From a virus: a DNA stretch of 64,000 nt. Location: IMG/VR virus record IMGVR_UViG_3300032249_000480, positions 1 through 64,000 of that record; one strand, written 5' to 3'. The notes under the pieces are model-generated. The model was not told the origin of the DNA. It saw only the letters and a list, made by a program, of their open reading frames with translations, and searched no databases. The position numbers and the translations under genes were made by a program. How positions within the stretch are numbered: the stretch's first letter is position 1; every line of letters begins with the position of its first letter. This document shows positions 1 through 64,000 of the stretch, one piece after another.

Positions 1-205
1 AGGACATAGGCCATATAGCCAGATATGCCAGATAGGACAAACAGTACCGTTTTTGATTAAGAAATATCGTTAACAAAATGACATTGGCAAACACCTATAA
101 TTTGATATGGCTCATTTGATACAGCAGTGTATTTAGCCTTTTCTTTACAGTAATGGCACTTATCTTCAAGATCAAGATATGCCTCTAGGTTGTCTAATAT
201 GCCCA

Positions 206-391
206 TTAGTTACATGCCATACAGTAGAATGGAGATCTAAGATTGTCAATATGAGTTACTATGGTTTGAGAACACTTAGAGCATCTGACTTGAACCATGC
301 TTGAGTTTGTGTTGTTTGATATAGTAAATCTTTTTGTGTAGTATACCTTGGTTAGGTACCATGTGATGGCTATTGCTAGTATCGTAATCAT
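206..391 (-). CDS. small membrane-anchored zinc-ribbon protein
   Basis: N-terminal hydrophobic stretch and two CxxC pairs; TGCTATGAT -10 lies 6 nt before the ATG (leaderless). Confidence 0.6.
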   Translation of the reverse strand: MITILAIAITWYLTKVYYTKRFTISNNTNSSMVQVRCSKCSQTIVTHIDNLRSPFYCMACN

Positions 392-416
392 CTATATATC
401 ATAGCATATTTGAGAG

Positions 417-470
417 TTATCCACAAGTTTATACCCTTAAAAATGTAAGTTATCCACAGGTTTATCCACA
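417..470 (+). promoter_or_regulatory. three perfect DnaA boxes
   Basis: TTATCCACA at 417-425, 450-458 and 462-470. Confidence 0.8.
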
Positions 471-507
471 ATTAAATCTTACTGATATTTTTATTACTTG
501 ACCTAGA

Positions 508-543
508 AGTGGAGTGAAGTGGAGGATAGTGGAGTATAGTGCG
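508..543 (+). promoter_or_regulatory. MraZ-type direct repeats
   Basis: AGTGGAG at 508, 518 and 528, plus AGTGCG at 538, at exact 10-bp period; matches the GTGG(A/T)G-N4 MraZ repeat. Confidence 0.6.
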
Positions 544-641
544 TATTTATAGATGGCGGATCGTAATGGGCTTTTTTCAAACCACCTATCTCCAAACCTT
601 TCAAACCTTTCTATCCCCATATCCCCCATATCAGGCTATGG

Positions 642-670
642 ATTATACTATCAAACCACCTATTTGTCAA
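642..670 (-). promoter_or_regulatory. consensus sigma70/SigA promoter pointing left
   Basis: TTGACA-17 nt-TATAAT on the minus strand. Confidence 0.75.
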
Positions 671-830
671 CTATATTTGACACAAATAAAATGACAATAT
701 TTGGACAAATTTGCCAATAAAATAATATAATTGTTTGATATTTATTTAAAAAGATTTAAAAAACCAGGAAAAAATTGTTTGATAATTTATGTGGTTTGAT
801 ATGGTTATACTAGGGGGATTTGGTAGTATT

Positions 831-1016
831 TTATAAGTCCCGCGATTTTTTGAACGCCCTCGTAATCCCCCTGGCAAAAAAGCGGGGGATATAAAGAAGG
901 ATCGTAATACCTCTATAGATAGCATCTTCAAACCTTACATCTGGATAGTGTTCTATATGACGAGACTCATATCGTTTTTCATTTAGAATGTTTGAAAAAT
1001 ATCTTCTTGGAGTCAT
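831..1016 (-). CDS. hypothetical protein (start revised to 1016)
   Basis: ORF with TATAAT (1023-1028) 6 nt upstream of ATG 1016. Confidence 0.45.
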   Translation of the reverse strand: MTPRRYFSNILNEKRYESRHIEHYPDVRFEDAIYRGITILLYIPRFFARGITRAFKKSRDL

Positions 1017-1174
1017 ATATATATTATACACCTATAGAAAGGTTTGACAAAGAAAGGTTTTTGTGATAGGAAGGTTTGAAAAATAGTTCCAGGATTTTGA
1101 AAAGTTTGTTCTTAATGTCTGGGAGATAAAATTGTTTGATCGTAATGATCTATAGGAAGGTTTTCTCGGGCACC

Positions 1175-1441
1175 CTACTCTGTTTTACCCGCTTCAAAAA
1201 ACATAGCCTCTAATGAATCATAGTCCTTTTCCTCAATGCCCAGTGCATGTAGCAATAAGATATAAGTTTCATCAACATAGACCTCTGCTCTTGGTGTGGC
1301 GGCAACAATCTCCTCATAGATTAAAGAAGCCAGCGGCAGACCCAAATCATTGTAGTCTACAAAATCTTTAAAATCTTCCTCAAACCTGTAATCTATCCAA
1401 ACCTGATTTAAGATTTGACATTTAGTTTTGAAATCCATTAT
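1175..1441 (-). CDS. hypothetical acidic phage protein
   Basis: ORF track; start MDFKTK follows an AAAGG RBS. Confidence 0.65.
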   Translation of the reverse strand: MMDFKTKCQILNQVWIDYRFEEDFKDFVDYNDLGLPLASLIYEEIVAATPRAEVYVDETYILLLHALGIEEKDYDSLEAMFFEAGKTE

Positions 1442-1658
1442 GAACCTTTCTTGCGTATTCAATGTCTGCTTTAATATTCATTTCGTGGGACGCTGACTCT
1501 GCTACTTCTATAAATCTACGAAAATGTAAATATGGCATAGCAGTAGCAATGTAGTATCCAACTCGTTCTAGGTCTAACGTTAAGTCTTGTATTGCTTGTG
1601 TTATTTTCTTAGCCGTTCGTTCCTCTGATGTAGATACGCTTGTCTGTACTCTTCTCAT
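1422..1658 (-). CDS. hypothetical protein
   Basis: ORF with GAGGGGG RBS and upstream TGGTACAAT. Confidence 0.65.
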   Translation of the reverse strand: MRRVQTSVSTSEERTAKKITQAIQDLTLDLERVGYYIATAMPYLHFRRFIEVAESASHEMNIKADIEYARKVHNGFQN

Positions 1659-1773
1659 AGTCCCCCCTCATTTCCATTGTACCAAAAAGGATTGGGGGGA
1701 GCAAACCCACCACAGTCTTGCTCCCACCCAGTGCATGGCCTTGACCCTAAGATCCATGCTGCTCATTGTAAAT

Positions 1774-2121
1774 TTAAACTAGCGCTGCGCTGTATGCATT
1801 AATGAATGCGTCCCATTTGACAGGTACAGAGTCAGTTACTGTTTTATTAATAAAATCAATAACTACCGTCTGCTCACCTAGGTCATAGTTATCACCATTA
1901 ATTGCATATAGGCCAAAGCCTGTCTCATCCAAAATGCTATGCTGTATAAGGTAACTAATCATCATACGTGCTCCATATGAAGAATCACCCCAACGTGGCT
2001 TGGCATGCTGCAGGGCACCTGCAATATCTGTTTCCCATGAATCTTGGCCCCAGTGACTATATAGTACTACACTAGGTCCGTCCATAGAGTCTTTAAATAC
2101 AAAGTTAATCCGTGCTCCCAT
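1774..2121 (-). CDS. hypothetical phage protein (start MGARINF)
   Basis: GGAGGA RBS; TAATG coupling with the upstream ORF; LYSHWG motif. Confidence 0.7.
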   Translation of the reverse strand: MGARINFVFKDSMDGPSVVLYSHWGQDSWETDIAGALQHAKPRWGDSSYGARMMISYLIQHSILDETGFGLYAINGDNYDLGEQTVVIDFINKTVTDSVPVKWDAFINAYSAALV

Positions 2122-2258
2122 TATTCCTCCTCCATTGGTGCGACATCTATACCGCAACCTTCGCATACTTCAGGGTATTCTCCAACTACCTGATAACCAC
2201 ACGCACCGCAGTTACCAACAAAGAATACATCATCGCCCTCAAACATTACATCTGACAT
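2121..2258 (-). CDS. small CxxC zinc-ribbon protein (45 aa, not in ORF track)
   Basis: MSDVMFEGDVFFVGNCGACGY...CEGCG; TAATG-coupled on both sides. Confidence 0.6.
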   Translation of the reverse strand: MSDVMFEGDDVFFVGNCGACGYQVVGEYPEVCEGCGIDVAPMEEE

Positions 2259-2689
2259 TACTTATCCAATCCTACTAGGGTCATTTCTTCAATAGTAGCA
2301 CACTCAGGACATTTTTCCAAATCCTGCTCATCAAAGGCATCTCTAATAATATTATCAGGGTCCTCAAACTCTGCCTGACAATTCTCACAATAGAACCAGT
2401 TATGGCTAACTCTGATTTGGATATCAGTGTCAGGTGGGCAGGGTACCTCAGTAATGAAATAACCAATCCTATTAACAATATGCCAGCCATTCCAGATATA
2501 GGAACCGCCGTCGTCTCCATCTCCATATGTCCAGATATGAGCAGGGTCAGCCTTCTTTACAAACTCTACCTCATCGCCATATGTCTCAAACATAAGACCA
2601 TCAAAGGAAGCATTTGTATCTATATTATTAGGAATAGGCTTGTAAGTCTCAACCCATACATCATAGTCTAATTCAATAAAGTTATTCAC
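2258..2689 (-). CDS. hypothetical protein with C-terminal zinc ribbon
   Basis: GTG start after GAGG; HIVNRIGYFIT motif; two CxxC. Confidence 0.7.
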   Translation of the reverse strand: MNNFIELDYDVWVETYKPIPNNIDTNASFDGLMFETYGDEVEFVKKADPAHIWTYGDGDDGGSYIWNGWHIVNRIGYFITEVPCPPDTDIQIRVSHNWFYCENCQAEFEDPDNIIRDAFDEQDLEKCPECATIEEMTLVGLDK

Positions 2690-2966
2690 CAAATACCTCT
2701 TTACGGTTTTTGATATCTTCCTTGGCAAATGCGATAGCATAGGTTAGGGCATACAACTCAGATAGTGCGTCAAGGTATCCTGTAGCCTCTGTACGTGCCA
2801 TAGAATCCATAGCCTCACCTGATTCTTCCTCTACCTCAATACAACGGTCAAGAATCTGTTCAGCCTCATACATCATAGTCTTTAGATGACCATGAAGAAT
2901 GTCTGCTCCGTCCATACCCATTTCTACTTGTTTCATTAGATATGGGTCAAGGGTCATATTAGTCAT
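2682..2966 (-). CDS. hypothetical protein
   Basis: ORF with GGAGG RBS. Confidence 0.65.
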   Translation of the reverse strand: MTNMTLDPYLMKQVEMGMDGADILHGHLKTMMYEAEQILDRCIEVEEESGEAMDSMARTEATGYLDALSELYALTYAIAFAKEDIKNRKEVFGE

Positions 2967-3111
2967 TTAATACCTCCAAGTAGTGTTTGGATACATGAAT
3001 GGCTCCTTCTAGGTAAGGAACAATGCTATCAGCACCGTCCTCGTTTTCCAAATCCTGTTCAAGGGATATGGCGTGTAGTCTGATATATTCTCTAAATGTG
3101 TCTAGGTCCAT
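2959..3111 (-). CDS. hypothetical protein (50 aa, leaderless, not in track)
   Basis: MDLDTFREYIRLHAISLEQD...; TTGTCA-17-TATAAT ends 6 nt before the ATG. Confidence 0.6.
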   Translation of the reverse strand: MDLDTFREYIRLHAISLEQDLENEDGADSIVPYLEGAIHVSKHYLEVLND

Positions 3112-3114
3112 ATA

Positions 3115-3351
3115 TTAATTATAAGGGTTGGTGTTGATTTTGACAACTTTTGGGGGTGTGACCTTAATCACAGGCTCATAGAACCTGCTTTCAATATCTT
3201 CCACACTGACATATTGCATTTCTCTACCACAAGGGCAGGTCATGCTAACTATACCATTAGGAAAACCATACCCATCCCTGGCGGTAAATTCAAGAAGAGA
3301 ATCACATTCAAATGGATCACAGACAAATGTATACTTAGCCCAGTTCTGCAT
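3115..3351 (-). CDS. hypothetical Cys-containing protein
   Basis: ORF with AGGGAG RBS; CDPFEC and CPCG. Confidence 0.6.
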   Translation of the reverse strand: MQNWAKYTFVCDPFECDSLLEFTARDGYGFPNGIVSMTCPCGREMQYVSVEDIESRFYEPVIKVTPPKVVKINTNPYN

Positions 3352-3502
3352 CTCTTAACTCCCTTACGTAATCTAATATTTCATCTACCGCAAAAAGTTG
3401 TCCTTCAAGGTGCAAAGGATTTTCATCCATAGGATATTCATTAATTGCTTCGCCTATGTCTATTTGACATTCAACAAGATAGTTAATGATGTCGTCAAGC
3501 AT
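3335..3502 (-). CDS. hypothetical acidic protein (55 aa, not in track)
   Basis: MLDDIINYLVECQ...; TAATG-coupled. Confidence 0.55.
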   Translation of the reverse strand: MLDDIINYLVECQIDIGEAINEYPMDENPLHLEGQLFAVDEILDYVRELRDAELG

Positions 3503-3663
3503 TATTCTCCCCAATATTCCATAATAGTATTAAGAGTGATGTGTAGGTTACAGTCACACTCTCCACAATTCATATTTTCCATAAACTCAAAATGGTTAAG
3601 GTTATCTTCGTAGATAGTTGTAACTAGTTCGTCTATTGTATAAGGTTTGTAAGTAGTGGTCAT
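3502..3663 (-). CDS. hypothetical protein (53 aa, leaderless, not in track)
   Basis: MTTTYKPYTIDELV...; TTGACT-17-TAAAAT ends 6 nt before the ATG. Confidence 0.6.
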   Translation of the reverse strand: MTTTYKPYTIDELVTTIYEDNLNHFEFMENMNCGECDCNLHITLNTIMEYWGE

Positions 3664-3779
3664 AGATTAATTTTAGCAGTTCAGCAAAAAAAAGTCAATC
3701 TACGTAATAAGGTTTGGGGAAAAATCTAATGTGATCTTAATCACAAAAACCGAGAAATGTCAAACCCGAGAAATTTTTG

Positions 3780-3853
3780 CGAAGTGTACGGGACTTGAAC
3801 CCGTGATCTCTACCGTGACAGGGTAGCGCATTAACCAACTATGCTAACACTCC
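3780..3853 (-). tRNA. tRNA-Asp(GTC)
   Basis: GGAGTGT/ACACTTC acceptor stem, CTACC-CTGTCAC-GGTAG anticodon arm, GGTTCAAGTCC T arm; CCA not encoded. Confidence 0.95.
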
Positions 3854-3860
3854 AATTGGA

Positions 3861-3889
3861 GAGCAGTTTTAAATCATGCTCAGGATTTA
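3861..3889 (-). ncRNA. repeated H-type pseudoknot element, copy 1
   Basis: UAAAUC-CUGAGCA-U-GAUUUA-AAACUGCUC. Confidence 0.65.
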
Positions 3890-3892
3890 TTG

Positions 3893-4909
3893 CTATGCTA
3901 GTTGCATAACATTTTGTACAACTTTTAGCAGACGATTCTTTTCTGCGTTAATAGCAGGGTCAAATCCACTAGCACTTGCAAGGATAGATTCGTTAGAACC
4001 ACCGCGAGCAGAACGATACCAGTCAAGGCGCTCAGTTAGTGCATTGAAAGCACCCCACGCATTACCAGCAATCATGCCATTGAATTCACCAGTGTAAATG
4101 TCGTTAATAACATCTACCTTGTTTTCCCATTTCTTGAATGAGCCTTTTGCATCTGCATCAGGCTTTGGGTATGCTGCAAGAATAATGTCGTTAAACATTT
4201 TAGCATCAACAGTCTTTTCAATCATTGCCTTAGCCATGATATCAAATTCGTCCATGTACTTATTAGCCATGCCAAGAGTTTCACGTGCAATTTGCACTTT
4301 ACCATTGGCAGTTTGTGTGTGACGAATCTTGAAAGATTGCTTGACGCCATCTTTTTTCTTAGTACGATTTAACGCAAGGTTAAGAGTATTAGCGCACACA
4401 ACACGAACAGGTGTGATGCTTGCTTGAATTGCGATTGAGCCATCGTGTGATGTGTTAATGAGAAGATAAGTTTTAACCTTATCTGCTACACCATTTGGGT
4501 CTAGTACAGTTTCACGCTCTAGTGCTAATGCACCAAATACAACGCGACCACCCTTGATTGAGCCAGCGGTTTCCCAACGTCCACCACCATCTAGTATGTT
4601 ATCACCAAATGAGAATAAATCTTCATTCTGTAAAACATGGTAACGCTCACCAACAACACCCAAAACATCTGTTTGTGTATTTGTTGTAGGATTTGTGCGA
4701 ACAACGTATTGGTATTCCTTGTCGCTTGTTAAGTGTGATGGGATAGGCATGTCTTCAAGACGAACATTCCAACCATTTAGATTTGCTGCTGCGAGCATTT
4801 CTGATGTTGATTTTTCTTCTGTGAAAACAGTACCCAATCCATGCCATGCGGGTTCACGGAATGATGCAAAAGATGCAACGCCGTTTTGAGTTTCTAGGTC
4901 ATGTGCCAT
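3893..4909 (-). CDS. DUF932 / TIGR03299 family phage-plasmid protein
   Basis: MAHDLE, PAWHGLG, ETAGSIKGGRVVF, SHDGS, TPVRVVCANTL and RHT motifs. Confidence 0.9.
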   Translation of the reverse strand: MAHDLETQNGVASFASFREPAWHGLGTVFTEEKSTSEMLAAANLNGWNVRLEDMPIPSHLTSDKEYQYVVRTNPTTNTQTDVLGVVGERYHVLQNEDLFSFGDNILDGGGRWETAGSIKGGRVVFGALALERETVLDPNGVADKVKTYLLINTSHDGSIAIQASITPVRVVCANTLNLALNRTKKKDGVKQSFKIRHTQTANGKVQIARETLGMANKYMDEFDIMAKAMIEKTVDAKMFNDIILAAYPKPDADAKGSFKKWENKVDVINDIYTGEFNGMIAGNAWGAFNALTERLDWYRSARGGSNESILASASGFDPAINAEKNRLLKVVQNVMQLA

Positions 4910-5067
4910 GAGTTATTTCCTTTTCTGTTGTTGTTATTTTAAGTATAACAGTATGGGCTGACAAATGCAAATCAGTATAGTTAAACATAGGACATTTCGG
5001 ACATTTTTTAAAGGGCTCTTAATGTGATGTTGATCACGTGGGCCCGAGATTTTTAAAATAAAAAAGT

Positions 5068-5097
5068 GAGCCGTTTACATGGACACTGCTCAGGTCC
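5068..5097 (-). ncRNA. pseudoknot element, copy 2
   Basis: GGAC-CUGAGCA-GU-GUCC-AUGU-AAACGGCUC. Confidence 0.6.
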
Positions 5098-5114
5098 CTT
5101 TTAGTAGCCCCCTA

Positions 5115-5555
5115 CTAAATATCTATTCTGTCAATTGAACATGACACATATGAAATAGAATCTGAATCATAGTCAATAGTATCAAAGTCAACATTATTAA
5201 CTATATCATTTGCGTCTTCTTCATTACGTGCATTAACAGTCATTGAGTAAGTTACAGAAACTTCAACCTCAAATTCTTTTGTTAAATCAAAACCACAAAG
5301 ATTAGCAATTTCTTCTGCTTGTGATTCTGTTATTTGGCCATTCTCTAGTTCATCAAGCGTCCATTCTTGCATTGCAATACGGATGTTACCAATCTCTGCA
5401 GCATTATGCATATCACGTTGTGATACACGTGCAGAGTGCTCTTCTAATTGCTTGATACGTGCTAGGTTTTCAACAAGAGACTTCTCTAAGAATTCTCTAG
5501 TCATGTAATGATTATCAATTGGCATATCTGATATTGTTGTATGTACTTGGTCCAT
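5115..5555 (-). CDS. hypothetical protein with coiled coil and acidic C-terminal domain
   Basis: ORF with GAGG RBS downstream of a TGTCAG promoter. Confidence 0.7.
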   Translation of the reverse strand: MDQVHTTISDMPIDNHYMTREFLEKSLVENLARIKQLEEHSARVSQRDMHNAAEIGNIRIAMQEWTLDELENGQITESQAEEIANLCGFDLTKEFEVEVSVTYSMTVNARNEEDANDIVNNVDFDTIDYDSDSISYVSCSIDRIDI

Positions 5556-5682
5556 GGGGGCCTCTTCCTGTTAGTTGTTATTAATATAAGTCTAGCATGG
5601 GGCACTGACAAATGCAACTTAATCTTAAAGCATCTTAACCCGTAATGGGTGATCTTGGTCACATTTTCTCGGACCCCAAAAT

Positions 5683-5709
5683 GAGCCTTTTTAAATCTTG
5701 CTCAGGATT
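5683..5709 (-). ncRNA. pseudoknot element, copy 3
   Basis: AAUC-CUGAGCA-A-GAUU-UAA-AAAGGCUC. Confidence 0.6.
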
Positions 5710-5757
5710 GCTCTATAGTATTTCTATAATCGCCCTAATCAGCCTGGCGAATTTTAT

Positions 5758-5928
5758 TTATTTAGTTGTCTTTACCATTGCGAAACGCTTTGAGCCATTC
5801 GCTAGTGTTAAGCCAACACGAGTTACTGTATTGTTAATTGGAGCGAATGAGTTAATTCGTCCAGTTACGCCAGCAGTTGATGTTGTGAATAAATCACCTA
5901 ATTGGTATGTGTATCCTTGTAGAGTCAT
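5758..5928 (-). CDS. small SH3/KOW-like protein (56 aa, not in track)
   Basis: YQLGDLFTTSTAGVTGRI, similar to 6563..6730; AAGGA RBS. Confidence 0.65.
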   Translation of the reverse strand: MTLQGYTYQLGDLFTTSTAGVTGRINSFAPINNTVTRVGLTLANGSKRFAMVKTTK

Positions 5929-5960
5929 TTTGTTTTCCTTTTCTTTGATGGTGGTTTGGT

Positions 5961-5989
5961 GAGCAGTTTAGCATGACTTACTCAGGTCA
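5961..5989 (-). ncRNA. pseudoknot element, copy 4
   Basis: UGAC-CUGAGUA-A-GUCA-UGCU-AAACUGCUC. Confidence 0.6.
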
Positions 5990-6001
5990 GTATTTAGTTG
6001 T

Positions 6002-6424
6002 TTATAGATAACGGGCTACTGCGTTGTAGGTAGAAGTATTAACTACTTCCTCGTCCGTCATTTTGAGAATACGGATAGCATTAGAGATTTCCTCTTTCTG
6101 CTCGTTGTATGTGTGTTGATGTAAAGAAGTGTATCCACGCTCAGGTTCAGCAGGGAACTCACCTTCTTTAACTGTTAAATCAAAATCAACATTGAGTGTC
6201 TTGTTCCATGAGCGATAGTTAGTGCGTAGGTTTTCTGCCTTAGCAATTCTATCTACGGCAAACTTAACAAGTTCTTTACGCCATGCTTCCATAGCCTTCT
6301 CATACTTTGCTTCGTTTGCTTCTTGTGAAGTCCAGTCAAGTTCTAGTTTGTTTAGTGTTTGTTCTAGTGCCTTGATTACTCGCTCAGTAGGTATCTTTAC
6401 TGAGATTGCTTTTCCTCTTGCCAT
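6002..6424 (-). CDS. hypothetical helical phage protein
   Basis: ORF with AAGGA RBS and TGTCAG promoter. Confidence 0.75.
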   Translation of the reverse strand: MARGKAISVKIPTERVIKALEQTLNKLELDWTSQEANEAKYEKAMEAWRKELVKFAVDRIAKAENLRTNYRSWNKTLNVDFDLTVKEGEFPAEPERGYTSLHQHTYNEQKEEISNAIRILKMTDEEVVNTSTYNAVARYL

Positions 6425-6562
6425 TTGTTTGTTTTCCTTTTCTTTGATGGGTTATTTATAGTATAGGGGGTGGGTCTGACATTTTCCCCATAAGGGGGGA
6501 GAGTTCTTACTTACGACATTGGGCTAGATACTCTCCTAAACTGCCCCTGTTTCGTTATTTAA

Positions 6563-6730
6563 TTAGGACTTAGGTGTCCAAGTTGTGTAACGGGTTGTGC
6601 CATTAACATCTAACTTAACGCGAACATTTCCATTTGCCTGTGGCGTAATTTCCTGAATTGTTCCTGTTACCTTTGACTTTTGTGATGTGTAGGTATCTCC
6701 TACTTTGTAAGTTGCTGTTGCGACTGACAT
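6563..6730 (-). CDS. small SH3/KOW-like protein (start MSVATA)
   Basis: YKVGDTYTSQKSKVTGTI; AAGGA RBS. Confidence 0.7.
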   Translation of the reverse strand: MSVATATYKVGDTYTSQKSKVTGTIQEITPQANGNVRVKLDVNGTTRYTTWTPKS

Positions 6731-6931
6731 GATTTCCTTCTTTCTGTTATTCAGGGACTTTCCCTTATGTATTAAGTGTAACATTTCCTACTGACATTTA
6801 CAACATTTATCCCTAGATTTCTCACTATTTGAGACGCTCAGGGGGTGTGATTTATGTCACTCATGTCCAGACCCCATGAATAGGAGCATGGCTATTAGTA
6901 GTGCTAGTATAGTTAGAGATAGCATTTATCC

Positions 6932-7654
6932 TCATTTCTTGCTTGATGAGAAAATTATGTCGCTCTTTGAGTATACACACAATTGGCAAGAAACGCAAGC
7001 GGAGCCCTTAGTTGAGATGAGAGGTATCTGCTTATTATTCTCAGGACACTTTGCGCTAGGCTTACCAATCATTTCTTTTATGTCTGCCTGTCCAATTGAG
7101 AATGACTTAGCAAGGTATGCCATGCGAACGCCACTGTTGATTTTTAGATCTACGGCAGTCTTAACATTCTCACTATCTGCAGAAAAATAAAGACTTAAAT
7201 TAGCAATGTCTTTTAGTATTAGTGCGGCAGACTTAACTCTTGTGTATACCCAGAATTGAATGTCTGTATTATTAGTGATTACTGTCTTCCATGCGTTAGC
7301 ATAGTTATCGCTAAAGAAGTCTCCGTCCCAGTGGATACGGAATAGTAATTGTGCATTTTTCTTTTCGCAATCTTTTCTAAAGTCATTTATCATTTCTGAT
7401 AGCAATGCTTCCATGGTATCTTGATTAGCGTCCTTTAGTAATTCCCAATTGTGCATTAGGTTTACTTTAACACCCTTGAATAGTTTTTCTAACTTTCCTG
7501 CATAGCATACACTTTCGCATACGGATGTGGCTCCAGGGCATGAGAATGCTTTTCCTGCGGGAAGTCCAAAAGTATTAGCAATTGTTGCAGTCTTACCATT
7601 AGGGGATACGGCATTAGTTACTTTTCTATCTTTGCTTCTTAGTAGTTTTGTCAT
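6932..7654 (-). CDS. GP88-like Fe-S (radical-SAM-like) phage protein
   Basis: FGLPAG, CPGATSVCESVCYA, FRIHWDGDF, WVYTR and C-terminal CPE..CxxCxxC; start revised to 7654 because 7680-7701 is its promoter. Confidence 0.8.
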   Translation of the reverse strand: MTKLLRSKDRKVTNAVSPNGKTATIANTFGLPAGKAFSCPGATSVCESVCYAGKLEKLFKGVKVNLMHNWELLKDANQDTMEALLSEMINDFRKDCEKKNAQLLFRIHWDGDFFSDNYANAWKTVITNNTDIQFWVYTRVKSAALILKDIANLSLYFSADSENVKTAVDLKINSGVRMAYLAKSFSIGQADIKEMIGKPSAKCPENNKQIPLISTKGSACVSCQLCVYSKSDIIFSSSKK

Positions 7655-7659
7655 GGTGG

Positions 7660-7806
7660 CTACTCTCTTTCTTTCTTCAATTGTAACATTAGGGACTGAC
7701 ATTTCTTTCTGTCATATTTCTTTTTATTGGGTATTGCAGAGGCAGCATTAGATCTACGTAATTCCATAAGGATACGTAAAGATTCAGGGGTCTTTTTTTG
7801 TCTCAT
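7660..7806 (-). CDS. small basic protein (48 aa, leaderless, not in track)
   Basis: MRQKKTPESLRILMELRRSNAASAIPNKKKYDRKK...; TTGACA-17-TAAGAT ends 6 nt before the ATG. Confidence 0.65.
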   Translation of the reverse strand: MRQKKTPESLRILMELRRSNAASAIPNKKKYDRKKCQSLMLQLKKERE

Positions 7807-7854
7807 GTAATAATCTTAGCAGTTCAGGAGAAAAATGTCAAACTACGTAAAGTC

Positions 7855-7875
7855 TGTGGATAAGCCTGTGGATAA
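7855..7875 (-). promoter_or_regulatory. tandem DnaA boxes
   Basis: TGTGGATAA at 7855 and 7867 (also single copies at 9203, 11353 and 11395). Confidence 0.75.
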
Positions 7876-7888
7876 CGTCCCGAGATTT

Positions 7889-8110
7889 TTATTCAGCAAA
7901 GACAAACAGATCAACAGAATCTTCAAAATTTAATTCTGCAATGTCTTGTTCACCAAAATCATTAACGTGTTTTATAAAATAGTTATCGCCTGTGCCATCT
8001 TGTTCAATAGAAACAATGGTAACGACCTCACCATCAATTGCAATGAGATCGTCCTCCATTAATTCTGAAACTTTAAATTTGCCTGCATTTAGCAATTCCA
8101 TAAGTTTCAT
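7889..8110 (-). CDS. small beta-barrel-like hypothetical protein
   Basis: ORF track; true start may be ATG 8101 (leaderless). Confidence 0.65.
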   Translation of the reverse strand: MKLMELLNAGKFKVSELMEDDLIAIDGEVVTIVSIEQDGTGDNYFIKHVNDFGEQDIAELNFEDSVDLFVFAE

Positions 8111-8122
8111 TGTAACATCCTT

Positions 8123-8215
8123 TTATTGATTTTCAATTTCATCTAGTATCTGCCATAGGACGGTTTCCAAAGCAGGTGTTGCTTCATCTAATAACTCTTG
8201 GAGTGTTTTGCTCAT
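8123..8215 (-). CDS. 30-aa hypothetical peptide (not in track)
   Basis: MSKTLQELLDEATPALETVLWQILDEIENQ; ATGA-coupled. Confidence 0.45.
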   Translation of the reverse strand: MSKTLQELLDEATPALETVLWQILDEIENQ

Positions 8216-8565
8216 TCTAATCCCAATCCTAACTCAAAGCCTTCATCCTCATTCATGGATACAATGCAATCGCTGCAATCGCAATCCCAAACATGGGGCA
8301 ACCAAAAGTCTAAGTGGTGTTGGTCAACAATAGCACTAGCAGGTGCGTGAGTCATTCCTTTATAAAGAATCTGAAAGTCACCAACCATAGGCATTTCAAT
8401 CATGCGGTTATAGTCCTCATCATAGAAAGCGTCAATAGCCTCAATGCAAGGCTTGACCATTTCTGCTGGTATTGGTGGATAGTGATTACCCTTTAAGTGA
8501 TAAAGTAATTGTGTTTCTAAATCCAAAACTGAATCTTGGATACCTAGTGCTGTTACTGCTCCCAT
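8212..8565 (-). CDS. hypothetical phage protein
   Basis: HLKGNHYPP motif; translational coupling. Confidence 0.7.
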   Translation of the reverse strand: MGAVTALGIQDSVLDLETQLLYHLKGNHYPPIPAEMVKPCIEAIDAFYDEDYNRMIEMPMVGDFQILYKGMTHAPASAIVDQHHLDFWLPHVWDCDCSDCIVSMNEDEGFELGLGLE

Positions 8566-8780
8566 TATTTTGTTACGACCTTTCGTCCTTGGCGGTAGAA
8601 TACCTTAGTGTGCATTTTGCCACTAGGTTCAGATAGATTAACTGTAGCATATTCATCAGCAAATCCCCAATCTATATGAGTATTAAATTCATTAACTGCC
8701 GTTAATGCATCTGAGTAGCGACCTGTCCAATGAGGTGCGTTGCCATCATAGGCAACTGTTATAGCGTAGTTATATTCCAT
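8565..8780 (-). CDS. hypothetical protein
   Basis: AAGGAG RBS; TAATG coupling. Confidence 0.7.
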   Translation of the reverse strand: MEYNYAITVAYDGNAPHWTGRYSDALTAVNEFNTHIDWGFADEYATVNLSEPSGKMHTKVFYRQGRKVVTK

Positions 8781-8965
8781 TATGCGTTCTCCTTAGTTTT
8801 GAATAAGTGGTGATATTCTTGTATTTCATCAGCAGGGATATTGTAAGTATTACACTCACACGCCCATAAATCATAGTCTACATCATTTCCTGCAAATTGC
8901 CAACCATTACCATAGCAGTAGTGGCAGGTTAAAATACCAAGAATAGAATCTTTGAATTTTCCCAT
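8780..8965 (-). CDS. small Cys-rich protein
   Basis: CxxCxGxG...CEC; similar to 9669..9788. Confidence 0.65.
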   Translation of the reverse strand: MGKFKDSILGILTCHYCYGNGWQFAGNDVDYDLWACECNTYNIPADEIQEYHHLFKTKENA

Positions 8966-9093
8966 TAGTAATACCAATCCTCTCCAAGAGCCTTTTCAGC
9001 GCACCAATCAGTATAGTGCTTATCGCACATAGTTTCAACACTAGCGTCTATCGTGTTTATATTATTTTTTGTAGCGTAACAGATATTACACAT
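8965..9093 (-). CDS. small Cys/His protein (42 aa, not in track)
   Basis: MCNICYA...MCDKHYTDW; AAGGA RBS. Confidence 0.55.
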   Translation of the reverse strand: MCNICYATKNNINTIDASVETMCDKHYTDWCAEKALGEDWYY

Positions 9094-9247
9094 AAGTTTT
9101 CCTTTCTTAGAATAATCTAAGCCTATCAGATTAGACTGACACTTTCAAGTTACAAACACCATTTCAGGGGTATTCTGGGTGTGTTTTTAATCACATCTTA
9201 ACTGTGGATAACTTGTGGACGACACGCCGAGATCTCGGGAAAAATTT

Positions 9248-9274
9248 GAGCAGTTTATATTCTTGCTCAGGAAT
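9248..9274 (-). ncRNA. pseudoknot element, copy 5
   Basis: AUUC-CUGAGCA-A-GAAU-AU-AAACUGCUC. Confidence 0.65.
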
Positions 9275-9283
9275 TTATTTTAA

Positions 9284-9457
9284 TTAATCTGTTTTAGTAC
9301 AAGCGTCCCAAAATTTATTTTCATCAAACCTTGGATTGTCTGAACTAAACCATTCACTAAATTCAAAAACTAAATCTTGAAAAACATGTGAGTCAATTCC
9401 ATCTACAAATTGATTTAAAATTTTTGCGGTTTCAACATAGTCTTTGCGAGTCATCAT
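9284..9457 (-). CDS. small phage protein (MTRKDY...DNPRFD...F..AC type)
   Basis: Recognisable small phage-protein motif; TAATG-coupled. Confidence 0.7.
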   Translation of the reverse strand: MMTRKDYVETAKILNQFVDGIDSHVFQDLVFEFSEWFSSDNPRFDENKFWDACTKTD

Positions 9458-9669
9458 TAGTTTTTGCCAACTTTCAAAACAGCCCATTGATTATTTTCGT
9501 TAAGTTTATTTAAAAAGCCTTCTTCTTCAAGAGCAGAAAGAAAAGCCCCACGAAGCATTTGCTCCATTTGTTCCTCAGATAAACTAAGAAAAATATTTAG
9601 CAAGTTAGCAGGCATTTTGAATTCGTCAATTTCAGTGACAAGGTTTACAGTGTGGTTTAGTGTTATCAT
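9457..9669 (-). CDS. hypothetical protein
   Basis: ORF with GAGGAG RBS. Confidence 0.65.
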   Translation of the reverse strand: MITLNHTVNLVTEIDEFKMPANLLNIFLSLSEEQMEQMLRGAFLSALEEEGFLNKLNENNQWAVLKVGKN

Positions 9670-9788
9670 TAGTTATTCTCCTCTACACAAGCACAAGGTT
9701 CAACATGGTAGTCTTGGTCATTACCAAAAAAGATGTAGCCTTGACCAAAACAGTCATTACAAGGAACAGTCATTACTGAGTTTATCAT
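9669..9788 (-). CDS. small Cys-rich protein (39 aa, not in track)
   Basis: CNDCFGQG...CAC; coupled on both sides. Confidence 0.55.
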   Translation of the reverse strand: MINSVMTVPCNDCFGQGYIFFGNDQDYHVEPCACVEENN

Positions 9789-9976
9789 TACTTCACCAAT
9801 GCCTTTCCGCGTAGTGTTCCGCTAATACCTAAAGAGTCGCAAGCAACCTTTACAGAAATACCAACAGGCAATTTCTCAGGGTATGTGGAGATGAATTGAG
9901 CAACTGCTCCCTTACTAGGGAGAGCGATGTTTTTAACCTCACCGCTAAAGGTTTCTAGTTTCATAGTATAAGTCAT
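9788..9976 (-). CDS. hypothetical protein
   Basis: AAGGAAG RBS; TGTCAG promoter. Confidence 0.7.
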   Translation of the reverse strand: MTYTMKLETFSGEVKNIALPSKGAVAQFISTYPEKLPVGISVKVACDSLGISGTLRGKALVK

Positions 9977-10068
9977 TTTGACTTCCTTTCGTTTTGTTTA
10001 TAATCCTAGCCTACCATAGGCTACTGACATTTTTTGTATTTCTAGGGGGTGTGGCGATGTGAGTTACC

Positions 10069-10191
10069 TCACAAAGCCCCCTCTTGGAATAACCCTAACT
10101 CTAAGGTTAAGAGTTCATCAGGTGTGGCTTCTGATAGGTCAACCCAACCAGCACCTTTTTCATCTAGGCGAAAAATCTCAATGTATCCCAT
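10069..10191 (-). CDS. 40-aa hypothetical protein (not in track)
   Basis: MGYIEIFRLDEKGAGWVDL... Confidence 0.5.
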   Translation of the reverse strand: MGYIEIFRLDEKGAGWVDLSEATPDELLTLELGLFQEGAL

Positions 10192-10194
10192 TAG

Positions 10195-10392
10195 TTATTC
10201 ACCTACCTTTACGGCAACAGTTCGCCATTTGTTGCGGTAGATAGAATTAACCTCAACCAAATAACTTTCTGTATTATCTCCATACCATACGGCACGATTA
10301 TCTTTTTCAGCAGATACAATCTCTCCTGTTAAAGTTTTTGAGCGATAGACTTTACCAATTAGCAAGTCTTCTATTTTGTATAAGTTAGCCAT
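10195..10392 (-). CDS. small SH3-like protein
   Basis: IGKVYRSKTLTGEIVSAE; AAGGAAG RBS; TTGTAA-17-TAAACT promoter. Confidence 0.7.
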   Translation of the reverse strand: MANLYKIEDLLIGKVYRSKTLTGEIVSAEKDNRAVWYGDNTESYLVEVNSIYRNKWRTVAVKVGE

Positions 10393-10605
10393 TATTAGCC
10401 ACTTCCTTTCTTTATTTTCTTACTATGTAAGTTTAACAGATTTAGGAGAGATTTACAACTTACTAGCCAGTAAATCCAAATAATGAGACGCTCAGCGATG
10501 TGATTTAGCCCACAAACTTTCTGTGATCTTAACCACATCGTACGTAAAGCGACACGCCGTCTGCGCCGAGAAAAATCGCAGAGTTTATTTCTACGATCTT
10601 AGTTT

Positions 10606-11226
10606 TTATTTATTTTTATTTATTAAAACAGAAATAAAAACGGCAGCAACAAGAATAAATGCTAACACATGATAAGGTGTGGCAAATAAATTTAGAATTA
10701 AGTTTTCCATTTTTATTTCTCCATTACTGATTTGATAATTTCTAATTGTTTAACAGTGAGAAGCGCAGAAGCACTACCCCAAAGTCCAACGTATGATAAC
10801 TGATTACCATATTTTTTATCTGCTAATTCTTTTATTTCTTTTAGCAAAGAATCTTGTTTATTAGTATTCATTATTCATCACACTCACAATCTTGGTATGG
10901 GTTAAAGTCGCAGAATTGGCAACCTTGTTTTTCAAAGTGATTATCGCAAAAGTAGCGATACTGTAATTCACCGCAACAGATGAAGCGTTCATTGTTAGTT
11001 AGATAGAAACTATTTGAGCCAATAGGCGTAAGAGTTAACATAGTCATTACTTAGACACCGCCCAACGTGTCCACATAGGTAGACGCTCAGGGTCAGTATC
11101 GTTATACCAACGCTCAATGTTATTTTCACACATTTCACAAAACGTGAATTGTGTATCGTTAAAGTCTGAGATAGCAGACTTATTAGGGACGTGTGATTTA
11201 CACACTTGGATAATTGTTGAATTCAT
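10606..11226 (-). CDS. four coupled micro-ORFs (11047..11226, 10871..11047, 10713..10871, 10606..10710)
   Basis: 59, 58, 52 and 34 aa; TAATG coupling; the first follows the 11277-11298 promoter; two are Cys-rich and the last is hydrophobic. Confidence 0.55.
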
Positions 11227-11440
11227 TTGAATTCCTTTCTAGTTCAGAAACCTTTTCTGACTTTCTTTATACTAGAAGTATAACAGGTACCACTGACATT
11301 TACTGGACAGTAACTAGGACAAAACGGACATTTGGGATTGTGATGTACGTCATGTGGATAACTTGAGCGTAAATTCGTAGTGTGATGTGTATCATGTGGA
11401 TAACTTTTTGGCCCGAGAAAATGTGGGCTATATCACATGC

Positions 11441-11487
11441 GACACGCCGTGTTTAGACTTGACTTTTGGGGGGTAGTGTGATAGGAT
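11441..11487 (+). promoter_or_regulatory. rightward promoter 1 with GACACGCCG (WhiA-like) site
   Basis: GACAC starts 18 nt before TTGACT-17-TAGGAT. Confidence 0.7.
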
Positions 11488-11540
11488 ACTCCTATACAAA
11501 TAAATAGAGATAGATAAGGTTAATGAGCCTACCAAATAAG

Positions 11541-11556
11541 GCGAACAGATGTTCGC
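11541..11556. promoter_or_regulatory. LexA SOS box (Gram-positive/actinobacterial type)
   Basis: GCGAAC-AGAT-GTTCGC matches CGAAC-N4-GTTCG. Confidence 0.6.
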
Positions 11557-11591
11557 ATGAGCGTAGCAAATAAGTAACCTAAATCACACAA

Positions 11592-11638
11592 GACACGCCG
11601 TAGCAAGGCTTGACTTTTTGACATTTCTATGGTAGTAT
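11592..11638 (+). promoter_or_regulatory. rightward promoter 2 with GACACGCCG site
   Basis: GACAC starts 18 nt before TTGACT-17-TAGTAT; same geometry as promoter 1. Confidence 0.7.
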
Positions 11639-11752
11639 TCTACTATAACAATTAAATAAGAAATCCTAAGTGAGCCCCTAGCAATAGGGCAAATAAATTA
11701 GGTCAAGGAAATAGTTAGCACAAGGCTAACGAATTAACGAAAGGTTCACAAT

Positions 11753-11935
11753 ATGAACACTATAACTAAAGACTTAGTAGCAGAGTATGGCTCTAGCATA
11801 CTATCTAAGAATAACCCTTACCCAAAGGGTACGCTCTCACTAAGAGAGTGCCAAATCCTACTAAACAAGTATGGAGTAGAAAAGGCTACGCTAATTGTTA
11901 AGCGTCATGCCTCACTAAGAAAGGTAAGTAACTAA
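11753..11935 (+). CDS. hypothetical early protein
   Basis: ORF with GAAAGG RBS. Confidence 0.65.
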   Translation: MNTITKDLVAEYGSSILSKNNPYPKGTLSLRECQILLNKYGVEKATLIVKRHASLRKVSN

Positions 11936-11937
11936 AT

Positions 11938-12105
11938 ATGAAAATCAAATACTCACTATGGCAAGGCTCACGCCTACTAAGCATTAACAATATCGCTAGT
12001 GACATCAAGTCTATAGATGTCCTAGTCGCATCATTAAACGATAGCGAATTAGGTAAAAAAATTAAATTCGCTGCCAATGTTATGGAAATAGATACTAACG
12101 CATAG
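11938..12105 (+). CDS. hypothetical protein (55 aa, not in track)
   Basis: MKIKYSLWQGSRLLS...; GAAAGG RBS. Confidence 0.6.
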   Translation: MKIKYSLWQGSRLLSINNIASDIKSIDVLVASLNDSELGKKIKFAANVMEIDTNA

Positions 12106-12125
12106 GATATATATAACAGATCAAG

Positions 12126-12159
12126 TAGTGAGTGCTATTGTGTGCTCACTATTTTTTTT
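12126..12159 (+). terminator. intrinsic terminator
   Basis: TAGTGAGTGC/GTGCTCACTA stem followed by T8. Confidence 0.75.
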
Positions 12160-12259
12160 GTATTTATTTTTTATTTTTATGTATCATACACAAATACAAA
12201 AAATTCAGATTTTCTTGAAAATAAAAAAATATTCAGAAAATCCACGGTATACTAAATAC

Positions 12260-12592
12260 ATGGAAATCAGACCTTGGGGATACTACAAGATCCTACATAC
12301 AGACAATAACTGTCAGACAAAATTTTTGTCGGTAAATCCAGAAAGTCGTTTATCATATCAATCTCATATGTATAGAGCAGAGCATTGGTTCATAGTATCT
12401 GGAACTGCATTGGTAACAATTGAAGATGAAAAATATATTTTATATCCAGGCGATTCAATTGATATTCCACAATGCACTAAACATCGCATAGAAGCATTAC
12501 ATCAACCAGTAGAGTTTGTAGAAGTACAGACAGGTACATATTTTGGGGAAGATGATATTATTAGATTTGAGGATGATTATGACAGAAAGTGA
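12260..12592 (+). CDS. cupin, mannose-6-phosphate isomerase type II C-terminal-like
   Basis: RPWG, RLSYQSH..RAEHW, EVQTGTYFGEDDIIRFEDDY; leaderless start at 12260. Confidence 0.85.
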   Translation: MEIRPWGYYKILHTDNNCQTKFLSVNPESRLSYQSHMYRAEHWFIVSGTALVTIEDEKYILYPGDSIDIPQCTKHRIEALHQPVEFVEVQTGTYFGEDDIIRFEDDYDRK

Positions 12593-12710
12593 AAACCTTG
12601 CTGTAAAAATATTTTCAGAAACATGCTGTAATGGTTGTACATGTCAATCATCAAAAGATCATCCAATACAAGAAGAATTTGCTTTGGATGAAATTGATTT
12701 TGAACAATAA
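12579..12710 (+). CDS. small Cys-rich protein (43 aa, not in track)
   Basis: MTESENLAVKIFSETCCNGCTC. Confidence 0.45.
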   Translation: MTESENLAVKIFSETCCNGCTCQSSKDHPIQEEFALDEIDFEQ

Positions 12711-12711
12711 A

Positions 12712-12912
12712 TCACCATTTGTCAGCAGGGCATTTGGCTCTTGCCAGAGTAGTCTTTAACTCCATAAAACATCCACATAATCTACAAGTTCTAGTTGTTT
12801 GTCTAAAATGTTCACAAGTCTCACATATCGCAAGGCGATCTGCTTTTAACTGTTCTTCACTTCTTGGCTCTCTTGGATTAAGTAAATCCCAAGGTTTGAC
12901 ATCATCGCTCAT
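12712..12912 (-). CDS. DUF6171-like Cys-rich protein
   Basis: RLAICETC...CRLCGCFM..K......CP..KW. Confidence 0.7.
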   Translation of the reverse strand: MSDDVKPWDLLNPREPRSEEQLKADRLAICETCEHFRQTTRTCRLCGCFMELKTTLARAKCPADKW

Positions 12913-12914
12913 TA

Positions 12915-13517
12915 TTAAAGTATATCAAGTTTTTCGGGGGATCCAATCAAAGACTCATTTACTTTGGTCCATAACTGATATGACATACTAGGAGATATAT
13001 AAGCAGATAAGCCTATAGCATCCAAACACCATATATCTCCTTTTTGATACCACATAGCAGAGTTATAGTCAATAGATTGTTTGTCAAAGACAAATAAATA
13101 ATATATCTTGTTTTCAAATTTTTCGGGGATAGAAGACCAATCTTGGTCTGCTTTGGCTAAACATACATATAAATCTGCACTAGTATCTACAACGTGTCCG
13201 ACCATATCTTCTATGGTTTTATGTTTACCTAGCCTAGAGCCAGAGAACTTGAGTATGTTTTTCTTAATGTCATATACGCCTGATTTGACACTTATGCTTG
13301 GACCTTCATCTATAGTCATATCTACCGATACTGAGTGTGATCTGTTTGGTTTCCAATCATTATCCATACCGTTTTCTTTTAAGGCATCGGCGATTAACTC
13401 TTCTAAAAATTCACTCGTACACGGTAGACGATAGACACTATGATGTATTTGTAATTTATTTGTTAGAGCATTTGCTAAAACAGTTTTAAGGGTATGTGTC
13501 CAGTTATCATATGACAT
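12915..13517 (-). CDS. putative PD-(D/E)xK-fold endonuclease
   Basis: E-bearing helix (FLEELI) followed by VD...SVKS. Confidence 0.4.
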   Translation of the reverse strand: MSYDNWTHTLKTVLANALTNKLQIHHSVYRLPCTSEFLEELIADALKENGMDNDWKPNRSHSVSVDMTIDEGPSISVKSGVYDIKKNILKFSGSRLGKHKTIEDMVGHVVDTSADLYVCLAKADQDWSSIPEKFENKIYYLFVFDKQSIDYNSAMWYQKGDIWCLDAIGLSAYISPSMSYQLWTKVNESLIGSPEKLDIL

Positions 13518-13695
13518 CTAATCATTATAGCCTATTAGAAGTTATGAGACAACTAGTGACACTATTAGGATGCTTGCATCCATAAATTGTCATAAGGTTG
13601 TTTGAGTATCTCTATTTCGGCGGCGACTTAACAGCACTTTTATTTTTCGCAAGTACTGATATTTGCGTCTCAAATGATGATATAATAATCTTGTT

Positions 13696-13944
13696 ATGAC
13701 AATTCAAGACTGGGCCTCATTAATCGTAGCAATACTTACTATTGTTTCTTCTATCGCTTTCGGAATTAAGTGGCTAGTAAAACATTATTTATCCGAACTC
13801 CGCCCGAATTCTGGATCAAGTTTAAAAGATCAAATTACAAGACTTGAACTGCGTGTTAATGAAGCAGATGTTAGTCGTCGTGATATGGATAAAAAACTTG
13901 ACAAAATGTATTCAATTCTTATAGAATATATTGCTAAGAATTAA
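13696..13944 (+). CDS. single-TM membrane protein (holin-like)
   Basis: One TM helix, then PNSGSSLKDQI and a coiled coil. Confidence 0.55.
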   Translation: MTIQDWASLIVAILTIVSSIAFGIKWLVKHYLSELRPNSGSSLKDQITRLELRVNEADVSRRDMDKKLDKMYSILIEYIAKN

Positions 13945-14034
13945 TAATCTAATTTTCCTATTTTCCTTATATACTATATTTAAAAGATAATTTAAAAACT
14001 ATATATAGTATATTCTTTTCTTTATATATATTTA

Positions 14035-14063
14035 AGTATACACATACTTTCTTGGTTTTGCAA
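14035..14063 (-). promoter_or_regulatory. leftward promoter into an AT-rich non-coding tract
   Basis: TTGCAA-17-TATACT. Confidence 0.55.
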
Positions 14064-14103
14064 CTTTTATACCGTTGGTAATTGTTACAATTAGGTAAAC
14101 TTT

Positions 14104-14123
14104 TTATCCACAAGTTATCCACA
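14104..14123 (+). promoter_or_regulatory. tandem DnaA boxes
   Basis: TTATCCACA at 14104 and 14115. Confidence 0.75.
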
Positions 14124-14155
14124 ACCCAATTTGGCATATTATGTTATAATTTACT

Positions 14156-14212
14156 TGGCTATCTCCCAGGATTCTACCCACCCCTCTGCGTCTTGGGAGA
14201 TTAGTCATTTTT
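14156..14212 (+). ncRNA. candidate single-hairpin sRNA with C-rich loop
   Basis: TGTTATAAT at 14142; 16-bp stem with G-U pairs, loop UUCUACCCACCCCUCUGCG, T5 tail. Confidence 0.5.
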
Positions 14213-14230
14213 ATGGTATAATCGTTTATT

Positions 14231-14644
14231 ATGGCCTGCTCATCATGCTCTCAAACAATTGATCAATTTGGTGCTAATCCAACAAACATACAGTGGTCTG
14301 TAGTTCGTGGGGATACAGCAAAATTAAGAGTTCAATTTTTTCAAGAAGATGAAGAAACTGCCTATACAACTACTTCCTGGACATATAAATCAACAGCCTA
14401 TGATCCAGTAACAAAAACCTCTCACGTATTGGATATTTCAAGTGCAGCAGGATATGTTGATATTATTGCTCAACCTTCAAAAACTAAATTATGGGGTCTT
14501 GGATATCAAGACAAGGTTGCAGAATTAAATTTTGATTTACAAGTAACAATTCCTTCTGCTGGATCTGGTAATGCTGACACTGTTTGGACTCCTGTAATAG
14601 GAACTATATCTGTTCTTGCAGATATTACTCCTTGGAGTTTATAG
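14231..14644 (+). CDS. virion structural adaptor protein (BppU-N-like)
   Basis: VRGDT...FDLQVT...GTISVLADIT; similar to 19438..19782. Confidence 0.6.
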   Translation: MACSSCSQTIDQFGANPTNIQWSVVRGDTAKLRVQFFQEDEETAYTTTSWTYKSTAYDPVTKTSHVLDISSAAGYVDIIAQPSKTKLWGLGYQDKVAELNFDLQVTIPSAGSGNADTVWTPVIGTISVLADITPWSL

Positions 14645-16998
14645 TGCCAGTTGTTAAAGTTATCCCCGTAAATAATCCAACTTCTAAAGTAAAGGTTGTT
14701 CCAACTACCTCTGGATCAGACGTTGTTAAAATTGTTGAAGCACCTGGACGTACTGGACTACAGGGAATAATCGGTGCTCAAGGTATTCAAGGTGCCCAAG
14801 GCACAACAGGTGCTCAAGGTTTGCAAGGTCGTCAAGGAACTCAAGGTGTTCAGGGAACTCAGGGAACATCAGGTATTCAAGGAATACAAGGTACTCAGGG
14901 AATTCAAGGGATTCAAGGTAATCAAGGAACTTTGGGAAATCAAGGTATCAATGGTTCACAGGGTATAAATGGAATTCAAGGATTTACTGGTTTACAAGGA
15001 ATTCAGGGATTTGTAGGAACACAAGGTTTTACTGGAAATCAAGGTGTCTTAGGAGCACAAGGTCTTAGAGGCACACAGGGAATTCAGGGCCATGAAGGTC
15101 TTCAGGGCATTACTGGATTACAAGGATTGCAGGGTCGCACAGGATTGCAGGGCTTTATTGGTAATCAAGGTGTGTCGGGTATTCAAGGAAATAATGGACT
15201 ACAAGGATTTAATGGCATCCAAGGAAGTCAAGGATTTTATGGCATTCAAGGTTTTACTGGTTCAGAAGGAGTTCAGGGAACTCAAGGAATTCAAGGTGAA
15301 CCTGGTGCAACTGGTAATACAGGTGATGGTGGTATTCAAGGATTTGCTGGAACTCAAGGTACTAATGGTTTGCAAGGTTTGCAAGGTCGTCAAGGCACAA
15401 CAGGAGCACAAGGTGCAACAGGAACTCAGGGTTTACAAGGAAGACAGGGCACTACAGGACAGCAAGGTATTACTGGTACTCAAGGTATTGATGGCATTCA
15501 AGGTAATGATGGCGCACAAGGTTTAATAGGAATACAAGGAGTTACAGGTTCTCAAGGTCTTGATGGTATTCAAGGAATAACTGGAGCGCAAGGAACAATT
15601 GGCACACAAGGAATTATTGGTAGCCAGGGTGTTCAAGGTATAAATGGTATTCAGGGAGTACAAGGTAATACTGGTGCAAGCGGTACATCATCATCTATAT
15701 TTGATTATGTAGCAAGGGCTAATTCACAAACACCACCACCTAATAATGGTCAAATTATGTGGAGTAATTCAACACAAATTAATTCAGAAAACATTTATGT
15801 ATCTCACATAGATGACAGAAATGAAGACTTAGATTTCTTATTATCAAACATTAAAGATAATGATATTTTTTTTATTCAAGATAGAAACAACTCTAACAAT
15901 TATCAAAAATGGGAAGTAAGCGGCACACCTTCATCTGTTACTCACAGTTACTTTACTTATCCTGTAATTCTTTTAGAGTCAGGTGGAACAGGCACAACAA
16001 ACTTTAATAATACCCACCAACTTGCTCTTATTACTCAAAGCGTTGGTGTTCAAGGAACAACTGGTACACAGGGAACTATTGGCTCTCAAGGCACTCAAGG
16101 CTTACAAGGCATTCAAGGTAATAATGGAATACAGGGAACTGCTGGTACTCAAGGACTTGTTGGTGCTCAGGGTCAAACAGGCGCACAAGGTATTGAAGGC
16201 TTGCAAGGTGCTCAAGGTATTCAAGGTTTAACAGGATCCCAAGGAATAACTGGATCACAAGGTTTAGACGGTATTCAAGGAATAACTGGTCTAACAGGTG
16301 ACGATGGAATTGTAGCGCAAACAGATGCACCAACAAATACAAGTTTACTATGGCTTGATACAGACGAACCTGCTGCAATTACAGCAACTACTGTAGTTAA
16401 TTCTCCTATTACAAACTCTGGAACAGAAACAGCCGCAAACCTTTCATTTGATTACACAAATATTCTTGCCGCTTCAGGTCAATCCGCTACAGTCATTGAT
16501 GTTCCTAATAGAAACTTTGTACTTTCAAATAATAATGGAACTGCTGGAAATATAACTATGAGTTTTTTTACACCCCTCGTTAATTTAACAATAAGTCAAA
16601 TAACGATTGCTAGTGCTGGTACTCAAACAGGAGCGACTTTAATTAGATTAGGACTTTATACATTTGATGAAACTACAGCCACTCTTGTAGCAAGAACTGC
16701 AAACGATACAAGTTTATTTAATTCTACGTTTACAGCATTTACTCGCTCGTTTGATACGACAGGTGGGTATCCTTCGCAATATACTTTGCTTGCAGGTCAA
16801 AGATACGCATTTGCTTACATTATTGTCGGTGCTTCAAACATGCCTACAATTTACTGCTCTGCTTTAGGAAACAACACAGGCGGTGCCTTTGCTCAATTAG
16901 TCCCAAGAATGGCAGGGGTAAGAACAGGTCAAACTGATTTATTAGCCTCAACAACAATATCACAAGGAATTCAAATGCCGTATTTTAGGGGGTCATAA
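14644..16998 (+). CDS. collagen-like (G-X-Q) fibre protein
   Basis: Long Gly-X-Gln repeats interrupted by a globular domain; GTG start after GGAG. Confidence 0.85.
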   Translation: MPVVKVIPVNNPTSKVKVVPTTSGSDVVKIVEAPGRTGLQGIIGAQGIQGAQGTTGAQGLQGRQGTQGVQGTQGTSGIQGIQGTQGIQGIQGNQGTLGNQGINGSQGINGIQGFTGLQGIQGFVGTQGFTGNQGVLGAQGLRGTQGIQGHEGLQGITGLQGLQGRTGLQGFIGNQGVSGIQGNNGLQGFNGIQGSQGFYGIQGFTGSEGVQGTQGIQGEPGATGNTGDGGIQGFAGTQGTNGLQGLQGRQGTTGAQGATGTQGLQGRQGTTGQQGITGTQGIDGIQGNDGAQGLIGIQGVTGSQGLDGIQGITGAQGTIGTQGIIGSQGVQGINGIQGVQGNTGASGTSSSIFDYVARANSQTPPPNNGQIMWSNSTQINSENIYVSHIDDRNEDLDFLLSNIKDNDIFFIQDRNNSNNYQKWEVSGTPSSVTHSYFTYPVILLESGGTGTTNFNNTHQLALITQSVGVQGTTGTQGTIGSQGTQGLQGIQGNNGIQGTAGTQGLVGAQGQTGAQGIEGLQGAQGIQGLTGSQGITGSQGLDGIQGITGLTGDDGIVAQTDAPTNTSLLWLDTDEPAAITATTVVNSPITNSGTETAANLSFDYTNILAASGQSATVIDVPNRNFVLSNNNGTAGNITMSFFTPLVNLTISQITIASAGTQTGATLIRLGLYTFDETTATLVARTANDTSLFNSTFTAFTRSFDTTGGYPSQYTLLAGQRYAFAYIIVGASNMPTIYCSALGNNTGGAFAQLVPRMAGVRTGQTDLLASTTISQGIQMPYFRGS

Positions 16999-17108
16999 TG
17001 AGCGATATTATATATGTAGGAGTTGTTAATGGACTTGACACTTGGGAAGTTTATCAAGATGGAAAACTAATTGGTTTTAATCAAAAAGAACCAGAGGAGC
17101 AAAACTGA
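16998..17108 (+). CDS. 36-aa fibre-associated peptide (not in track)
   Basis: MSDIIYVGVVNGLDTWEVYQDG...; coupled on both sides. Confidence 0.5.
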   Translation: MSDIIYVGVVNGLDTWEVYQDGKLIGFNQKEPEEQN

Positions 17109-17509
17109 TGGCTCAACTTAAATATTGGAACGGATCTGCTTGGGTTAATGCTGTTGTTGGTGTGCAAGGTCCAGTAGGACCAGTGGGTGCGACCAATGTT
17201 GTATATACACAGCAAGGAACATTATCAGTTATTACTGGTTTAACAAGATTTTATTTTGACTCTCCAAAAACAATTTCTAAAATTCGTGCAAGTGTGGGAA
17301 CTGCTCCAACAGGTTCTGCAATTATTGTTCGTTTATTTAAAAATGGTATAAGTGTCGCAGATACAACAATTAACGCAAATTCTTTTACAGGCACTTCTAC
17401 GCCATTTATTTCAGTTGTGTCAGATGACTATGTAACAATAAGCGTTACACAAGTTGGCGCAATGATTGCTGGTTCAGATTTAACTGTTTCTTTAACGTTG
17501 GAGAATTAA
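17108..17509 (+). CDS. fibre/virion protein
   Basis: LKYWNGSAW fibre motif, short collagen stretch, jelly-roll-like C-terminus. Confidence 0.65.
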   Translation: MAQLKYWNGSAWVNAVVGVQGPVGPVGATNVVYTQQGTLSVITGLTRFYFDSPKTISKIRASVGTAPTGSAIIVRLFKNGISVADTTINANSFTGTSTPFISVVSDDYVTISVTQVGAMIAGSDLTVSLTLEN

Positions 17510-17512
17510 AAA

Positions 17513-17866
17513 ATGCCAAGAATATCCATAACCGCAGCCAATCAAGCACTTGTTGTTACAGGGTGGTCCTTTATATCATTACACACAGGAGATCCAGGCA
17601 CGACAGGTGCAAATGAAGTTTCGGGAGGTGCTTATGTAAGAGTTGCAGTTTCTTGGAGAACGGCAACAGGTGGAGTAAGAACTAATTCAAACACTCTTTC
17701 TATAAACTTACCGCCTAGTACAACTGTTACACACTTTGGAGTTTGGTCTGCAAGCACAGCAGGAACTTATTATTTAGGTGGAGTAATTAGTCCATCTATA
17801 AGCACAGGATCTTTAGTGGGGCAGGCATTAATTGCAGCGGATGCAATAAGTGTAACTGCATCGTAA
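17513..17866 (+). CDS. actinophage-type minor tail protein
   Basis: SLHTGDPGTTGANEVSGGAYVR...THFGVW. Confidence 0.7.
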   Translation: MPRISITAANQALVVTGWSFISLHTGDPGTTGANEVSGGAYVRVAVSWRTATGGVRTNSNTLSINLPPSTTVTHFGVWSASTAGTYYLGGVISPSISTGSLVGQALIAADAISVTAS

Positions 17867-17876
17867 GGATTATTAA

Positions 17877-19385
17877 ATGGCTATTACTAGAGTTGGTGGA
17901 ACAACCTCTGCTTCTGCTTTATCTTCTGCGTCAGCAACTAGCGCAAGTACTGGAACTAATACACTTAATTCAATTCGCATTGTATCTATCGTTGTTGCTC
18001 CATCTGGCAATCAAGTTCCAACGATTACATCAGTTACAGATACGTTAGGTGGAACATGGGTTCCTATAAGTGATTATTATAGTTCCCCTGCAACAACTAC
18101 ATCTGTTAATGGTTGTCTAACGCAAATATGGTGGAGAACAACACCTCAAGCAACAACTGCTTATACATTTACCGTTAATCTATCCGCAAGTAGTATTGGT
18201 ATAGCAGCCAGAAGTAATTCTTATACAAATGTTGAACTAAGTAAAACTCCAGAAGTCGTGTACACAAGAGGTACAGCACAAAATCTTTCACCAATAACTT
18301 TACCAACAATAAATCCAATAGACGATATGCTTATTTTACATACAGCCTATGACGGTCTTGTAGGTCCAAGTAATCCAACTTCACCAACTAGCATTGGTTG
18401 GGGTAATAATACTCCTACCACTTCAGGTGGTACTGGAAACTCAGCAATGGCTATTACACAAAATAACGGTAATCAAGCCTCCCTTACAACAGGTGTTTCC
18501 GTAAGTGGTCAAACCGTTGGTTTTGCTGCTCCTTGGGCAAACCTTGGTGTTGTTATTTATGGCGTTACTACTTATCAAATAACATGTTCTGCAACAATTG
18601 ACATAAGCAGTTCAAATGTAAATGCAAATTACATTGCAGGACCACAATTAATAGGCACGGCTACAGGAATTCAGACTAGTACCATATCTTCATTTTCAGC
18701 AGTCTCTGGTTTATGGCTAAATACGCCTATTCGCGTTAATGATAAAGTAATTGTTTTATTGGCTTTTGACCCAAGAGGAGCCTCTGTTCCTACTGTTAAT
18801 GTGTCTGCAACTAACTTTACATTTTCTCCATTAGGACCAATAGTTGATTCACCTTCAGTAACTTCAAACCTTGTAGGAACAAAAATACAAGCATGGATTG
18901 GAAATGCAACTGCTAATGGAACTACATCAGTTACTGTAACTGCTACTTGGGCAGGCTCCTCTCCATCCCAAGCCGCTTCTTCTGTTTATGCTTTTAGACA
19001 TTTAGGAACGTCTCAAAGAAATCCTACAACCTCAGTAATTGGTGCAACAACAACTTCTCCACCATATTCATTAACAACCCCTTCTGGAAATGCTACAGAC
19101 TTAATTGTCGCCATGCAGGGACAGGAGGGAAGTACAGGAAATGTTACTTATTCTACAGATTCAGTAAATGGAATATGGCAAGGTCAGCAAACTCGCGCTT
19201 CCACTGGTACGGTAGCAGATAGTTCAATAAATGTTATGAGTCAATTTAAGATTTTAACTGGAGATGGAACTCAAACAGCCGTATTTGGAAACGACATATC
19301 GGTTGGAAGAAACTATGCAATTGCATCTTACGTTTTATCATTTGCTCCTCCAGCCTTATTTGCAGGCTGGGGAATACCATTATAA
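17877..19385 (+). CDS. Ser/Thr-rich virion protein with two repeated beta domains
   Basis: Internal repeat (SPATTTSVNGCLTQIW / SPSVTSNLVGTKIQAW). Confidence 0.65.
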   Translation: MAITRVGGTTSASALSSASATSASTGTNTLNSIRIVSIVVAPSGNQVPTITSVTDTLGGTWVPISDYYSSPATTTSVNGCLTQIWWRTTPQATTAYTFTVNLSASSIGIAARSNSYTNVELSKTPEVVYTRGTAQNLSPITLPTINPIDDMLILHTAYDGLVGPSNPTSPTSIGWGNNTPTTSGGTGNSAMAITQNNGNQASLTTGVSVSGQTVGFAAPWANLGVVIYGVTTYQITCSATIDISSSNVNANYIAGPQLIGTATGIQTSTISSFSAVSGLWLNTPIRVNDKVIVLLAFDPRGASVPTVNVSATNFTFSPLGPIVDSPSVTSNLVGTKIQAWIGNATANGTTSVTVTATWAGSSPSQAASSVYAFRHLGTSQRNPTTSVIGATTTSPPYSLTTPSGNATDLIVAMQGQEGSTGNVTYSTDSVNGIWQGQQTRASTGTVADSSINVMSQFKILTGDGTQTAVFGNDISVGRNYAIASYVLSFAPPALFAGWGIPL

Positions 19386-19437
19386 AATAGACTCAACCCA
19401 TATTCAATAATGGTATAATAATTCAGGAGGATTAACT

Positions 19438-19782
19438 ATGGCATTTCCAGGTACATACAATTTTAATTACTATCGTGGTGATACGATGTCATTTATTCTT
19501 AATCCTAAAGATGCAGCAGGAAATGCATGGGATTTAAGTACTTATTCCGCTGCATTTACCATTGCTAATAATCGTGGTGCAGGTGCAACTCAATATGCTG
19601 CAACAGCAACAATTGATACAATTAATGATCTTGTAACTTGTACTATTACTCCAGTAGTTGGAAGAAGTTTAATTCCTGGAACTGCCTGGGTTTATGACGT
19701 TCAAATAACTTCTGGTTCAACAATTTATACAATTTTAACTGGAACAATAACATCAACAGATGATATAACTGGAGCAGTTTAG
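19438..19782 (+). CDS. virion structural adaptor protein
   Basis: YYRGDT...VYDVQIT...[10 protein letters not shown]. Confidence 0.65.
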
Positions 19783-19783
19783 T

Positions 19784-21157
19784 ATGGCTGATATTGTCCT
19801 CCAAGGTGTAAACCTAGATGTTTTTGGCGGACCAACATCATTAGATGTTTCAGTTGATTTTGGTCAAACTGGTTCCCGTGGAAGTAAGATGTGGTTTGGT
19901 GCAGGGGATCCATCACTAACTTTATCAGGACAAGAGATATTAGTAAATGATACATACATAAACACTTCTACTTCAGATACATATTATGGTTGGATGTATC
20001 AATATATTCAAACACCAGGAAACCCAACTTGGGAAAGACAATATCAAATTTTACAAGGTTTGCAAGGTGTTCAAGGTCTTCAAGGTCGCCAAGGTTTAAA
20101 TGGTCTTTTTGCTGGACAAGGAATTCAAGGAACACAAGGATTACAAGGAGTTCAGGGCACCACTGGTATTCAAGGCGCCCAAGGAACACAGGGCGTTCAA
20201 GGAACTCAAGGAGTTCAAGGTTTGCAAGGAACTCAAGGCTTACAAGGAAATCTTGGTATACAAGGTACACAGGGTACACAAGGAACTCAAGGAGTTCAAG
20301 GAACAACTGGTATACAAGGATTAACTGGTATTCAGGGTCAAACAGGTGTTCAAGGACTTGAAGGATCATTTGGTGGTATTACATTTGAATACTTATATAA
20401 TTCAAGTACAACTATTGCAGATCCAGGTGCTACATATATTAGTTTTAATAATACTCCAGCAAGTGCAACTAAATTTTTAATTGATGACATTAATTCTTCA
20501 AGTATAGATATTCATCAATATTTACGAACTATTGATGACTCAACATCAAGTATTAAAGGTCACTTAAAAGTTTCTAAAAAAACAGATAATAATGTATTTG
20601 CTATTTATTCAATTAATTCAATGATTGATGAAACAACATACTTTAATATTGATGTAACATACTTATCAGGTTCTGGCACATTTACAAACAATGATCCAGT
20701 ACTTACTACCTTTGCTCGTACAGGTGATGTTGGACCGCAAGGATTGCAGGGAATCCAAGGTATCCAGGGTAATTTAGGAATTCAAGGATTTGGATATGCT
20801 CAACTACAGGGAACTCAAGGAATACAAGGATTTTATGGTACTCAAGGATTAGCAGGTCCACTACCTTGGAATTTTATTGGGGTTTATGATAATGGTTATT
20901 ATTATGCTATTGGAGATGCAGTAACTTTTTCAGGAGGATTTTATTATAGAACTGGGAATCCAGGCAATCCAGGTTATCCACCACAACCAGGTGCAATTAA
21001 TGCATCATGGACGCCAGTTGCAGATCAAGGACTACAAGGAACTGGTGGGCTTCAAGGAATTCAGGGCATTCAGGGTAATACAGGAATTCAAGGAATAACG
21101 GGAATAACAGTTTATGATGATGATCAAGGAATATTATCACAGCAGGTATTTAGTTAA
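19784..21157 (+). CDS. collagen-like fibre protein
   Basis: G-X-Q repeats; globular insert similar to that of 14644..16998. Confidence 0.85.
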
Positions 21158-21177
21158 GGAAATGGTATAATAAAAAC

Positions 21178-21540
21178 ATGGCAACATATACAAAAGTATT
21201 ACTTTCAGGTTCAACACAGGGTCAACCTATTACAGTAGTTCAAACTGCTTCAACTGGTACAACTATCCATGCTACAGGAAATTCATCATCTAATATTGAT
21301 GAGATATGGCTATACGCTAACAACACTTCTACTTCTCCTGTATTACTAACAGTTCAATTTGGTGGCACTGATGCGGTCCAACACGCAAAACCAATAATTC
21401 TTTCTCCACAATCAGGTGATGTTCTCATTCTTGCTGGTTTGCCTTTAACTGGAACAGGATCGGCTGCAAATACAGTCTATGCTTTTGCTGCAACTGCTTC
21501 AGTAATTACGATTTCGGGTTACGTAAACAGGATTTCTTAA
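21178..21540 (+). CDS. virion structural protein
   Basis: DEIWLYA...GYVNRI; leaderless late promoter. Confidence 0.65.
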   Translation: MATYTKVLLSGSTQGQPITVVQTASTGTTIHATGNSSSNIDEIWLYANNTSTSPVLLTVQFGGTDAVQHAKPIILSPQSGDVLILAGLPLTGTGSAANTVYAFAATASVITISGYVNRIS

Positions 21541-22640
21541 TGGCTAATCCAAGTCGTAGAAGCCAAACAGGTACACCCATTGCAACACAAATGCGTAGCG
21601 ATGAATATACTGATTTTGCAAATACTTCATTTGTTTTGCCACACGGTTTGCAACTTAAGCAAAAAGTTGGAATGGTTGATATTACAAACGTAGTTGATGC
21701 TGGTGCAACCGTTGTTTATACTGCTAATAATAATTACTCTGCTGGAGATATTGTTTCAATTTACTATGTGAATCCAACATCGTATAACCTACAGAGTGCC
21801 ACTATTTTATCTGCAACATCAACTACATTTACTATTACAAGTGCTGCAACTGGAACTTATATTTCAGGTGGTATTGCTCAAAAAACTGGCGCAATTCCTG
21901 TAACTATACCTGCAGGCATCAATTTTGTTTATGCCATTTTAGTTGGTGGCGGTGGCGGCTGGGGTGGCGGTGGTGGCGTTGCCTGGGGTTGGACTTTAGC
22001 GAGTACCACTTGTGTTGTAGGAGCAGGCGGTGGTACTGGTGGTACTACAGGAGGTTTTACGCGTTACGGACATATCATGGCTGGCGGTGGCGGTGGTGGA
22101 GGCAATGCAGGAATTTTGGGTGGTGGTGGTGGCAACGGCACTTCTGGTTCAACAAATTATTATGGTATTCCTGGAGGTGCTGCAGGAACTTCGGCTGTAA
22201 TAAATGGTAATAACGGCTCAGGCGCAGGAGGTGGATTTACTGGTGTTGCAATAAGCAGTAATGGTGGAAATGGAATTTCTGGTGGTTTTGGCGGTGCTTC
22301 TTCTGCATCATCTGGAACTGTTATTGCTGGTAATGGTGGTTCAGGTTTAGTTGGTGGCGGTGGTGGTTCTTGTTTTAATAATTCAACAGGTTCACGTACA
22401 GGAGGCACTGGCGGTAGTGGAATAAATATTTTAACTGGTGTAAAAACAACTGGTGGTACAGCACAATCAGGAACTGGCGCTGGAAATGGTTCAGGCGGTG
22501 GCGGTGGTGGTATTGCAGGTAACGGATCAAACGCTTCAGGAAATACTGCTGGTATTGGTGGACTTGGTGGTGGTGGTGGTGGTGCTGGTGCTACTACTAA
22601 TGCCGCAGGCGGCGCAGGAATACTTTACTTATTTTATTAG
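21540..22640 (+). CDS. glycine-rich fibre protein 1
   Basis: VGGGGG repeats; C-terminal GAGILYLFY. Confidence 0.8.
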   Translation: MANPSRRSQTGTPIATQMRSDEYTDFANTSFVLPHGLQLKQKVGMVDITNVVDAGATVVYTANNNYSAGDIVSIYYVNPTSYNLQSATILSATSTTFTITSAATGTYISGGIAQKTGAIPVTIPAGINFVYAILVGGGGGWGGGGGVAWGWTLASTTCVVGAGGGTGGTTGGFTRYGHIMAGGGGGGGNAGILGGGGGNGTSGSTNYYGIPGGAAGTSAVINGNNGSGAGGGFTGVAISSNGGNGISGGFGGASSASSGTVIAGNGGSGLVGGGGGSCFNNSTGSRTGGTGGSGINILTGVKTTGGTAQSGTGAGNGSGGGGGGIAGNGSNASGNTAGIGGLGGGGGGAGATTNAAGGAGILYLFY

Positions 22641-22649
22641 GAGATTATT

Positions 22650-23567
22650 ATGAACCCACATCGTAAAGGTCAAACTGGCAGTCCTGTTTCAACAGGAATG
22701 AAGTCTGCATCATTTACTAATGCAACAAATAAATCTTTGTGGAACCCACACGGATTACAATTGCGTCAAACAATTAACACAGGTACAACTTCTGTTGATA
22801 TTCCGCAAGGTATTAACTTTGTTTATGCAATTTGCGTTGGCGGTGGAGGTGGAGGTGGAGTTCCTGGATCAGGCGGAGGAGCGGGTGGAATAACTTGGGG
22901 TTGGACTTTTGCTGCAACAACTTGCGTAGTTGGTGCTGGTGGCGTTGGTGCAACTAATCCAAATGCTGGAGGTTTAACTAGGTACGGACACTTGATTGCT
23001 GGTGGCGGCGGTGATGGATTGGACCGACAAGATGCTTTCTTAGGTGGCGCAGGCGGTACAATAAACCCAGGCTCAACTAACTTTTATGGAATTGTTGGTG
23101 GATCACAGGGCAGTGGCTCGGGAGGAAGTGGAACTCCTTCGGCTGGCGCAGGCGGTGGAAATACTGGAACATTGTTTGGTGGTAATGGCGGTAATGGAAT
23201 TTCAGGTGGTGGTGCTTCAACAGGAAATTCAGGAACTTCTAGTACAGTCAGAGGTGGCAATGGGGGTAGTGGGTTAGCAGGTGGTGGAGGTGGTAGAGGA
23301 GTCAACTCAAGCACATCAAATATTGGTGGCGTTGGTGGTAATGGAAAATCTTTAATTGATAAAACGATTTTTACAGGTGGTAATGGTGCATCCATAGGTT
23401 CAACTAGCACAGGCGCTGGTGCTGGTGGTGGCGCAGGAGTTGCTGGCGACGGTGCATCTGGAAGTACAACGGTTGGCGGTGCTGGCGGTTTAGGCGGTGG
23501 CGGTGGTGGTGGCGGTGGTACTGGTGCAGGCAACGGTGGCGCAGGAATTCTTTATCTTTTTTACTAA
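22650..23567 (+). CDS. glycine-rich fibre protein 2
   Basis: Paralog with the same GAGILYLFY end. Confidence 0.8.
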   Translation: MNPHRKGQTGSPVSTGMKSASFTNATNKSLWNPHGLQLRQTINTGTTSVDIPQGINFVYAICVGGGGGGGVPGSGGGAGGITWGWTFAATTCVVGAGGVGATNPNAGGLTRYGHLIAGGGGDGLDRQDAFLGGAGGTINPGSTNFYGIVGGSQGSGSGGSGTPSAGAGGGNTGTLFGGNGGNGISGGGASTGNSGTSSTVRGGNGGSGLAGGGGGRGVNSSTSNIGGVGGNGKSLIDKTIFTGGNGASIGSTSTGAGAGGGAGVAGDGASGSTTVGGAGGLGGGGGGGGGTGAGNGGAGILYLFY

Positions 23568-23590
23568 AACAATGATAGAATGGAGTTAAT

Positions 23591-24697
23591 ATGAGCGCAT
23601 CAATTTATAGCAATCCATCTTTTTCTGACACACCATTTGGGTTGCAACTACGAGAAACTTTTGCAGTATCTGGATCAGTGACAATTCCTGCTGGCATTAA
23701 CAGAGTATTTGCAATCTGTGTCGGTGGTGGTGGAAGTGGTGGAAGTGGTGGAAGTTCTTCTGTAAATACAACTGGCGGTGGCGGTGGAGCAGGTGGACTT
23801 TCTATGGGTTGGACTTATGCAACCAACACAGTAACAGTAGGCGCAGGTGGTGCTGGTGTCAGTAATGCAATTGGTTCAGTTGGTCAATCATCCGTTTATG
23901 GGATGGTTATTGCAGGCGGTGGTAATGGTGGTAATGGTAATGGCTCATCGGCTCTTGCAAATATTGGCGGAGCAGGCGGTGGAGGTTCAACTGCTTCTAC
24001 AAATGGCACAGTAGGTTCAGTAAGTTATACAGGCGGACCTGGAGGTGCAATTGGTGGCGGTATTGGCGTTGCTGGTGGTGGTGGAAATACTGCAACATCA
24101 GTAGGTGGCGCAGGTGGAACAGGTATTTCAGGTGGCGGTGGTGGTGCAGCAACAACTACTACTGCTAATGCAACTGGTGGCGTAGGTGGCTCAGGTGTAA
24201 TTGGCGGAGGCGGTGGAAGTGCTGGAACACTCAATTTCACAGGAACAGGTGGGGCTGGCGGTGCTGGTAATGGCGGAGCAGGTGGTGCTGGTTCAAGCGC
24301 AAATGGAAGAACAACTGCAACAGGAACAACTGCCGCAACAGCAGGCGGTGGAACAGTCACATTTACTGTAAATAATACTTTTCAGGTTGGTGATGTAGTA
24401 ACAATTGCAAGCGTTAACCCGTCAAGTTTTAACTTAAATAATCAAGTTATTACTGCAGCATCTGCAACACAATATTCAGTTAGTAATGCTTTAGTTGCAA
24501 CATACACATCAGGTGGAACGCACACTGTTGCTTCCCCTGTTGCAGGTGGCGGTGGAGCAGGATTTTACGGTGCAGGAAATTCTGCATCAGGACGCAATGG
24601 CGGAGCAGGTGGTTTAGGCGGAGGCGGCGGTGGCGGTTCATCCGTTGCTGGAACCTCTGGCGCTGGTGGCAATGGTGTTGTTTATATTTACTACTAA
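23591..24697 (+). CDS. glycine-rich fibre protein 3
   Basis: Paralog ending GNGVVYIYY. Confidence 0.8.
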   Translation: MSASIYSNPSFSDTPFGLQLRETFAVSGSVTIPAGINRVFAICVGGGGSGGSGGSSSVNTTGGGGGAGGLSMGWTYATNTVTVGAGGAGVSNAIGSVGQSSVYGMVIAGGGNGGNGNGSSALANIGGAGGGGSTASTNGTVGSVSYTGGPGGAIGGGIGVAGGGGNTATSVGGAGGTGISGGGGGAATTTTANATGGVGGSGVIGGGGGSAGTLNFTGTGGAGGAGNGGAGGAGSSANGRTTATGTTAATAGGGTVTFTVNNTFQVGDVVTIASVNPSSFNLNNQVITAASATQYSVSNALVATYTSGGTHTVASPVAGGGGAGFYGAGNSASGRNGGAGGLGGGGGGGSSVAGTSGAGGNGVVYIYY

Positions 24698-24710
24698 GAA
24701 AGGGTAAAAA

Positions 24711-24935
24711 ATGAATTATCGTTATATATATAAATGCGAAAAATGTGGTCGTGACTACATTGAACATAGACCAGAAACTCAAGAACAGATTCATACAACT
24801 TGCGAGTGTTCAGGAACTTTTGTTCTTGATTCTTCTGATCAATGGGGAATCACAGAGATAGAAACAATAAATAATCCTATTCATCAATCTTATACAGAAG
24901 AAAATGATGCTTTAATTAATGAACAAACTATTTAA
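24711..24935 (+). CDS. small zinc-ribbon protein
   Basis: YKCEKC...CEC. Confidence 0.6.
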   Translation: MNYRYIYKCEKCGRDYIEHRPETQEQIHTTCECSGTFVLDSSDQWGITEIETINNPIHQSYTEENDALINEQTI

Positions 24936-25584
24936 CCCAAACCATTCCAACATCTGCAGTAGGTCTTAAATTAGATTTTTTCCATTCTCCATCAATCCAT
25001 TTTTGAGAATTATTATCTACCCATTTAGTTAAACTACCTATTGGATACCAATTTAATGGTTCTTCTAAATGATTTTCAATAAATTGTGGAGCAAAATATT
25101 TATATCCAAGATTTTTTAAATATTTTAATTGTTCTTCATGCTGATCAAGAGTTTCATAAGTCCACTCAAATACAAGTTTTCCATATTTTTTTGTCATACC
25201 ATTAAATACAAACCACTCAGCACCTTCAACATCTATTTTAATTAAATCAGGTTCTCCATATATTTTTGCAAGGGTATCAATAGTAATAGTTGTAGCCTTA
25301 ACGGTTCTATATACCTTGCCGTTATAGGGCATAGCAGGGTCTGTAAGCCACGACTTTTCAATGGTTGATAGTCCATCCTCAACACACTCGTAAAACTCTA
25401 TATTCTGGTTATCTGAATCAGATACCGCAATTTTTAATGGAACAACCATAGGATTATAAATAAAATTTGAAACTAATTGTTTAAATACTCTTGAACCAGG
25501 CTCTAATGCTATTACTTTATATCCTTTATTTAATCCAGCAAGAACAGCATCTCCCCTATTTGCTCCAATGTCAAACAGGAGCAT
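24928..25584 (-). CDS. FkbM-family SAM methyltransferase
   Basis: FDIGANRG, LEP, IKIDVEGAE. Confidence 0.9.
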   Translation of the reverse strand: MLLFDIGANRGDAVLAGLNKGYKVIALEPGSRVFKQLVSNFIYNPMVVPLKIAVSDSDNQNIEFYECVEDGLSTIEKSWLTDPAMPYNGKVYRTVKATTITIDTLAKIYGEPDLIKIDVEGAEWFVFNGMTKKYGKLVFEWTYETLDQHEEQLKYLKNLGYKYFAPQFIENHLEEPLNWYPIGSLTKWVDNNSQKWIDGEWKKSNLRPTADVGMVWVK

Positions 25585-26137
25585 TTATTTTTTCCAAATT
25601 GTTTTTAATAGAATTCATATATATATCAGAAACTTCAGTATTATCTTTTAATATATTTAATAGCATTATGGATTCTTTTAATCTGCCAATCCACCATGCA
25701 GCAATAGCCTTTTGAAATGTTAATGCATATTTTGCAGGGTAGTCAACATTAATAGGAAGACTCTCATCTTGTTCACCAAACATTAAACCAATTTCTGCAA
25801 AGGTATAAGACTCTTGCCAATTACCAGCACGTTCATGAAACCTTGACATAAGGAAATAACCTTCTGGTCTATTAGGAAGATATTGAATTGCTTGATATAA
25901 ACAGTTAGTTATTGTATTATTTCTATCATTTTGATCTTCAAAGCATATTGATACCCTGAGCAAAGATGAATAGGTAATTAATGGATCTGTAATATATCCA
26001 TATTCCGCTGCTCTTAAATAAAAAGATACAGCAGAAGCAGTTTGCTGTAATTCTTCATATTTTTTAGCAACTTCAAAATTTAAAGACGGGTTAAAAGGAT
26101 CATATGAAAGATCATAAATTAAATTCTCAATTTCCAT
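25571..26137 (-). CDS. TPR-repeat protein
   Basis: A..FYLRAAE and AIQYLPNRPEGY helical repeats. Confidence 0.7.
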   Translation of the reverse strand: MEIENLIYDLSYDPFNPSLNFEVAKKYEELQQTASAVSFYLRAAEYGYITDPLITYSSLLRVSICFEDQNDRNNTITNCLYQAIQYLPNRPEGYFLMSRFHERAGNWQESYTFAEIGLMFGEQDESLPINVDYPAKYALTFQKAIAAWWIGRLKESIMLLNILKDNTEVSDIYMNSIKNNLEKINAPV

Positions 26138-27137
26138 AAGATAATGCCTCCAATATCATATCTTCTACAACTAACTTAGGTGTTCTAAGTACAAATGCAG
26201 CATTATCTTGAAAACCAAAAGATATTAATAGGTCTCCATTATGCACTGCTGCTCCCGCACAAAATTCAATACGAGCATCTAGGAATGAAAATGGTTCTTT
26301 AGATAATCCAACAAGATTAAGTTGATCATCCCAAACACATAGCCTATGTCTGTAAATACCATCCTTTTGTCCAAGGTAATTTTTAAATAAATTTACTTCA
26401 TGTGTAATAGATAAATACATATTACCCCAACGAATTAAGTGTGAACTACCTCTCTGATCTGTTGGAGGAACAATTCCAACCTTATGAGAAACTTGTTCAC
26501 ATCTTGCAGGAAGATCTGGATATGTTCTTACTAGTTCAGAAGGTGCTGTCCATTTAATAAAGTGATATGGTTTATCATTAACTGGTACCCAGTTTTTTTC
26601 ACAATAAGATTTGTTATCACCTGGAGCAGGAATTCTAATACGAGAGATTTCTTTAATCTCCCACTTTTCTTTATCTATTGATATTTCAGATAATTCCATT
26701 CTTCCTTCACCATGGGCAGTTGTATCTCTACGAACTCCAACGGCATAATATTTATCTTCCCACTGAACAAGGCGACAATCTTCTTCCCCAATAAATTCCC
26801 ACAATGGATCTACATCTAAAAGCGATGTATCAATAACAGAATAGTTTGTCATATTTAGATCACTATCTAGTTTACATATATAATTTGTTGTTCTTAAATT
26901 ACGATCTTTTTCTGGATGAAGATATGACAAAGGACCCCATTTTGACGGGAACATTTGATTATTTTCAGAATGATATAGGGTGTAGTTGACATGACGAAGA
27001 TTTACTAAGATATCTCCATCACTATCAACAAATACGGAAGGATTCATTAACCCAGTTCCGCTAGTAAGTCCTTTTGATATTACCAATGGGGCTAATTTGC
27101 CTCCATGTTTTACAGATTTTTGAACCAGGTTTTCCAT
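26127..27137 (-). CDS. five-bladed beta-propeller carbohydrate-active enzyme (GH130/GH43-clan-like)
   Basis: MNPS, EDCRL, EKNWVP, IEFCAG, ISFGFQD. Confidence 0.7.
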   Translation of the reverse strand: MENLVQKSVKHGGKLAPLVISKGLTSGTGLMNPSVFVDSDGDILVNLRHVNYTLYHSENNQMFPSKWGPLSYLHPEKDRNLRTTNYICKLDSDLNMTNYSVIDTSLLDVDPLWEFIGEEDCRLVQWEDKYYAVGVRRDTTAHGEGRMELSEISIDKEKWEIKEISRIRIPAPGDNKSYCEKNWVPVNDKPYHFIKWTAPSELVRTYPDLPARCEQVSHKVGIVPPTDQRGSSHLIRWGNMYLSITHEVNLFKNYLGQKDGIYRHRLCVWDDQLNLVGLSKEPFSFLDARIEFCAGAAVHNGDLLISFGFQDNAAFVLRTPKLVVEDMILEALSYGN

Positions 27138-27221
27138 CTTTTTAGTATACCATTTAAGAGAAAGTTTCGCAATTTTGAGCGGGTATTAAATGGTATAATA
27201 CTTTGAGGAGGATTATTCTTA

Positions 27222-28193
27222 ATGTCAGAAAATATTGGAAGTGCTATTACTGGTCTAACGACTTTTAATGTCAATACTCTAATTCCATCTCTTTCAGATA
27301 ATGCTGATATTCAAGAAGCCCTCAGACTTTATCATTACGGTGCTCCATCTGGAAGCGGTATTGGACAATACAGTTTATCAAATACAAACCCAGCAAATCT
27401 TAAAAATCCATCAATTGCTCATGCACTATATACTTTACAATCAGAAATAGATTCGCTAGTCTTGGGAGTTCCAGCATCTCTTTGGACAGGAAAAGGTGCT
27501 CTTGTTACAGCAACATCTTCAGGAACAACATCTACAATTTCAGTAGGAGCAAATGGAACTGTTTTAACTGCTAACTCTGCAAATGGTAACGGTCTTGTTT
27601 GGTCAGTTCCAGAAGTTACAGCCGCTGGTTCTGAAACATTATTAAATAAAACTCTTATTGGTCCAACAGTTTCTTCTCTTGCTTTGTCAGATTCCTCAAT
27701 AATTTTTGAAGGATCAACTGCAGATATATATGAAACTACATTAACAGTAGTCAATCCAACAGCAGATAGAACTATTACACTTCCAAATGTTGACGGTACT
27801 GTTATTACCACTGGTAATCTTTCTTCAATAACTTCTGTTGGAACTTTAACATCTCTTGCTGTAACTGGTAATGCTGTTAGTCATATTGCACTTAATACAA
27901 CTCCTACTGGAGCATATACAGTTGTTCTTGCTGATGATGGAAAAATTGTTGAAATACCTGCAGCAGGAGCAGTTACAATTCCTTCAGATGCTACAACAAA
28001 TTTTCCTGTCGGAACTCAAATTACAATTTTGCAAACAACCTCTGGACAAGTAACAGTTGTTGGCGCAACAAGCCCAAATGCAGTAACTATTAATGCAACA
28101 CCAGGATTAAAACTTCGTACTCAGTGGTCATCTTGCACTGTTATAAAGCGTAATACAAATCTTTGGGTAGCCCTAGGAGACTTAACAGCATGA
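27222..28193 (+). CDS. tail fibre protein
   Basis: ADIQEALRLYHYG N-terminus, TADRTITLP repeats, C-terminal ...WVALGDL domain. Confidence 0.75.
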   Translation: MSENIGSAITGLTTFNVNTLIPSLSDNADIQEALRLYHYGAPSGSGIGQYSLSNTNPANLKNPSIAHALYTLQSEIDSLVLGVPASLWTGKGALVTATSSGTTSTISVGANGTVLTANSANGNGLVWSVPEVTAAGSETLLNKTLIGPTVSSLALSDSSIIFEGSTADIYETTLTVVNPTADRTITLPNVDGTVITTGNLSSITSVGTLTSLAVTGNAVSHIALNTTPTGAYTVVLADDGKIVEIPAAGAVTIPSDATTNFPVGTQITILQTTSGQVTVVGATSPNAVTINATPGLKLRTQWSSCTVIKRNTNLWVALGDLTA

Positions 28194-29320
28194 GTCCTTT
28201 AATACCAGGAATTTTTTCTTCTGGTGGACAACAACCAGGTACTCCAACAATTGGAACAGCAACTGCTGGAAATGGTCAATGCACTATTACTTTTACTGCT
28301 CCAGCATATTTAGGAAAAATTCCAGGAACAACATACAGAACATTTACACAGCCAGTAACAATAAGAAGTACAACAGGAACTATAGGAACTGTAACTCAGT
28401 CAGGATCAATGTTCTTTGCAACAATTACTGGACTGTCATCAATTACAAATCTTTTTCGTAATCAAGTAATTTCAGCAACCAATGGAACTGGAAGCCTTGG
28501 TGCTGGAGTAGTTACAATTTCATCAATTATATCATCAACATCTATAATCGTTCAATCAACTGCATCAATGACACAAGGAACAATTACTAATATTTTAGGT
28601 GGAATTTTTGCAACTGGTTCAGTATCACCAATAATAGTAACTGGATTATCAAATGGAACATCATATACTTTTAGAGTTTTATTAAGTAATGAAATAGCAA
28701 CATCGGTGGCAAGTGAAGAAAGCAATAGCACCACTCCATTTCAACCATTTGGATTTACCCCATTTGGATTTTCACCACCACCAGTATTTTCATTTTCACC
28801 ACCTGGAGGGGGCTTTAGTCCTGGTCCAGGATATAGTTTTACTGCACCATGGTCCAACTCAATTGATGTACAAACAAAAGTTAGAACACCAGATGGTTTA
28901 AAGTATGCTGGAGAAATTCAAGTAGGAGATGTGCTTTTAGGTTTAAACATACCATCAGATATAAATGAACAGGAATGGCTTTCTTGGTCATCTGATGCTA
29001 ATAATTTTACTGCAAACATTGCAGAAACAACAGTTACGTCTGTCTTAGTTAATTCAGGATCAGAATATATTTATATAGATGGAGACTTATTTACACCAAC
29101 TCACTATATTTTAACAAAAAAGAATAATATTATTGAATATACAAAAGCAGACTCAATAGATACAACTTATCAAAAATATTCTTATGAAATGAATGATTTC
29201 GTAGATATTGAAATTGTTGAAGATATTGCTGTTGATAATAATAATATTTCAATTCACTGTGAACCTCATGACAACTTCTTTACTGAGCAAATGCTGGTGC
29301 TTGAATCTTTACCACACTAG
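28190..29320 (+). CDS. FN3 + Pro/Phe-rich repeat + C-terminal Hint-domain protein
   Basis: PGTPTIGTATAG / TGLSNGTSYTFRV (FN3); SIDVQTKVRTPDG..IQVGD, TPTH and HCEPHDNFF (Hint blocks). Confidence 0.75.
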   Translation: MSPLIPGIFSSGGQQPGTPTIGTATAGNGQCTITFTAPAYLGKIPGTTYRTFTQPVTIRSTTGTIGTVTQSGSMFFATITGLSSITNLFRNQVISATNGTGSLGAGVVTISSIISSTSIIVQSTASMTQGTITNILGGIFATGSVSPIIVTGLSNGTSYTFRVLLSNEIATSVASEESNSTTPFQPFGFTPFGFSPPPVFSFSPPGGGFSPGPGYSFTAPWSNSIDVQTKVRTPDGLKYAGEIQVGDVLLGLNIPSDINEQEWLSWSSDANNFTANIAETTVTSVLVNSGSEYIYIDGDLFTPTHYILTKKNNIIEYTKADSIDTTYQKYSYEMNDFVDIEIVEDIAVDNNNISIHCEPHDNFFTEQMLVLESLPH

Positions 29321-29355
29321 TTTATGGTATTATGGTATAGAAACAAGGTGGTAAA

Positions 29356-30114
29356 ATGAATAATATAGAAGATAAAGATAATATTGATGACAATGGTAAT
29401 ATAATTGAATTTATATCATCATTTCCTAAAATGGTCAGTGTATTCCCAGAACCAGAACCATCTTTAAAAAATGTGCCACAATGGTATAAAGAGCAGTTGT
29501 CATATTTTAATAATGACAAAACTCCAGAAAATGGATTTCAAAATATAACAGTTAAAAAATGTATGGCTATATCAGATGTATTACTAATGGGTTATATTTT
29601 AAAAGCACCTTGCGATGTTTATATAGATACAACAGATGGAACAACACTAAAATATGATATTCCTGGCAACTTACCATTTTCAAAACCAATGTTTGGTGGA
29701 CATGCACAATTACAATACGATAAAATGCCAATTGATAAAGATTTTTACGTAAGAGACTTATTAAGATTAAACATGGTTTGGCTAGTAAAAACAAAACCAG
29801 GATATAGTTGTTTATTTATTAATCCAATGTTAGGAGATGAGTCGCCACTTATGTCTGTTCCAGGAGTAATAGATACTGATGAATTTTTAGATACTGGTTT
29901 ATTTTCATTTTTTGTAAAAAAGAATTATAAAGGAATTATTAAAAAAGGAACTCCTTTAATTCAAGTAATACCATTTAAAAGAGAAGAATTTAATCATAGT
30001 ATTGTAAAAGATTTAGACATTACAAATAAATTAAAGGAACAAGATTTAAACATAAGAACAAATTATAGTTCTGGCTATAAAAATTTATTTTGGAAAGCAA
30101 AAAAATACAAGTGA
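29356..30114 (+). CDS. DUF6065-like protein
   Basis: PQWYK, TVKKCM..D, PGYS, GVIDTD, KGTPLIQVIPFKRE. Confidence 0.6.
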   Translation: MNNIEDKDNIDDNGNIIEFISSFPKMVSVFPEPEPSLKNVPQWYKEQLSYFNNDKTPENGFQNITVKKCMAISDVLLMGYILKAPCDVYIDTTDGTTLKYDIPGNLPFSKPMFGGHAQLQYDKMPIDKDFYVRDLLRLNMVWLVKTKPGYSCLFINPMLGDESPLMSVPGVIDTDEFLDTGLFSFFVKKNYKGIIKKGTPLIQVIPFKREEFNHSIVKDLDITNKLKEQDLNIRTNYSSGYKNLFWKAKKYK

Positions 30115-30683
30115 AAAATATAATAATAGATAATCTATTAACAAAAGATAGTATCGCACTAATAAAAAAAATAATTAATTCAGAACTAGAACGAAAAGAT
30201 ATTTGGGCTAAGTCATATACAGATTATTGTTTAAACGGAAAAGAACAGTTTTTAAAACAAAAAGATGACACTATAGCAATTAGTAGGTCAGATTTTGCAA
30301 GAATTGACTTGCGTAATTTAAAAATCCCAAAAGAAATTATTAATGAGATATCTGAAAAACTAGTAGAAAATAATTTTTTAAAATACAAGTACTGTGGATC
30401 TTCAACAGCATGGTTATATAATAAAAACTTAGGAAATCCAAAATTAACAGATCACATAGATCATACGGAGGACGAAAATACAATCATGGTTGATTATCAA
30501 TTAGACTCAAATACAGATTGGGCAATATCTGTTGAAAATAAAAACTATATACTATCAAACAATCAGGCGCTCATATTCTGTGGGAAAAAACAAAAACATT
30601 CCAGACCATTTAAAAAGTTTAATGACGGTGAATTTGTAACAAACATAGTTTTTAGATTTAATATAAATGAAAACATATACTAA
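30111..30683 (+). CDS. 2OG-Fe(II) oxygenase
   Basis: HID...YQL...H.R facial-triad pattern. Confidence 0.7.
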   Translation: MKNIIIDNLLTKDSIALIKKIINSELERKDIWAKSYTDYCLNGKEQFLKQKDDTIAISRSDFARIDLRNLKIPKEIINEISEKLVENNFLKYKYCGSSTAWLYNKNLGNPKLTDHIDHTEDENTIMVDYQLDSNTDWAISVENKNYILSNNQALIFCGKKQKHSRPFKKFNDGEFVTNIVFRFNINENIY

Positions 30684-30685
30684 CA

Positions 30686-31336
30686 ATGTCTTCGTTATTT
30701 GAAAATAATAAAAGGCTTGGATCCAAGTATTGGATAAATTCTGAAGAAAAAAATTTTAGTCAGTTAGTTCAAGAATCAAAAATGATTCAAGAATTTTCAG
30801 ATAGTTCTATTTTAAAAAAAAAGAATTATGAGGAAAAGTTAATAGTTCCAGTAAACCCATATGTTGAATATTTTTATCCAAAACCAAAACTTATAGAAAC
30901 GGAAACTGGAATAATTCTTAGACAAAAAACACATGCAGAAATATGGGTTGAGTATAAAAATGATTCTTTGTATATGTTAGATAAATGTTGGCAAAGGCAG
31001 TTTTATCCATCAAAAAATACATATGATAATTTAAATAATCAGCCACTGTATAGATTTTACGTACCATGGACAATAGAGTCTGAAAATAGTTTTGAGGTAA
31101 AATCAGTAAGCCCTGTTTTTAATATTTATACAAAATCAATAACATTTTTTAAAAGAAACTTTAACGATAATTTTATCAATACTCCATTTATTGATTTTTC
31201 AATAAAAAAACAAGGAAAACACATGAAAACAGAAAAATATGGTATAGTTGATATTGGAACAGACATGTACGATATAGTTATTGATAACTCCAATATTGCA
31301 GAAAGGATTGTAGAGGAATATGGAAAAGATATTTAA
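30686..31336 (+). CDS. hypothetical protein in modification cluster
   Basis: ORF track. Confidence 0.6.
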   Translation: MSSLFENNKRLGSKYWINSEEKNFSQLVQESKMIQEFSDSSILKKKNYEEKLIVPVNPYVEYFYPKPKLIETETGIILRQKTHAEIWVEYKNDSLYMLDKCWQRQFYPSKNTYDNLNNQPLYRFYVPWTIESENSFEVKSVSPVFNIYTKSITFFKRNFNDNFINTPFIDFSIKKQGKHMKTEKYGIVDIGTDMYDIVIDNSNIAERIVEEYGKDI

Positions 31337-32051
31337 ATTTATTCCAACTGATTCAAATAAAACAAAAAACATTGATGCTATTATTCCAACAAAATCTACA
31401 TCTGTTATTCCAGAGTGGTATAAAGATTTGGCTGGTTATCACCATGGAACTAGTCATAGTTTAGAATATTTAAATCCAATTAATGATCGTGGTTCCGATG
31501 GATCAGACGTATCAACCAAACTATGTTTACCTTTTATGGATGCAATGACATCTGGCTATATGTATCTTCTTGAAGATGATGTTGATGTTACACTTGATGA
31601 AAATGGAAAGCCAACAGTTTCATGGAACAATTTTTCAAATGTAATGGATATTCGTCCACAGGTAGATATGGCAATACCAGAAGAATGTCATCCTATACAA
31701 TTTGGGGTTAAAATGAACTGGTATTGGGAAACTCCTAAAAACTATTCAACGCTAATTACGCATCCATTTAATAGACCAGATCTACCATTTTATGTTCCAT
31801 CTGCAATTGTTGATTCTGACATTTGGGCTTTACCAGCATTTATTCCATTTTTTATTAAAAGAAATTTTATAGGAAAAATAAAGCGTGGAACACCAATATT
31901 TCAAATGACACCAATTAAAAGAGAAAACTGGAGTTTAGAAATTGATTCATCAGAAGAGTCAATACTTAAGCACAAAATTCTTGAAGAAAAAAGAAGGTCT
32001 CATATTACAGCACATTACAAAAAAACTACTTGGCAAAGGAAAAGATACTAA
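31320..32051 (+). CDS. DUF6065-like protein (paralog of 29356..30114)
   Basis: PEWYK, KLCLPFMD, THPFNR, RGTPIFQMTPIKRE. Confidence 0.6.
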   Translation: MEKIFKFIPTDSNKTKNIDAIIPTKSTSVIPEWYKDLAGYHHGTSHSLEYLNPINDRGSDGSDVSTKLCLPFMDAMTSGYMYLLEDDVDVTLDENGKPTVSWNNFSNVMDIRPQVDMAIPEECHPIQFGVKMNWYWETPKNYSTLITHPFNRPDLPFYVPSAIVDSDIWALPAFIPFFIKRNFIGKIKRGTPIFQMTPIKRENWSLEIDSSEESILKHKILEEKRRSHITAHYKKTTWQRKRY

Positions 32052-32053
32052 AA

Positions 32054-32713
32054 ATGAATAATGTTATAGATAATAATAAAATAGTTTATGATAAATCACA
32101 TAAATTTTTTGAAAGAATTTTAGATATAGACACAAATAACTTAGCGTCTTATTTAATTGCACAATATGAAAGCATTAAAAATTTAACATTACCAGGAATT
32201 ACTCAAATCAATAGACAAGATGTTTGGCAAGAGTCTGGAAGTCTATCTACAATAAAATGGAGAGAGTATAATGTATTTCAATTTTTAAATTCAGATATGT
32301 ATAAATTGTATAAGACAATTTCAGAAGTTACAAAAGAAGCCTGTGAATATTATGGTGTTGATTTTGAAAAACAAGAATATGTAATGCAAGGCTGGTTTAA
32401 TATTAATTATACAAAGTCTGGAAAGTTAGACTGGCATGATCATGGTATTCCTTATGCTCCAAATTTTCACGGGTATTATTGTGTAAAAGCAGAACCATCA
32501 ACTACACATTATAGATTATTTAATGATATAAACCAAGAAATTGAAAATAAAAATATTGATAATAGAATGATCCTTTCTGAAATGGGGCATCCGCATGCTC
32601 AGGCAGATTGGGACTGGGAAGGCCCAAGAATTACAATTGCTTATGATGTTGTTCCTTTAAAATACTTAATGGGCACAAAGACATCTGAGCAGCATTGGAT
32701 TCCACTTATATGA
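32054..32713 (+). CDS. 2OG-Fe(II) oxygenase (TIGR02466-like)
   Basis: WFNIN, WHDH, GYY, H...RITIAYD. Confidence 0.75.
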   Translation: MNNVIDNNKIVYDKSHKFFERILDIDTNNLASYLIAQYESIKNLTLPGITQINRQDVWQESGSLSTIKWREYNVFQFLNSDMYKLYKTISEVTKEACEYYGVDFEKQEYVMQGWFNINYTKSGKLDWHDHGIPYAPNFHGYYCVKAEPSTTHYRLFNDINQEIENKNIDNRMILSEMGHPHAQADWDWEGPRITIAYDVVPLKYLMGTKTSEQHWIPLI

Positions 32714-33525
32714 TAAAGATTAAAGTTTTTATACATTCTTATAAAAATAAAAATTTATTAGATTTTTGTGAAAACTTACAAAAAAATGCTTTTCATGAAG
32801 TTGCAATTGATGTTTATGATCAAAACACTATTGATAGGTCAGAAGCGTTTTACAATAAAAAAAATATAAACTATAAACACATATTATGGGATGATAGAAA
32901 AGGAATTTCATACTATAGAATGTTGAGTTTGCATGGAAGGTTTGACTATTTTTTATCAATATCTGATTTAACAATTTTTAAATCTGGGTGGGACTTAGAG
33001 TTAATAAAAGAATGTACAGATATGAATATAGTATCTGGCAAGAACTTGATATCTTTAAAGATAGATAATTTTTTTATTTTACAAGAAAGCGAAATATCTG
33101 AAAAAGTTTCTGAATCTCAATGGATAAATAAAGATTTTATATTTTTAAAAATGTCAAATGCTGTTTTGTTGTCTAAGTCTAAATTTTTAAAAAAATATGG
33201 TGAAAGTTTGTTTTTTTCAATATTGTTTTCAGAACTTAATTTTAAAATAAAAAGCATGTACAATTCCTTCTATGATAAAGAAATTGAAGAAGAAAAATAT
33301 TTGCCATATTCAAAATATCACGGATATAATAAGTTAATATCAATGATAAAAAATAAAGAAATTAAATATAAAAAGTTTGAAGAATATCATAAACTTGATT
33401 TATTAAAGTTAAATCTTTTGCCATTTGAAACTGATGATGTTTCATATTACAAGCCAATTTTTAATATAGACTTTGAAGAAGAAACTAGATTTCATCGCAA
33501 TATAAAAAAAATAGAGATTGTGTAG
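32710..33525 (+). CDS. GT60-like (hydroxyproline GlcNAc transferase-like) glycosyltransferase, possibly degenerate
   Basis: VFIHSYKN, DQN, KG...R, DYFLSISD..F..GWD..LI; canonical DSH appears as SDL. Confidence 0.55.
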   Translation: MIKIKVFIHSYKNKNLLDFCENLQKNAFHEVAIDVYDQNTIDRSEAFYNKKNINYKHILWDDRKGISYYRMLSLHGRFDYFLSISDLTIFKSGWDLELIKECTDMNIVSGKNLISLKIDNFFILQESEISEKVSESQWINKDFIFLKMSNAVLLSKSKFLKKYGESLFFSILFSELNFKIKSMYNSFYDKEIEEEKYLPYSKYHGYNKLISMIKNKEIKYKKFEEYHKLDLLKLNLLPFETDDVSYYKPIFNIDFEEETRFHRNIKKIEIV

Positions 33526-33528
33526 GAT

Positions 33529-34128
33529 GTGATGATGCATAGAATTACTATAGTAGATAATTTTATAGAAAAAGAAGATGCAGAAATATTAATTAGTGAA
33601 CAAAAAAATCCATCTGATATAAATCCATATCCAGAATATTATAAGAAAAGATATGGAGGAACTGCTTTCCCATATAACAATACTGTTATGAATATATTAA
33701 AAAAATATTCTATTAGTGCAAATCAAAAACATAAAGAGTTGAATGGTTTTATTAATCCAATATATACTTTTAAGGCTTTTGGATCTCACTGGCAAGCAGG
33801 AACAAAGGGAGATTTGCATTTAGATGCACAGGGACCAGAACCTTGGATTGAGTTTAGTACTATAATCTATTTGAATGATTCATCAGAATACAGTGGTGGT
33901 AAAATATATTTTCCAAATCAAAACTTTATGTATCAACCAAAAGCATATTCAGCAGTATTTTTTCCAAGTGCTGGATCAGAATATATTCACGGTATAACTG
34001 AAGTTACAAGTGGACACAGACACACTGCTTTATATATGCATACGAGTATTCCAGATAATGCAGATCCAGACTTTCTTGAAGAAAATACAATGCTAAGATG
34101 GGAAGCACAATATCATGGATTTAAATGA
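33529..34128 (+). CDS. prolyl-4-hydroxylase-like 2OG-Fe(II) oxygenase
   Basis: HLD, IIYLND, GGKIYFP, HGITEVTSGHR. Confidence 0.85.
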   Translation: MMMHRITIVDNFIEKEDAEILISEQKNPSDINPYPEYYKKRYGGTAFPYNNTVMNILKKYSISANQKHKELNGFINPIYTFKAFGSHWQAGTKGDLHLDAQGPEPWIEFSTIIYLNDSSEYSGGKIYFPNQNFMYQPKAYSAVFFPSAGSEYIHGITEVTSGHRHTALYMHTSIPDNADPDFLEENTMLRWEAQYHGFK

Positions 34129-34789
34129 AATTGATTTTGAAATTTTAGATTTAGGACTTGTTTATTATAAAAATATAATAAAAAACCCACAACAATTAAT
34201 ACTAGATATTGAGTCATTAGATAAAAGTTTCAATGAGTCAAAAATTTCTTTCTCTGAAACTTCTGTAAGGCCATGGACTCCTTGGAAAAATGAAAGTGGA
34301 AATAAAGAAACATTTTGTTTACAAAAACTTATACCACAAGTAAAAGATATACAAGAAAGCGATATTTATAAAAATGAACAAATAAATATCTCTTCTCAAC
34401 TATTTGGCGCATTAGAAAATACTTTAAAACATTACTCAACAAAAATATATCCCTGGGCAGAAAAAAATATTAAATCAAGAGAGCAAAATATGCATTTATT
34501 AAGATATGATTATTCTGGATATTTACCAGCACATCAAGATCAAGGTATTAGTACTAGAGTTTTGTCTGTTTTACTTTATTTGAACGATGATTATGAAGGT
34601 GGAGAGATAGAGTTTAGGCACTCAGAAGTTAAGATTAAGCCAGAACCAGGAAGTGTATTATTTTTTCCATCCAATTTTTTATATATTCATGAAGTTCATC
34701 CAGTAACAAAAGGCCCTAGGTATGCTTTGCCAAATTGGTATCATAATGTACAATTAGATTTTCTGAAGCGGTCAACTGGGCAAGAATAG
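34115..34789 (+). CDS. prolyl-4-hydroxylase-like 2OG-Fe(II) oxygenase
   Basis: HQD, LLYLNDDYEGGEIEF, HEVHPVTKGPRY. Confidence 0.9.
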   Translation: MDLNEIDFEILDLGLVYYKNIIKNPQQLILDIESLDKSFNESKISFSETSVRPWTPWKNESGNKETFCLQKLIPQVKDIQESDIYKNEQINISSQLFGALENTLKHYSTKIYPWAEKNIKSREQNMHLLRYDYSGYLPAHQDQGISTRVLSVLLYLNDDYEGGEIEFRHSEVKIKPEPGSVLFFPSNFLYIHEVHPVTKGPRYALPNWYHNVQLDFLKRSTGQE

Positions 34790-34812
34790 AATATAAATAA
34801 GAAAGGGAAAAC

Positions 34813-35439
34813 GTGAGCAATTTAAATAAAAGAGAAGACTATATTATAGAAGATGATAATTTTTTAACTTTGCAAGATCAACAAAATTTTGTTAATAAAA
34901 TTTTTATGAATAATGGACATAATGAAAATCCAGTAGCCAAATGGAGAGTTACAAACGGAACAGAAATTATTAAAAATTTAGAAGAAGGAACTTTTCCATA
35001 CAGAGACACTCCTTTAGCCTTTAATAATGAAAAATCAAAACCATTTTTTATGGTTTTAGGTGATTTAGAATTAGAAGACTTTAAAGATATTTTTGATAAA
35101 TTTTGTAATAAACATAATATAAAATATGACAAAATTTTAAGATCAAGAATTGCAATTACTGGAATGAACAACGATGATTATATGCATTATGCACATGTAG
35201 ATACCATAATTAAACATGATGTGTTTTTATATTATCTACATGATGTAGACGGAGATACAGTGTTTTATGATAAGTGGCTTGGGGATTCAATGGAAGATCC
35301 TAAGATTATAAAAAGAGTGTCTCCCAAAGGTGGAAAGGCTATAAGGTTTGACGGACACCAGTTTCACTCAAACTATACAACTAATCTAAAACAATTTCGT
35401 TGTGTTTTGAATGTATGTTACACCTTAAAAAAAGATTAA
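34813..35439 (+). CDS. 2OG-Fe(II) oxygenase
   Basis: HVD, LYYLHDVDGDT, FDG..FH, R.VLN. Confidence 0.8.
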   Translation: MSNLNKREDYIIEDDNFLTLQDQQNFVNKIFMNNGHNENPVAKWRVTNGTEIIKNLEEGTFPYRDTPLAFNNEKSKPFFMVLGDLELEDFKDIFDKFCNKHNIKYDKILRSRIAITGMNNDDYMHYAHVDTIIKHDVFLYYLHDVDGDTVFYDKWLGDSMEDPKIIKRVSPKGGKAIRFDGHQFHSNYTTNLKQFRCVLNVCYTLKKD

Positions 35440-35440
35440 A

Positions 35441-36160
35441 ATGACATATCCAAAATATAATGATTTAATAGAAACAATTAGTCACTTACCATATAAAACT
35501 ATTTTGGTAGATGGGCCTAGAAGGTGTGCAACTAATTATACTAGAGCAAGCATAACATCTATGGTAAAAAATAATATAGTTTTTAGTCATTCAGACGCAT
35601 CTCATGATCCAAAAATATTTATTAAAAATAATAATTATTTGCATAGTGAAAATGTCTTACACATAATTCCAATTCGTAATCCAAAACAAGTTTTTATTTC
35701 TGCATTTATTATGTATGGTTACAATGATACAGAATATATCTTACAAATTTATAAAGGATTGTTAAACCAAGAAATTTTAAATTTTAAGAATTATCTTAAT
35801 TTAGAAAAAAAATATAAAAATACAGTTTTGTGTCCCATAGAACTTTTTAATAATAATGAAAATACAATATTAAACATTATTAATAAACAATATGATTTAA
35901 AATTAACAATAAGTGATTTTAATAAAGAAAAAGTTTTAGAAAGTCTTTCTTTATTTGAAGAAAAAGAATATGGTAAGAATGGTTTAATAAAATTTCACTC
36001 TTACCCAATCAAAGAACAAAAAACTGAAGAGTATAAAAATCAAATAAATTTTATGTCAAATCTAATTAATGAAGATAAAAAATCATTAAAAAAAATAGAA
36101 TTTCTTTCTTATGAATATGATTTATTTTTTGCTAATCAAAAAAAAGAGTGGGGCTTGTAA
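35441..36160 (+). CDS. sulfotransferase-like protein
   Basis: GPRRCATNY (5'-PSB loop) and IRNP (3'-PB). Confidence 0.55.
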   Translation: MTYPKYNDLIETISHLPYKTILVDGPRRCATNYTRASITSMVKNNIVFSHSDASHDPKIFIKNNNYLHSENVLHIIPIRNPKQVFISAFIMYGYNDTEYILQIYKGLLNQEILNFKNYLNLEKKYKNTVLCPIELFNNNENTILNIINKQYDLKLTISDFNKEKVLESLSLFEEKEYGKNGLIKFHSYPIKEQKTEEYKNQINFMSNLINEDKKSLKKIEFLSYEYDLFFANQKKEWGL

Positions 36161-36208
36161 AATTGAATTGAAAAACTTATAACTAGATACTTTAAGAAAA
36201 TAAAAAAG

Positions 36209-36229
36209 AACCCCTCCTAAGAGGGGTCC
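36209..36229. terminator. probable bidirectional terminator
   Basis: ACCCCTC/GAGGGGT hairpin between convergent genes, flanked by A and T runs. Confidence 0.65.
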
Positions 36230-36241
36230 TAATTTTATATA

Positions 36242-36790
36242 TTACTTAGGAAATTTAGACATCCACATTCTGGTCTTTGGGGTAATGCCCTTCCAAGAAG
36301 ACCAATCATCTCCACCCTTTGTCATGTAGTATGCAATCTCTGCATTCTTAACGGGATTGAATAGTTCAGCGTTAGACTCAAGATCAAACTTAGTTCTACG
36401 ATCAGGACCAAGGTTATCAATCATATTAATTTGAAACATGCCATAAGAAGAGTCCCCAGTCTTATGGTTTCCGTTGAAAGCCAATGGTCTACCATTAGAT
36501 TCTTTTTTTGCTACAGCCCAAGCCACTACAAGGTCATTACCCTTAAAGCCAACAAGAGACAGCAACTGTTTTAGTTCTAAATCAGTAAGATGAGTTTTAT
36601 TTTCAAAACTACTTAACATTTTTTCCTTAGAAACCAAAAAAACCGCCTCAGCGGTTGTTGAAACAGCATTCGTTTTAATACTTAGATTATTTTTAGTAGA
36701 CAAAGCGTTAGCATTGGCTGCTCCTACAACTGCAGTAAAACCAAGCACGGATGCGAGTACCCCTATTAGAAATTTTTGATCATTTTTCAT
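36242..36790 (-). CDS. secreted lysozyme-like lytic transglycosylase
   Basis: Signal/anchor sequence; AKKESNG catalytic Glu, YGMFQIN, NPVKNA, WSSW. Confidence 0.85.
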   Translation of the reverse strand: MKNDQKFLIGVLASVLGFTAVVGAANANALSTKNNLSIKTNAVSTTAEAVFLVSKEKMLSSFENKTHLTDLELKQLLSLVGFKGNDLVVAWAVAKKESNGRPLAFNGNHKTGDSSYGMFQINMIDNLGPDRRTKFDLESNAELFNPVKNAEIAYYMTKGGDDWSSWKGITPKTRMWMSKFPK

Positions 36791-36928
36791 AGTTTCCTCC
36801 TTAGAAAACAATAACACCTGTTTGGTGTCATACTCTAGTATAACATCTCAAAAATGTTATGTCAAATGACTTTACGCATAAGTAGAAAACTTTTTTAATT
36901 AATTTGAGCGTGGTATAATAGAAATACT

Positions 36929-38125
36929 ATGGCTACTGGCTCTACTTCAATATATAACATACCGTATCCTTTGTCAACTGACCCTGTAAATGTTCATTCA
37001 GATATGCAGCAAATGGCTACAACTCTTGAAACTATTTTTGGTGTTTTTAATGTTTCTCTTTCTTTTCCAAATACATGGACAAACTGGAATGTGTTTGAAA
37101 CAGTTTCTACACAACCTACAGTTACTATTACTCAGGCTGGAACTGGACATGCCTTATTAGTTCAAGATGGACCATCTGATACTACGCCTTTTATTATTGA
37201 TAGTTCTGGCAATCTTGTTATTGGAAAAACTACAGCAGCAGGAGCAAAATTAGATGTTGTTGGAAATTCAATTTTTACTGGATCAGTTACTGCAGGTTCT
37301 TTTATAGGTACAACATATTTGGGAACCACCGAATTATCTTTAAGCAGATCTTCAGCAAATCAAGGACTTACTGGAATATCTAGCATTCAGTTTCCAGGAT
37401 CAACTTCTGGAACAATAACACTGTCTTCCTCAGCAATTGCTGGAACAACGGCCATAACGCTTCCAGCAACATCTGGAACACTTCTTATAAATCCTATGAC
37501 AACCGCTGGAGATATTATTTATGGCGGAGCATCTGGTGTACCAACAAGACTCCCTGCTGGCTCTAATTCACATGTTTTAACATATGATAGTGCAACAAAT
37601 GCTCCTAAATGGTCAGCAGTTGCAGCAGGATACTCTGCACCAACTATAGGTTCAACATCTATCGGTTCTGGAGCAACAGTTACAACAATTGCTGGACTAA
37701 CTTTAACAACACCAGTTATAACTTTAAACACAACATCTAATAATGCAACTGGAACAATATCATGGGATTCAACAAACAGACTAATTCAAGTTGGAGATGG
37801 ATCTGGTGTTACAAATATTGCACCATTTATAGTTAATCAAGTTGCTAAAACAGGAAACTACACATTAATTCTTTCTGATGCAAATACATTAATTCAAATG
37901 AATGGTGCTTTTACATTTACTGTTCCTCTTAATGCCACAGTGGCATATCCAATAGGAACAACAATCAGCCTTATAGCACTTACAACTGGTGTTCAGGTAG
38001 CCTTTACTGCAGGAATTACATCTTATGCTACGCCAGGACTAAAACTTAGGGCTGCAGGTTCTATGGCAACATTAATTAAGTTAGGTACAAATACTTGGGC
38101 ATTAACTGGAGATTTAATAGCATAG
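36929..38125 (+). CDS. tail fibre protein
   Basis: IPYP..TDPVNV..D N-terminus; C-terminal domain similar to 27222..28193. Confidence 0.75.
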   Translation: MATGSTSIYNIPYPLSTDPVNVHSDMQQMATTLETIFGVFNVSLSFPNTWTNWNVFETVSTQPTVTITQAGTGHALLVQDGPSDTTPFIIDSSGNLVIGKTTAAGAKLDVVGNSIFTGSVTAGSFIGTTYLGTTELSLSRSSANQGLTGISSIQFPGSTSGTITLSSSAIAGTTAITLPATSGTLLINPMTTAGDIIYGGASGVPTRLPAGSNSHVLTYDSATNAPKWSAVAAGYSAPTIGSTSIGSGATVTTIAGLTLTTPVITLNTTSNNATGTISWDSTNRLIQVGDGSGVTNIAPFIVNQVAKTGNYTLILSDANTLIQMNGAFTFTVPLNATVAYPIGTTISLIALTTGVQVAFTAGITSYATPGLKLRAAGSMATLIKLGTNTWALTGDLIA

Positions 38126-38167
38126 TTTTTATGCTATACTTTAATAATAAAGAAAAGGGGTAATAAG

Positions 38168-38392
38168 ATGGCAATTGATTTTGGATCACTGCTTACTACT
38201 GAACAAAAAATTGATATCATTCAACAAAGAATTAATCAATTTGCTTCTGAGGCGTATCAACTAACTTTAAACAAAAAGTCAGCAGAAATCATTGGAAGAG
38301 AAGATCAAATTGAAGTAATTGAAAATAATCTTCTTTTACTTGAATCAGCAATATCTGTTCATCAAAAAGAAATAGAAGAACTTTCAAAATAG
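38168..38392 (+). CDS. small coiled-coil protein
   Basis: ORF with its own TGCTATACT promoter. Confidence 0.6.
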   Translation: MAIDFGSLLTTEQKIDIIQQRINQFASEAYQLTLNKKSAEIIGREDQIEVIENNLLLLESAISVHQKEIEELSK

Positions 38393-38427
38393 TTCTTAAA
38401 TATTGAGACAACTTTAACTAACTTAAA

Positions 38428-38460
38428 GTCCTATACCTAAATAAAAGGTATAGGCTTTTT
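38428..38460 (+). terminator. intrinsic terminator
   Basis: CCTATACCT/AGGTATAGG stem followed by a T tract. Confidence 0.65.
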
Positions 38461-38558
38461 GTTTTACGTTTGTTATTGATTTAAATTGGTGGTATAATTA
38501 GCAAGTACTTTACAAAACTAAAAGTACCTAATCTAATTTACTTGAAAGGTAACAACAA

Positions 38559-40589
38559 ATGTCAGATTTCTTTTCTTTTCGTCTTGTAGACGACTTTATT
38601 AATAAATATTCAGAGGTTCCAGCACCTTTTGGATTTACAGATGCAGGAGGAAACTCATTAGGAGAGATAACATTTATTCGTACGTATTCAAGAGTAAAAG
38701 ATGATGGTACAAAAGAAAAATGGTATGAGGTTTGTAAGCGTGTAATTGAAGGTATGTACTCAGTTCAAAAGAATCATGCAAAAGAAAACCGTCTTCCATG
38801 GAATGACAATAAAGCACAGAAGTCTGCACAAGAAGCCTTTCAAAGAATGTTTGAACTAAAGTGGACTCCACCAGGTCGTGGTCTTTGGGCATTTGGAACA
38901 CCAATGGTTATGGAAAAGCGCAACTCTGCATCACTTCAAAATTGTGCAATGGTTTCTACTCGTGACATTGATAGAAATGATCCAGGAGCATTGTTTGCTT
39001 GGACAATGGATGCTCTTATGCTTGGTATTGGTGTAGGGTTTGATACTGTTGGACAAGAAAAACAAATGTCAATTTATGCACCAACAGAACCAGTAAATAC
39101 CTATCAAATTCCTGATACTCGTGAGGGATGGGTAGAGTCTGTTCGTTTGTTAATTAACTCATTCCTTCGTCAAAATCAATCTATTCAAGACTTTGATTAC
39201 AGTTTGATTCGTCCACTAGGAGCGCCCATTAAAGGTTTTGGCGGGGTAGCCAGTGGACCACAACCATTGATTGACCTACATATAAGAATTAGGAAAGTTA
39301 TAGGGTCTAGAGCGGGAGAGATTCTTGATGCTCGTGCAATTGTTGATATTGTTAACCTTATTGGAACATGTGTTGTTTCTGGAAATGTTCGTCGTTCTGC
39401 AACACTTGCATTAGGTGCTGCTGGTGATGAAGAGTTTATGAATCTTAAAAATGGAGAAGTATTTCCAGAAAGAAACTCGTTTGATCCAAAAAATCCAGGC
39501 TGGGCATGGATGTCTAACAATTCTATTTCAGCATCAATTGGAACAAGATATGAAGATTATGTTGATGTAATCTCTGATAATGGAGAGCCAGGGTTTATTT
39601 GGCTTGATGTTGCTAGAAACTATGGTCGCCTTGCAGATTCTGCAGATGGCAAGGACTATCGTGTTATGGGTTTTAATCCTTGTGCAGAGCAGCCATTAGA
39701 ATCATATGAACTATGCACACTTGTAGAAGTTCATTTAAATCGTCATGAGTCTAAAGAAGATTTTCTTAAGACATTGAAATTTGCTTATCTTTATGGAAAA
39801 ACCGTTACTTTAATGCCAACTCATTGGCAAGTTACAAATGGAATTATGCAAAGAAATCGCCGTATTGGAACATCTCTTACTGGTATTGCATCGTTTGCAG
39901 ATACTCATGGATTGCCAACAACCCGCGAGTGGATGGATGAGGGATATCAAAAGATACGTGCCTATGATCACAGTTATTCAGAATGGCTATGTGTTCGTGA
40001 ATCAATTCGTGTAACAACTGTTAAGCCTTCAGGATCTGTATCACTATTGTCTGGTGCAACTCCAGGAGTTCACTGGGGTCCAGGAGGAGAATTCTTTTTA
40101 CGTGCTATCCGTTTTGGAGAGCAAGATCCAATGCTTCATTTATTTAGAGCAGCAGGATATAAAATTGAAAAAGACGTTGTATCAGCAAATACACAAGTAG
40201 TATATTTCCCAGTTCACTCAGGACACCCTAGATCTGAAAAAGATGTAAGCATGTTTGAAAAAATTGGATTGGCAGCAACTGCTCAAAAATATTGGTCTGA
40301 TAATGGTGTTTCAGTTACATTATCTTTTGATAAAGAAACGGAAACTAAATTTATTGCTCCAGCACTACACATGTATGAGGGACAATTGAAGGCAGTATCT
40401 TTTCTTCCAATGGGTAATAAAACATATCCACAACAACCATACACTCAAATAACCAAAGATGAATATAATGACTATGTTGGAACTATTGCCAAGATTGACT
40501 GGAATGCTATTTATAATGGTGTAGAAAATCTTGAAGCAGAAGGAGAAATGTACTGCACCACAGATGTTTGTGAGATTAAAATAAAATAA
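38559..40589 (+). CDS. nrdJ: class II (adenosylcobalamin-dependent) ribonucleotide reductase, RTPR type
   Basis: PPGRGLW, NCA, GNVRRSA, NPCAEQ, TTVKPSG, C-terminal CTTDVC. Confidence 0.95.
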   Translation: MSDFFSFRLVDDFINKYSEVPAPFGFTDAGGNSLGEITFIRTYSRVKDDGTKEKWYEVCKRVIEGMYSVQKNHAKENRLPWNDNKAQKSAQEAFQRMFELKWTPPGRGLWAFGTPMVMEKRNSASLQNCAMVSTRDIDRNDPGALFAWTMDALMLGIGVGFDTVGQEKQMSIYAPTEPVNTYQIPDTREGWVESVRLLINSFLRQNQSIQDFDYSLIRPLGAPIKGFGGVASGPQPLIDLHIRIRKVIGSRAGEILDARAIVDIVNLIGTCVVSGNVRRSATLALGAAGDEEFMNLKNGEVFPERNSFDPKNPGWAWMSNNSISASIGTRYEDYVDVISDNGEPGFIWLDVARNYGRLADSADGKDYRVMGFNPCAEQPLESYELCTLVEVHLNRHESKEDFLKTLKFAYLYGKTVTLMPTHWQVTNGIMQRNRRIGTSLTGIASFADTHGLPTTREWMDEGYQKIRAYDHSYSEWLCVRESIRVTTVKPSGSVSLLSGATPGVHWGPGGEFFLRAIRFGEQDPMLHLFRAAGYKIEKDVVSANTQVVYFPVHSGHPRSEKDVSMFEKIGLAATAQKYWSDNGVSVTLSFDKETETKFIAPALHMYEGQLKAVSFLPMGNKTYPQQPYTQITKDEYNDYVGTIAKIDWNAIYNGVENLEAEGEMYCTTDVCEIKIK

Positions 40590-40621
40590 TCTTACTATGG
40601 TAAAATAGGGATAGGAGATAA

Positions 40622-43600
40622 ATGAAAAGCCTATCTAATCTTTATATAGAAAAAGTGTTATCAGAACACCCTATTTCAACATGGGTGTTATCTGATGATC
40701 TTGGTTATATTTCTTTAATTTCTGAAGAAAATAGAAAAAATCATGATTCTGGTCAATGGGAATTAACCAATGCAACATCATCACTAGAGTCTTTTCCACC
40801 AGTCAATGTTCCATTTTCAAGTTCTAACACAAGCAAAATAATTGGATCTGTGCCAAGTTTGTCAACAATGACTATTGATGCAAAAAGCGTATTTACTTTA
40901 AATGAATCAAACATTAATGAAGATTTTTCTAGCATCACTATAGGATTTTTTATTTATATAGATAATCCTTATACAAGATCAATTTCTGTTGGATATGAAT
41001 ATTATAATCTTGGAACTTTGTCCTATGTTAAAAACATAAAAACAGTTGATGTAACATCTGCAAATTCTGATTCTTGGATTTTTGTTTCTGGAACATTTAA
41101 TTTACCAACAGTTGCATATGAAGACATTAAAATTGTTATTGAAATGGATACAATTAGTGGAGGAACTTCGGGAGATTATAACTTTTACATTAATGGATTA
41201 ACAGTAGGACAATGGTCTGAAGAATTTAATCTAAAATCTTTAGGAATAAACACAGAAAGTATTCCAACAAATATTTCTTTGCCAAATACATTTAAGGTAG
41301 TTCCAGCCAAACAGTATTCTATCAATCAAAGTAATGCCTATTATTTATCTAATGACTCTACATTATTTGCTAAAAATTTTGGAATACCCCTTGCCTATGG
41401 CTCATCTAATGTTACAAAAATTTATGAAAACGTTGTTGGCGATGTAACATATCCTTCATTGATTTTTCCAGGAAGTGGATTTTTAAACAAAAGGGGTCAA
41501 TATAACACATATACAGCAGAAATGTGGATTAGACTAAATACTGATACAAATACACCTAGAAAAATATTTGGTCCAATTTCTGATAAAAATGGATTATATG
41601 CAGATGGATCATTTTTAACATTTGTTATAGGAAACAATATAGGCTCCCACTACATTGGTGAATGGAGTAGGCCTATGTTAATTGACATTAGGTTTATAAA
41701 AAACAATATAAGCGTTTTATTAAATGGAGAACAAGTAATAAATATTAATATAAATGAAAACGACTTATTGTTTCCATCAGAATTTGACAGTAATGGAAAA
41801 AGTCAAGACTGGCTAGGATTTTATACTTATAGTGATATTGGTTTATTTGAAATAGATTCTTTTTCCTTGTATTCTTATTCTGTTCCAACAGAAGTTGCAA
41901 AGCGTCGTTGGGTATGGGGACAAGGAATACTTCCACCAGAATCAACCAACTATTCATTAAATGCAAAAACCGCATATAATGATTATTCTTTTGCAAATTA
42001 TTCTTCAAACTATAACTATCCAAATTTTGCAAATTGGAATCAAGGGTTTTTTAGTAATATAGATACTTCAAAAGAACTTTTAAAAATACCAGACTACAAA
42101 CTTCCAGAATTTATATTAGATAATTTTTCATATGATAAATGGATAACAGATATTAAAGATTCACAAGAAGCAAATGCAACTAAATATTTTACCTTTAGAC
42201 CAAGTGAAGATTGGGATTCAAAAAATTGTTATATTTTCTTTAAAAATATGAACATTATAAATGAAAACTTAAAAATGTTTTATGGTGTTTTTAAATCAGA
42301 TACAACATCTAATAACGAAACTTTATTTAAAATAGTAAATAATGTCACAAAAGATTATTTAAAATGCACAATTAATGGAAGCACTATAACTTACTCAATT
42401 AATCTTTCAGGAGCACAAAGTGTTATAGGCACTAAAACAATTACTGCAAATGTTAATTTTGTCTGCGGAATAGATATAGGTAAACTCTCTAATCTTTCAA
42501 TTAATGGAATTCGTAGTTTTTTTGCAACCTTGTCAAATTTATCTTTATATATTGGAGGAGAAGAAAGTAATACCTATACTGGCTTAATGCTTAATTTTTC
42601 TTTTGATGCTGAATATAATAGTAAAAAAATTAATACTTCTTCAATTGATTCAAATGGACTATTTAATATAAATAGTAGCATTGGAAATACTATAGCCCAA
42701 CATACTGCAAACTATACTCTTAAACTTTTATATAAGTATGATATTTTGTTTGTAGATATTGCTTCTGCTGGCTATTGGGAAGACTATATTCCATTGTCAT
42801 ATTTTGCAAAAACTACAAAAAATTATGAAGGTAAAGAATATTATGACCTTGATTCAATTCAAATTAATTTAGACTACCCAGAGCCACTAGAAAGATCATC
42901 GGAAGAGTCTGTTGGTTTTTGGACATATCAAGATTTAAAAATTAGATACGAAACTCTTAATGGTTTTCAATATGTACAAACATACGGACAACTTGATAAT
43001 AATATATATAGTGGTTGGGAAGATTATCAAGATATGTCAGAAGATTCTGAAAAATATTATAACTTTAATACAGAAAATAATTCAATTAAGTCATACATCT
43101 CTTTTCAAAAAATTACTAATGGATCAAATAAAAATTTAATTGATTTTCTTAGTGTTGAGATAGCACCAGTTTCTGGCGTTATTGAGCCAGACTCATCACG
43201 TAATGAATGGGAAGATACGGCATTTGAGGTGTTTGATGGAACAATAATTTATGCACCATCAAAAAATAAAAATTTGGCCACAATAGATTTTAATAACTAT
43301 GCAATTGTTACACATCTTGACTTTATTTCAGATGGAATTTTTCATAATCCATTAAAGTTTAAGAGTCTTCAATATGCATCAAAAGTTTTAGAAAGAAATG
43401 ATTTTTCAAAAATGGGAACAAAGTTTGGAACAAATCTATACCTATATAGAAAAACTGGAACATATTATGATTTTAAAGGACACAACCCTGTTGCTACATA
43501 CAAGGGAAGCACACCACACCTATTTTTAAATAATAATTCTGGATGGAAACTTAAAGGAGAGGCGTCTACTTTAATTGAAAGAGGTTTGTCTATGCCAGTT

Positions 43601-44308
43601 AACTTTGAAAAAGGAATTAATTATAAGGTCAGTTCTATTCAAATGTGGTTAAGATATTCTGAACGAGTGTTTCCTACAGTTGGATCATTAATGTTATCAG
43701 TTAATCACAAAAACTCCATATACGATTTTTATCTTGAGGGCGATTCAAGCACTCAAAGAGGATATGTATATGGTATAGATAGATATAGTGGTAATCCATT
43801 AACAAATGTTATATATTCTATTAATGGAAATATTGTTGATACGCCATACATTGTTAATGAAAATTGGTCAGTTTTGGGAATTGGTTTTTCTGATTTATTA
43901 GATTTTAGTGAATATAGTGGAACAATAAATGTTACTGGCAACATTACATTTAATAATTTATCATATTATTTATCAGATGATTTACAACAAAAACAAAAAA
44001 TAAAATCAAGGCTATGGTCAGAAGTAAAAGATGGTTCTAAGACTTGGACATATTGGGAAACACCACTTGACATTAACTCTGATGGAGATTATTCAGATGC
44101 TGGCGAACTTGACGGAACCTGGAGAAGTATTTACGTTATAGAAGATTCAACGTTTTATAATATAAATCCAAATATTGTCTATAATGGCTATGTCGGTATT
44201 GATAGAATTATTGTTGATGATTCCGTAAATGGGATTATGGTTGATCCAGAAAAATTTAAGGTATATTCTAGTCCTGCTTGGTCAACATTTACAAAGACTC
44301 CTGCATAG
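40622..44308 (+). CDS. large virion/tail protein (beta-sandwich-rich)
   Basis: 1228 aa; LamG-like YTAEMW segment; late promoter. Confidence 0.6.
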   Translation: MKSLSNLYIEKVLSEHPISTWVLSDDLGYISLISEENRKNHDSGQWELTNATSSLESFPPVNVPFSSSNTSKIIGSVPSLSTMTIDAKSVFTLNESNINEDFSSITIGFFIYIDNPYTRSISVGYEYYNLGTLSYVKNIKTVDVTSANSDSWIFVSGTFNLPTVAYEDIKIVIEMDTISGGTSGDYNFYINGLTVGQWSEEFNLKSLGINTESIPTNISLPNTFKVVPAKQYSINQSNAYYLSNDSTLFAKNFGIPLAYGSSNVTKIYENVVGDVTYPSLIFPGSGFLNKRGQYNTYTAEMWIRLNTDTNTPRKIFGPISDKNGLYADGSFLTFVIGNNIGSHYIGEWSRPMLIDIRFIKNNISVLLNGEQVINININENDLLFPSEFDSNGKSQDWLGFYTYSDIGLFEIDSFSLYSYSVPTEVAKRRWVWGQGILPPESTNYSLNAKTAYNDYSFANYSSNYNYPNFANWNQGFFSNIDTSKELLKIPDYKLPEFILDNFSYDKWITDIKDSQEANATKYFTFRPSEDWDSKNCYIFFKNMNIINENLKMFYGVFKSDTTSNNETLFKIVNNVTKDYLKCTINGSTITYSINLSGAQSVIGTKTITANVNFVCGIDIGKLSNLSINGIRSFFATLSNLSLYIGGEESNTYTGLMLNFSFDAEYNSKKINTSSIDSNGLFNINSSIGNTIAQHTANYTLKLLYKYDILFVDIASAGYWEDYIPLSYFAKTTKNYEGKEYYDLDSIQINLDYPEPLERSSEESVGFWTYQDLKIRYETLNGFQYVQTYGQLDNNIYSGWEDYQDMSEDSEKYYNFNTENNSIKSYISFQKITNGSNKNLIDFLSVEIAPVSGVIEPDSSRNEWEDTAFEVFDGTIIYAPSKNKNLATIDFNNYAIVTHLDFISDGIFHNPLKFKSLQYASKVLERNDFSKMGTKFGTNLYLYRKTGTYYDFKGHNPVATYKGSTPHLFLNNNSGWKLKGEASTLIERGLSMPVNFEKGINYKVSSIQMWLRYSERVFPTVGSLMLSVNHKNSIYDFYLEGDSSTQRGYVYGIDRYSGNPLTNVIYSINGNIVDTPYIVNENWSVLGIGFSDLLDFSEYSGTINVTGNITFNNLSYYLSDDLQQKQKIKSRLWSEVKDGSKTWTYWETPLDINSDGDYSDAGELDGTWRSIYVIEDSTFYNINPNIVYNGYVGIDRIIVDDSVNGIMVDPEKFKVYSSPAWSTFTKTPA

Positions 44309-44326
44309 TCTGGTATACTTGTGGTT

Positions 44327-44722
44327 ATGGATGGATTAATTAACCCAAAAACTGGTAAACCTATTGTAGAAAATGTTCGTCGCCAAGTCATTGATAAGCA
44401 CTATGACTGGGGACTTTATGTGTATAAAAAGGCTAGTGGAGCCTATTTCACAGATGGCGAAGGAAATGTTCTAAATATTCCTTCTAATAAAAACGATATT
44501 GGTCAAATTAATAAGTTAAAGGCAGCAGCAATTTATCATGGAGATCCTGGAGACGGCAAGGCCGTTTTTGTTCCAGGGCTTACAAGAGTTACTGAAGAAG
44601 AATACTCAGAACAACTAGATAGAATGAAAGCAGGATTAATTCCTTCAATGAACGACCTTGGTGCTTGGAAGGCTGCACAAGACACTGTTGATAAGTATGG
44701 AAGAGGTATTTTAGATGAGTGA
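44327..44722 (+). CDS. hypothetical head-module protein
   Basis: Immediately upstream of the portal gene; leaderless TGGTATACT. Confidence 0.65.
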   Translation: MDGLINPKTGKPIVENVRRQVIDKHYDWGLYVYKKASGAYFTDGEGNVLNIPSNKNDIGQINKLKAAAIYHGDPGDGKAVFVPGLTRVTEEEYSEQLDRMKAGLIPSMNDLGAWKAAQDTVDKYGRGILDE

Positions 44723-46355
44723 TGATTTTGAGTTTCAATATGTTTCCGCAGCACTAAATACTCAAGAAAAAGATGAGAATCCTTTTAAGAAAAGCGATCC
44801 ATTTAATCAAGACTGGAACAACCTTAAAGATCTTTTAGGACTTGAGCAGAACTTTAAACGCCGTACAGCAAGAACAGTAACAAAAGCAGTTGATACATAC
44901 AACTCTGCGGTAATGACTCAACAGCCTGCTCCAACTGATCAATATCTTGCAAATGCTAGAGCGAGTCAAGTTGGAGATGGTGCAGGATCAAAAACAATAA
45001 ATCCTGGAACTGTTTATCGTAATGGATATGGAATCTTTGACGTAATTACACCACCATACAATATGTACGAACTAGCCAATTTTTATGATACATCTTTTGC
45101 TAATCATGCTGCTATTGATGCAAAGGTAGAAAACGTTGTTGGTCTTGGATATCATTTTGAAATGAACGCTCAAACAATGATGAAATTATCTGCATCTACT
45201 GATGAAGCAGCAACAGAAAGAGCAAGAAGAAGAATTGAAAGACTTAAGATTGATGCAAAAGAATGGATTGAAGGCTTAAACACAGATGATAGTTTTACAA
45301 CTATTATGGAAAAAGTTTACACAGATGTACAGGCAACTGGTAACGGATATCTTGAAATTGGTCGTAAGGTAAATGGAGAAATTGGATATATTGGTCATGT
45401 TCCATCTACTACAATGCGTGTACGTCGTTTGCGTGATGGATATGTACAGATTATTGGACCACGCTTAGTTTATTTCCGTAACTTTGGGGCAAAGAATCAA
45501 AACCCATTAACATCAGATAATCGTCCTAATGAAATTATTCACTTTAAAGAATACTCTCCGCTAAATACATATTATGGAGTACCAGACATTATTGCTGCTA
45601 TGCCATCTCTTATTGGAGATCAACTTGCTTCTCAGTATAATATTGACTACTTTGAAAACAAGGCTGTACCAAGATATATTATTACTCTTAAAGGTGCAAA
45701 ACTCTCTCCTGACGCAGAAGATAAAATGTTTAGATTCCTTCAAACTGGATTAAAGTCTCAATCTCACCGCACTCTTTATATTCCGCTTCCTGGAGATTCA
45801 GATACTAATAAGGTTGAATTTAAGATGGAGCCAATTGAAAATGGTATTCAGGATGGTTCATTTAAAGAATATCGTAAGCAGAATCGTGATGATATTCTTA
45901 TTGCCCATCAGGTTCCAATCTCTAAGTTGGGTGGGGCAGACTCAGGTATCGCTGCAGCCCTTTCACAGGATCGCACTTTTAAGGAACAGGTTGCTCGTCC
46001 AGAACAAGAAAAAATTGAAAAGTTTATTAGCAAAATTGTCAAGGAATTTACAGACATTGTTGAACTTAAATTCAATGAATTAACCCTTACAGATGAGATT
46101 GCTCAATCACAGATTCTTGAAAGATATGTTAAGAATCAAATTATGTTACCTAATGAGGCTCGTGAGATTTTAGATCTTCCACAAGCACCTCATGGAGACA
46201 AGCCTTTAGAATTAACTGCTAGAGCAGCAGCAGATGCTAATGCTAACAATGCAAAAAATAGATCAAGAGATGCCGAAAGAACAAACAACTCATCCGATAG
46301 CCCTGCAACAGTTGCTGGTAGGAATCCAAAAGGCACTGGTAGATCATCTCAATAA
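44715..46355 (+). CDS. portal protein
   Basis: TGNGYLE, EIIHFK, YYGVP, YFENKAVP, AHQVP, NEARE. Confidence 0.92.
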   Translation: MSDDFEFQYVSAALNTQEKDENPFKKSDPFNQDWNNLKDLLGLEQNFKRRTARTVTKAVDTYNSAVMTQQPAPTDQYLANARASQVGDGAGSKTINPGTVYRNGYGIFDVITPPYNMYELANFYDTSFANHAAIDAKVENVVGLGYHFEMNAQTMMKLSASTDEAATERARRRIERLKIDAKEWIEGLNTDDSFTTIMEKVYTDVQATGNGYLEIGRKVNGEIGYIGHVPSTTMRVRRLRDGYVQIIGPRLVYFRNFGAKNQNPLTSDNRPNEIIHFKEYSPLNTYYGVPDIIAAMPSLIGDQLASQYNIDYFENKAVPRYIITLKGAKLSPDAEDKMFRFLQTGLKSQSHRTLYIPLPGDSDTNKVEFKMEPIENGIQDGSFKEYRKQNRDDILIAHQVPISKLGGADSGIAAALSQDRTFKEQVARPEQEKIEKFISKIVKEFTDIVELKFNELTLTDEIAQSQILERYVKNQIMLPNEAREILDLPQAPHGDKPLELTARAAADANANNAKNRSRDAERTNNSSDSPATVAGRNPKGTGRSSQ

Positions 46356-46395
46356 CTGAGATGTGTGTTAAAATCTTTGGTATAATAGGAGAGAT

Positions 46396-47706
46396 ATGAA
46401 TATCAATAAAGCCCACTGGTCAACTGAAGGAACAAGTGTTCGTCTCTCAATGCCTTTTGCTAAGGTAGACGCAGAGCGTAGAATTGTATCTGGTTTTGCA
46501 ACTTTGGATAACCTAGATAAGCAAAATGATATTGTTACACAAGAAGCAAGCGTTGCCGCATTTGAAAAATTCAAGGGTAATATCCGTGAAATGCATCAAC
46601 CATTAGCAGTAGGCAAACTAGTATCATTTAAACAAGATCGCTATTTTGATCCTAGCACAAAAAAATTTTATAACGGAGTATATGTTTCTGCATATGTTTC
46701 AAAGGGGGCACAAGATACTTGGGAAAAAGTACTTGATGGAACCCTTTCAAGTTTTTCAATTGGTGGAAATATCCACAAGTGGGACGATGCAATTGATGAA
46801 GCAAGCCAAAAGTCAATTAGAATTATTAAAGACTATGACCTTTTTGAATTATCTTTAGTTGATTCACCAGCAAATCAACTTGCAAATATTTTGTCTGTAC
46901 AAAAGAATGCAGATGGACAAACAACCTTTACTGGATCTTCTTCAGAGGTTGTAGTTGAGAATGTATTCTGGGATTCTACAAATGGTATTGTTTCTTTATC
47001 TCAAAATGATTCAGAAGTGAGTCCAGTTGATGGAACACAAATGAAGAATATAGGCTTTGTTGAAAAAAGTGACAATGAAAAAGCAGAAATGATAAAATTC
47101 TTAGTTGATAGTGCAAAAGGCATTAGTACAATTAAGATGACAAAGGAGGAAAATACAATGACAGAAGATACAAACACAGTCGCTGATGCAGAGGTTGAAA
47201 CAACAACCGCTGATGCACCAGTTGCAGTAGAGTCAGTCGTTGAAGATGCTCCAGAGACAACATCAGAAGAAGTTACAAAGACAGTTGATGAAGTAATTGC
47301 TGAAGACTCTGTTTTGGAAAAAGCAGATGAATCAGTAGATACAGATATTGTTAATGTAGAAAAGTCTGATGAGGCAGTCGCCACTGCCGTTACAGAGATA
47401 AAAGAATCTCTCGCTAATGCCTTTGGAGATTTAACTTCAACAGTTAAATCAATCAGCGACGTAGTTGCTGAATTAAAGAAATCACTTGATAATGTTACAG
47501 AACAAGTTACATCAGTAACTAAGGAAGTATCAGATATTAAGGGTGGAGTAGATGAGTTTGGAAAGAGAGTAGATGCCGTAGAGCAAGATACCGCTTTCCG
47601 CAAGTCTGGCGATCTAGGCGAGATCGTGCAGGAGTTTGCAGAAATGCCAACTCAAAAATCCCTATGGGGCGGACGTTTCCTCAAATCATCCGACCTATTT
47701 AACTAA
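46396..47706 (+). CDS. prohead protease with acidic scaffold extension
   Basis: RIVSGFA, DKQND, REMH, FSIGG, ELSLVDSPAN. Confidence 0.88.
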   Translation: MNINKAHWSTEGTSVRLSMPFAKVDAERRIVSGFATLDNLDKQNDIVTQEASVAAFEKFKGNIREMHQPLAVGKLVSFKQDRYFDPSTKKFYNGVYVSAYVSKGAQDTWEKVLDGTLSSFSIGGNIHKWDDAIDEASQKSIRIIKDYDLFELSLVDSPANQLANILSVQKNADGQTTFTGSSSEVVVENVFWDSTNGIVSLSQNDSEVSPVDGTQMKNIGFVEKSDNEKAEMIKFLVDSAKGISTIKMTKEENTMTEDTNTVADAEVETTTADAPVAVESVVEDAPETTSEEVTKTVDEVIAEDSVLEKADESVDTDIVNVEKSDEAVATAVTEIKESLANAFGDLTSTVKSISDVVAELKKSLDNVTEQVTSVTKEVSDIKGGVDEFGKRVDAVEQDTAFRKSGDLGEIVQEFAEMPTQKSLWGGRFLKSSDLFN

Positions 47707-47741
47707 AAAATATATATAAAAATCACTAGGAGGTGAAATAT

Positions 47742-48866
47742 ATGTCAGAACAAAACACAGAGATCGTAAAGAACTATCCGTCGTCAACTTCACCAGCAGG
47801 AGCATTTAACTCCGAAGGTACTTTTGCGTCAGGTGGTATCGGATCAGTATCTTCTCCAGCAGGAGGGATACTAGGTAACACAGCCACAGCAAATATGGGT
47901 GTTACTACTGGACCAAACGCCGTTAGCCCAACAGGTGCACTAGGAGGAATCCTATTGCCAGAGCAGGCTCGTCGTTTCATTGACTACGTGTGGGATGCAA
48001 CAATTCTCGCCCAAGATGGTCGTAAGGTTACTATGAGAGCCAATACGATTGAACTTGAGAAAGTCAACGTTGGTGAGCGTGTAATTCGTGCAGCAGCACA
48101 AGGCTCAAACGATTACACAAACGCTGGTGCTACATTTACTAAGGTGGAACTAACAACCAAGAAGATTCGTCTTGATTGGGAAATTTCAACTGAAGCACTT
48201 GAAGACAATATTGAAGGAGGAGCACTTGAAGACCACATCGTTCGCTTGATGACTAATGCTTTCGGAAACGACATTGAAGATCTAGCAATTAACGGTGATG
48301 GTGCAACAGGTAACTTCCTTTCAATTATGAACGGTTTCGTAAACCGCACAAAGGCTGTTGGTTCAGGAGCACACGAGTCAATCGTGACTGTTTCAAACAA
48401 CGCATGGACAACTGATGTAATGCAAAACATTATCTTGGCAATGCCACGTAAGTATCGTGCACTTAAGTCAAACCTTAAGTTCTATGCAGGTACAGACGCA
48501 TTCCAGGGTATTATCAAGCACAACGGAACACTTGCTGATGCAGTTGCAGAAGCATTTGCTAACCGTCCAGCGGGTACACCTGCAAACCGTCAGAACTATC
48601 TTGATGGAGTTGGACAGACATTCGGTGGAGCACGTACAACTCGTGTTCTAGGAATTGATGTTCAGGAAGTTCCTTACTACCCTGCAGGATTTGTAGATCT
48701 TACATTCCCACAGAACCGTGTATGGGGATTCCAAAGAGATATCACTGTAAACCGTGAGTACAAGCCAAAGAAGGACACTGTAGAATACACAGTATTCGTT
48801 CGTTTCGGCGTACAATGGGAAGAACTTGATGCAGTTGCTTACGCAGATGCAATCGCAGAATCCTAA
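47742..48866 (+). CDS. major capsid protein (HK97 fold)
   Basis: GGILLPEQA..FID, EALEDNIEG, DIEDLAINGD; strong GGAGG RBS; highly biased codons. Confidence 0.92.
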   Translation: MSEQNTEIVKNYPSSTSPAGAFNSEGTFASGGIGSVSSPAGGILGNTATANMGVTTGPNAVSPTGALGGILLPEQARRFIDYVWDATILAQDGRKVTMRANTIELEKVNVGERVIRAAAQGSNDYTNAGATFTKVELTTKKIRLDWEISTEALEDNIEGGALEDHIVRLMTNAFGNDIEDLAINGDGATGNFLSIMNGFVNRTKAVGSGAHESIVTVSNNAWTTDVMQNIILAMPRKYRALKSNLKFYAGTDAFQGIIKHNGTLADAVAEAFANRPAGTPANRQNYLDGVGQTFGGARTTRVLGIDVQEVPYYPAGFVDLTFPQNRVWGFQRDITVNREYKPKKDTVEYTVFVRFGVQWEELDAVAYADAIAES

Positions 48867-48892
48867 AAAATAGTTCTTAATTGAACCTGATT

Positions 48893-48921
48893 GGGGGGGC
48901 GGATAAAACCGCCCCTCCTTT
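48893..48921 (+). terminator. terminator after major capsid gene
   Basis: GGGGGGGCGG/CCGCCCCTCC hairpin followed by TTT. Confidence 0.7.
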
Positions 48922-48938
48922 CCACTTTAAGGAGAAAT

Positions 48939-49184
48939 ATGTCATATTCAAGTACAAATCCAAATCAAACATTAAATGCAGATGGTGCATTGGCAATTGG
49001 TAATGTAGGTGGAGTTATTATAATGGGTACGAATGGATTAATTACTCAAGATAATGCATTAGGGAATATTAATGGAGATGTAATTTTTGGGGATACAACA
49101 GGACCAAATGCAGTAAATCCATCAGGAATACCATCAGGTGGCAAAAAACCACAACAAAATAATTTTATTAGTTATAAAAGATAA
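48939..49184 (+). CDS. small protein similar to the capsid N-terminal arm
   Basis: GDTTGPNAVNPSG versus capsid GVTTGPNAVSPTG; AAGGAG RBS. Confidence 0.65.
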   Translation: MSYSSTNPNQTLNADGALAIGNVGGVIIMGTNGLITQDNALGNINGDVIFGDTTGPNAVNPSGIPSGGKKPQQNNFISYKR

Positions 49185-49216
49185 GCATTCTGGTATAATA
49201 AACACAGGAGGATTCA

Positions 49217-49438
49217 ATGACAAATTCAAAAACAGTTAAGCCTGTTAAAGAAGAAATAACAAACAAAGTTAATGAAACAGTAGCAATATTTTCTTCTAGA
49301 AATTTATATTGGAACGAAGTAGGATCTTTGATTATTGGCTATAACATTGTGTCTTCAGAAAATTCAGAAAGATGGCTGCAACATAAAGCAGTACGCTTGG
49401 CTAGTCCAGAAGAGGTGGCGAAAGCCTACGGTAAATAA
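49217..49438 (+). CDS. small head-module protein
   Basis: GGAGG RBS; late promoter. Confidence 0.65.
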   Translation: MTNSKTVKPVKEEITNKVNETVAIFSSRNLYWNEVGSLIIGYNIVSSENSERWLQHKAVRLASPEEVAKAYGK

Positions 49439-49440
49439 AT

Positions 49441-50403
49441 ATGATAATTAATAGACAACCACCATACCCAATTAGCATTGTCTACGATGTACCATCACCA
49501 AATGTAAGTTATCGCTTTACAATTGAAAATGATAAAGGTACTATTGCAAAAGATGTACTTATAACCTCAAGTGCAAGTTCAAAGATAACTTATGTTTTAA
49601 CTGGAGATTTTCTTGCATACGATCATGATTATGATGTTAATATTTATACAACAACAGGAACAGAAAAATATGCGGTTGTTCAAGATACATTAAATGTTAT
49701 TAGACCATATGTAGATGTAAGAAAACTAGTAACAACTGCATCAGAAATAGCAAAATATGAAGAAGACGAATTACTTGCAAGAACAATTATAAATTCAGTA
49801 ATTGGTCCAGATGGCTTTATGTTTCAAAAAAATATACTAGAGGTTGTTGGACAAGGAACAGACTATTTACCATTGTGGAATCGTGGATATAGAGTTCTAG
49901 GGGTATATGAAAATTCAGAACTTGTATATGACTTATCTTTAGAAGAACCAGCAATTACTGGATACACATATGGAGTAACAGTAGATGGATCAGCCATATA
50001 TAAAGATGACGCAAGTTTGGGTAGTTATAATCGTGCTGAGAAAAAACCACTAGAATATAGAAGGTCTGTATCAGATTCCTTTAATGCATATAGTGCTTTG
50101 GATACTCCAACATTTAGCGCAAACAATACTGGAGTTATGTTTCCAGAGGGAGTAGACTACGTAATTGTTTATGAAACAGGATATAAGGTTGTTCCAAATG
50201 ACATAAAAGATGCAACACTTAGATTGATGGATGACATTCGTTGCGGTAAACTAGATTATTATAAACGAGCAATTGAGTCTTATCAAACTGATCAGTTTAC
50301 AATCAAATGGGATAAGAGACATCTTGAGGGTACTGGCAACTTAATGGTAGATAAAACTCTAGAAAAATATACAACAACATTGCGTAAACCTTGGGTGATT
50401 TAA
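49441..50403 (+). CDS. head-tail adaptor
   Basis: Y.TGY..VPNDIKDAT; position after capsid. Confidence 0.7.
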   Translation: MIINRQPPYPISIVYDVPSPNVSYRFTIENDKGTIAKDVLITSSASSKITYVLTGDFLAYDHDYDVNIYTTTGTEKYAVVQDTLNVIRPYVDVRKLVTTASEIAKYEEDELLARTIINSVIGPDGFMFQKNILEVVGQGTDYLPLWNRGYRVLGVYENSELVYDLSLEEPAITGYTYGVTVDGSAIYKDDASLGSYNRAEKKPLEYRRSVSDSFNAYSALDTPTFSANNTGVMFPEGVDYVIVYETGYKVVPNDIKDATLRLMDDIRCGKLDYYKRAIESYQTDQFTIKWDKRHLEGTGNLMVDKTLEKYTTTLRKPWVI

Positions 50404-50404
50404 T

Positions 50405-50857
50405 ATGGCTACAGTTAATTGTGAAGCCACAGATTTATATTTTCCAATGCTTGCAGATATTTATTATCCAATAATTAGTCAAGGATCATATGGAGAAGTA
50501 AAAAAGGATTGGGTGTTTGATAGAACTATTGCACTTAATGTTATGCCATATTCCAAAAAAAATTCAGGAGAAATTAGTCCAGCAGTTTTTTTACAATATA
50601 AAGACATCTTAATTGGCAGAACAAGAACAGATTTAAGAGTAACCACAAGAGAAGTAAATGAAGCCTTAACTAACATATTATTGACTAATATCAGAACTGC
50701 TTCTGGTCAACTTATATACGAAGAAACTGCAGGACCTAGAAATGGCAAGGGTACAATATACGAATTAGCAGCATATGACCCACATCTTGCTCCTTATGGC
50801 AACATTGACTACTATGGATTTACAATTCGCAGATCAGAAAATCAAGCGGTAAATTAA
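50405..50857 (+). CDS. head-closure protein
   Basis: Gene order; YGEVKKDW. Confidence 0.55.
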   Translation: MATVNCEATDLYFPMLADIYYPIISQGSYGEVKKDWVFDRTIALNVMPYSKKNSGEISPAVFLQYKDILIGRTRTDLRVTTREVNEALTNILLTNIRTASGQLIYEETAGPRNGKGTIYELAAYDPHLAPYGNIDYYGFTIRRSENQAVN

Positions 50858-51534
50858 TGAGAGTTCGCTTTGATACTAAAAAGTTTGATTCACAAATGCT
50901 TAATTTTATACAGTATTCAACTGGTTTCCTAGAAGGTATTCAAAAAGGTAAAGGTATATTTTTAAAACATTTATCTACTGGAACAATAGAAGGATTAAAA
51001 AGATATATTGATTCAAATGCAAGAGGAAATCCGCAAGCACTACAACATATGTATGAGTGGTATAAAACAGGAAGTCCAGAAGCAAGACTTTACAATATTG
51101 ACTACAGGATAGTAGGAGATGGAATCTCTATTAATTCAACATTTAGACAATCAACTTCAATAGCAAACGATAGCGAAGTGCCTTTTTATAATAAAGCAAA
51201 AATTATGGAAAATGGAATTCCAATAAGCATTAAGCCAAAAAATAGTTCAGTGCTTGCATTTAAGATAGATGGCGAAGAAATATTTACAAAAAGAGAAATA
51301 AGGATTCCAACACCTGGAGGTCCAGAAGCAAGAGGATCTTATGAAAAAATATTTGATGAATTTTTTAGATTATATTTTTCACAATCATTTTTAAAGGCTT
51401 CAGGACTATTTACCTATTTAGAAAATCCTATGGCATATAAACTTAATCTGGCATCTGGAGTAAAAAATGGAAAATCAAAAGGAATAGAAACAGGATATAA
51501 TTGGATCATTGATGCAAAGATTGGACTAGACTAA
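50857..51534 (+). CDS. neck/tail completion protein
   Basis: Gene order. Confidence 0.5.
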   Translation: MRVRFDTKKFDSQMLNFIQYSTGFLEGIQKGKGIFLKHLSTGTIEGLKRYIDSNARGNPQALQHMYEWYKTGSPEARLYNIDYRIVGDGISINSTFRQSTSIANDSEVPFYNKAKIMENGIPISIKPKNSSVLAFKIDGEEIFTKREIRIPTPGGPEARGSYEKIFDEFFRLYFSQSFLKASGLFTYLENPMAYKLNLASGVKNGKSKGIETGYNWIIDAKIGLD

Positions 51535-51535
51535 T

Positions 51536-52084
51536 ATGGGTAAAACAGTAGCAGCATTGCCATATCCACCAAAGTGGATCAACAAATATATTTTTGATGA
51601 ACTTGCAAAGTATGATGATATTGGAGTAAGTGCTGTTTCACAACTAACTCCTATTTTTGCTACAAGCCCAACAAACACAGAAGAAATATATAAAAATGTA
51701 GTTCAGGCTACATCAATATCAGAACCCCTAGTAATTATATATGACAGACTAATAACCTTTAGACCATCAGTTTTTTACCCACACAAAAGAGAGCAACTTC
51801 TTTACTACCTATACAGCACAAGCCTAGCAAATGTAAATAATGCAAATATCGTCATATCCCAACTTTTGGATAGAGAAGACGCAGCAGCCCAAGACCTAAA
51901 TGCTTTCTGTGCAGCCAATACTGGTGGAGAAGACTTTAATGTTTTTTTCAGAAATATCAAGGTATATCAGGCTCAAGAAGCCAGAGACGTATTAGACCTA
52001 GCATCAGCAAGAACAATGTTTGTAAATAAACTCATTATTGAGTATGACTATCATGCTCAGTATAACGCAAATTCATATAAATAA
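51536..52084 (+). CDS. tail terminator-like protein
   Basis: Directly before the major tail gene. Confidence 0.5.
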   Translation: MGKTVAALPYPPKWINKYIFDELAKYDDIGVSAVSQLTPIFATSPTNTEEIYKNVVQATSISEPLVIIYDRLITFRPSVFYPHKREQLLYYLYSTSLANVNNANIVISQLLDREDAAAQDLNAFCAANTGGEDFNVFFRNIKVYQAQEARDVLDLASARTMFVNKLIIEYDYHAQYNANSYK

Positions 52085-52163
52085 AAACGCTGTTATAATT
52101 GATACTGAGGAAACAAATTTCGCCGTACAACTTAATAAAATCTTAATAGAAGAGGTGATATAA

Positions 52164-52799
52164 ATGGCTTATACACGTGGTAATAATCAAAACATTATCG
52201 TCGGTGCAGCATCATTCTTTATTGCTAACTACATTCTTGGTTCAGGTGGACTACCAGCACAAAATGCTAATACGTCTTATCGTGAAGTGTTGTCTAATGC
52301 AGGCAACTTCCGCAATGTTGGTTACACAATGAACGGACTTGACCTAACTTTCACACCAAACTTTGGTGAAGTTTCAGTAGATCAAATTCTTGATGTTGCA
52401 AAACTATACAAGCAGGGCATGGAAGTCAGTCTTAAGACTGCATTTGCAGAAGCCACTCTTGAAAACCTATTGGTAGCATTGGCTTACAATTCTGCAGAAT
52501 TAACAGGAACAAAGTTGTCTTCAGCAGGACAAACTATGGTTCTTTCAGCAGGAGACATTGGTGAGTGCCCAGTAGAGCGTGGTATCGTAGCAGTAGGACC
52601 TGGAACAGGTGACTGCGATGATTCATCACACATTGAACGTATCTATGCAGCATACCGTGCATTGTCAATTGACAACGTAACAGTATCAGCAAAGCGTGAC
52701 GCTCCATCTATGTTTGAAGTGACATTCCGTCTACTTCCAGATGATGAGACAGCATCATACGGAAAGATCATTGATCGTTCCTGGACTATTCTTTCATAA
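52164..52799 (+). CDS. major tail tube protein
   Basis: NIIVGA, VGYT..G, VDQ, AEATLENL; followed by a terminator. Confidence 0.85.
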   Translation: MAYTRGNNQNIIVGAASFFIANYILGSGGLPAQNANTSYREVLSNAGNFRNVGYTMNGLDLTFTPNFGEVSVDQILDVAKLYKQGMEVSLKTAFAEATLENLLVALAYNSAELTGTKLSSAGQTMVLSAGDIGECPVERGIVAVGPGTGDCDDSSHIERIYAAYRALSIDNVTVSAKRDAPSMFEVTFRLLPDDETASYGKIIDRSWTILS

Positions 52800-52818
52800 T
52801 TATAGTCTAATCAGCATT

Positions 52819-52850
52819 GCCCATCTCTTGTTGAGGTGGGCTTTGTTGTT
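52819..52850 (+). terminator. terminator after major tail gene
   Basis: GCCCATCTC/GAGGTGGGC stem followed by a T-rich tail. Confidence 0.7.
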
Positions 52851-52869
52851 TTATGGTAAAATTAAAACG

Positions 52870-53589
52870 ATGGCTACTTATATATATAAAATAAATAATG
52901 TCAAAACAATTGACGGTATGGATATAGAAATTATTCCATTAAAGATTAAATACATGCGACAGGTCATGGATGTTTTTGCATCAATAAAAATTGAAACAAC
53001 AGAAGATGAACTTATTGATATTTTATGTGAATGTGTAAGAATTGGAATGAAACAATATTATCCAAAACTATCTAACAGTATTCAAGACATATTAGATAAT
53101 TTTGATTTAAATACATTGTATGATATTTTAGAAATGTCAGTAGGGATAAAAATAAAACGAAAGTTTGATCAATTAGATGAAGATAAAAAGGTTAGCAATT
53201 CAGAGGATGATGCTAATTGGGACAACTTAGATCTTGCCAAGTTAGAAAATGAAATATTTTTGCTTGGAATATGGAAAGATTATAATGAACTTGAACTATC
53301 TTTATCTATGCCAGAATTATTATCAACCATAGCAAGCAGCAGAGAGTTAGATTATCAAGAAAAGAAATTTTTAGCAGCCATGCAAGGTGTTGACTTAGAA
53401 GAAAGTTCTAGTTCAGGCAAAGGTCAAAAAGAATGGGAAGACATGAAGGCTAGAGTATTTAGTGGTGGTGCAACAAATGATAGTAAGGATATTCTTGCAT
53501 TGCAAGGACAAAATGCAGTAAAGGCAGGGTTTGGAATTGGCATGGGATTAGACTATGAGGACTCTAGAAATCCTGCTGTTATGCTATAA
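52870..53589 (+). CDS. tail assembly chaperone, long (GT-like) form
   Basis: N-terminal ~95 aa similar to 53619..53933; leaderless start at 52870. Confidence 0.7.
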   Translation: MATYIYKINNVKTIDGMDIEIIPLKIKYMRQVMDVFASIKIETTEDELIDILCECVRIGMKQYYPKLSNSIQDILDNFDLNTLYDILEMSVGIKIKRKFDQLDEDKKVSNSEDDANWDNLDLAKLENEIFLLGIWKDYNELELSLSMPELLSTIASSRELDYQEKKFLAAMQGVDLEESSSSGKGQKEWEDMKARVFSGGATNDSKDILALQGQNAVKAGFGIGMGLDYEDSRNPAVML

Positions 53590-53618
53590 TTGACCTAACC
53601 TAATTAGGAGGGTAAAAA

Positions 53619-53933
53619 ATGGCAACAACAGTATATGAGCCAAAAAAAGTATCACTTATTGACGGAACACTGGTAGAAGTGCGTCCACTAAAAATCTCTC
53701 TTTTGCGTGAATTCACAAAAAAGTTTGAGGGAATTGAAGCAGTAGCAGATGACAACGATAAGTCTATGACCATTCTTCTTGAATGTGTTCAGATTGCAAT
53801 GAAGCAGTACAAGCCAGAACTAGCGTTGGATATTAAAGTCCTTGAAGACAATATTGATCTTCCAACAGTTTATCAAATTATTGAAGCAGCATCTGGTACA
53901 AACCTTGATGCTTCTGGTCAATTAAATATTTAA
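53619..53933 (+). CDS. tail assembly chaperone, short (G-like) form
   Basis: Between major tail and tape measure genes; GGAGG RBS. Confidence 0.7.
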   Translation: MATTVYEPKKVSLIDGTLVEVRPLKISLLREFTKKFEGIEAVADDNDKSMTILLECVQIAMKQYKPELALDIKVLEDNIDLPTVYQIIEAASGTNLDASGQLNI

Positions 53934-53959
53934 AAAATAATGTAAAGAGGTGTTCATGA

Positions 53960-56900
53960 ATGAGTGATATTAATGCTAACATAGGGGTTAATTTTGACAC
54001 GGCCCAAGCATTAGCAGAACTCAAAAATCTACAACGCCAACTTTCACAATTCCATACATCTATATCTAGGACTAGTGAAAGTGCAGCCATTGCACAAAAG
54101 AATTTACAAACAAATCTTTTAAATTCTGTTAATGCAACAGGCAACTTTATAGCACAGATGGGTGTCATTAAGACATCAACGGAGTCGTTTACTCACGCAC
54201 TTGAAAACAATAAACTTTCTATGCGTGAGTATTTCCGTTATGCAGGCGGAGCATCTAAAACTTTTGGAAGATTATTTACCAATGAGTTTAATACAATTGG
54301 CAGGGTAGCGGAAGAAAGAGTAAAGAGACTTCAAACCCAATATATTAAAATGGGTCGTGATACAACAGGTGCAATGAAGGCTATGTCAATCATGCCTGCA
54401 ACTCTTGATATTAATAGCATGTCAACACAAATGCAAATATCAGCACAGAAGCAAGCAATCTTTAATCAGTTACTTAAGCAAGGATCTACTCAACTTCTTA
54501 ATTTTGGTAAAAATACACAGTGGGCTGGCCGTCAACTTATGGTTGGTTTTACAATTCCTCTTATTGCAATGGGATCATCAGCAACAAAGGCTTTCCAAGA
54601 TATTGAATTGGCTGCTATTAAGTTTAAAAGAGTATATGGAGATTTGGGAACAAGCCAACAAGAAACTGATGCAATGCTTGCTCAAATTAGATCTATTGGA
54701 GATGCATATACTAAATATGGAGTAGCAGTAAAAGATACAATTGCTCTGGCAGCAGATGCAGCAGCAGCAGGTTTTGCAAATCAAGATTTAATTGCACAAA
54801 CAACACAGGCAACTAAACTATCTGTTTTAGGACAAATTGATCAACAGCAAGCCCTTGAAACAACAATTTCTCTTCAGAGTGCTTTTGGTATTTCTGCAGC
54901 AGAACTTGCAACAACAATTGACTTTTTAAACTCAGTAGAAAACCAAACTGTTGTATCTCTTGACGACATAACAACAGCAATTCCAAAGGTAGCACCTGTT
55001 ATTCAGCAACTTGGTGGAGACGTAAAAGATTTAGCATTCTTTATGACTGCAATGAAAGAAGGTGGAGTAAATGCGTCAGAAGGTGCTAACGCTTTAAAGT
55101 CTGGACTTGCATCTTTAATTAATCCCTCAACAAAGGCAAGTGCAATGCTTGCAAGTGTTGGAATAAATATTAAAGAGATTGTTGAAAAAGATAAGGGAAA
55201 TTTAAAAAAGACAGTTCTTGATGTAGGTGCAGCACTTGATACGCTTGACCCATTATCACGTGCTAGAGCAATTGAGCAAATGTTTGGTAAATTCCAATTT
55301 GCACGTATGTCAACTTTATTTGATAACATTAATAAGCAAGGAAGCCAGGCGTCAAGAGTATTAGATTTAATGGGAATGTCAGCATCAGATTTAGCAAGCA
55401 TAACAGATAAAGAATTAGGTATTCAAGGAGCATCTTCACTTACAAAATTTAGAGCAGCAATTGAAAAACTTAAAGCAACACTAGCGCCAGTGGGCGAGTT
55501 GTTTATGAAAATATTTACACCAATTCTTGAAAATATTAGTGGTTTATTAGATAGATTTAATAATCTTTCAGATGGTGTTAAAAAAACAATCGGAGTAATC
55601 GTTGCAGTTGTTGCTGGATTAGGTCCAATCGTACTTATGACATTTGGTTTACTTATGAATGCTTTTGCAAATGGAATCAAATTATTTGCAACTTTACGTG
55701 CAGGATACCAAAGATTAACTGGTGGTTCAGTAGAACTTGGACAGCAAACTCAATATTTAACAATGGAACAACTTGATGCTGCAGCAGCAGCACATTCACT
55801 TGATCAATCTCATGCAAAATTAATACAAACATTTAATTTAGAAGCAGGTTCAGTAAATAGTCTAAGAAATGCATACTCTAATGCAACAGTAGCAGCAAAA
55901 AACTTTTCACTTGCTAATCCTGGGATGATATCTCGTACAGCAGTAAAGAGGTTTGCATCAGGAGGAGTTGTTCGTGGTCCTGGAACAGGAACTTCAGATT
56001 CAATTCCAGCAATGCTTTCAAATGGTGAAACAGTTGTTCCTGCTAAACAAAGTAAAAAATATGGTGGTTTGCTTAGTGGAATTATTGCTAATAATATCCC
56101 TGGTTTTGCGGGAGGTAGGATAGGATTTGATGGACAATCTTATGATATTCCAACTTCTACTGGTCAAAAAGCACTTGATGAAATTATTGGTAAATTCAGT
56201 AAAGATACTGAAGGATTAACATTTGCATTAGAAGCATTACAAGACAATGCAAATGAACTTGGAATGTCATTTAAAGTTAATGCAGATACACTTTCAAAGT
56301 TTTTAGATGAAGTTGGAGTACAAAGAAATAATCCTAAAGGCTCATCTGCAACACCATACAAAGGACAAAAGTATGTTGCTGCTCATGCAATGGGAAATTT
56401 ACCAGATATAACAGATCCTAAAGAACTTGAACGACTTGCTGCTGCTACAGACTCAGCAACTTTAGCAAAACTTTTACGTGCAGACGCTGCTGCTGGTAAA
56501 CCAGTTAAACAATTTAGCAATTTTGTAAATGTTTTGCCAGAAGAAGCAAATAAAAAGTCACGTGGCGGAAACTTTATTATGGGCAGAGATGAGATGGCTG
56601 GACTATATTCTGGTCCACAAAGTGATAGAACTTTAGCCATGGTTTATAAAACAATAATGGATAAAGAAAATTTAGCATTTCAAGATCTTATTAATGATCC
56701 AAATTTAATGCAAGGAATAACTGGTAGTGTTAGAAATCTTGGTAAATTAATTTCAGAAGAAATAAGTCTTCTTCCAGAGCATTTTGGAGAAGAAGAATTT
56801 TATGCTGCAGTAGACAGGGCCGTAAAAAGAGTTGATGTTGCAGATTCTAGACTTAGGGGAGCCGTTGATGATATGCAAAAACCAGCAATGCTTGCTCCTA

Positions 56901-59900
56901 CTGGTGCAAAAGGAAAAGCCCAAGAAAGAAAGGCTATTGGTAAAAAAGATATTGGATTAAAGTCTGCACTTGGTGTGCCATTATATGCTGAAAGTTATAA
57001 GAGTGAAGGAAATGAAAATCTTTTAAAACTGGCTGATAAAATTGGAAGAGAACAAGCACATGCAGAGGCTTTAGGATATGATGCACAATATAATGCAGAA
57101 GTAAAAGCAAGAGCAAATAAAAATGGAACAACACGTGCTCGTACTGAAGGTACAGCATATAATGCAGAATTAGAAAAAACAACAAAAGATCCTTATGTTG
57201 TAAGTCGTGATAGACAAAGCCCACACCCACTTGCATCACAAGATGGCAGAGATGATGCTGTTGCATATGATACTGCAGTTCAAAAATCAATAGCACGTAA
57301 TCAAAGAAATGTTGCTAAAAGAAGTGGTATTATTGGAAATTTTGGGGAAAGCAATGAAGTAAAGAGAACAACTACCAATCTTACAAGCCTTAATAATAAA
57401 CTAATGGGTGCTTCATTTGGACTAACTACCCTGGCATCAATGGGATCTATGGCAGGTGGCACTTTAGGCAAGGTATCAAACCAGTTAATGAAATATTCAG
57501 GAATACTATTTGGATTAATGTCAGTTACTCAACTAATGACTAAACAAGCATTGCTTAATTTAACTGTAGAAAGAGCAAAAATGGCTAGTAATGCAATGAG
57601 AGCAGTAGACATTGCAGCAGGTGGAAAAACTACAGGATTTCTACCAATTTTATCAAAACTTCTTTTTGGATTTAAAGCACTACTTGGACCAATTGGAATA
57701 ACAACGGGATTAATAACAGCAGGAGTTGTTGCTTATAAACTTATTGCAGCGTCACAAGAAAGAGCACGTATGGCAACAGAGGGCCTTGCAGATGCTATGA
57801 ATATGACTTCTGGTAAGGTTAAAGTATTAGATAGATTATTGGGACAAACATCTACAGCAAGGCCAGGTTCTGGCGCAACAATAAGTTCTATTCAATCAAC
57901 AACTTCTGAACAAAACAAAATAGACACAATTCAACAAGATGAAGAGTTTAAGACTACATTTAAAAAAGACATTCAGGCTCTTAAATCTGCAACTGTAAAA
58001 GAGGCTAGGATTGCATTCCAAGCAATTTCTTTAGATTTAGGTAGTCAGGGTTATTCAAAAGATGCAATTGATCTTTACCTAAAGGCTCTTGCAGAAGAAG
58101 CAGGTAAGACAAAAGTATTATTAGAATTTGAAAAAATTGATCTTAGCACAAAACAAGGTCGTAAAGAGGCAAGTAAACTTGCTAATAGTTTAGCCAAAGA
58201 TTTTGAAAAAGAATTTAAAAATGGAGTTAAAAAAGTTGCAGTTGGTGGAACTGTTGGAAGAGGTGGTAGTGGTCTAGGAGCAGTTCCAAAAGAACAACTT
58301 AGTGGAGGTCAACAGAAAGTATTAAATGAGTCAAGCCAATTTGTATCAGCCAAATTAGTTAACTTAACAAATTTATTTGCAACTCAAAAAATAAAAGCAA
58401 AAGAATATCAAGCAGCAATTGCTGATGTTTTTAAAGGAATGCCAGAAGGTGCTGATAAAATAAGAATTGTTGAAGCAGCATTAAAAAACATAAGTCCAGA
58501 GTTTGCAAAATCAGTAATAGGCATTAAAGATTATGAAACTAAACAAAAATTATTACGAGCAGCAGTTTTAGATACTGCTTTAGCACAAGAACTTCTTAAT
58601 GAATTAATGAGTGAAGTTCCAGGAGTTGCAGAAGCGGCTAGAGCAAAATTAGACAAATTAATTGCTGTACAAGACTCAGATGCTACACGAATTTCTTCAC
58701 TTCTTGGACTAAAAACTATTGATGATACACCTAAACAATTAAGCCCAATTCAACAAGCATTAAAAGATTTAAAAGAACAAAAGGCTGATACTATTGCTCA
58801 AACTAAAGCATATAAAACATTAATAAAAGCAGGGTATGATGCAAAAACAGCAGCAGAAATGGTTAACAATGTTAGCCTAGCAAAACTAATTAATAATCCA
58901 AAAGCAGCGGGATTATCATTTAAGCAATTAAAAAAACAAATAGATGAAACTGCTAAAGCACAAGAAAAACTTAATATGGCACAAGATCCATTCTATAAAA
59001 CAAAACAAAACATGGAAAAATTTAGCAAAGCATATGATGCAATGATGGAAAAATTTAGAATTCAAGAAGCAAGAGTTAGACAAAAATATGAGCCTGCAGT
59101 TGATAGAGCAAAAGAAACAATAGATAAAATTACTGATGATTTTGCAGCAAAATTAGATCCAATCAATGAAAGAACAAGTGCGTTAAATCATGACCTTTCA
59201 CTTATTGACAAACAGGCAGAGTCAATTAACAAACAGTATGATGATCAAGCAGCAGCCCTTGAGCAAATAAATAAATTAAATCAAGATGCTATTCAGCAAG
59301 GTAAAGCAAGAATTAGTATTGCAGATGCTCTTTCACAGGGTGACATCTCAGCAGCAGCACAAGCCGTACAGGATTCCAGAGCAGCAAGTGCAGCAAGTGC
59401 CGCACAAAGTCAAACAGATATGCTTGGAAGAGCACGTCAACAAGCACTTGATAATATTAAGATTAATGGATTAACTAGAAAACAAATTGAGCAAGAACTT
59501 TGGACACTTAGTCAGCAACAATATAGTCTTGAGTTAGAAAGAGATAAATTACTTAAAGCAGCCAATATAGAATTAAAAACAGCAGAAGAGACTCTCAATG
59601 CTCAATTAAAAGTTATTGAAAATGAAAAACTTGCTTGGGACAATGCACAACTAGCAATTGATGAAGCACAAAATGGATATGACACTATGAAAATTAGTCT
59701 TGAAGAGCAATTAGCACTTGTTCAAGCAATTGTTGCAGCATGGGCAGCAGCCGCTGCAGCCGCTGCAGCAAAACCAGTATCTCCTACACCACCTGGACTT
59801 GGTGCTGGTACAGACATGAACGGTGGTCGTGATGATTGGCAAAATAATAAAAAATCAAATACATCAGGGTCTACATCTGATATTATTGCAGCAAGAAGAG

Positions 59901-60331
59901 ACAGATATGGATACATATCAAAGGGTGGAATGATTCCTCAATATTTTGCAGATGGCGGTGGTCCAAAAGGAACAGATACAGTTCCAGCATGGTTAACTCC
60001 AGGAGAATATGTTATTAATAAAAAAGCAACAAGAGTATTTGGACCTTTACTAGAAGCAATTAATACTAACAAATTCCCATCATTTGAAATTGATAGAAAG
60101 TTTGGTTTGCCAACATATAATACTGGAACAGGTTCAAATATGATGAGTCCTGCTGTAATGCCTAGAAATGATGTACCAACTCAATCAGACAATAGTAATA
60201 CAGTGTATAATTATAGCCTAAGTGTAAACATGAATGGTTCAAATGTTAATCCAGACGATGTTGCAAATGCAGTATTAATCAAGATTCGTCAAATGGAAAA
60301 TCAAAGAGTAAGAGGACAGGTTAGATACTGA
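53960..60331 (+). CDS. tape measure protein
   Basis: 2123 aa, Ala-rich helical; TP901-type core; two FA.GG...GT.D..PA.L..GE.V motifs. Confidence 0.93.
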   Translation: MSDINANIGVNFDTAQALAELKNLQRQLSQFHTSISRTSESAAIAQKNLQTNLLNSVNATGNFIAQMGVIKTSTESFTHALENNKLSMREYFRYAGGASKTFGRLFTNEFNTIGRVAEERVKRLQTQYIKMGRDTTGAMKAMSIMPATLDINSMSTQMQISAQKQAIFNQLLKQGSTQLLNFGKNTQWAGRQLMVGFTIPLIAMGSSATKAFQDIELAAIKFKRVYGDLGTSQQETDAMLAQIRSIGDAYTKYGVAVKDTIALAADAAAAGFANQDLIAQTTQATKLSVLGQIDQQQALETTISLQSAFGISAAELATTIDFLNSVENQTVVSLDDITTAIPKVAPVIQQLGGDVKDLAFFMTAMKEGGVNASEGANALKSGLASLINPSTKASAMLASVGINIKEIVEKDKGNLKKTVLDVGAALDTLDPLSRARAIEQMFGKFQFARMSTLFDNINKQGSQASRVLDLMGMSASDLASITDKELGIQGASSLTKFRAAIEKLKATLAPVGELFMKIFTPILENISGLLDRFNNLSDGVKKTIGVIVAVVAGLGPIVLMTFGLLMNAFANGIKLFATLRAGYQRLTGGSVELGQQTQYLTMEQLDAAAAAHSLDQSHAKLIQTFNLEAGSVNSLRNAYSNATVAAKNFSLANPGMISRTAVKRFASGGVVRGPGTGTSDSIPAMLSNGETVVPAKQSKKYGGLLSGIIANNIPGFAGGRIGFDGQSYDIPTSTGQKALDEIIGKFSKDTEGLTFALEALQDNANELGMSFKVNADTLSKFLDEVGVQRNNPKGSSATPYKGQKYVAAHAMGNLPDITDPKELERLAAATDSATLAKLLRADAAAGKPVKQFSNFVNVLPEEANKKSRGGNFIMGRDEMAGLYSGPQSDRTLAMVYKTIMDKENLAFQDLINDPNLMQGITGSVRNLGKLISEEISLLPEHFGEEEFYAAVDRAVKRVDVADSRLRGAVDDMQKPAMLAPTGAKGKAQERKAIGKKDIGLKSALGVPLYAESYKSEGNENLLKLADKIGREQAHAEALGYDAQYNAEVKARANKNGTTRARTEGTAYNAELEKTTKDPYVVSRDRQSPHPLASQDGRDDAVAYDTAVQKSIARNQRNVAKRSGIIGNFGESNEVKRTTTNLTSLNNKLMGASFGLTTLASMGSMAGGTLGKVSNQLMKYSGILFGLMSVTQLMTKQALLNLTVERAKMASNAMRAVDIAAGGKTTGFLPILSKLLFGFKALLGPIGITTGLITAGVVAYKLIAASQERARMATEGLADAMNMTSGKVKVLDRLLGQTSTARPGSGATISSIQSTTSEQNKIDTIQQDEEFKTTFKKDIQALKSATVKEARIAFQAISLDLGSQGYSKDAIDLYLKALAEEAGKTKVLLEFEKIDLSTKQGRKEASKLANSLAKDFEKEFKNGVKKVAVGGTVGRGGSGLGAVPKEQLSGGQQKVLNESSQFVSAKLVNLTNLFATQKIKAKEYQAAIADVFKGMPEGADKIRIVEAALKNISPEFAKSVIGIKDYETKQKLLRAAVLDTALAQELLNELMSEVPGVAEAARAKLDKLIAVQDSDATRISSLLGLKTIDDTPKQLSPIQQALKDLKEQKADTIAQTKAYKTLIKAGYDAKTAAEMVNNVSLAKLINNPKAAGLSFKQLKKQIDETAKAQEKLNMAQDPFYKTKQNMEKFSKAYDAMMEKFRIQEARVRQKYEPAVDRAKETIDKITDDFAAKLDPINERTSALNHDLSLIDKQAESINKQYDDQAAALEQINKLNQDAIQQGKARISIADALSQGDISAAAQAVQDSRAASAASAAQSQTDMLGRARQQALDNIKINGLTRKQIEQELWTLSQQQYSLELERDKLLKAANIELKTAEETLNAQLKVIENEKLAWDNAQLAIDEAQNGYDTMKISLEEQLALVQAIVAAWAAAAAAAAAKPVSPTPPGLGAGTDMNGGRDDWQNNKKSNTSGSTSDIIAARRDRYGYISKGGMIPQYFADGGGPKGTDTVPAWLTPGEYVINKKATRVFGPLLEAINTNKFPSFEIDRKFGLPTYNTGTGSNMMSPAVMPRNDVPTQSDNSNTVYNYSLSVNMNGSNVNPDDVANAVLIKIRQMENQRVRGQVRY

Positions 60332-61008
60332 TGGCGTCAAAAGATTATCTACTAGGTAGAAAAAAATGGTCAAGACCACAAGCAATGCTATGGTCAGACT
60401 CTGCTGGCACATTAGTTGATGGTATATGGGTTCCAACTGGATATGAAAAGTTGTCAGATGAAACTGGATTAAGCCAAAACCAATTAGACAACTCTTTCAT
60501 TATTTTGTCTGATCACAACCGTGGTGAAATTACTATTAATACACAAAGAATTGAACAAAGAAAAAGAATGATTAATGGAACAATGAGATCATATCACAAT
60601 GCAGATAAACTTGTTATTAATACTTCATGGGCTATGCTTCCATCAAGATCTCACTCAGTTCGTCCAAATTTTAATCAAAACACTGGACTCAGTATCTATA
60701 ATAAAGAAACACCAGAAAGACCAGCAGATGGCTCACCTTATACTCAACAAAATGAATATACTGCAGATGGCGGGGCAGGTGGAAATGAAATGCTTACCTG
60801 GTATCAAGAACACACTGGACCATTTTGGGTGTATTTAGCGTATGATAAATATAGTGAATTTGGCGATAATTCTGAATCATTTGGCAAATTAGCACAATAC
60901 AATCAGGTACTTCAAATGTATCTTGCTAGTTTTGACTATACAGTTGTAAAGCGTGGTGGATCTAATCATGATATGTGGAATATTTCAATAAGCCTGGAAG
61001 AGGTTTAA
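60331..61008 (+). CDS. distal tail protein (probable)
   Basis: Directly after tape measure; RMINGTMRSY. Confidence 0.6.
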   Translation: MASKDYLLGRKKWSRPQAMLWSDSAGTLVDGIWVPTGYEKLSDETGLSQNQLDNSFIILSDHNRGEITINTQRIEQRKRMINGTMRSYHNADKLVINTSWAMLPSRSHSVRPNFNQNTGLSIYNKETPERPADGSPYTQQNEYTADGGAGGNEMLTWYQEHTGPFWVYLAYDKYSEFGDNSESFGKLAQYNQVLQMYLASFDYTVVKRGGSNHDMWNISISLEEV

Positions 61009-61009
61009 A

Positions 61010-64000
61010 ATGTTTGAGAGTGATGAACTAAAAAATCATCTAGAAACTTCCAATACAATATCTGCTCAGTCTGCCATTGTTGCTGAATGGAATATGAATG
61101 TTCCTGGAAATATCTATAAATTAGGAAATTATAGATACAGATCAACTAGTACACAATACAGTGTATTGCCAGATTTTTTTGACAATAATGATTCTGGTAG
61201 TTTTTACACTGGAGCAACAGATTCAGATATTGTTGTTGACTATGGGTATGATGATGAAGATGTCCCACTTCTCTTTAGATCAAAAAAAACAAAGGAAAAG
61301 TTATATTACTCCTTAGAAGATTGCATTAAACCATTTAGACCAAGATCTGGAATTAATAAACTTTCGTATTTTAGTGGTAATTATATATCTTACCCTAATA
61401 AAGATATGTACACAAGGCCAAGATATTATATGCCACATAAAGATGATACCTTTAAATATTGGAGATCATACCGAACTGAGAGCGTTGTACCACCACCACT
61501 TAGTGAAACTAATGCTTTAATTCCAGTATCTATACAACAAAGTAATATTGAGTATGGTATTTCAAAAAATAGTAGTGATGGAAGATATTTAATTGAAGAT
61601 GCAAATCCATTTGTTGTATATAAAGAAGAAGTTCCAGCAAACAGAATTGTTATAAAAGTACAAACAAATGTTGGATCATCTGATCTAGGTCCTTTTAAAA
61701 ATACTGGTGGAACAACTTTTAACGATCCTTTTTATGGAAATTCAAATAAAACAACTCCTCAAAATTTTAAAATTCAATATCTAGATATTTATAATAAATG
61801 GCAAGATGCTTATTCATTTGATGAAGCGCCATTTATTGATGATTTACAAAGACCAACAATTCCTGATGATGGACATATTGAGTTGCAGTATGGTCTTGAA
61901 GTTCCAACAAGATATATTAATAATTTTGTTTTTAAAAGAATAGAGACATCAGTAAACGCATTGCCAAATATAAATATAATTGGCTCTGCTTATTTGATTG
62001 CAAACAATCCAACAGACCGTGGAACACTAGCAATTTATAATGGTTTTGGGTATGATTTTAGTATTCCAGTATATAAGTGGCAAGTTGGATCAGACTCAAT
62101 AACAAGTAATAGTACCTTTGTTAATGATTTTACAAATCCATCATATTTTAGGGAATCAAGCAGTCTTGAAAGAACATATAGAGAATTTGTTTGGGTAAAA
62201 GGAATAAGACTAGTTGTAACAACAATGAATAAGCCAGACATACCATTAGAGTTGATAGAAATGTCTCCAAGACTTATTGCAAATATAACAAATAATGTTT
62301 TAGAATTTGAAATAACAAAAGTTTTGTCTGATCTTGGAAACTCAACATTACCAGTTGGACAAGTTATGCCTGGAAGTGGAACAATATCTTTGTTTGATTC
62401 AGATCAATCTTTTGCTGAAACAAATATTTGGAATGGAGAATCTGGAAGTATTATTGCAAAGTATTTAAATAAAAACATAAAATTTATATTTTTTGAAGTT
62501 ATTAAAAATGTAAATGGAGCAGATTACTATGTTCCTATTAAAACATTGTATTCAACAAATATGCCACAAGTTGATCAAACAAATTCTAACATATCCATTG
62601 AATTAAGAGATTTTTATTTTCATTTTGAATTAACAAAAGCACCTCAAATATTTTTGCAAGAAGTATCATTAAGTCAGGCTATATGTATACTTCTAGATTC
62701 TATAGGCTTTTCTAATTATATATTTAAAAGATTAAGCAATGCAAATGATCCAATAATTCCAAATTTTTTTATTGCTCCAGAACAAAGCACGGCAGAAGTA
62801 TTAAACCAATTAGCAATTGCAACACAGTCGGCAATGTTTTTTGATGAATATAACAACTTTGTTGTAATGACTAAAGAATATGTTCTTGATAGTACTGGAG
62901 AAAGATCTGCAGATATAGTTTTGTATGGAAATAACAATTCTGGTAAATTAGAAAATATTATCTCCATATCATCTCAAGATAAAAAAGTTATTAATTCTGG
63001 AACAATAAATTATGTTGCTAGATATATTGCTAGAACATATGGAAGTTTTGCTCAATCTCAATATACAGATAAGTCATGGATATATAAGCCTTCTTTACTT
63101 TGGGAAGTTTCTGGATCATCTGCAACGACAACTCTTAATAATCAAACACAATCAAAATATGCTTTATCAGCAATGCCATTAAATACAGATTTAACAAATA
63201 ATATCCCAACTGTTTCTGGAAATGTTCTTATTAACAATAAAATTGATTTGGGTGAAAATGCATTTTGGATAACAAGGTTTAAAGGAATGCTTTATGCAAA
63301 TGGTGAAATCATTAAATATGATGCAGTTGAATATAATATAACTGGAACTGGAAATGTATGGATAAGCACTAGTCAAGAGTATCAAGATTATTTTTCAAAA
63401 CTACCATTTAACGGAAAAATTTATCCAACAGGATTAGTTAGAATTTATGCAGAGCCATACTATGAAACAATTAATGGATTTACAAAATTAAAAAATGGTC
63501 CAGTAGTAAAGCATGGTCGTGGACAGTTTGGTACAGAGATTGTTGCACACAATGCTGGATTAAATCCATATTGGTATGACAATAATTATGTACAAGGATG
63601 CGATATGGAATCACAGTACTTATATACTACAGAGATTCAGCCAACACTTCCAGCAACAGTGTCAACTGGCGCAGCAGGAGTAAATCAAACTCTTGCACAA
63701 AAATCAGAAAGAACTGGAATTATTAAAAACTTTATGTCTTCTAAATTTTTTAATGAAAGTGGTTTAAAATCTTTAACATCAGCAGCAGGAGGAACAATTC
63801 AGTCTTCTGCACTTGTAATAAATGGTCCAGGCTTTGGAACAAATGATGTTCCAAGAAACTTTATATCATATGTTTGGAAAAGCCTAGACAAACTTTATCC
63901 ACATATTGGAACAAGAGTTAGAATTATTGGCAAAGTTGAAGCATTAGGAGATATGTCTCAAAGCCCAGTAGGAGCAATGACATACTTTAACCTTCCTGGA
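61010..64000 (+). CDS. large tail/baseplate protein, truncated by window end (not in ORF track)
   Basis: ATG 61010 (MFESDELKNHLE...AEWNMN); frame appears open to 64000. Confidence 0.8.
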   Translation, partial: MFESDELKNHLETSNTISAQSAIVAEWNMNVPGNIYKLGNYRYRSTSTQYSVLPDFFDNNDSGSFYTGATDSDIVVDYGYDDEDVPLLFRSKKTKEKLYYSLEDCIKPFRPRSGINKLSYFSGNYISYPNKDMYTRPRYYMPHKDDTFKYWRSYRTESVVPPPLSETNALIPVSIQQSNIEYGISKNSSDGRYLIEDANPFVVYKEEVPANRIVIKVQTNVGSSDLGPFKNTGGTTFNDPFYGNSNKTTPQNFKIQYLDIYNKWQDAYSFDEAPFIDDLQRPTIPDDGHIELQYGLEVPTRYINNFVFKRIETSVNALPNINIIGSAYLIANNPTDRGTLAIYNGFGYDFSIPVYKWQVGSDSITSNSTFVNDFTNPSYFRESSSLERTYREFVWVKGIRLVVTTMNKPDIPLELIEMSPRLIANITNNVLEFEITKVLSDLGNSTLPVGQVMPGSGTISLFDSDQSFAETNIWNGESGSIIAKYLNKNIKFIFFEVIKNVNGADYYVPIKTLYSTNMPQVDQTNSNISIELRDFYFHFELTKAPQIFLQEVSLSQAICILLDSIGFSNYIFKRLSNANDPIIPNFFIAPEQSTAEVLNQLAIATQSAMFFDEYNNFVVMTKEYVLDSTGERSADIVLYGNNNSGKLENIISISSQDKKVINSGTINYVARYIARTYGSFAQSQYTDKSWIYKPSLLWEVSGSSATTTLNNQTQSKYALSAMPLNTDLTNNIPTVSGNVLINNKIDLGENAFWITRFKGMLYANGEIIKYDAVEYNITGTGNVWISTSQEYQDYFSKLPFNGKIYPTGLVRIYAEPYYETINGFTKLKNGPVVKHGRGQFGTEIVAHNAGLNPYWYDNNYVQGCDMESQYLYTTEIQPTLPATVSTGAAGVNQTLAQKSERTGIIKNFMSSKFFNESGLKSLTSAAGGTIQSSALVINGPGFGTNDVPRNFISYVWKSLDKLYPHIGTRVRIIGKVEALGDMSQSPVGAMTYFNLPG

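Follow-up and report, generated by a model that had tools for sequence, protein, structure and literature searches.

The presumed early region (positions 400-14130) of an uncultured lake phage appears to be a string of short transcription units, each under a composite promoter that combines a few recurring kinds of site, those for regulators that govern DNA replication, cell division, cAMP status and the response to DNA damage. We put at roughly 60% the probability that these promoters are wired combinatorially to host regulators, with titration of those regulators perhaps a side effect. Positions refer to the 64,000-nucleotide stretch analysed here (the window), part of a genome of 104,786 bp (~105 kb) with 36% GC. 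The small-gene block is presumed to be early because of its synteny with the terminal-repeat regions of cluster BE and T5-type phages. An actinobacterial host lineage, which would be of low GC, is supported because the phage carries a WhiB gene, has a portal like that of cluster BE (46% identical to the portal of Streptomyces cluster BE phages) and has GP88 in common with mycobacteriophages; GP88 is also common to the BE phages.

The perfect DnaA box TTATCCACA occurs 11 times in the genome, and 10 of these occurrences lie at 417-14123, the number given by an earlier, sequence-only reading; they are grouped as pairs or one triple, with 2-3 bp separating boxes. Recounting also returned exactly the one MraZ-type repeat (GTGGAG-N4-GTGGAG-N4-GTGGAG, 509-534), the one SOS-type box (CGAAC-N4-GTTCG, 11542-11555), the four WhiA-type GACACGCCG sites (9221, 10551, 11441, 11592) and the eight PafBC-type promoters (TGTC[AG]G-N10-TAnnnT) of that reading. 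The PafBC-type promoters are all on the minus strand (4942-11298), each precedes a minus-strand ORF, and neither they nor the WhiA-type sites occur elsewhere in the genome. The 13 CRP-like boxes reported earlier reflect a real enrichment, but their number depends on the cut-off: 400-14130 holds 3 perfect copies of TGTGA-N6-TCACA, and the count rises to 10 when one mismatch is allowed and to 18 when two are. At one mismatch or fewer there are 10 sites in the region versus 1 in the remaining 91 kb, which contains one DnaA box and is otherwise essentially without these motifs, confirming their confinement to the early region. TGTGA-N6-TCACA is also the only palindrome with exact arms that recurs at least three times in the region; TTACTGnnCAGTA and GAGCGTCTC, with 2 copies each, are candidate orphan palindromes, the class of which two had been proposed without their sequences being named.

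None of 300 dinucleotide-preserving shuffles of the region reached the observed motif counts (shuffle means: DnaA 0.19; GACACGCC[G] 0.03-0.11; PafBC-type 0.26; palindrome, tallied on both strands, 0.05-0.35). Nearly all sites lie outside ORFs, as had been claimed, even though greedy ORF calls span 84% of the region. The few 'coding' sites are within doubtful small ORFs.

Every motif corresponds to a published site of the regulator family to which it had been assigned, LexA on one site per genome. CGACACGCCG is an exact 10-mer match to the M. tuberculosis WhiA ChIP motif, published from ChIP/IDAP as GACACGCC, plus CGACACGCCGn (PMC13473873), and the family logo in these phages is CGACACGCCGT. 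The repeat at 509-534 has exactly the 26-nt pattern of the published MraZ repeat (GTGGWG-N4 x3 in B. subtilis; bioRxiv 10.1101/2022.02.09.479790). The PafBC consensus, tGTCgg(N10)tA(N3)T without a -35 (PMC8635444), has its counterpart in the phage logo AaaTGTCAG...tGnTAnAaT, likewise without a -35. PafBC-dependent (RecA-NDp) promoters of Mycobacterium and other Actinobacteria, the 'sigma adaptation' system (PMC8635444, PMC6789036, PMC11804915), share with the phage type a 22-nt bipartite element in which a GTC-containing word at -28..-23 is followed after exactly 10 nt by TAnnnT. The phage promoters, whose PafBC dependence is predicted, differ in being phage-borne, in numbering eight, in driving small genes without assigned function, in having TGTCAG almost always where the mycobacterial consensus is tGTCgg, and in often having an extended -10 with TG as well as CRP-like or WhiA boxes further upstream.

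All motif families are conserved in related phages, in a set of 80 IMG/VR loci that add up to 1.33 Mb, with controls near zero. TTATCCACA occurs 428 times, as against 12 occurrences of the word reversed, GGCGTGTC(C) 182 times versus 0 for its control, GAGCGTCTC 63 times versus 1, and TGTGA-N6-TCACA 445 times versus 1 each for N5 and N7 spacers. The PafBC-type promoter is found 662 times on the gene strand versus 66 on the opposite strand (N9 spacer, 15; N11, 2), and de novo 8-mer enrichment placed GGCGTGTC, AATGTCAG and GGATAACT among the top words. A DnaA-box pair precedes the GTGGAG repeat by about 45 nt in 40/40 relatives that reach this spot; the MraZ-type repeat occurs once per locus in 40 relatives, and spacers of 3, 4, 6, 7 and 8 nt gave 0-6 matches. 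At least 10 relatives have the SOS box in the corresponding position; its arms are invariant and its centre varies. Streptomyces cluster BE phages (Stanwilliamsviridae, for example Spelly, OR725493.1) also have small genes on the minus strand, every one with a promoter and a terminator to itself, followed in the same order by RNR, portal, protease, capsid and tape measure; their GC is 49-55% as against 36%, and their intergenic motifs are different. In the first 50 kb of Spelly none of the four site families is present, indicating that the common ancestor of the lineage did not have this wiring.

Two types of core promoter underlie the arrays: a sigma-A type (TTGACn-17-TAnnnT), and a type that lacks a -35 (AAATGTCAG-N10-TAnnnT) and in most cases carries an extended -10 TG. 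At the left end, three perfect plus-strand boxes (417-425, 450-458, 462-470) form DnaA cluster A, followed by the plus-strand MraZ-type repeat. The next features are on the minus strand. A CRP-like palindrome (3157-3172) stands 10 nt from a sigma-A-type promoter, TTGTCA-17-TATAAT (3146-3118), whose transcript is probably leaderless because the predicted start point is near the ATG at 3111. Another (3730-3745) lies 31 nt upstream of TTGACT-17-TAAAAT (3698-3670) and shares positions with the -10 of another promoter, TTGACA-18-TAAGAT (3763-3734). PafBC-type promoters lie before a DUF932 gene (4942-4963; CRP-like site with 1 mismatch at 5023-5038, 59 nt upstream), at 5589-5610 (TGTCAGTG-N8-TAGACT; CRP-like, 1 mismatch, 5648-5663, 37 nt upstream), before a 140-aa ORF at 6002-6424 (6460-6481), and at 6775-6796, where GAGCGTCTC (6831-6839) also occurs and the CRP-like site, again with 1 mismatch (6846-6861), is 49 nt upstream. 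Within 7680-7875, a DnaA-box pair (7867-7875, 7855-7863) is separated by 13 nt from a sigma-A-type promoter, TTGACA-17-TAAGAT (7841-7813), beyond which lie a conserved ORF of 48 aa and, at 7701-7680, the PafBC-type promoter of the GP88 gene.

A full array on the minus strand (9120-9229) runs from a WhiA-type box (9221-9229) through a degenerate and a perfect DnaA box (9203-9211) and a CRP-like site (9180-9195) to a PafBC-type promoter 38 nt further on (9141-9120). At 10008-10073 a perfect CRP-like palindrome (10058-10073) lies 28 nt upstream of a PafBC-type promoter (10029-10008). The unit at 10420-10559 (minus strand) has one WhiA-type box at 10551-10559, CRP-like sites at 10522-10537 and 10499-10514, GAGCGTCTC at 10485-10493 and the palindrome TTACTGGCTAGTA; its promoter has kept the extended -10 (TGtTAAACT) and lost TGTCAG. 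The last minus-strand PafBC-type promoter (11298-11277) has upstream two DnaA boxes (11395-11403, 11353-11361), each within a 33-nt repeat, and a CRP-like site (11422-11437). On the plus strand, tandem sigma-A-type promoters follow, TTGACT-17-TAGGAT (11459-11487) and TTGACT-17-TAGTAT (11610-11638), each with GACACGCC (11441-11449; 11592-11600) exactly 10 nt upstream of its -35 and with the SOS-type box CGAACAGATGTTCG (11542-11555) between them. Finally, an extended -10 promoter, TGTTATAAT (14142-14150), points towards the tail-fibre genes; a plus-strand DnaA-box pair (14104-14112, 14115-14123) covers roughly its positions -55 to -36.

The sites keep a fixed register to these cores. GACACGCC boxes sit at -53..-46 or -46..-39: in relatives, 41/42 sites have GACACGCC 10 nt from the -35, and 66/81 have GGCGTGTC 2-3 nt from it. 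On PafBC-type cores, WhiA boxes take the same two positions relative to the -10 (gaps 17 and 10 nt). Palindrome centres fall at about -53.5, -64.5, -74.5 and -85.5, in steps of about 10.5 bp. In relatives, palindrome-to--35 gaps form classes of 9/10, 21 and 31 nt; palindrome-to-TGTCAG gaps form classes of 28 (the commonest in relatives), 38/39 and 48/49 nt, and within this window by itself the values are 28, 37, 38, 49 and 59 nt. The spacers of each gap class fall into 3-7 families that are less than 60% alike, so the spacing does not derive from one inherited cassette.

At the promoters without a -35, the host DNA-damage activator PafBC would make the promoter readable to RNA polymerase, an assignment based on the sequence and geometry of PafBC promoters. 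Upstream of either core, the WhiA box, the CRP/GlxR-type palindrome and the DnaA-box pairs would act in fixed register, and one conserved composite would join a DnaA-box pair to an MraZ binding repeat. Host WhiA may act at CGACACGCCG with a WhiB-type protein, for which the phage would supply its own WhiB, a divergent Wbl that cannot be assigned with confidence to the WhiB2 type, the partner of WhiA. WhiA/WhiB co-activated promoters, as at Streptomyces sepX (PMC10243135) and in the M. tuberculosis WhiA/WhiB2 regulon (PMC13473873), likewise combine an available WhiB-family protein with the identical GACACGCC(G) box, which lies upstream of the -35 in either orientation; the phage differs in its gene targets, in two discrete registers instead of variable spacing, in its divergent WhiB and in boxes upstream of promoters that lack a -35. 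The palindrome, CRP-like by sequence, may act from one helix face, as in CRP/GlxR class I activation, with which it shares the promoter-upstream TGTGA-N6-TCACA and the ~10.5-bp periodicity; one site, in contrast, overlaps a -10. We infer the identity of the binders, the sign of regulation and the early timing. Several observations count against host wiring: TGTCAG is nearly fixed where the tGTCgg consensus is looser, WhiA boxes keep their register on PafBC-type cores, where WhiA/WhiB on sigma region 4 and PafBC may or may not be compatible, and palindrome centres are offset by ~3 bp from E. coli class I positions. The divergence of the phage WhiB and the lack of these motifs in Spelly weigh on the same side. 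The word AATGTCCG, related to TGTCAG, recurs upstream of PafBC-type promoters; it is not a known PafBC requirement and could point to another binder.

The strongest competing explanation, to which we give about one chance in four in our own judgement of the odds, is that the DnaA boxes serve DNA transactions and not transcription, either because cluster A and the iteron-rich 570-1165 region form a replication origin or because box pairs hold the first-entering DNA at membrane-bound DnaA, a T5-like injection stop. T5-like phages have 8 DnaA boxes, in pairs 3 bp apart, in first-step-transfer DNA (bioRxiv 10.1101/866236), comparable to the perfect TTATCCACA pairs 2-3 bp apart here; in BE-phage relatives the homologous small-gene block lies inside an 11-kb terminal repeat, and at least 12 TCAAACC/GGTTTGA repeats flank cluster A. 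The phage encodes its own helicase, primase and polymerase, with no recognised initiator. However, 4/5 DnaA clusters are directly upstream of promoters and oriented with transcription, mixed with other sites, in a host phylum and lineage different from those of T5, and in relatives the slot upstream of the 7841-7813 -35 holds DnaA boxes, a GGCGTGTCG box, TGTGA-N6-TCACA or ATGTCCG, so that WhiA or CRP sites can stand in for DnaA boxes. GC skew does not independently point to an origin, and the T5 model is itself unproven.

Somewhat less probable is that the sites are real cis-elements read by unrecognised phage DNA-binding proteins, for example a MotA-like activator at the -26 element and a small dimeric regulator at the palindrome, their likeness to host sites being mimicry or coincidence. 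T4 MotA/AsiA ('sigma appropriation') is a phage replacement of -35 recognition (discussed in PMC8635444), with an upstream box ~12 nt from the -10; the near-invariant TGTCAG, the orphan words AATGTCCG, GAGCGTCTC and TTACTGnnCAGTA at fixed distances, and the other intergenic motifs of a related BE phage fit such readers. About 40 small ORFs in the block lack a known fold and could encode novel DNA binders. Against this, five independent motif families equal the published sites of five regulators, three of them over 9-26 nt, which is hard to ascribe to coincidence, and the phage carries WhiB, which is known to partner the WhiA-box system. T4 makes its factors itself, whereas no such factor and no WYL, DnaA domain IV, Crp HTH, WhiA HTH, MraZ or LexA DNA-binding domain was recognised in the phage, and no Pfam DNA-binding domain among 30 ORFs of the block. 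That the sites are mainly decoys, through which replicating DNA sequesters DnaA, WhiA, CRP and MraZ and thereby keeps the host from replicating its DNA and dividing, is improbable: ten perfect DnaA boxes and several other high-affinity-type sites per genome, times copy number, directed at cell-cycle regulators and including a DnaA-MraZ composite (417-534) without an obvious core promoter, would suit titration, but titration needs no fixed register or helical phasing to -35, -26 and -10 across unrelated spacers, leaves the PafBC-type orientation bias unexplained and does not predict sites confined to one block.

The sequence-only reading, which had left open whether the phage reads host state or titrates regulators, is partly supported: the fixed distances to core promoters across unrelated spacers, needless for a pure decoy, favour the former. 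Because the phage lacks matching DNA-binding domains except WhiB, the binders would be host proteins. Under host wiring, DnaA, CRP, WhiA, PafBC and perhaps MraZ and LexA would bind the composite promoters and determine the choice and timing of the units expressed, phage DNA replication may titrate these regulators as a side effect, and the small genes would probably be timed by the state of the cell.

Regulator-type sites are concentrated in the presumed early small-gene block at ~400-14130 of the window. Motif counts over the whole genome reproduce the site counts that the sequence-only reading had given for the first 14 kb. Ten of the 11 TTATCCACA DnaA boxes of the genome lie at 417-14123, in five clusters, and the block holds all four GACACGCCG WhiA-type sites and all eight matches to TGTC[AG]G-N10-TAnnnT, each of which is on the minus strand and 5' of a minus-strand ORF. 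CGAAC-N4-GTTCG and the threefold GTGGAG repeat occur once each. The CRP-like boxes are enriched as claimed, but the 13 listed for them become three perfect TGTGA-N6-TCACA palindromes and 10 with at most one mismatch, against one in the other 91 kb. None of the observed counts is attained in 300 dinucleotide shuffles (0/300), and in the structural and replication regions one intragenic DnaA box is the only such site. The claim of an early array therefore survives the comparison with the structural region, where an equal density would have counted against it. A generic scan of the region for plain sigma-70 promoters shows no enrichment (63 against 56.8 expected), so the informative promoters are only the subsets tied to sites.

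All four motif families that we counted recur far above controls in 80 related IMG/VR phage loci (1.33 Mb in total; hereafter relatives). TTATCCACA occurs 428 times (12 for the reversed word), CGGCGTGTC 182 times (control 0) and TGTGA-N6-TCACA 445 times (one each for the N5 and N7 controls). The PafBC-type element, TGTCAG-N10-TAnnnT, is found 662 times on the gene strand, compared with 66 times on the other strand, 15 times with N9 and twice with N11. An unsupervised 8-mer screen of the family recovers the same words together with a terminator-like hairpin. The word TCTCGGG/CCGAGA has several copies in the window but is not enriched in the relatives and was set aside.

The window is the first 64 kb of a genome of 104,786 bp. 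The phage is an actinophage of unusually low GC content (~36%), because it carries a WhiB gene (genome 94664-94945, beyond the window; Pfam Whib match, 49.6 bits), its portal protein is 46% identical to those of Streptomyces cluster BE phages, and its GP88 protein (6932-7702, minus strand) is common to cluster A mycobacteriophages and BE phages. A Firmicute host, first suggested by the GC content, was dropped on these three grounds. The sole match to the phage WhiB in a genome collection is a 63% identical WhiB on a 4-kb phage-like contig, CAYZIG010000046.1, binned in a 0.7-Mb Saccharibacteria MAG; since this MAG has no other WhiB, the contig is probably a misbinned phage fragment rather than a sign of the host. 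Further phage genes are those for a DnaB-like helicase, a primase, Pol III alpha and RecA. Phage relatives fill the RecA matches, and a search of representatives returns mostly phage-type RecAs. The family is uncultured and very common in lake metagenomes, with more than 594 relatives by GP88 alone and thousands of RecA relatives.

In the BE phage Spelly a homologous minus-strand block of small genes lies inside the long terminal repeat and is followed by the same gene order; from this synteny we infer that the block is expressed early. The two ends of the genome share just 123 bp (window 1-123 and genome 104664-104786), whereas BE relatives have 11-kb terminal repeats over the homologous block; assembly may have collapsed a long repeat. 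Directly 3' of the block are genes for collagen-like tail-fibre proteins (14584-16998 and 19784-21157), and a stretch at 22-24 kb has 48% GC against the 36% background. Beyond the window, an APS-kinase (CysC-like) gene (genome 91224-91985) is accompanied by glycosyltransferases, in keeping with the lake phages with cysC and whiB of which PMC10914622 makes mention.

The published PafBC consensus, tGTCgg(N10)tA(N3)T, joins a -26 element to a normal -10 element without a -35 element, and its GTC triplet hardly varies among actinobacteria (PMC8635444). In all eight PafBC-type promoters of the window a GTC-containing -26 element stands exactly 10 nt 5' of TAnnnT. The logo of 509 unique phage promoters, AaaTGTCAG..(N)..tGnTAnAaT, shows no conservation at -35 to -30 beyond the A-rich bases adjoining TGTCAG. 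Upstream of GP88, a sigma-A-type promoter (TTGACn-17-TAnnnT), a 48-aa ORF and a PafBC-type promoter are conserved column by column in the relatives. The conserved ORF (7660-7806, minus strand) contains the PafBC-type promoter of GP88 in its 3' end, and GP88 probably starts downstream of the annotated position, 7702.

The TGTGA-N6-TCACA palindrome matches the CRP/GlxR operator both in the window and in the relatives, and it keeps to a few set distances from the promoter. Among the relatives its end lies 9/10, 21 or 31 nt from the -35 element, or 28, 38/39 or 48/49 nt from TGTCAG; the five palindrome-to-TGTCAG gaps of the window are 28, 37, 38, 49 and 59 nt. The palindrome centres thus fall near -53.5, -64.5, -74.5 and -85.5, on one face of the helix, and do so across unrelated spacers. 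A Rex operator was rejected on comparison with the Rex consensus, since neither the flanks of the palindrome nor the A/T at its positions 6 and 11 show conservation.

In Streptomyces the binding sites of WhiA lie 5' of the -35 element in either orientation, with WhiB acting as the bridge between WhiA and sigma region 4 (PMC10243135). The M. tuberculosis WhiA motif from ChIP-seq and IDAP-seq is GACACGCC, and that of an earlier data set is CGACACGCCGn (PMC13473873). The phage boxes share the GACAC core, and their family logo, CGACACGCCGT, matches CGACACGCCGn, a mycobacterial motif from which that of the host may differ. They lie 5' of the -35 element, in both orientations in the relatives and in the forward one in the window. 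For 41 of 42 forward boxes GACACGCC in the relatives, TTGAnn-16/18-TAnnnT begins after a gap of exactly 10 nt, and for 66 of 81 reverse boxes GGCGTGTC a -35 promoter begins after 2-3 nt; both forward boxes of the window, at 11441 and 11592, have the 10-nt gap. Boxes also precede PafBC-type cores in the relatives, with gaps of 17 and 10 nt, such that relative to the -10 element the box occupies the same two positions on either core (-53 to -46 or -46 to -39). When IMG/VR was scanned for a WhiA box with a -35 element, the -10 element was in place in 31 of 36 matches from the low-GC family; high-GC contigs, with 2 of 44, were discarded as chance matches.

The DnaA boxes form clustered 9-mers (10 perfect TTATCCACA boxes, family logo GTTATCCACAgG), and for some of them a role outside promoter control has to be weighed. 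Three perfect boxes at 417-470 (cluster A) adjoin AT-rich DNA and an iteron-rich stretch and may serve replication; a DnaA-trio array is not clearly recognisable here, and GC skew gives no signal. The neighbouring DNA at 570-1165, in which TCAAACC/GGTTTGA is repeated at least 12 times, in either orientation, together with other short repeats, is a candidate origin or partition-type site. The repeats enclose a perfect promoter, TTGACA-17-TATAAT (670-642, minus strand), as well as AT-rich DNA. The DnaA-box pairs might, by analogy, have another role, that of the pairs 3 bp apart in the first-entering DNA of T5-like phages (bioRxiv 10.1101/866236).

Just after cluster A, at 509-534, three GTGGWG words stand 4 nt apart in an exact match to the MraZ repeats of B. 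subtilis (GTGGWG-N4-GTGGWG-N4-GTGGWG, once per genome; bioRxiv 10.1101/2022.02.09.479790), a pattern from which that of the host may differ. The repeat occurs once per locus in 40 relatives, nearly always ~45 nt after a DnaA-box pair. It is not at an mraZ/dcw operon promoter but in phage intergenic DNA by DnaA boxes.

The actinobacterial LexA SOS consensus is TCGAAC-N4-GTTCGA, and one site in the block, CGAAC-N4-GTTCG at 11542-11555, agrees with it in sequence. In at least 10 relatives the arms of this box are invariant and the centre is variable, with the full TCGAAC-N4-GTTCGA in two. The box lies ~45 nt past the start of one promoter and ~70 nt before the next, and scores as a weak hairpin. 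Within 11500-11580 a copy of ATGAGC(C/G)TA(C/G)CAAATAAG stands on each side of it. Conserved among the relatives and read from the upstream promoter, these 60 nt as a whole may therefore be a small RNA or leader. Several genes are followed by a conserved hairpin-like element, CCTGAGCA...AAACTGCTC (3861-3887, 5683-5709 and 9248-9274); its words are the most enriched 8-mers of the family, and its probable role is that of a terminator or RNA element. A tRNA-Asp (GTC) gene (3779-3853, minus strand) sits between a hairpin and a promoter region. At 3111-3146 (minus strand) transcription from TTGTCA-17-TATAAT would start on the ATG at 3111 or directly beside it, suggesting a leaderless mRNA, a kind common in actinobacteria.

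The regulator-type sites behave like interchangeable modules. Upstream of GP88, the position immediately 5' of the -35 element is taken by DnaA boxes here and in one relative; other relatives have in their place a TGTGA-N6-TCACA palindrome, a GGCGTGTCG box or ATGTCCG. Each gap class comprises three to seven spacer families that are less than 60% alike among the relatives, indicating that the spacing is maintained and not merely inherited. Such a fixed register argues for contacts with RNA polymerase and against sites whose sole use would be to sequester proteins. The interpretation given in the sequence-only reading is partly supported; of its two explanations, cis-regulatory control of the promoters is favoured and titration of regulators by decoy sites disfavoured.

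The phage genome has no DnaA domain IV, Crp HTH, WhiA HTH, MraZ or LexA domain, no MraZ gene and no WYL domain, and Pfam detects no DNA-binding domain in 30 ORFs of the block. From their sequences, we infer that each site would be bound by the host regulator for which it is named. This assignment is weakened by several observations. The orphan words AATGTCCG, GAGCGTCTC and TTACTGnnCAGTA also stand at fixed distances; Spelly has a syntenic block, yet lacks the motifs of this family; TGTCAG is nearly invariant in the phages, whereas the mycobacterial PafBC consensus is looser; WhiA boxes are present on PafBC-type cores; and the phage WhiB is divergent and only doubtfully of the WhiB2 type, with Streptomyces WhiB giving it no higher score than WhiB1, WhiB3, WhiB4 or WhiB7 do.

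We propose, with a probability of roughly two in five, that the first-expressed block of this lake actinophage family senses the state of the host combinatorially. The promoters of the block would depend on PafBC, the host's ssDNA alarm, on host WhiA with phage-supplied WhiB, on CRP-cAMP and on DnaA, and the MraZ and LexA sites would be extra gates.

Phages are known to borrow single host regulators, LexA, DnaA, IHF and CRP among them. The earlier statement that no phage with the full panel is known agrees with the literature searched, in which no paper ties PafBC, WhiA, DnaA or CRP sites to actinophage promoters and no promoter grammar combines five or six host master regulators, notably PafBC and WhiA/WhiB. 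If the proposal is right, neither sigma adaptation nor WhiA/WhiB activation would have been seen in use by a phage before, and the promoters would offer natural, compact test cases for both. Phage whiB genes would gain a direct job at phage promoters, which would account for whiB being so frequent in actinophages. It would also suggest that the outcome of infection in the most abundant freshwater bacteria hinges on their state of growth, division and damage.

Follow-up and report, generated by a model that had tools for sequence, protein, structure and literature searches.

A compact RNA pseudoknot repeated after stop codons in DNA phages and its possible role in protecting message ends

The window analysed here, a stretch of 64,000 nt from a viral genome of 104,786 bp, carries on its minus strand a tRNA gene, a DUF932-family gene and several small ORFs, with five copies of a short repeat among them. 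The small ORFs that flank the copies each have a sigma-70-like promoter ahead of them, and these genes are therefore plausibly early genes. The features are as follows.

3779..3853, minus strand: tRNA-Asp (GUC); RNase P cut expected at its 5′ end, 7 nt past copy 1
3861..3889, minus strand: pseudoknot copy 1, covariance-model score 45.3 bits; P1 UAAAUC (3889-3884)/GAUUUA (3875-3870); L1 CU; P2 GAGCA (3881-3877)/UGCUC (3865-3861); L2 U; L3 AAAC; TAG stop of the DUF932 gene 3 nt before, tRNA-Asp 7 nt after
3893..4909, minus strand: DUF932-family gene, ending in the stop codon ahead of copy 1
5068..5097, minus strand: pseudoknot copy 2; P1 GGAC/GUCC; L2 GU; L3 AUGUAAAC; P2 GAGCA/GGCUC; TAG stop of ORF 5115-5555 17 nt before, A-C-UUUUUUAUUUU after
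5683..5709, minus strand: pseudoknot copy 3; P1 AAUC/GAUU; L3 UAAAAA; P2 GAGCA/GGCUC; TAA stop of ORF 5758-5928 48 nt before, AUUUU directly after
5961..5989, minus strand: pseudoknot copy 4; P1 UGAC/GUCA; L3 UGCUAAAC; P2 GAGUA/UGCUC with a U-G wobble; TAA stop of ORF 6002-6424 12 nt before, start of ORF 5758-5928 32 nt after
9248..9274, minus strand: pseudoknot copy 5; P1 AUUC/GAAU; L3 AUAAAC; P2 GAGCA/UGCUC; TAA stop of ORF 9284-9487 9 nt before, AAAUUUUU directly after

A preliminary description of this DNA had placed five minus-strand copies at these positions. All five were located, and a search of both strands showed that they are the total for the whole genome, with 0 matches expected from a dinucleotide-shuffled control. 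The five P1 stems were as first given, and the loop sequence GAGCA or GAGUA is complementary to the 3′ UGCUC, with the U-G wobble present in the copy at 5961. The copies at 5068 and 5683 end in GGCUC, which leaves four P2 pairs and an A-G mismatch. A spacing of 3-50 nt from the preceding stop codon had also been described and agrees with the stop-to-P1 distances listed above, and copy 1 does lie next to the tRNA-Asp gene. In three of the five cases a U-rich run comes after the copy, with the next promoter-like site beyond it. A terminator scan found no ordinary hairpin terminator beside any of the copies or at the ends of their minus-strand transcription units; its sole minus-strand match in 3500-9600, at 8053-8021, falls inside ORF 7889-8110.

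Related phage loci were fetched with the DUF932-family gene as the query, and the copies found in them and elsewhere define a common layout: P1 NNNC/GNNN, L1 CU, P2 GAGYA, one free base, NN-AAAC and then UGCUC. The transcribed strand of the motif, about 27 nt long, folds into a compact H-type pseudoknot. Its stem 1 consists of 3-6 variable pairs, the closing one always C-G, loop 1 is C(U), a single unpaired base separates the stems, and loop 3 ends in an invariant AAAC. Stem 2, GAGYA/UGCUC, is frequently lengthened to UGAGCA/UGCUCA. All 150 IMG/VR matches to a pattern in which P1 was constrained at its closing pair alone had a P1 of at least 3 bp (chance about 14%). When the P2 sequence was left free in the search, compensated variants were found (AAGCA/UGCUU, GAGUA/UACUC, UAGCA/UGCUA, GAACA/UGUUC and GGACA/UGUCC), and none appeared in reversed-sequence controls. 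For covariation, a set of 150 sequences was selected by unpaired anchors and position only, blind to pairing. Paired cells made up 93.9% of this set, compared to 75.8% in shuffles and 28-40% when the partners were slid. Both-sided changes occurred at eight of the nine pairs (five of five in P2, three of four in P1), and P2, an antiparallel Watson-Crick stem of 5-6 bp, was paired in 95.7% of cells. The C-G pair closing P1 was present in 100 of 100 canonical copies and in 274 of 522 P2-anchored matches, most of the remainder being reverse-strand matches to the palindromic P2. Phages whose hosts differ widely show almost no variation at 17 of the 27 positions. By nearest-neighbour energies both stems are weak, with +0.5 to -4.0 kcal/mol for P1 and -3.2 to -5.4 kcal/mol for P2. 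The proposal of an H-type pseudoknot on the transcribed strand had called for covariation in a wider alignment, and this gave strong support for both helices, which covary over hundreds of independent copies. Judged by this covariation, the five repeats are copies of an H-type RNA pseudoknot.

The family is widespread in DNA phages. The motif was found in more than 100 IMG/VR contig stretches and in genome bins of many phyla, and its cultured carriers include Roseobacter phage SIO1, Arthrobacter phage Amigo, Lactobacillus phage KC5a, Page, crAss-like phages, cyanophages and a mycobacteriophage. The hosts of the cultured carriers found by BLAST are Firmicutes, Actinobacteria, Cyanobacteria and Roseobacter-group Alphaproteobacteria; those of the crAss-like carriers, whose records name no host, are presumably Bacteroidota. 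In three BLAST probes of cultured phages, no Escherichia, Salmonella or Pseudomonas phage was matched, and the one Klebsiella phage hit covered only part of the motif, 17 bases inside a gene (E 4). Some carriers belong to bins labelled Polynucleobacter, Coxiellaceae or Gammaproteobacteria, or are Vibrio phages. All 301 copies in 80 related loci had the orientation of the genes, with 0 on the opposite strand. An Rfam match had been named as the outcome that would remove novelty, and no such match was found: the tRNA was the sole match at gathering score when the window was searched against Rfam 15, and at the motif positions of two loci (L001 and L004) nothing was matched up to E 10, ribozyme and riboswitch models such as preQ1, fluoride, pistol and hammerhead included. 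Whatever its function, this is a large and well-supported RNA family absent from Rfam, and a model of it would improve the annotation of phage genomes since the motif shows where genes truly end and which strand is coding.

The position of the motif relative to genes was examined in 459 copies. In most of them P1 starts 4-12 nt past a stop codon, with a peak at 5-7 nt, and the stop codon is mostly TAA. No open frame was sustained past the stop, about two thirds of the three-frame extensions being shorter than 10 codons. A stimulator of frameshifting or readthrough was thus ruled out, since there is neither a slippery site nor an open frame beyond the stop. A tRNA gene on the same strand (Asp, Arg, Ser or Gly) follows 3-13 nt downstream in 65 of the 459 copies, as in Arthrobacter phage Amigo, where the start of an annotated tRNA-Gly is 3 nt past the motif; a tRNA upstream was seen for only one copy. 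At locus L272, type III hammerheads (50.5 and 41.2 bits) directly follow two copies and have their cleavage site 6 nt beyond the knot, and our own descriptor found three further hammerhead cases. At least six T in the next 10 nt were present in 15% of copies, compared to 2% in a control window. About 30% of copies had no evident end-making signal, and in these the next start codon was 10-50 nt downstream. The next start codon lies at very variable distances, unlike the tight spacing from the upstream stop, and several copies directly precede scaffold or capsid genes (Lj771, StB12, D6E). The base following UGCUC is A in 66% of copies, and C-rich, G-poor sequence comes after it. The next ORF was on the opposite strand in 53 of 418 copies, no enrichment over a crude baseline of 26%. 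No protein family was common to the neighbourhoods, the most frequent, DUF932, being present in 20 of 119 loci.

The proximity to the stop codon, together with the tRNA, hammerhead site or U-run that is often present 3-13 nt downstream, leads us to favour, tentatively and at somewhat less than even confidence, a 3′-terminal protective cap or roadblock for the message of the upstream cistron. Of the roles first suggested, a block to nucleases at the upstream message's 3′ end agrees best with this context. A role of the motif itself as the cleavage signal fits it poorly, because separate end-makers (the RNase P site of a tRNA, a hammerhead or a U-run) lie just downstream. The terminating ribosome would limit how near to the stop codon the knot can lie, and the knot would sit at that limit. 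RNase P acting at a tRNA, a hammerhead ribozyme or termination at a U-run would then create the transcript end a few bases further on; alternatively, the end would result from trimming that starts farther downstream. With a tail of 3-13 nt, the knot would bar 3′-to-5′ exonucleases such as PNPase and RNase II/R from the coding region, and each small transcription unit in this window would have a stable end of its own. Several observations count against such a cap. None of the sequencing runs recorded as RNA contains this stretch. The stems are weak and the usual exonuclease block is a plain GC-rich hairpin, and the copies with no evident end-making signal and the lack of enrichment before opposite-strand ORFs fit it poorly. 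A block to universal 3′ exonucleases also does not predict the gap in Escherichia, Salmonella and Pseudomonas phages that the three BLAST probes showed. Finally, the closest characterised relatives, coremin xrRNAs, stop enzymes from the 5′ side (PMC6546385, PMC10520033).

The main competing interpretation is a prokaryotic-virus counterpart of the coremin-type xrRNAs, possible but in our view doubtful, that would insulate downstream RNA from decay or traffic initiated upstream by blocking RNase J, RNase E scanning from the 5′ end, Rho or post-termination ribosomes. The phage motif has the coremin invariants (the closing C-G, the loop C and a spacer with AAAC-U), and the nearest tested natural coremin-type loop, the Xrn1-resistant heptaloop CGAGUAA, is one base from the phage loop CUGAGUAA (PMC10520033). 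The copies directly before scaffold and capsid genes would suit an insulator, and so would the hosts of the cultured carriers, with Escherichia, Salmonella and Pseudomonas phages missing from the three BLAST probes and Klebsiella giving only the 17-base partial match. Beta- and gammaproteobacteria are not known to have RNase J; the carriers in Polynucleobacter, Coxiellaceae and Gammaproteobacteria bins and in Vibrio phages speak against the counterpart. So does the tight spacing from the stop with variable spacing to the next start. A hammerhead or RNase P cut 3-13 nt further on leaves the knot on the upstream fragment, so downstream RNA cannot be protected there, and a U-run right after the knot (15%) suggests that no downstream RNA needs protection on those transcripts. 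A hairpin of at least 4 bp starting 0-5 nt after the motif was found in 54 of 449 copies compared to 87 and 110 at control offsets.

The near-invariance of 17 of 27 positions exceeds the needs of a simple barrier and, with the A after UGCUC and the C-rich, G-poor stretch behind it, might indicate a site recognised by a protein or ribonucleoprotein rather than a passive block. The partner could be an endonuclease cutting nearby, a regulatory RNA-binding protein, or RNase P reading the stacked stems and an ACC-like 3′ tail as a mini-helix. We consider this unlikely, as the neighbourhoods have no protein family in common (DUF932 at 20 of 119 loci being the maximum), such a host range demands a universal partner, and the adjacent end-making elements would be redundant if the motif directed cleavage. 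The enrichment of U-runs right after stem 2 could instead reflect an effect on RNA polymerase, with stem 2 closing just ahead of the U-run as a compact substitute for a terminator hairpin, or with the knot acting in pausing or antitermination. Three window copies trailed by U-rich sequence do end transcription units that have no ordinary terminator-like hairpin. This too seems quite improbable: 85% of copies lack the U-run, read-through is needed at those with a tRNA 3-13 nt or a start codon 20-40 nt downstream, and the scan for intrinsic terminators (a GC-rich hairpin and a U-run) called none of the five copies in the window. A self-cleaving ribozyme of very small size, or a ligand-binding aptamer, would explain base conservation at such a level within a pseudoknot, function across many unrelated contexts and the company of hammerheads, which other ribozyme classes also adjoin; the stem, the loop pairing with a 3′ tail and the A-rich linker even resemble the preQ1-I aptamer. 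The prospects of this explanation are poor, since 27 nt is far below any known natural self-cleaving class, a consistent downstream expression platform is absent, the pairs of stem 2 are freely swappable, and the Rfam ribozyme and riboswitch models gave no match up to E 10. The conserved blocks also form an inverted repeat (TGAGCA ... TGCTCA), as a DNA-level operator, recombination site or single-strand origin might. We give this almost no credence because the blocks are separated by a variable 11-14 nt or more, the orientation follows transcription by 301 to 0, the G-U pairs in both stems become A-C mismatches on the opposite strand, and the ʻspacerʼ holds a covarying P1.

If the motif is a decay roadblock, a 27-nt device common to phages of Gram-positives, actinobacteria, cyanobacteria, alphaproteobacteria and probably Bacteroidota would set the limits and lifetimes of single messages within long transcripts. 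It would tie bacterial mRNA decay to the biology of xrRNAs, known solely from RNA viruses of eukaryotes, would help to account for the hammerheads and tRNAs between phage genes, and would serve synthetic biology as a very small mRNA stabiliser or insulator that does not depend on the host.

Three known systems share parts of this picture. Repeated structured elements at cistron boundaries occur as RNase III sites between the early genes of phage T7 and as REP-type 3′ stabilisers in E. coli operons, and after processing the 3′ structure on the upstream message slows 3′ exonucleases. Those elements are long hairpins, and the T7 sites are cut by RNase III itself, whereas the phage element is a 27-nt pseudoknot and the cut is apparently made by separate elements. 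PreQ1-I (RF00522) is likewise a small H-type pseudoknot whose loop pairs with a 3′ tail past an A-rich linker. However, the phage motif does not match the Rfam model, its junction base is single and unconserved, and it lies at gene ends with no expression platform rather than in the leaders of queuosine genes. The luteovirus-type frameshift pseudoknots of BWYV and PEMV-1 resemble it in length (about 28 nt), in a loop 1 of 1-2 nt starting with C, in a short junction, in an A-rich loop 3 across a short stem 1, and even in placement, 5-8 nt past the ribosomal A-site codon (PMC10321173). In contrast, the phage motif follows a stop codon and has no slippery site, and the sequences are unrelated.

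In our analysis, coremin xrRNAs are the closest known relatives of the phage motif. Both are very small pseudoknots made by pairing between a loop and the 3′ portion of the spacer, with As proposed to sit in the minor groove of stem 1, and both are located in untranslated regions past ORFs. Mutagenesis showed that coremin has a first hairpin of 3-4 bp, requires a pyrimidine-purine (C-G) loop-closing pair that is sequence-specific (PMC6546385), and has C as the first loop base, with a spacer of two free, insertion-tolerant bases followed by an essential AAAC-U (A15-A17, C18 and U19, then A20), the loop pairing with the 3′ portion of this spacer (PMC6546385, PMC10321173, PMC10520033). The phage motif has the same hairpin closed by C-G and the same NN (with insertions of 0-6 nt) and AAAC-U, but continues with GCUC instead of AC, so that its tail is UGCUC compared to UAC. 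Its loop of 8 nt, CUGAGYAN, has G in the third rather than the second position of the coremin YGAD or YGNNAD. Stem 2 has 5-6 Watson-Crick pairs, whereas that of coremin has 3 or is non-canonical; in xrRNA-WCC it is 3 bp (PMC10321173), and P2 of the phage motif is likewise antiparallel Watson-Crick, with all five pairs covarying. The second hairpin that coremin needs downstream is not enriched after the phage motif. Coremin and xrRNA-WCC were found in RNA viruses of plants, fungi and invertebrates and the phage motif in DNA phages (PMC6546385, PMC10520033, PMC10321173); the canonical tetraloop form of coremin was also seen in IMG/VR contigs, some of 30-50 kb. Coremin shields downstream RNA from a 5′ exonuclease, which it stalls one base ahead of hairpin 1, whereas the U-runs, tRNAs and hammerheads trailing the phage motif point to the 3′ end of the upstream RNA. 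The family may perhaps, though we would not put it higher than a fair way below even chances, be the first class of exoribonuclease-resistant RNA from prokaryotic viruses, a portable and universal 27-nt plug with a minimal fold common with coremin that would split the long transcripts of DNA phages into separately stable messages by blocking RNase J and/or PNPase-type enzymes.

Five copies of a short motif lay on the minus strand between positions 3700 and 9400, and they shared the layout P1(5')-CU-GAGYA-N(1-2)-P1(3')-N(0-4)AAA(C/A)-(U/G)GCUC, where P1 is stem 1 of an H-type RNA pseudoknot (the knot) and GAGYA pairs with (U/G)GCUC as stem 2 (P2). The preliminary description had reported these copies and was right in every checkable detail.

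Knot copies in the window and their surroundings
3861-3889, minus strand: starts 3 nt past the stop of ORF 3893-4909 (DUF932) and ends 7 nt before tRNA-Asp
5068-5097, minus strand: starts 17 nt past the stop of ORF 5115-5555; a U-rich run and a promoter-like site follow
5683-5709, minus strand: starts 48 nt past the stop of ORF 5758-5928; a U-rich run and a promoter-like site follow
5961-5989, minus strand: starts 12 nt past the stop of ORF 6002-6424; the ribosome-binding site of the next gene follows
9248-9274, minus strand: starts 9 nt past the stop of ORF 9284-9487; a U-rich run and a promoter-like site follow

The promoter-like sites after copies 9248, 5683 and 5068 belong to the next transcription unit. 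The P1 sequence was unlike in each of the five copies, yet P1 was paired in all of them. UGCUC can pair with both GAGCA and GAGUA, and the two copies with GGCUC retained four pairs and an A-G mismatch. Dinucleotide shuffles gave no match to the layout, and no additional copy was present on either strand of the remainder of the 104,786-bp genome, whose first 64 kb form the window; the virus record has terminal repeats and a G+C content of 35%. A megablast search of the 5.7-kb region against the cultured-phage collection returned no matches, and a search of sequencing runs for window positions 3700-9400 listed no RNA run.

Other elements were found in the same part of the genome. A 14-bp palindrome, GTGAYYNANATCAC, occurred at about eight sites, all within the first 12 kb, with 11 strand matches against 1.3 expected:
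3158-3171, 3731-3744, 5024-5037, 5649-5662, 6847-6860, 9181-9194, 10523-10536 and 11574-11587: sites of the palindrome GTGAYYNANATCAC
Several of these sites sit between a knot and the next TTGTCA/TTGACA promoter-like site, and the palindrome looks like a candidate operator for a regulator of early units. The box AAATCTCGGG was no more frequent close to the knot copies than expected by chance. Gene 6563-6784 is not followed by a knot, but instead by an inverted repeat, GGAGAGU ... ACUCUCC, and a CCCC-UUAU-GGGG hairpin (6470-6545, minus strand), which may be another sort of gene-end structure.

The motif was widespread among phages. With the DUF932 protein as query, 332 IMG/VR relatives were confirmed by tblastn, and in 80 related loci retrieved from them the strict pattern had 301 matches, representing 203 distinct sequences, all of them on the gene strand and none on the opposite one. 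A pattern scan over all of IMG/VR gave at least 150 matches in at least 119 stretches from very diverse contigs. The pattern imposes the closing C-G pair alone, and all 150 matches listed had at least three P1 pairs, compared to about 14% by chance. Among prokaryotes, sampled at one genome for each species, the pattern gave at least 122 matches, and 83 of the 122 listed had at least three P1 pairs. The bins carried labels such as Saccharibacteria, Aminicenantes, Clostridia, Lacticaseibacillus, Calothrix, Anaerolineae and Polynucleobacter, and many of these matches probably lie in prophages or in phage contigs that ended up in the bins. Among cultured phages, short BLAST probes identified as carriers Roseobacter phage SIO1, Lentibacter phages, the Arthrobacter Amigo group, the Bacillus megaterium Page group, Lactobacillus KC5a, Lj771 and phig1e, Staphylococcus StB12, thermophilic phage D6E, crAss-like cr7_1 and cr124_1, Nostoc NMeng1, Cyanophage S-RIM4, Synechococcus S-EIVl (three copies), Paracoccus ParMal1 and Mycobacterium phage Labelle. 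Three such probes detected no phage of Escherichia, Salmonella or Pseudomonas, and a Klebsiella phage gave no full-motif match, only one intragenic 17-base partial match (E 4). The S-EIVl copies (KJ410740.1; 25894-25916, 38784-38806 and 39503-39525) carried the tail variants AAACUACUC, AAAGUGCUC and AAAAGACUC, one of which re-pairs with the loop GAGUA and one of which has a C-A mismatch. Vibrio phage D456 g1 (OZ195695.1, positions 396-430 of the retrieved stretch) had a near-complete copy with CC rather than CU in loop 1, antisense to annotated small ORFs; either the ORF calls are mistaken or the phage makes no use of this copy as RNA. The motif had no match in Rfam 15, a search that the preliminary description had proposed. 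Literature searches by topic and by motif sequence words retrieved no paper on it, the sequence words leading only to unrelated primers, and it was absent from the Minerva preprint.

The canonical form is 27 nt long, NNNC-CU-GAGYA-N-GNNN-NNAAAC-UGCUC. MAFFT misaligned P1 in the five window copies, so copies of equal length were used instead, and a covariance model built from pattern-selected copies was too strict for variants, which come from custom descriptors. With a descriptor that required P2 to pair but left its sequence free, the canonical forms GAGCA/UGCUC (286) and GAGUA/UGCUC (95) were accompanied by the compensated variants AAGCA/UGCUU (31), GAGUA/UACUC (14), UAGCA/UGCUA (9), GAACA/UGUUC (6) and GGACA/UGUCC (5), and none of the compensated variants occurred in the reversed-sequence controls. 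As a guard against circularity, 27-mers were also selected solely by the unpaired or invariant anchors C4, C5, U6, G13 and AAAC and by a position no more than 30 nt past a stop codon. The selection contained 208 distinct sequences, compared to 10 in the reversed control, and P2 was fully paired in 195 of them. An alignment of 150 anchor-selected sequences had standard pairs in 93.9% of cells, against 75.8% in column shuffles and 28-40% with slid partners, and a covariation score of 0.49 against 0.17 when shuffled; two-sided changes affected each of the five pairs in P2 and three of the four in P1. The H-type pseudoknot proposed in the preliminary description was thus borne out by the covariation of both stems and is real. 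G-U pairs in either orientation, together with the strict strand bias, indicate that the structure belongs to the transcript. When canonical P2 was held fixed, L1 was CU, the closing pair was C-G and L3 ended in AAAC almost without exception. An A directly followed UGCUC in 66% of copies, by which stem 2 can be extended to a 6-bp UGAGCA/UGCUCA with a one-base loop 1, apt for a stem of that length. Taken singly the stems are weak (P1 +0.5 to -4.0 and P2 -3.2 to -5.4 kcal/mol), and the fold must therefore be cooperative.

Among 459 non-redundant copies, P1 mostly started 4-12 nt past the stop codon, usually TAA, of an upstream ORF on the same strand, with a peak at 5-7 nt and almost no copies closer than 3 nt. 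We infer that this minimum spacing reflects the span of mRNA that a ribosome covers at the stop codon, and that the knot may be placed as near as it can be without being unwound at each termination. No reading frame continued past the stop; every frame is closed there, ruling out a recoding signal for readthrough or frameshifting. The distance from the knot to the next start codon was broadly spread. A tRNA gene (Asp, Arg, Ser or Gly) on the same strand began 3-13 nt past the knot in 65 of the 459 copies and in 16 of 237 in a diverse set, as in phage Amigo with its annotated tRNA-Gly 3 nt past the knot, and a tRNA lay upstream in one copy only. In a contig binned as Polynucleobacter (L272, 7271-7625, minus strand), a knot and then a type III hammerhead (50.5 and 41.2 bits with the Rfam model) come after each of two consecutive small genes, such that two ribozymes flank one small gene; stem III starts at the first base past the knot and the cleavage site is 6 nt past it. 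One of these knots has the compensated stem 2 GAGUA/UACUC. A custom descriptor found a similar arrangement in three further loci (L264, L089 and L092). A U-run directly followed the knot in 15% of copies, compared to 2% in a control window. The DUF2800 RNA (Rfam RF02960) started 1-2 nt past the knot in two loci (L113, 257-445, and L318, about 5406-5592). Knots were not seen to be enriched at convergent gene ends, as judged by crude ORF-based gene calls. No protein family was common to the neighbourhoods, and a linked protein partner was dropped for this reason.

If the end of the upstream message is made by an RNase P cut, by hammerhead cleavage or by termination at the U-run, then the knot would lie at its extreme 3' end with a tail of 3-13 nt, as expected of a 3' protective cap. 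We tentatively favour this predicted role, while giving it somewhat less than an even chance. A cap would account for the nearness of the knot to the upstream stop codon and for end-making elements coming after it but never before it, and also for why a second cleavage signal, in the knot, would be superfluous. The chief rival is a block to machines moving 5' to 3' (RNase J, scanning RNase E, Rho or ribosomes). Such a block would agree with the apparent rarity of the motif among phages of enterobacteria and Pseudomonas as well as with its resemblance to its nearest known RNA, coremin, the xrRNA-C of plant, fungal and invertebrate RNA viruses, but it does not fit the hammerhead, tRNA and U-run contexts, and we consider it rather unlikely. 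Recognition by a protein or RNase P, an action on RNA polymerase, a ribozyme or aptamer, and a DNA site share the rest of the probability.

Coremin is built from a 3-4 bp hairpin with an obligatory C-G closing pair, a YGAD loop, a spacer of two free bases and then an essential AAAC-U-A, and a second hairpin; Xrn1 arriving from the 5' side is stalled by it, as are ribosomes, and it promotes frameshifting (PMC6546385, PMC10520033, PMC10321173). Like coremin, the phage motif has the C-G closing pair, a C as first loop base, two free bases (NN) and AAAC-U, and it resembles the WCC variant in having a Watson-Crick stem 2. In contrast, it lies outside the loop consensus and has no enrichment of a downstream second hairpin. 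The class 3 xrRNA structure (PMC12397905) has an unlike fold. Canonical tetraloop coremin (hairpin-CGAA-hairpin, UUAAACUAC), with a covarying hairpin, was also found in IMG/VR, and coremin-like elements of this kind occurred in loci such as L364, L352, L376, L392 and L446 (among L338-L455). Small contigs with tandem copies are probably RNA viruses. In larger contigs from one group, 30-50 kb long, a terminator-like hairpin and T-run were followed by coremin and then a gene, whereas the phage knot precedes its U-run. This reverse order, seen in few independent lineages, fits the idea that coremin and the phage knot guard opposite ends of the message. We class the motif as a compact H-type coremin-like pseudoknot that is new in its loop and host realm and distinct in its context, with the 3' cap as its candidate function.

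Follow-up and report, generated by a model that had tools for sequence, protein, structure and literature searches.

Eight leftward promoters of an uncultured lake-water siphovirus share the layout of actinobacterial PafBC-type promoters

Which factor reads a hexamer that recurs, at a fixed distance from the -10 box, ahead of a block of leftward phage genes? The question is raised by an uncultured lake-water siphovirus with a genome of 104,786 bp and 36% GC, of which the window (the whole stretch of DNA that was analysed, 64,000 nucleotides) forms a part. A preliminary description had reported eight minus-strand sites of the form TGTCAG-N10-TAnnnT, at 4942, 5589, 6460, 6775, 7680, 9120, 10008 and 11277, and had likened them to the mycobacterial PafBC (RecA-NDp) DNA-damage promoter. 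All eight sites were confirmed, within 4942-11298, and both the spacer of exactly 10 nt in every one of them and the longer form TGTCAGT in six were as claimed. The promoters and the genes behind them are as follows.

11277..11298, minus strand: P1, TGTCAG-N10-TATACT with TGn; first promoter of the leftward block, followed on the minus strand by genes 11047-11226 (59 aa), 10871-11047 and 10713-10871.
10008..10029, minus strand: P2, TGTCAG-N10-TAGGCT with TGn; genes 9788-9976, 9457-9669 and 9284-9487.
9120..9141, minus strand: P3, TGTCAG-N10-TAGGCT with TGn and TTGAAA 17 nt ahead of the -10; six small minus-strand genes, from 8965-9093 down to 7889-8110.
7680..7701, minus strand: P4, TGTCAG-N10-TACAAT with TGn; GP88-family gene (PF17338, 3.4e-54) from 6932 to about 7654.
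6775..6796, minus strand: P5, TGTCAG-N10-TACACT with TGn and TTGTAA at -35; small gene 6563-6731.
6460..6481, minus strand: P6, TGTCAG-N10-TATACT, the sole site of the eight without TGn; minus-strand genes 6002-6424 (140 aa) and 5758-5928.
5589..5610, minus strand: P7, TGTCAG-N10-TAGACT with TGn and TTGCAT at -35; gene 5115-5555 (146 aa).
4942..4963, minus strand: P8, TGTCAG-N10-TATACT with TGn and TTGCAT at -35; DUF932 gene 3893-4909 (PF06067, 2e-47).

Together, the block behind P1-P8 comprises about 22 small genes, those for DUF932 and GP88 included, most of which belong to no family. The motif was found nowhere else in the 104,786-bp genome (0 matches on the forward strand and 8 on the reverse), and the same motif read backwards, used as a control over the whole genome, gave no match on either strand. 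In 100 shuffles 0.81 sites were expected by chance (sd 0.86, maximum 3), and none of the shuffles reached eight. The placement of the sites just upstream of gene starts was also borne out: the end of the -10 box lies 25-50 nt from the start codon at all eight, and an AAGGA-type ribosome-binding site precedes each start codon. Recent duplication of one promoter was ruled out as the source of the set, as pairwise identity of the flanks was 0.31-0.35 against a background of 0.27.

With regard to the -35 region, the division into four sites with a normal hexamer and four with none held as a division, but the word normal was generous. A TTG-type hexamer stands exactly 17 nt ahead of the -10 in four of the eight sites (TTGCAT twice, TTGTAA and TTGAAA), and these agree with TTGACA at only 3-5 of the six positions; the remaining four sites have no such hexamer. 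A further feature, absent from the preliminary description, is a TGn directly 5' of the -10 box (an extended -10), which is present in seven of the eight sites.

Other modules are driven by a second class of promoter, TTGACA-17/18-TAnAnT, and the TGTCAG motif thus marks a distinct regulatory class. Two ordinary promoters face right.

11459..11487, plus strand: ordinary promoter, TTGACT-17-TAGGAT with TGn.
11610..11638, plus strand: second ordinary rightward promoter, TTGACT-17-TAGTAT with TGn, ahead of genes 11753-12592.

The replication module, too, has ordinary TTGACA -35/-10 promoters, and because of this the term "early" for the TGTCAG block is an assumption.

We then considered the motif in 80 related phage contigs, which come from closely related phages, so that their site counts are not independent events. 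On the gene strand 613 TGTCAG-type sites were found, against 74 on the opposite strand, and genomes of the group carry from 8 to about 30 sites. A spacer of 10 was seen in 271 distinct sites, with most other spacers at 38 or fewer, and when the search was anchored on TGnTAnnnT alone, TGTCAG led all other hexamers in that place (220, the runner-up having 22). A generic scan had read TTGTCA-17-TAAAAT at two sites, which prompted the alternative in which TGTCA itself would be the -35 and the -10 would lie six bases farther downstream; it was ruled out, since the TG at +13/+14, which the search did not force, and the preference for spacer 10 over 16 (271 versus 101) place the -10 at +16 to +21. 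At -35, the logo of the family has a weak TTGAAA only. The P8 orthologue is kept in 61 distinct relatives, and the diverging promoter pair in relatives often carries the TGTCAG motif too. A general habit of actinophages was not seen: the motif lacks enrichment in five cultured ones (LukeCage, TunaTartare, L5, TM4 and Bxb1), the closest by capsid included, and so no tractable system offers a precedent, which weighs against the PafBC reading.

The resemblance to the PafBC promoter proved to be real and the layout exact. The published consensus is tGTCgg(N10)tA(N3)T, a frame of 22 nt whose "-26 element" lies at -28 to -23, and such promoters have no -35 box, with a GTC triplet that is almost invariant across actinobacteria (PMC8635444). 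This triplet is read by R46 and R50 of PafB and is conserved at recA across the phylum (PMC8635444). The phage sites share the 22-nt frame (TGTCRG-N10-TAnnnT), with GTC and the spacer of 10 in all eight and the element at -28 to -23; at -35, four of them have a partial box and four have none. For a comparison from the host side, metagenomes were scanned for the motif ahead of the RecA N-terminus, which gave at least 120 matches; among the 80 loci retained, nearly all were actinobacterial recA, and 72 distinct actinobacterial recA promoters formed the comparison set. Position +6 was T in.57, A in.31 and G in.03 of the recA set, and T in.53, A in.31 and G in.01 of the phage set. Common to both, at positions that the search left free, are A or T with G avoided at +6, G or C at +7 and +8 (85-88% of phage sites, despite the 36% GC of the genome) and A at -3 and -2. 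The phage sites differ from these host promoters in having A at position 5 (96%), a preference for CCC at +7 to +9, where the recA set has G/GC, and the TGn, which was not seen in the 72 recA promoters. They also lie in DNA of 36% GC and precede small genes of no known function, whereas the host promoters precede DNA-repair genes.

That the phage infects a phylum with PafBC is indicated by its WhiB gene (49.6 bits), kept across the group, by its capsid protein, which is closest to those of Streptomyces phages (46% identity), and by its GP88 domain; whiB has been described as exclusive to Actinobacteriota, and phages with whiB are reported to have been active in Rotsee Lake. On these grounds the host is an actinobacterium, and probably belongs to a low-GC lake lineage. 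Mycobacterium, the host implied by the preliminary description, was ruled out by the 36% GC, the lake-water origin and the lack of any megablast match to cultured phages. Saccharibacteria were also considered, as a search of genomes with the phage WhiB gave a single match, on a contig of 4 kb binned in a "Saccharibacteria" MAG, but this contig is a mis-binned phage fragment: of 61 genomes of the order, just 1 has WhiB, on that same contig. A search with WhiB for host contigs returned phage-sized contigs only, and a protein atlas search with it viral clusters only, with no clue to the host. A temperate lifestyle was rejected: searches for domains of tyrosine integrases and large serine recombinases gave no match.

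Our best explanation, to which we assign a probability of roughly 0.55, is that the eight sites are PafBC-dependent promoters. They would be read by the host housekeeping RNA polymerase (sigma A) in the manner of PafBC (RecA-NDp) promoters, with a normal, usually TGn-extended -10 and with the TGTCAG element replacing a good -35. In actinobacteria PafBC is constantly present; once activated by ssDNA, it takes up a place between region 4 of sigma and the DNA, where it reads the GTC triplet (sigma adaptation). In this way the block of about 22 genes might be coupled to the ssDNA alarm of the host, the likely trigger being ssDNA from phage injection, replication or recombination, or from host DNA damage. 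The analysis shows the sites, their place ahead of genes, their conservation across the family, a layout identical to that of PafBC promoters and the phylum of the host, whereas binding and activation by PafBC and the time of firing are inferred. Given the extended -10 in seven of them and the TTG-type -35 in four, the promoters may also be able to fire without an activator.

This plausible basal activity is where a different reading begins, in which sigma A would use the sites unaided, as extended -10 promoters, and TGTCAG would be bound by a phage regulator of no recognisable family. The regulator could activate, in the way of T4 MotA/AsiA, or could repress and so silence the block. One of the many small Cys-rich proteins might play this part, as might the phage WhiB or a small HTH protein, and it fits that the genes of the block are mostly without a family, that WhiB is kept across the group and that an HTH protein of 51 aa (genome 81124-81279) occurs in 8 of 8 records at least 90% complete. 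The match of this protein, however, is to a domain that phage HNH or DNA-binding families have at their N-terminus, and its gene adjoins the terminase genes. The question of the phage's own WYL or sigma factor, raised in the preliminary description, received a negative answer: PF13280, PF04545 and PF04542 had no match in this genome, and WYL (PF13280) and sigma-70 region 2 (PF04542) gave nothing above the cut-off in 20 group records, 9 of them at least 90% complete. The sole regulator-like signal in these searches was a sub-threshold HTH match of 18.6 bits. Moreover, P1, the first leftward promoter, already has the motif, as the diverging pair in relatives often does, and conservation is lacking for the genes that the ordinary rightward promoters precede (orf60 in 1 of 80 loci, orf55 in 14 of 80 and the cupin gene in 0 of 80). 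An unrelated factor would, in addition, have to arrive by convergence at exactly the sequence and position that the host motif has, and at its flanking preferences. We regard a phage regulator as unlikely, though as the most probable of the rivals.

The position of the element alone does not identify PafBC, because a -26 element serves SiwR as well, which is a second WYL activator, and the authors of the PafBC structure suggest that sigma adaptation is perhaps widespread in actinobacteria (PMC8635444). TGTCAG might accordingly be read by another host factor of this kind (a PafBC paralogue, a WYL or a sigma-adaptation regulator), whose signal need not be DNA damage. But GTC is the very triplet of PafB R46/R50 that is conserved at recA phylum-wide (PMC8635444), and the flanking preferences agree with those of recA promoters; the SiwR-dependent dinS promoter of M. 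smegmatis differs in that the triplet of its -26 element is GGA, set within a 19-bp palindrome, and that a single operon is controlled. We consider such a factor improbable. Slightly less probable still is that the sites act mainly as decoys, with transcription secondary: at least eight sites in each genome, their number raised further as the phage replicates, would titrate PafBC and so dampen the host's DNA repair and any damage-induced defence. The many copies per genome across the whole group would suit this, and PafBC is, according to a report cited in one paper, a regulator of mycobacteriophage resistance. A decoy, however, needs neither the promoter register (-10, ribosome-binding site and gene) nor the coding strand that every site has; the idea is in any case compatible with PafBC-dependent promoters and not opposed to them.

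The only role known for PafBC and sigma adaptation is that of a DNA-repair switch of the host in actinobacteria, and our literature searches, which paired PafBC or RecA-NDp with phages, turned up no account of such promoters. Among phages, a counterpart is the T4 middle promoter (MotA box at -30, with AsiA; sigma appropriation), in which the host sigma-70 polymerase is likewise used and an element replaces the -35, a parallel that the PafBC structure paper itself draws (PMC8635444). T4, however, supplies two proteins of its own, whereas here no phage factor is recognisable and the motif is that of the host. Phage genes may also stand under host LexA, as do tum of coliphage 186 and rstA of CTX-phi. 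There, too, the site of a host DNA-damage regulator is placed at a phage promoter, but LexA is a repressor, the phages are temperate and the sites time induction; in the present case the regulator would be of the activator type, with 8 to about 30 sites per genome in a phage that yielded no integrase match.

If PafBC dependence is true, it would explain the second promoter class of a large lytic phage that has no recognisable sigma factor or activator. The alarm signal of the host would double as a developmental timer of the phage. A wider proposal, which we put forward tentatively and at somewhat under even odds, is that a very abundant, worldwide lineage of lake actinophages, having no factor of its own for the block, uses PafBC, through sigma adaptation, as a self-timed switch: the ssDNA that turns on some 20-50 small genes would come from the DNA of the phage itself during injection or replication, while the sites draw PafBC away from the repair/defence regulon of the host. 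This would be the first phage takeover of an activator-type DNA-damage regulator. PafBC dependence would also make the relatives a source of hundreds of natural promoter variants for dissecting how PafBC reads DNA. The ecological scale would be very large, since few freshwater bacteria are likely to be as abundant as the probable hosts.

One recA match of the metagenome scan (43% GC) was taken as a chance match, its neighbours being Bacteroidota-like (a SusD-like lipoprotein and MreB). Another, from a lake actinobacterium of 44% GC related to Nanopelagicales, has TGTCAG-N10-TATCTT, with the hexamer of the phage, 32 nt ahead of recA and supports the host side of the PafBC reading; lake metagenome contigs aligned with this promoter locus over conserved pieces of the recA coding region only. 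The RecA encoded there is labelled as from an Actinobacteria MAG and has 85-87% identity to RecA of Nanopelagicales MAGs.

Eight matches to the pattern TGTCAG-N10-TAnnnT occur in the window, all on the minus strand, whereas shuffled sequences gave 0.81 on average and at most 3. Their positions are:

4942, minus strand, promoter ahead of a DUF932 gene
5589, minus strand, promoter
6460, minus strand, promoter
6775, minus strand, promoter
7680, minus strand, promoter
9120, minus strand, promoter
10008, minus strand, promoter
11277, minus strand, promoter

No further match was present on either strand in the rest of the 104,786-bp genome, of which the window makes up the first 64 kb, and a control pattern read backwards had no match in the whole genome. 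The preliminary description, which had reported these eight sites, was also correct in placing each just before a gene (25-50 nt after the site come an AAGGA-type ribosome-binding site and the start codon) and in reading TGTCAGT at six of the eight. In seven of them, TG stands one base ahead of the -10, forming an extended -10. It had further assigned a normal -35 to four sites; a TTG-type hexamer is indeed found in four of the eight, exactly 17 nt ahead of the -10, but it agrees with TTGACA at only 3-5 of 6 positions. Pairwise likeness of the eight sequences outside the motif (0.31-0.35) was no more than background (0.27), and thus they did not arise by recent copying of one site. One gene in the block of small leftward genes behind these sites encodes a GP88-family protein. 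A tRNA-Asp (GTC) gene (3779-3853, minus strand) directly follows the last TGTCAG-driven gene.

The DUF932 protein has 332 relatives in IMG/VR at ~90% identity. In the contigs of 80 of these (1.35 Mb), TGTC[AG]G-N10-TAnnnT was found 613 times on the gene strand versus 74 times on the other. Five complete relatives (105-116 kb) had 8-11 sites each within one block of roughly 10 kb, and several of the five had in addition one opposite-strand site where transcription diverges. A logo of 387 distinct sites was conserved only at aWW-TGTCAG-t-CCC, TG and TAnAAT, with a variable spacer and a weak TTGAAA signal at -35. The 10-nt spacer accounted for 271 distinct sites and most other spacers for 38 or fewer; the 101 sites with a spacer of 16 reflect another TA...T, frequently present after the -10. 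When sites were anchored on TGnTAnnnT alone, TGTCAG ranked first among hexamers at -28 to -23 (220 versus 22 for the runner-up). In the orthologous DUF932 promoter, TGTCAG and the -10 are kept while the spacer drifts. Direct repeats of TGTCC were also observed on the minus strand ahead of two of the promoters, at ~4990-5010 for the one at 4963 and at ~11300-11335 for the one at 11298, the latter repeats being spaced by roughly one helical turn; in relatives, the 100 nt preceding a site contain TGTCC 0.42 times, compared with a background of 0.076 per 100 nt, but orthologous copies of one promoter account for much of this.

ChIP-seq in M. smegmatis gave the consensus tGTCgg(N10)tA(N3)T for PafBC, the host WYL-domain activator; its 5' part, the '-26 element', spans -23 to -28 and a -35 box is lacking, the GTC triplet, almost invariant across actinobacteria, is read by R46 and R50 of PafB, and PafBC is positioned between sigma A region 4 and DNA (PMC8635444). 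PafBC is present at all times, its activating signal is ssDNA, and the range of its motif (RecA-NDp) reaches beyond mycobacteria. The match to this motif proposed earlier was borne out, as the phage motif falls inside the consensus in an identical frame.

Metagenomes were scanned for cases in which the motif stands at a promoter-like distance ahead of GKGxxMRLG, a conserved stretch in the RecA N-terminus. At least 120 matches were obtained, and nearly all of the 80 loci among the matches listed were recA genes in actinobacterial sequence, mostly of 62-74% GC. One lake locus, L174 (44% GC; gene order pgsA-cinA-recA-recX-miaB), has TGTCAG-N10-TATCTT 32 nt ahead of recA; the label of its RecA gives an Actinobacteria MAG as the source, and the protein is 92% identical to that of 'actinobacterium acAMD-5' and 85-87% to those of Nanopelagicales MAGs. 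We compared 72 distinct recA promoters with the phage logo, using only bases not fixed by the search pattern. In both sets, T or A occupies +6 and G is avoided there, at near-identical frequencies, both +7 and +8 carry G or C, and -3 and -2 are A-rich. Phage sites differ in the added TGn and in preferring CCC where host recA promoters prefer G/GC; their position 5 is almost always A, as in L174.

The phage, an IMG/VR virus with direct terminal repeats of 123 bp, is a siphovirus (2123-aa tape measure protein, portal, protease, capsid protein and collagen-like tail fibres) that encodes a DnaB-like helicase, primase, Pol III alpha subunit and RecA; no integrase was found in its genome. Its GC content is ~36%, and therefore a mycobacterial host is ruled out. 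A six-frame scan detected a WhiB gene (genome 94664-94945, 49.6 bits) with the Cys pattern of the family and the GVWGG motif; whiB is regarded in the literature as exclusive to Actinobacteriota and as an actinophage marker. The nearest relatives of the capsid protein are in Streptomyces phages of Stanwilliamsviridae (46%). Sequencing runs containing parts of the phage DNA, each only a small share, were labelled lake-water or freshwater metagenomes; the single run with nearly all of it was labelled merely 'metagenome'. The sole WhiB match in a cellular genome was to a contig of 4 kb within a MAG named 'Saccharibacteria', but WhiB is present in just 1 of the 61 genomes from this order, and thus this contig is a mis-binned phage piece and Saccharibacteria were rejected as host. 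A 175-aa protein (genome 87107-87634) has a weak, below-cut-off match to a proteasome-subunit family (E 6.6e-4), a curious find for this phage, since PafBC is tied to the Pup-proteasome locus in its likely hosts.

The eight-site observation is confirmed and its interpretation is supported in part: the PafBC-promoter layout stands and the mycobacterial host does not. Judged from sequence, the most likely mechanism would be PafBC-dependent sigma adaptation at the phage promoters (probability roughly 0.55). A phage-encoded WYL domain or sigma factor had been named as a point to check; WYL, sigma-70 region 2 and region 4 were all undetectable in this genome, and WYL and region 2 were likewise not found in 20 records of related phages, of which 9 have a completeness of at least 90%. 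The main rival, which we consider rather unlikely, is that a small phage protein of no recognised family acts on self-sufficient extended -10 promoters. The only HTH signal came from a stand-alone 51-aa protein (genome 81124-81279), whose gene immediately precedes a DUF3310-like gene and the terminase genes. This protein is similar to the N-terminal DNA-binding domain found in families of phage HNH endonucleases or DNA-binding proteins, is kept in all complete relatives, and is a weak candidate for a regulator of TGTCAG promoters. The first leftward promoter already has TGTCAG, and the genes that follow the two ordinary rightward promoters (11459 and 11610) lack conservation in relatives. TGTCAG-N10-TAnnnT was not enriched in five cultured actinophages (LukeCage, TunaTartare, L5, TM4 and Bxb1), and a search of the literature on PafBC/RecA-NDp with phages yielded no description of phage promoters of the PafBC type. 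One paper refers to a report of an influence of PafBC on mycobacteriophage resistance.

Ordinary TTGACA-17/18-TAnAnT promoters are found between 69 and 96 kb, within the replication and lysis modules, and in a few other places, and therefore the phage has two promoter classes. If PafBC does act on the TGTCAG class, a sensible order would be that unaided polymerase reads the replication genes first, replication then makes ssDNA, PafBC is activated, and the TGTCAG block fires last. Two ordinary -35/-10 promoters on the minus strand (3118-3146 and 3670-3698) leave a gap of only 7 nt to the start codons at 3111 and 3663, respectively, and would give leaderless mRNAs, which are common in actinobacteria.

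Two other repeats were observed in the window:

417-470, 7855-7875, 9203-9211, 11353-11403, 14104-14123 and 63895, perfect DnaA boxes (TTATCCACA)
9221-9229, 10551-10559, 11441-11449 and 11592-11600, copies of GACACGCCG

The 11 DnaA boxes (1.04 expected by chance) are mostly paired and intergenic, within the same small-gene region as the TGTCAG promoters, suggesting that DnaA is titrated or used as a regulator. GACACGCCG (4 copies versus 0.01 expected) contains GACAC, which we take to be the WhiA core motif, and two copies lie ~10-20 nt ahead of the -35 boxes of both ordinary rightward promoters.

Follow-up and report, generated by a model that had tools for sequence, protein, structure and literature searches.

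What do the enzymes encoded directly behind a phage Hint protein act upon? The locus comes from a freshwater phage, and the 64-kb window analyzed here is the first part of a 105-kb siphovirus genome in which terminal repeats are present; the nearest relatives of its portal protein are found in Streptomyces phages, and the host is probably an actinobacterium. The initial annotation saw a RiPP-like precursor-plus-tailoring locus. Enzymes do follow the Hint gene, but the RiPP analogy is a loose one, the candidate substrate being a 376-aa structural-type protein. Our preferred reading, to which we assign a probability of roughly 0.4, is an accessory module that modifies phage structural proteins produced together with it, with the Hint-protein repeat, which bears proline, as the leading candidate substrate.

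The Hint protein (28190..29320; this and all other features are on the plus strand unless stated) lies inside the tail-fibre module and joins an FN3-like region, an aromatic-proline repeat, and a Hint domain, an architecture conserved in the protein alignment of its homologues. The FN3 domain originally annotated draws its support from these 433 homologues, many of which match PF00041 (and some PF14890); in the window protein it scores poorly (E 0.074). Evidence for the C-terminal Hint domain (28859..29317) is structural, profile-based, and motif-based. Specifically, i) the AF2 model (pLDDT about 85) matches BIL2, inteins, and HhC by Foldseek at E about 1e-6 and TM 0.7-0.8; ii) VIA aligns residues 224..374 of the model with residues 258..402 of Hedgehog HhC (1at0) at Z 17.7 and rmsd 1.9 over 130 residues, and gives Z 17.2 to the C. 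thermocellum BIL and 17.0 to BUBL BIL2; iii) the Hint profile matches the gp41-1 intein (E 0.004); and iv) Ser224 (28859-28861) occupies the nucleophile position and block B reads TPTH, with the block-B His present, both motifs being conserved in the homologue alignment. Neither a terminal His-Asn nor a C-extein could be read from the sequence, features which support a Hint domain of the cleave-only type, with a predicted scissile bond at Asn223|Ser224. A search of 50,697 deposited phage records yielded no Hint homologue of this type.

Residues 183-221, directly upstream of the Hint domain, form an imperfect Pro/Phe-rich repeat (28736..28852) which translates exactly to PFQPFGFTPFGFSPPPVFSFSPPGGGFSPGPGYSFTAPW, then SNSIDVQT, just as the initial annotation had placed it; SPPP and SPP are the proline acceptor candidates. 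The repeat at this position is hypervariable among relatives (PFGFT, GAF, PFF, PPPF, HYAGF), where true DNA tandem repeats occur; that of the window is degenerate. What remains constant is aromatic residues, not proline, which many versions lack, and not the Ser-Pro-n motif on which the earlier interpretation had relied.

Immediately upstream, a 323-aa tail-fibre-like protein (27222..28193; tail/tail-fibre matches to phrog_8780 and phrog_38058) is encoded by a gene whose stop overlaps the Hint-gene start codon in an ATGA, and which is syntenic upstream of Hint genes in relatives. On the 3′ side are the ten co-oriented genes that had been described (g1 to g10; 29356-36160), low in GC (0.27 versus 0.36). 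The only terminator-like site between the Hint gene and the end of this island follows g10, where a bidirectional hairpin (36207..36230, no strand assigned) closes both the fibre-Hint-island unit and the convergent gene for an SLT-type lysozyme-like protein with an N-terminal signal/anchor (36242..36817, minus strand; PF18896 E 6e-16); none was found between the Hint gene and g1. The SLT gene is a conserved synteny anchor in relatives, and a second fibre-like protein of 398 aa (36929..38125; phrog_21978) shares its C-terminus with the 323-aa fibre. The island adjoins the Hint gene, and the SLT and 398-aa fibre genes stand between it and ribonucleotide reductase (RNR). The island slot is a module boundary, and accessory genes often gather at such places.

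The island contains two firm and one probable 2OG oxygenases of protein-hydroxylase type, two dUTPase-fold proteins, a divergent GT60-like protein, a sulfotransferase-like protein, and three unknowns. Five oxygenases, two of them P4H-like, had been annotated. The P4H-like pair, g7 (33529..34128; also phrog_61) and g8 (34115..34789), is confirmed, both exceeding the 27-bit Pfam cut-off for 2OG-FeII_Oxy_3 (PF13640; 31.1 bits and E 4.7e-7 for g7, 66.1 bits and E 5.9e-18 for g8); the HxD...H motif is conserved in g8, whose best PDB match is B. anthracis P4H (5e-6). Against solved structures, the profile of the g7/g8 family (OX) matches B. anthracis P4H at 1e-19, P3H1 at 8e-17, and PHD2 at 1e-10, as well as LH3, PBCV-1 P4H (9e-11), and mimivirus L230 (3e-7), but Tet at 2e-6 only; these matches place the family with the protein prolyl/lysyl hydroxylases and not with the Tet/AlkB type. 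A third protein, g9 (34813..35439), is a probable 2OG oxygenase that matches phrog_274 (E 1.6e-17), as do g7 and g8, and has invariant H128-x-D130...H182/H185...R196; it gave no Pfam match and no PDB sequence match. The remaining two calls are tentative: g2 (30090..30683) matches phrog_2954 (E 1e-4) and phrog_274 weakly, conserves H122-x-D124...H170 in 5 sequences, and aligns weakly with the OX profile by hhalign; the highly conserved g5 (32030..32713; phrog_2696 E 4e-7) has a 2OG-like motif seen by eye only, no Pfam domain in any of its 1367 homologues at 50-65% identity, no PDB match, and an hhalign probability of 1% against OX.

Two further proteins, g1 (29356..30114) and g4 (31320..32051), had been taken for DUF6065-like paralogs. 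They align with each other and match phrog_7084 (E 2e-44 and 1e-29, respectively), but Pfam DUF6065 matches neither, and g1 and true DUF6065 are only distant relatives (hhalign E 7e-4). The top 22 VIA matches of the g1 AF2 model (pLDDT 81) are dUTPase/dCTP deaminases (Z 9.7-5.8), and both proteins carry a motif III-like GVIDxD and a motif IV-like KGTPxxQ. They may bind or hydrolyze nucleotides or nucleotide sugars, or else serve nucleotide metabolism. Such a fold would also suit a module that acts on nucleotides or DNA, in which the dUTPase-fold, oxygenase, glycosyltransferase-like, and sulfotransferase-like proteins, encoded beside RNR, would make or decorate a modified base: homologues of g1 and g4 neighbor RNR in three unrelated virus groups (those of g1 in cyanophage S-RIM4 and halovirus Serpecor1, among others) or lie within oxygenase clusters in unrelated viruses, and g8 shows a weak Tet_JBP match (E 2e-4, below the cut-off). 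We nonetheless find this quite improbable, as OX matches protein hydroxylases far better than it does Tet/JBP (1e-19 versus 2e-6), the Asp motif is absent from true DUF6065 relatives, the window island stands apart from RNR and with fibre genes, the Syn9 phrog_7084 homologue adjoins tail-fibre assembly and halogenase genes, and the island shows neither a hydroxymethylase nor a kinase from known hypermodification pathways. A dUTPase-fold protein is also the most constant Hint neighbor among relatives, and it is still kept beside GAF and HYAGF repeats, which contain no proline; it therefore cannot be a proline-directed enzyme.

Of the two putative transferases, g6 (32695..33525) is a divergent GT60-like protein that passes Pfam GlcNAc/GT60 marginally (PF11397 E 1.2e-4; 22.2 bits, cut-off 21 bits); the family assignment made earlier thus stands, but without the canonical metal-binding DxH, ISDLT standing in place of DSH, a variant motif also present in the diverged relatives L072 and L079; the protein has a deletion as well. 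The sulfotransferase-like assignment of g10 (35441..36160) agrees with the initial annotation as a lead, based on language-model and structure neighbors (atlas feature score 0.96; TM 0.6-0.68 to Sulfotransfer_1 clusters) and on invariant GPRRCxTN and R79-x7-S87; neither Pfam nor PDB sequences gave a match. For g3 (30686..31336) no Pfam or PHROG match and no atlas lead emerged, although it is conserved within the cassette (L005, L047, L058, L061, L072, L074, L079, and L137).

The genome offers further enzymes and further substrates. Additional OX genes, at 89.6 and 101.4 kb, are remote from the Hint gene, and an intact GT60 (5e-58, 60 kb from the island), an APS kinase fusion, and GT1, GT47-like, and FkbM genes are also encoded; other proline-rich proteins are PT-rich (85097-86530) or LysM (65363-66187). 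The island enzymes might modify phage structural proteins but not the Hint-protein repeat, their targets being other fibre, linker, or lysis-associated proteins: these two, the fibres on either side of the island, or Gly-rich paralogues. The PT-rich protein has one oxygenase and the intact GT60 closer to it, Thr/Ser in mucin-like stretches is a further target of GT60 enzymes, and an OX gene stands behind a non-Hint Cys/Gly-rich protein in L019 and L026. We regard this as unlikely, since the OX-rich islands of relatives adjoin those Hint genes whose repeats are richest in proline, and the phage's own collagen-like fibres are built of G-x-Q, almost without Pro or Lys, and are therefore poor P4H substrates.

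Comparison of about 135 related contigs places enzyme islands of 1 to 11 genes directly 3′ of Hint-repeat genes in two slots, one before SLT and one before RNR; the ten-gene cassette of the window is kept as a block behind Hint in L072 and L079, at a Hint identity of only about 47%. The number of P4H-like copies varies from 0 to 9 and rises with repeat proline content: among 75 unique Hint domains, at least 2 OX genes accompany 20 of the 25 repeats with 15 or more Pro per 50 aa, and none accompany 44 of the 47 with 9 or fewer. This correlation is not statistically independent, because nearly all Pro-rich loci belong to one clade (plus L143); phylogenetic control leaves 2-5 independent pairs and no significance (sign test p=1). 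There are counter-examples as well: the L079 cassette has 2 OX genes and a repeat with only 2 Pro, the L072 cassette lacks the PF13640 pair, and five Pro-rich short Hint copies adjoin SLT with OX absent. Repeat-Hint genes and these enzymes occur together at both slots, but cyanophages have phrog_7084 and 2OG clusters with no Hint homologue at all, and OX genes are also present elsewhere in this genome, behind non-Hint proteins, and, in L013 and L019, after RNR.

The cyanophage clusters that lack Hint, the variable island size at the same slots, the GC of the island below that of its flanks, and the oxygenases and sugar enzymes far from the Hint gene are what one might expect of a hypervariable accessory (moron/AMG-type) region between tail-fibre and lysis/nucleotide-metabolism genes, whose Hint adjacency is positional and whose enzymes would be directed at the host, for instance at its proteins, the glycans of its cell envelope, 2-oxoglutarate pools, or small molecules. 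Multi-copy 2OG oxygenases are indeed common in aquatic phages, where their substrate is unknown and they are treated as AMGs (PMC3037559; PMC10452541). We consider such a region possible, if somewhat unlikely: both separate slots lie directly behind Hint-repeat genes, the island is not split from the late fibre genes by a terminator-like site, OX number tracks repeat proline (though confounded by phylogeny), and cassette order is kept across diverged relatives, which favors a functional module over random accretion.

We therefore return to a module modifying phage structural proteins. At Asn223|Ser224 the Hint protein is expected to undergo an N-to-O acyl shift, after which the ester would be hydrolyzed or transferred, setting free an FN3-repeat polypeptide with the repeat as its new C-terminus, in the manner of a BIL type B or Hedgehog-like domain; the island enzymes would hydroxylate proline in structural proteins synthesized concurrently and might also glycosylate or sulfate these proteins, with possible help from the intact GT60, the APS kinase, and further glycosyltransferases encoded outside the island. 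Modification of the repeat by these enzymes is plausible; since oxygenase clusters of a like kind are also encoded where Hint proteins are absent, the hypothesis is partly supported and unproven.

The Hint domain resembles BIL and Hedgehog Hog/Hint domains, including the Tetrahymena BUBL BIL, in its fold, position-1 nucleophile, block-B His, C-terminal location on a variable surface-type protein, and an expected N-terminal cleavage or transfer without splicing; it differs in having Ser rather than Cys as nucleophile, in lacking a terminal His-Asn and C-extein, and in its fusion to FN3 and an aromatic tandem repeat within a phage tail-fibre module. T4-like cyanophages likewise carry tandem 2OG oxygenases and a phrog_7084 homologue beside tail-fibre genes (Syn9 gp43-gp50, with tryptophan halogenases), but the window has its cluster behind a Hint-repeat protein, with GT60-like and sulfotransferase-like genes among its members and halogenases absent. 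The g1 protein shares with the dUTPase/dCTP deaminase superfamily a jelly-roll fold and collinear motif I-IV-like positions, but, unlike that superfamily and DUF6065, is some 100 residues longer and has no motif V arm and no Pfam match. In protist Skp1, proline is hydroxylated and glycosylated by the PhyA P4H and the Gnt1 GT60, and hydroxyproline is glycosylated in plant extensin/HRGP; here too a P4H-type oxygenase is encoded together with a member of the GT60 family, and the repeat offers proline acceptor candidates, but the island GT60-like gene lacks DxH, the intact GT60 is distant, there is no Skp1-like acceptor, and the repeat of relatives is defined by aromatics and often proline-free. 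As in mycobacteriophage capsid/tail glycosylation, the glycosylation machinery and P4H of chlorovirus PBCV-1, and the collagen lysyl hydroxylase-glycosyltransferase L230 of mimivirus, the virus has glycosyltransferases, methyltransferases, and P4H/LH-type oxygenases of its own beside structural genes, but the candidate acceptor in the window would be a repeat processed by Hint and not collagen or the C-terminus of a capsid protein. Actinophages are known to glycosylate their virions with enzymes that they themselves encode (Freeman et al. 2023, PMC10527164), and a P4H/Ofd1-like oxygenase has been found in a cyanophage virion preparation (PMC12801897).

The 376-residue protein encoded at 28190-29320 (+) carries its Pro/Phe repeat at exactly 28736-28852, as translation shows, and our ORF map agrees with the gene layout of the initial annotation. 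A search of 5.8 billion proteins returned 433 homologues, many with PF00041 (FN3) and several with PF14890 (intein splicing) matches; megablast and tblastn searches of deposited phages with the region and the protein found nothing, nor did a single-sequence scan of viral contigs. In the alignments, FN3 is consistently followed by a short tandem repeat and then by a 150-residue C-terminal domain, which begins Ser-(I/V)-x-x-x-T and contains a block-B His and an invariant Cys within INCEPYDNFFT. The earlier designation of this domain as Hint is well founded: i) Foldseek matched it to BIL2, inteins, and Hedgehog HhC at E ~1e-6 and TM 0.7-0.8; ii) VIA-align superposed ~130 residues with Z 17.7-16 and rmsd ~1.8-2.1 (HhC, Z 17.7), placing Ser224 on both the Hedgehog nucleophile Cys258 and intein residue 1; iii) a Hint-domain profile matched the gp41-1 intein (E 0.004) and a BIL domain (E 0.05); and iv) the block-B TxxH is present as TPTH, the His being kept in at least 90% of 28 relatives. 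AlphaFold (AF2) models residues 223-376 at pLDDT ~85, and residues 1-222 at pLDDT below 50. The intein-type terminal His-Asn with a +1 nucleophile is absent, the domain ending ...MLVLESLPH at the stop with no C-extein, and its relatives terminate in ...MLVFD(x). Given the fold, the position of the nucleophile, and the lack of terminal His-Asn, we conclude that this is a genuine Hint domain whose predicted activity is of the cleave-or-transfer type (BIL type B or Hog-like), with a predicted scissile bond at Asn223|Ser224. Our literature search found no paper on Hint or BIL domains in phage tail or fibre proteins, and the FN3-repeat-Hint architecture has no prior description in phage fibre modules; if active, the domain would put Hint autoprocessing to a novel use, in assembling the virion or in attaching to the host.

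PFGFT, GAF, PYSFV, PFF/PPFF, PPPF, SPF/APF, and HYAGF repeats occupy the same position in different relatives, so that at least seven unrelated units share one site; aromatic residues are the constant feature, not proline or Ser-Pro-n. True DNA tandem repeats are found in relatives (GGTGCCTTC x11.6, encoding GAF, and CCATTCTTCCCA x10.5, encoding PFFP; L031:9875-9978 and L034:2948-3067 of the contigs fetched for comparison), and the window copy at 28736-28852 is degenerate at the DNA level. These observations suggest slippage-driven hypervariability of a fibre-associated repeat. The proposal of a RiPP-like precursor locus fails because the candidate substrate is a 376-residue multidomain protein in a fibre module; Pfam searches of the locus genes detected no RiPP recognition element and no RiPP-class enzyme family.

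The whole record is 104,786 bp long with direct terminal repeats, and the window, covering bases 1-64000, encodes a portal, protease, capsid, and 2123-residue tape measure, identifying the phage as a siphovirus. Its portal shares 46% identity with the portals of 131-kb Streptomyces phages, which fits an actinobacterial host; the related contigs come mainly from lake metagenomes. Upstream of the Hint locus lie fibres with collagen-like G-x-Q repeats, as well as three Gly-rich paralogues; a class II ribonucleotide reductase (RNR) lies downstream of the island that follows it. The start codon of the Hint gene, an ATG at 28190, overlaps the stop codon of a 323-residue fibre-like gene (ATGA), and the ten island genes (g1-g10, starting at 29356) are tightly packed or overlapping, all in the same orientation, and end at 36160, with a GC content of 0.26-0.28 compared to ~0.36 in the surroundings. 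Since the sole strong terminator-like hairpin (36207-36230) lies between g10 and the convergent lysozyme-like SLT gene, the island genes seem to be transcribed late, as a single unit with the fibre and Hint genes. The fibre-like genes at 27222-28193 and 36929-38125 have a near-identical C-terminal motif (ATPGLKLR...W.ALGDL.A), and the low-GC island thus sits between paralogous fibre genes. The collagen-like fibres, two in number, and the Gly-rich paralogues are encoded at 14584-16998, 19784-21157, and 21540-24697. The fibres were rejected as P4H substrates, as their G-x-Q repeats have almost no Pro or Lys. The three paralogues end in (I/V)(L/V)Y(L/I)(F/Y)Y, and the GC content around them is 0.48 (genome, 36%).

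Five island genes had been called 2OG-Fe(II) oxygenases. The call is firm for g7 and g8, which match PF13640 at 31.1 and 66.1 bits (gathering cut-off 27), and probable for g9 through phrog_274 (1.6e-17, a family also matched by g7 and g8) and a kept HxD..H..R pattern (H128-x-D130...H182/185), but is tentative for g2 and g5, where an HxD...H-like motif is visible by eye only. Pfam gave no match for g2, g5, or g9; hhalign of these three against a profile of the P4H-like oxygenases returned probabilities of 1-12%, though with the catalytic residues in register; and PDB-sequence profile searches with g1, g5, g9, and g10 gave no meaningful matches. The P4H-like profile derives from a 38-member alignment in which the HxD...H triad (H140, D142, H192) is kept in at least 90% of members; among solved structures it matches Bacillus anthracis P4H at 1e-19, and also P3H1, PHD2, PBCV-1 P4H, and lysyl hydroxylases, with Tet-like enzymes at just 2e-6. 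This similarity to solved protein hydroxylases makes peptidyl-proline a candidate substrate. The g5 protein (32030-32713) belongs to a very abundant and strongly conserved family (1367 clusters at E<=0.001, the best 120 of them mostly 50-67% identical to the window protein) with no Pfam model and no solved relative; a WHDH-like motif, H189, and R200 are among the residues that never vary in it.

The identification of g1 and g4 as DUF6065-like did not survive: Pfam found no PF19541 match at E<=1 for either, and just one of 25 relatives matched, at E 0.15. True DUF6065 genes are present in the islands of relatives (E 1e-23 to 4e-36) and are probably distant relatives of g1, judging from hhalign of the g1 family against bona fide DUF6065 (E 6.8e-4, probability 27%, 130 columns) and from 30 ORFs linked to both families by iterated jackhmmer; we found no paper on DUF6065. 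The g1 model (AF2 pLDDT 81) has a dUTPase/dCTP-deaminase jelly roll: the top 22 VIA matches are all dUTPase, DCD, or DURP (Z 9.7-5.8; next, 4.5), and Foldseek gives a dUTPase-type match with probability ~1.0 and E 3e-3. Inspection of the g1/g4 alignment by eye reveals a motif III-like IDxD, in which D173 and D175 never vary, and a motif IV-like KGTPxxQ; no motif V-like C-terminal sequence was seen there. A sequence-level search gave no match to solved dUTPases. Homologues of this family, phrog_7084, lie at most 1-2 kb from RNR in cyanophage S-RIM4 (158324-159118) and halovirus Serpecor1 (28631-29461), and another is Syn9 gp43 (36054-36842), all annotated as hypothetical (L066, L067, and L068 in our set); the family spans T4-like cyanophages and haloarchaeal myoviruses. 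Nucleotide or DNA chemistry is one role that could be proposed for the island, with the g1 fold and these RNR neighbourhoods on one side and the resemblance of the oxygenases to protein hydroxylases on the other; we consider it quite improbable.

The GT60-like label of g6 holds marginally, in that the protein passes Pfam at 22.2 bits (cut-off 21) but lacks the DxH motif, and its match to PF11397 (GlcNAc) spans just 75 of 352 profile positions. The same genome has an intact GT60 at 95198-96115 (E 5e-58, with DSH), to which g6 aligns by BLASTP at E 9e-7 over 49 residues. Where true GT60s have DSH(T/S), g6 has ISDLT, and because every cassette-type copy, diverged ones included, has this substitution, g6 appears to define a distinct and possibly non-catalytic GT60-like subfamily. 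For g10, motifs and neighbours argue for the proposed sulfotransferase-like identity, but no Pfam or PDB sequence match does. Its invariant GPRRCxTN and R79-x7-S87 resemble the PAPS-binding 5'-PSB and 3'-PB motifs; its language-model and structural neighbours in the atlas are Sulfotransfer_1 clusters (feature score 0.96, TM 0.6-0.68); and an APS kinase fusion is encoded in the same genome. An atlas search with g3 returned nothing.

The loci compared, 60 viral and 79 metagenomic, all contain Hint homologues and were mapped by phmmer and jackhmmer. Relatives typically carry two Hint genes, a short copy after a short fibre and ahead of the SLT gene, and a long copy after two large fibres and ahead of RNR. 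At both slots, additional genes are inserted immediately after the Hint gene. The long copy is always followed by a phrog_7084 gene, together with 0-9 PF13640 oxygenases, true DUF6065, g5-like genes, and GT60/GT2 or an epimerase; the short copy is followed by 0-4 oxygenases with DUF6065. In the window, the cassette adjoins the Hint gene, and the SLT gene (36242-36817, -) and a 398-residue fibre-like protein (36929-38125, +) stand between the cassette and RNR. The ten-gene cassette is intact in L005, L047, L058, L061, L074, and L137, and its order is recognisable in L072 and L079 despite Hint domains that are just ~47% identical. The short and long copies are mutual nearest neighbours on the Hint-domain tree in both comparable cases (L134, at 1028 and 8176; and L010:9953, a short copy, against L013:3750, the long copy of a near-identical contig), suggesting gene conversion or concerted evolution. 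This is a widespread family of fibre-module proteins combining a hypervariable aromatic repeat with a predicted cleave-only Hint domain, and an accessory enzyme slot invariably lies behind it. The Hint-linked slot of the HYAGF-repeat clade (L052:7115-8224; L057:9661-11785) holds two phrog_7084 genes and a g5-like gene, with a GT2 glycosyltransferase (matched in L052) and an NAD-dependent sugar epimerase/dehydratase (L057) in place of PF13640 oxygenases. At L019:619-1725 and L026:643-1704 the short-Hint slot is occupied by a 353-368-residue Cys/Gly/Ser/Thr-rich protein without a Pfam match; behind it come small ORFs, of which one has CxxC pairs, together with a single P4H-like oxygenase.

Does oxygenase number follow repeat proline? 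Repeat prolines were counted in the last 50 residues for 75 unique Hint domains. Relatives with PFFPP-type repeats, such as the L034 or L107 type, have 8-9 oxygenases. At least two PF13640 genes lie downstream of 20 of the 25 repeats with at least 15 prolines, and none downstream of 44 of the 47 with nine or fewer; the five Pro-rich exceptions, lacking oxygenases, are short copies abutting SLT, and the long copy on one such contig has five. The Pro-rich rows form one clade and one long branch of the Hint-domain tree, and statistically supported co-evolution was rejected, there being 2-5 independent pairs and a powerless sign test (p=1). Two SPF/APF lineages inside the Pro-rich clade (13-14 Pro, no PP) are without oxygenases, which is concordant but anecdotal; L079, with two oxygenases in its cassette and just two prolines in its repeat, is a counter-example. 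The suggested co-occurrence of repeat-Hint genes with oxygenase clusters is upheld insofar as the two adjoin at both slots, but the match between proline and oxygenases is at clade level, and similar clusters exist without Hint.

We favour, at a probability of roughly 0.4, the reading that the enzymes modify phage structural proteins, with the Hint-protein repeat as the leading substrate. The case that P4H-like enzymes hydroxylate the repeat is circumstantial, and comprises i) apparent late co-transcription; ii) adjacency at two slots; iii) cassette conservation; iv) enzyme class; and v) the clade-level proline match. The evidence for a generic accessory island or for other substrates is equally circumstantial. 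An island that is accessory by position, its enzymes acting on host targets, strikes us as somewhat unlikely. Several observations point away from the modification model of the initial annotation. The phrog_7084 homologues of Syn9 and S-RIM44 are embedded in a tryptophan-halogenase cluster, and in Syn9 this cluster also contains annotated 2OG oxygenases and adjoins a gene for tail-fibre assembly; neither oxygenase cluster was seen to include a repeat-bearing protein, and since deposited phage genomes yielded no Hint homologue, phrog_7084/2OG clusters do occur without Hint proteins. Elsewhere in our genome, additional P4H-like genes lie at 89580-90212 and 101359-101970, within a second accessory region (88750-101970; L065:4750-17970) encoding a CHAP lysin, a P4H-like oxygenase, an SNase, the APS kinase/cytidylyltransferase fusion, the intact GT60, and a minus-strand cassette of GT1-like, GT47/RXYLT1-like, FkbM, Glyco_trans_1_2, and P4H-like oxygenase genes. 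Other virion proteins as substrates we regard as distinctly unlikely. Also counting against the initial model, other Pro-rich proteins are encoded in the same genome, and the L019 and L026 oxygenase follows a protein replacing the short Hint gene. A three-gene cassette at 24928-27137 (-) encodes an FkbM methyltransferase, a TPR protein, and a 336-residue protein (26127-27137, -) without a Pfam match, a homologue of which lies at the end of the L079 Hint-linked cassette (7627-8508).

Few 'auxiliary' genes are commoner in aquatic phages than those for 2OG-Fe(II) oxygenases, which occur, often in multiple copies, in about half of sequenced cyanophages, where they have long been known; their roles have been speculative (DNA repair, 2OG drawdown) and their substrates never shown (PMC3037559; PMC10452541). 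An Ofd1-like prolyl hydroxylase has been detected in a cyanophage virion preparation (PMC12801897). With a candidate substrate gene directly upstream of the enzymes, and natural variation from proline-free to proline-saturated repeats and from 0 to 9 oxygenase copies, the present phage family provides a concrete test case; if the link between repeat and enzymes fails, the locus would instead illustrate module-boundary synteny mimicking a functional operon. Phage-encoded virion glycosylation was reportedly established in mycobacteriophages by Freeman et al. in 2023.

A more specific version of repeat modification, which we think unlikely as a whole, is that a freshwater phage family uses a tail-fibre accessory protein whose Hint domain would cut itself off or ligate the protein to a partner; that the hypervariable, slippage-prone aromatic repeat would thereby be exposed as a new C-terminus; and that proline-rich repeats would be converted by an expanded set of up to nine phage-encoded prolyl hydroxylases, with glycosylating or sulfating partners, into an adhesive tip. 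If true, the 2OG-Fe(II) oxygenases of phages, abundant and long without an explanation, would gain a defined substrate in the virion. Known systems that invite comparison include RiPP clusters, in which a short precursor with a leader and core peptide is recognised by dedicated tailoring enzymes and a leader protease, whereas the phage candidate substrate is a large multidomain protein; inteins, which share the fold and nucleophile of the phage Hint domain but, unlike it, have the His-Asn and C-extein; and extensin, whose richness in hydroxyproline the proposed fibre tip would resemble.
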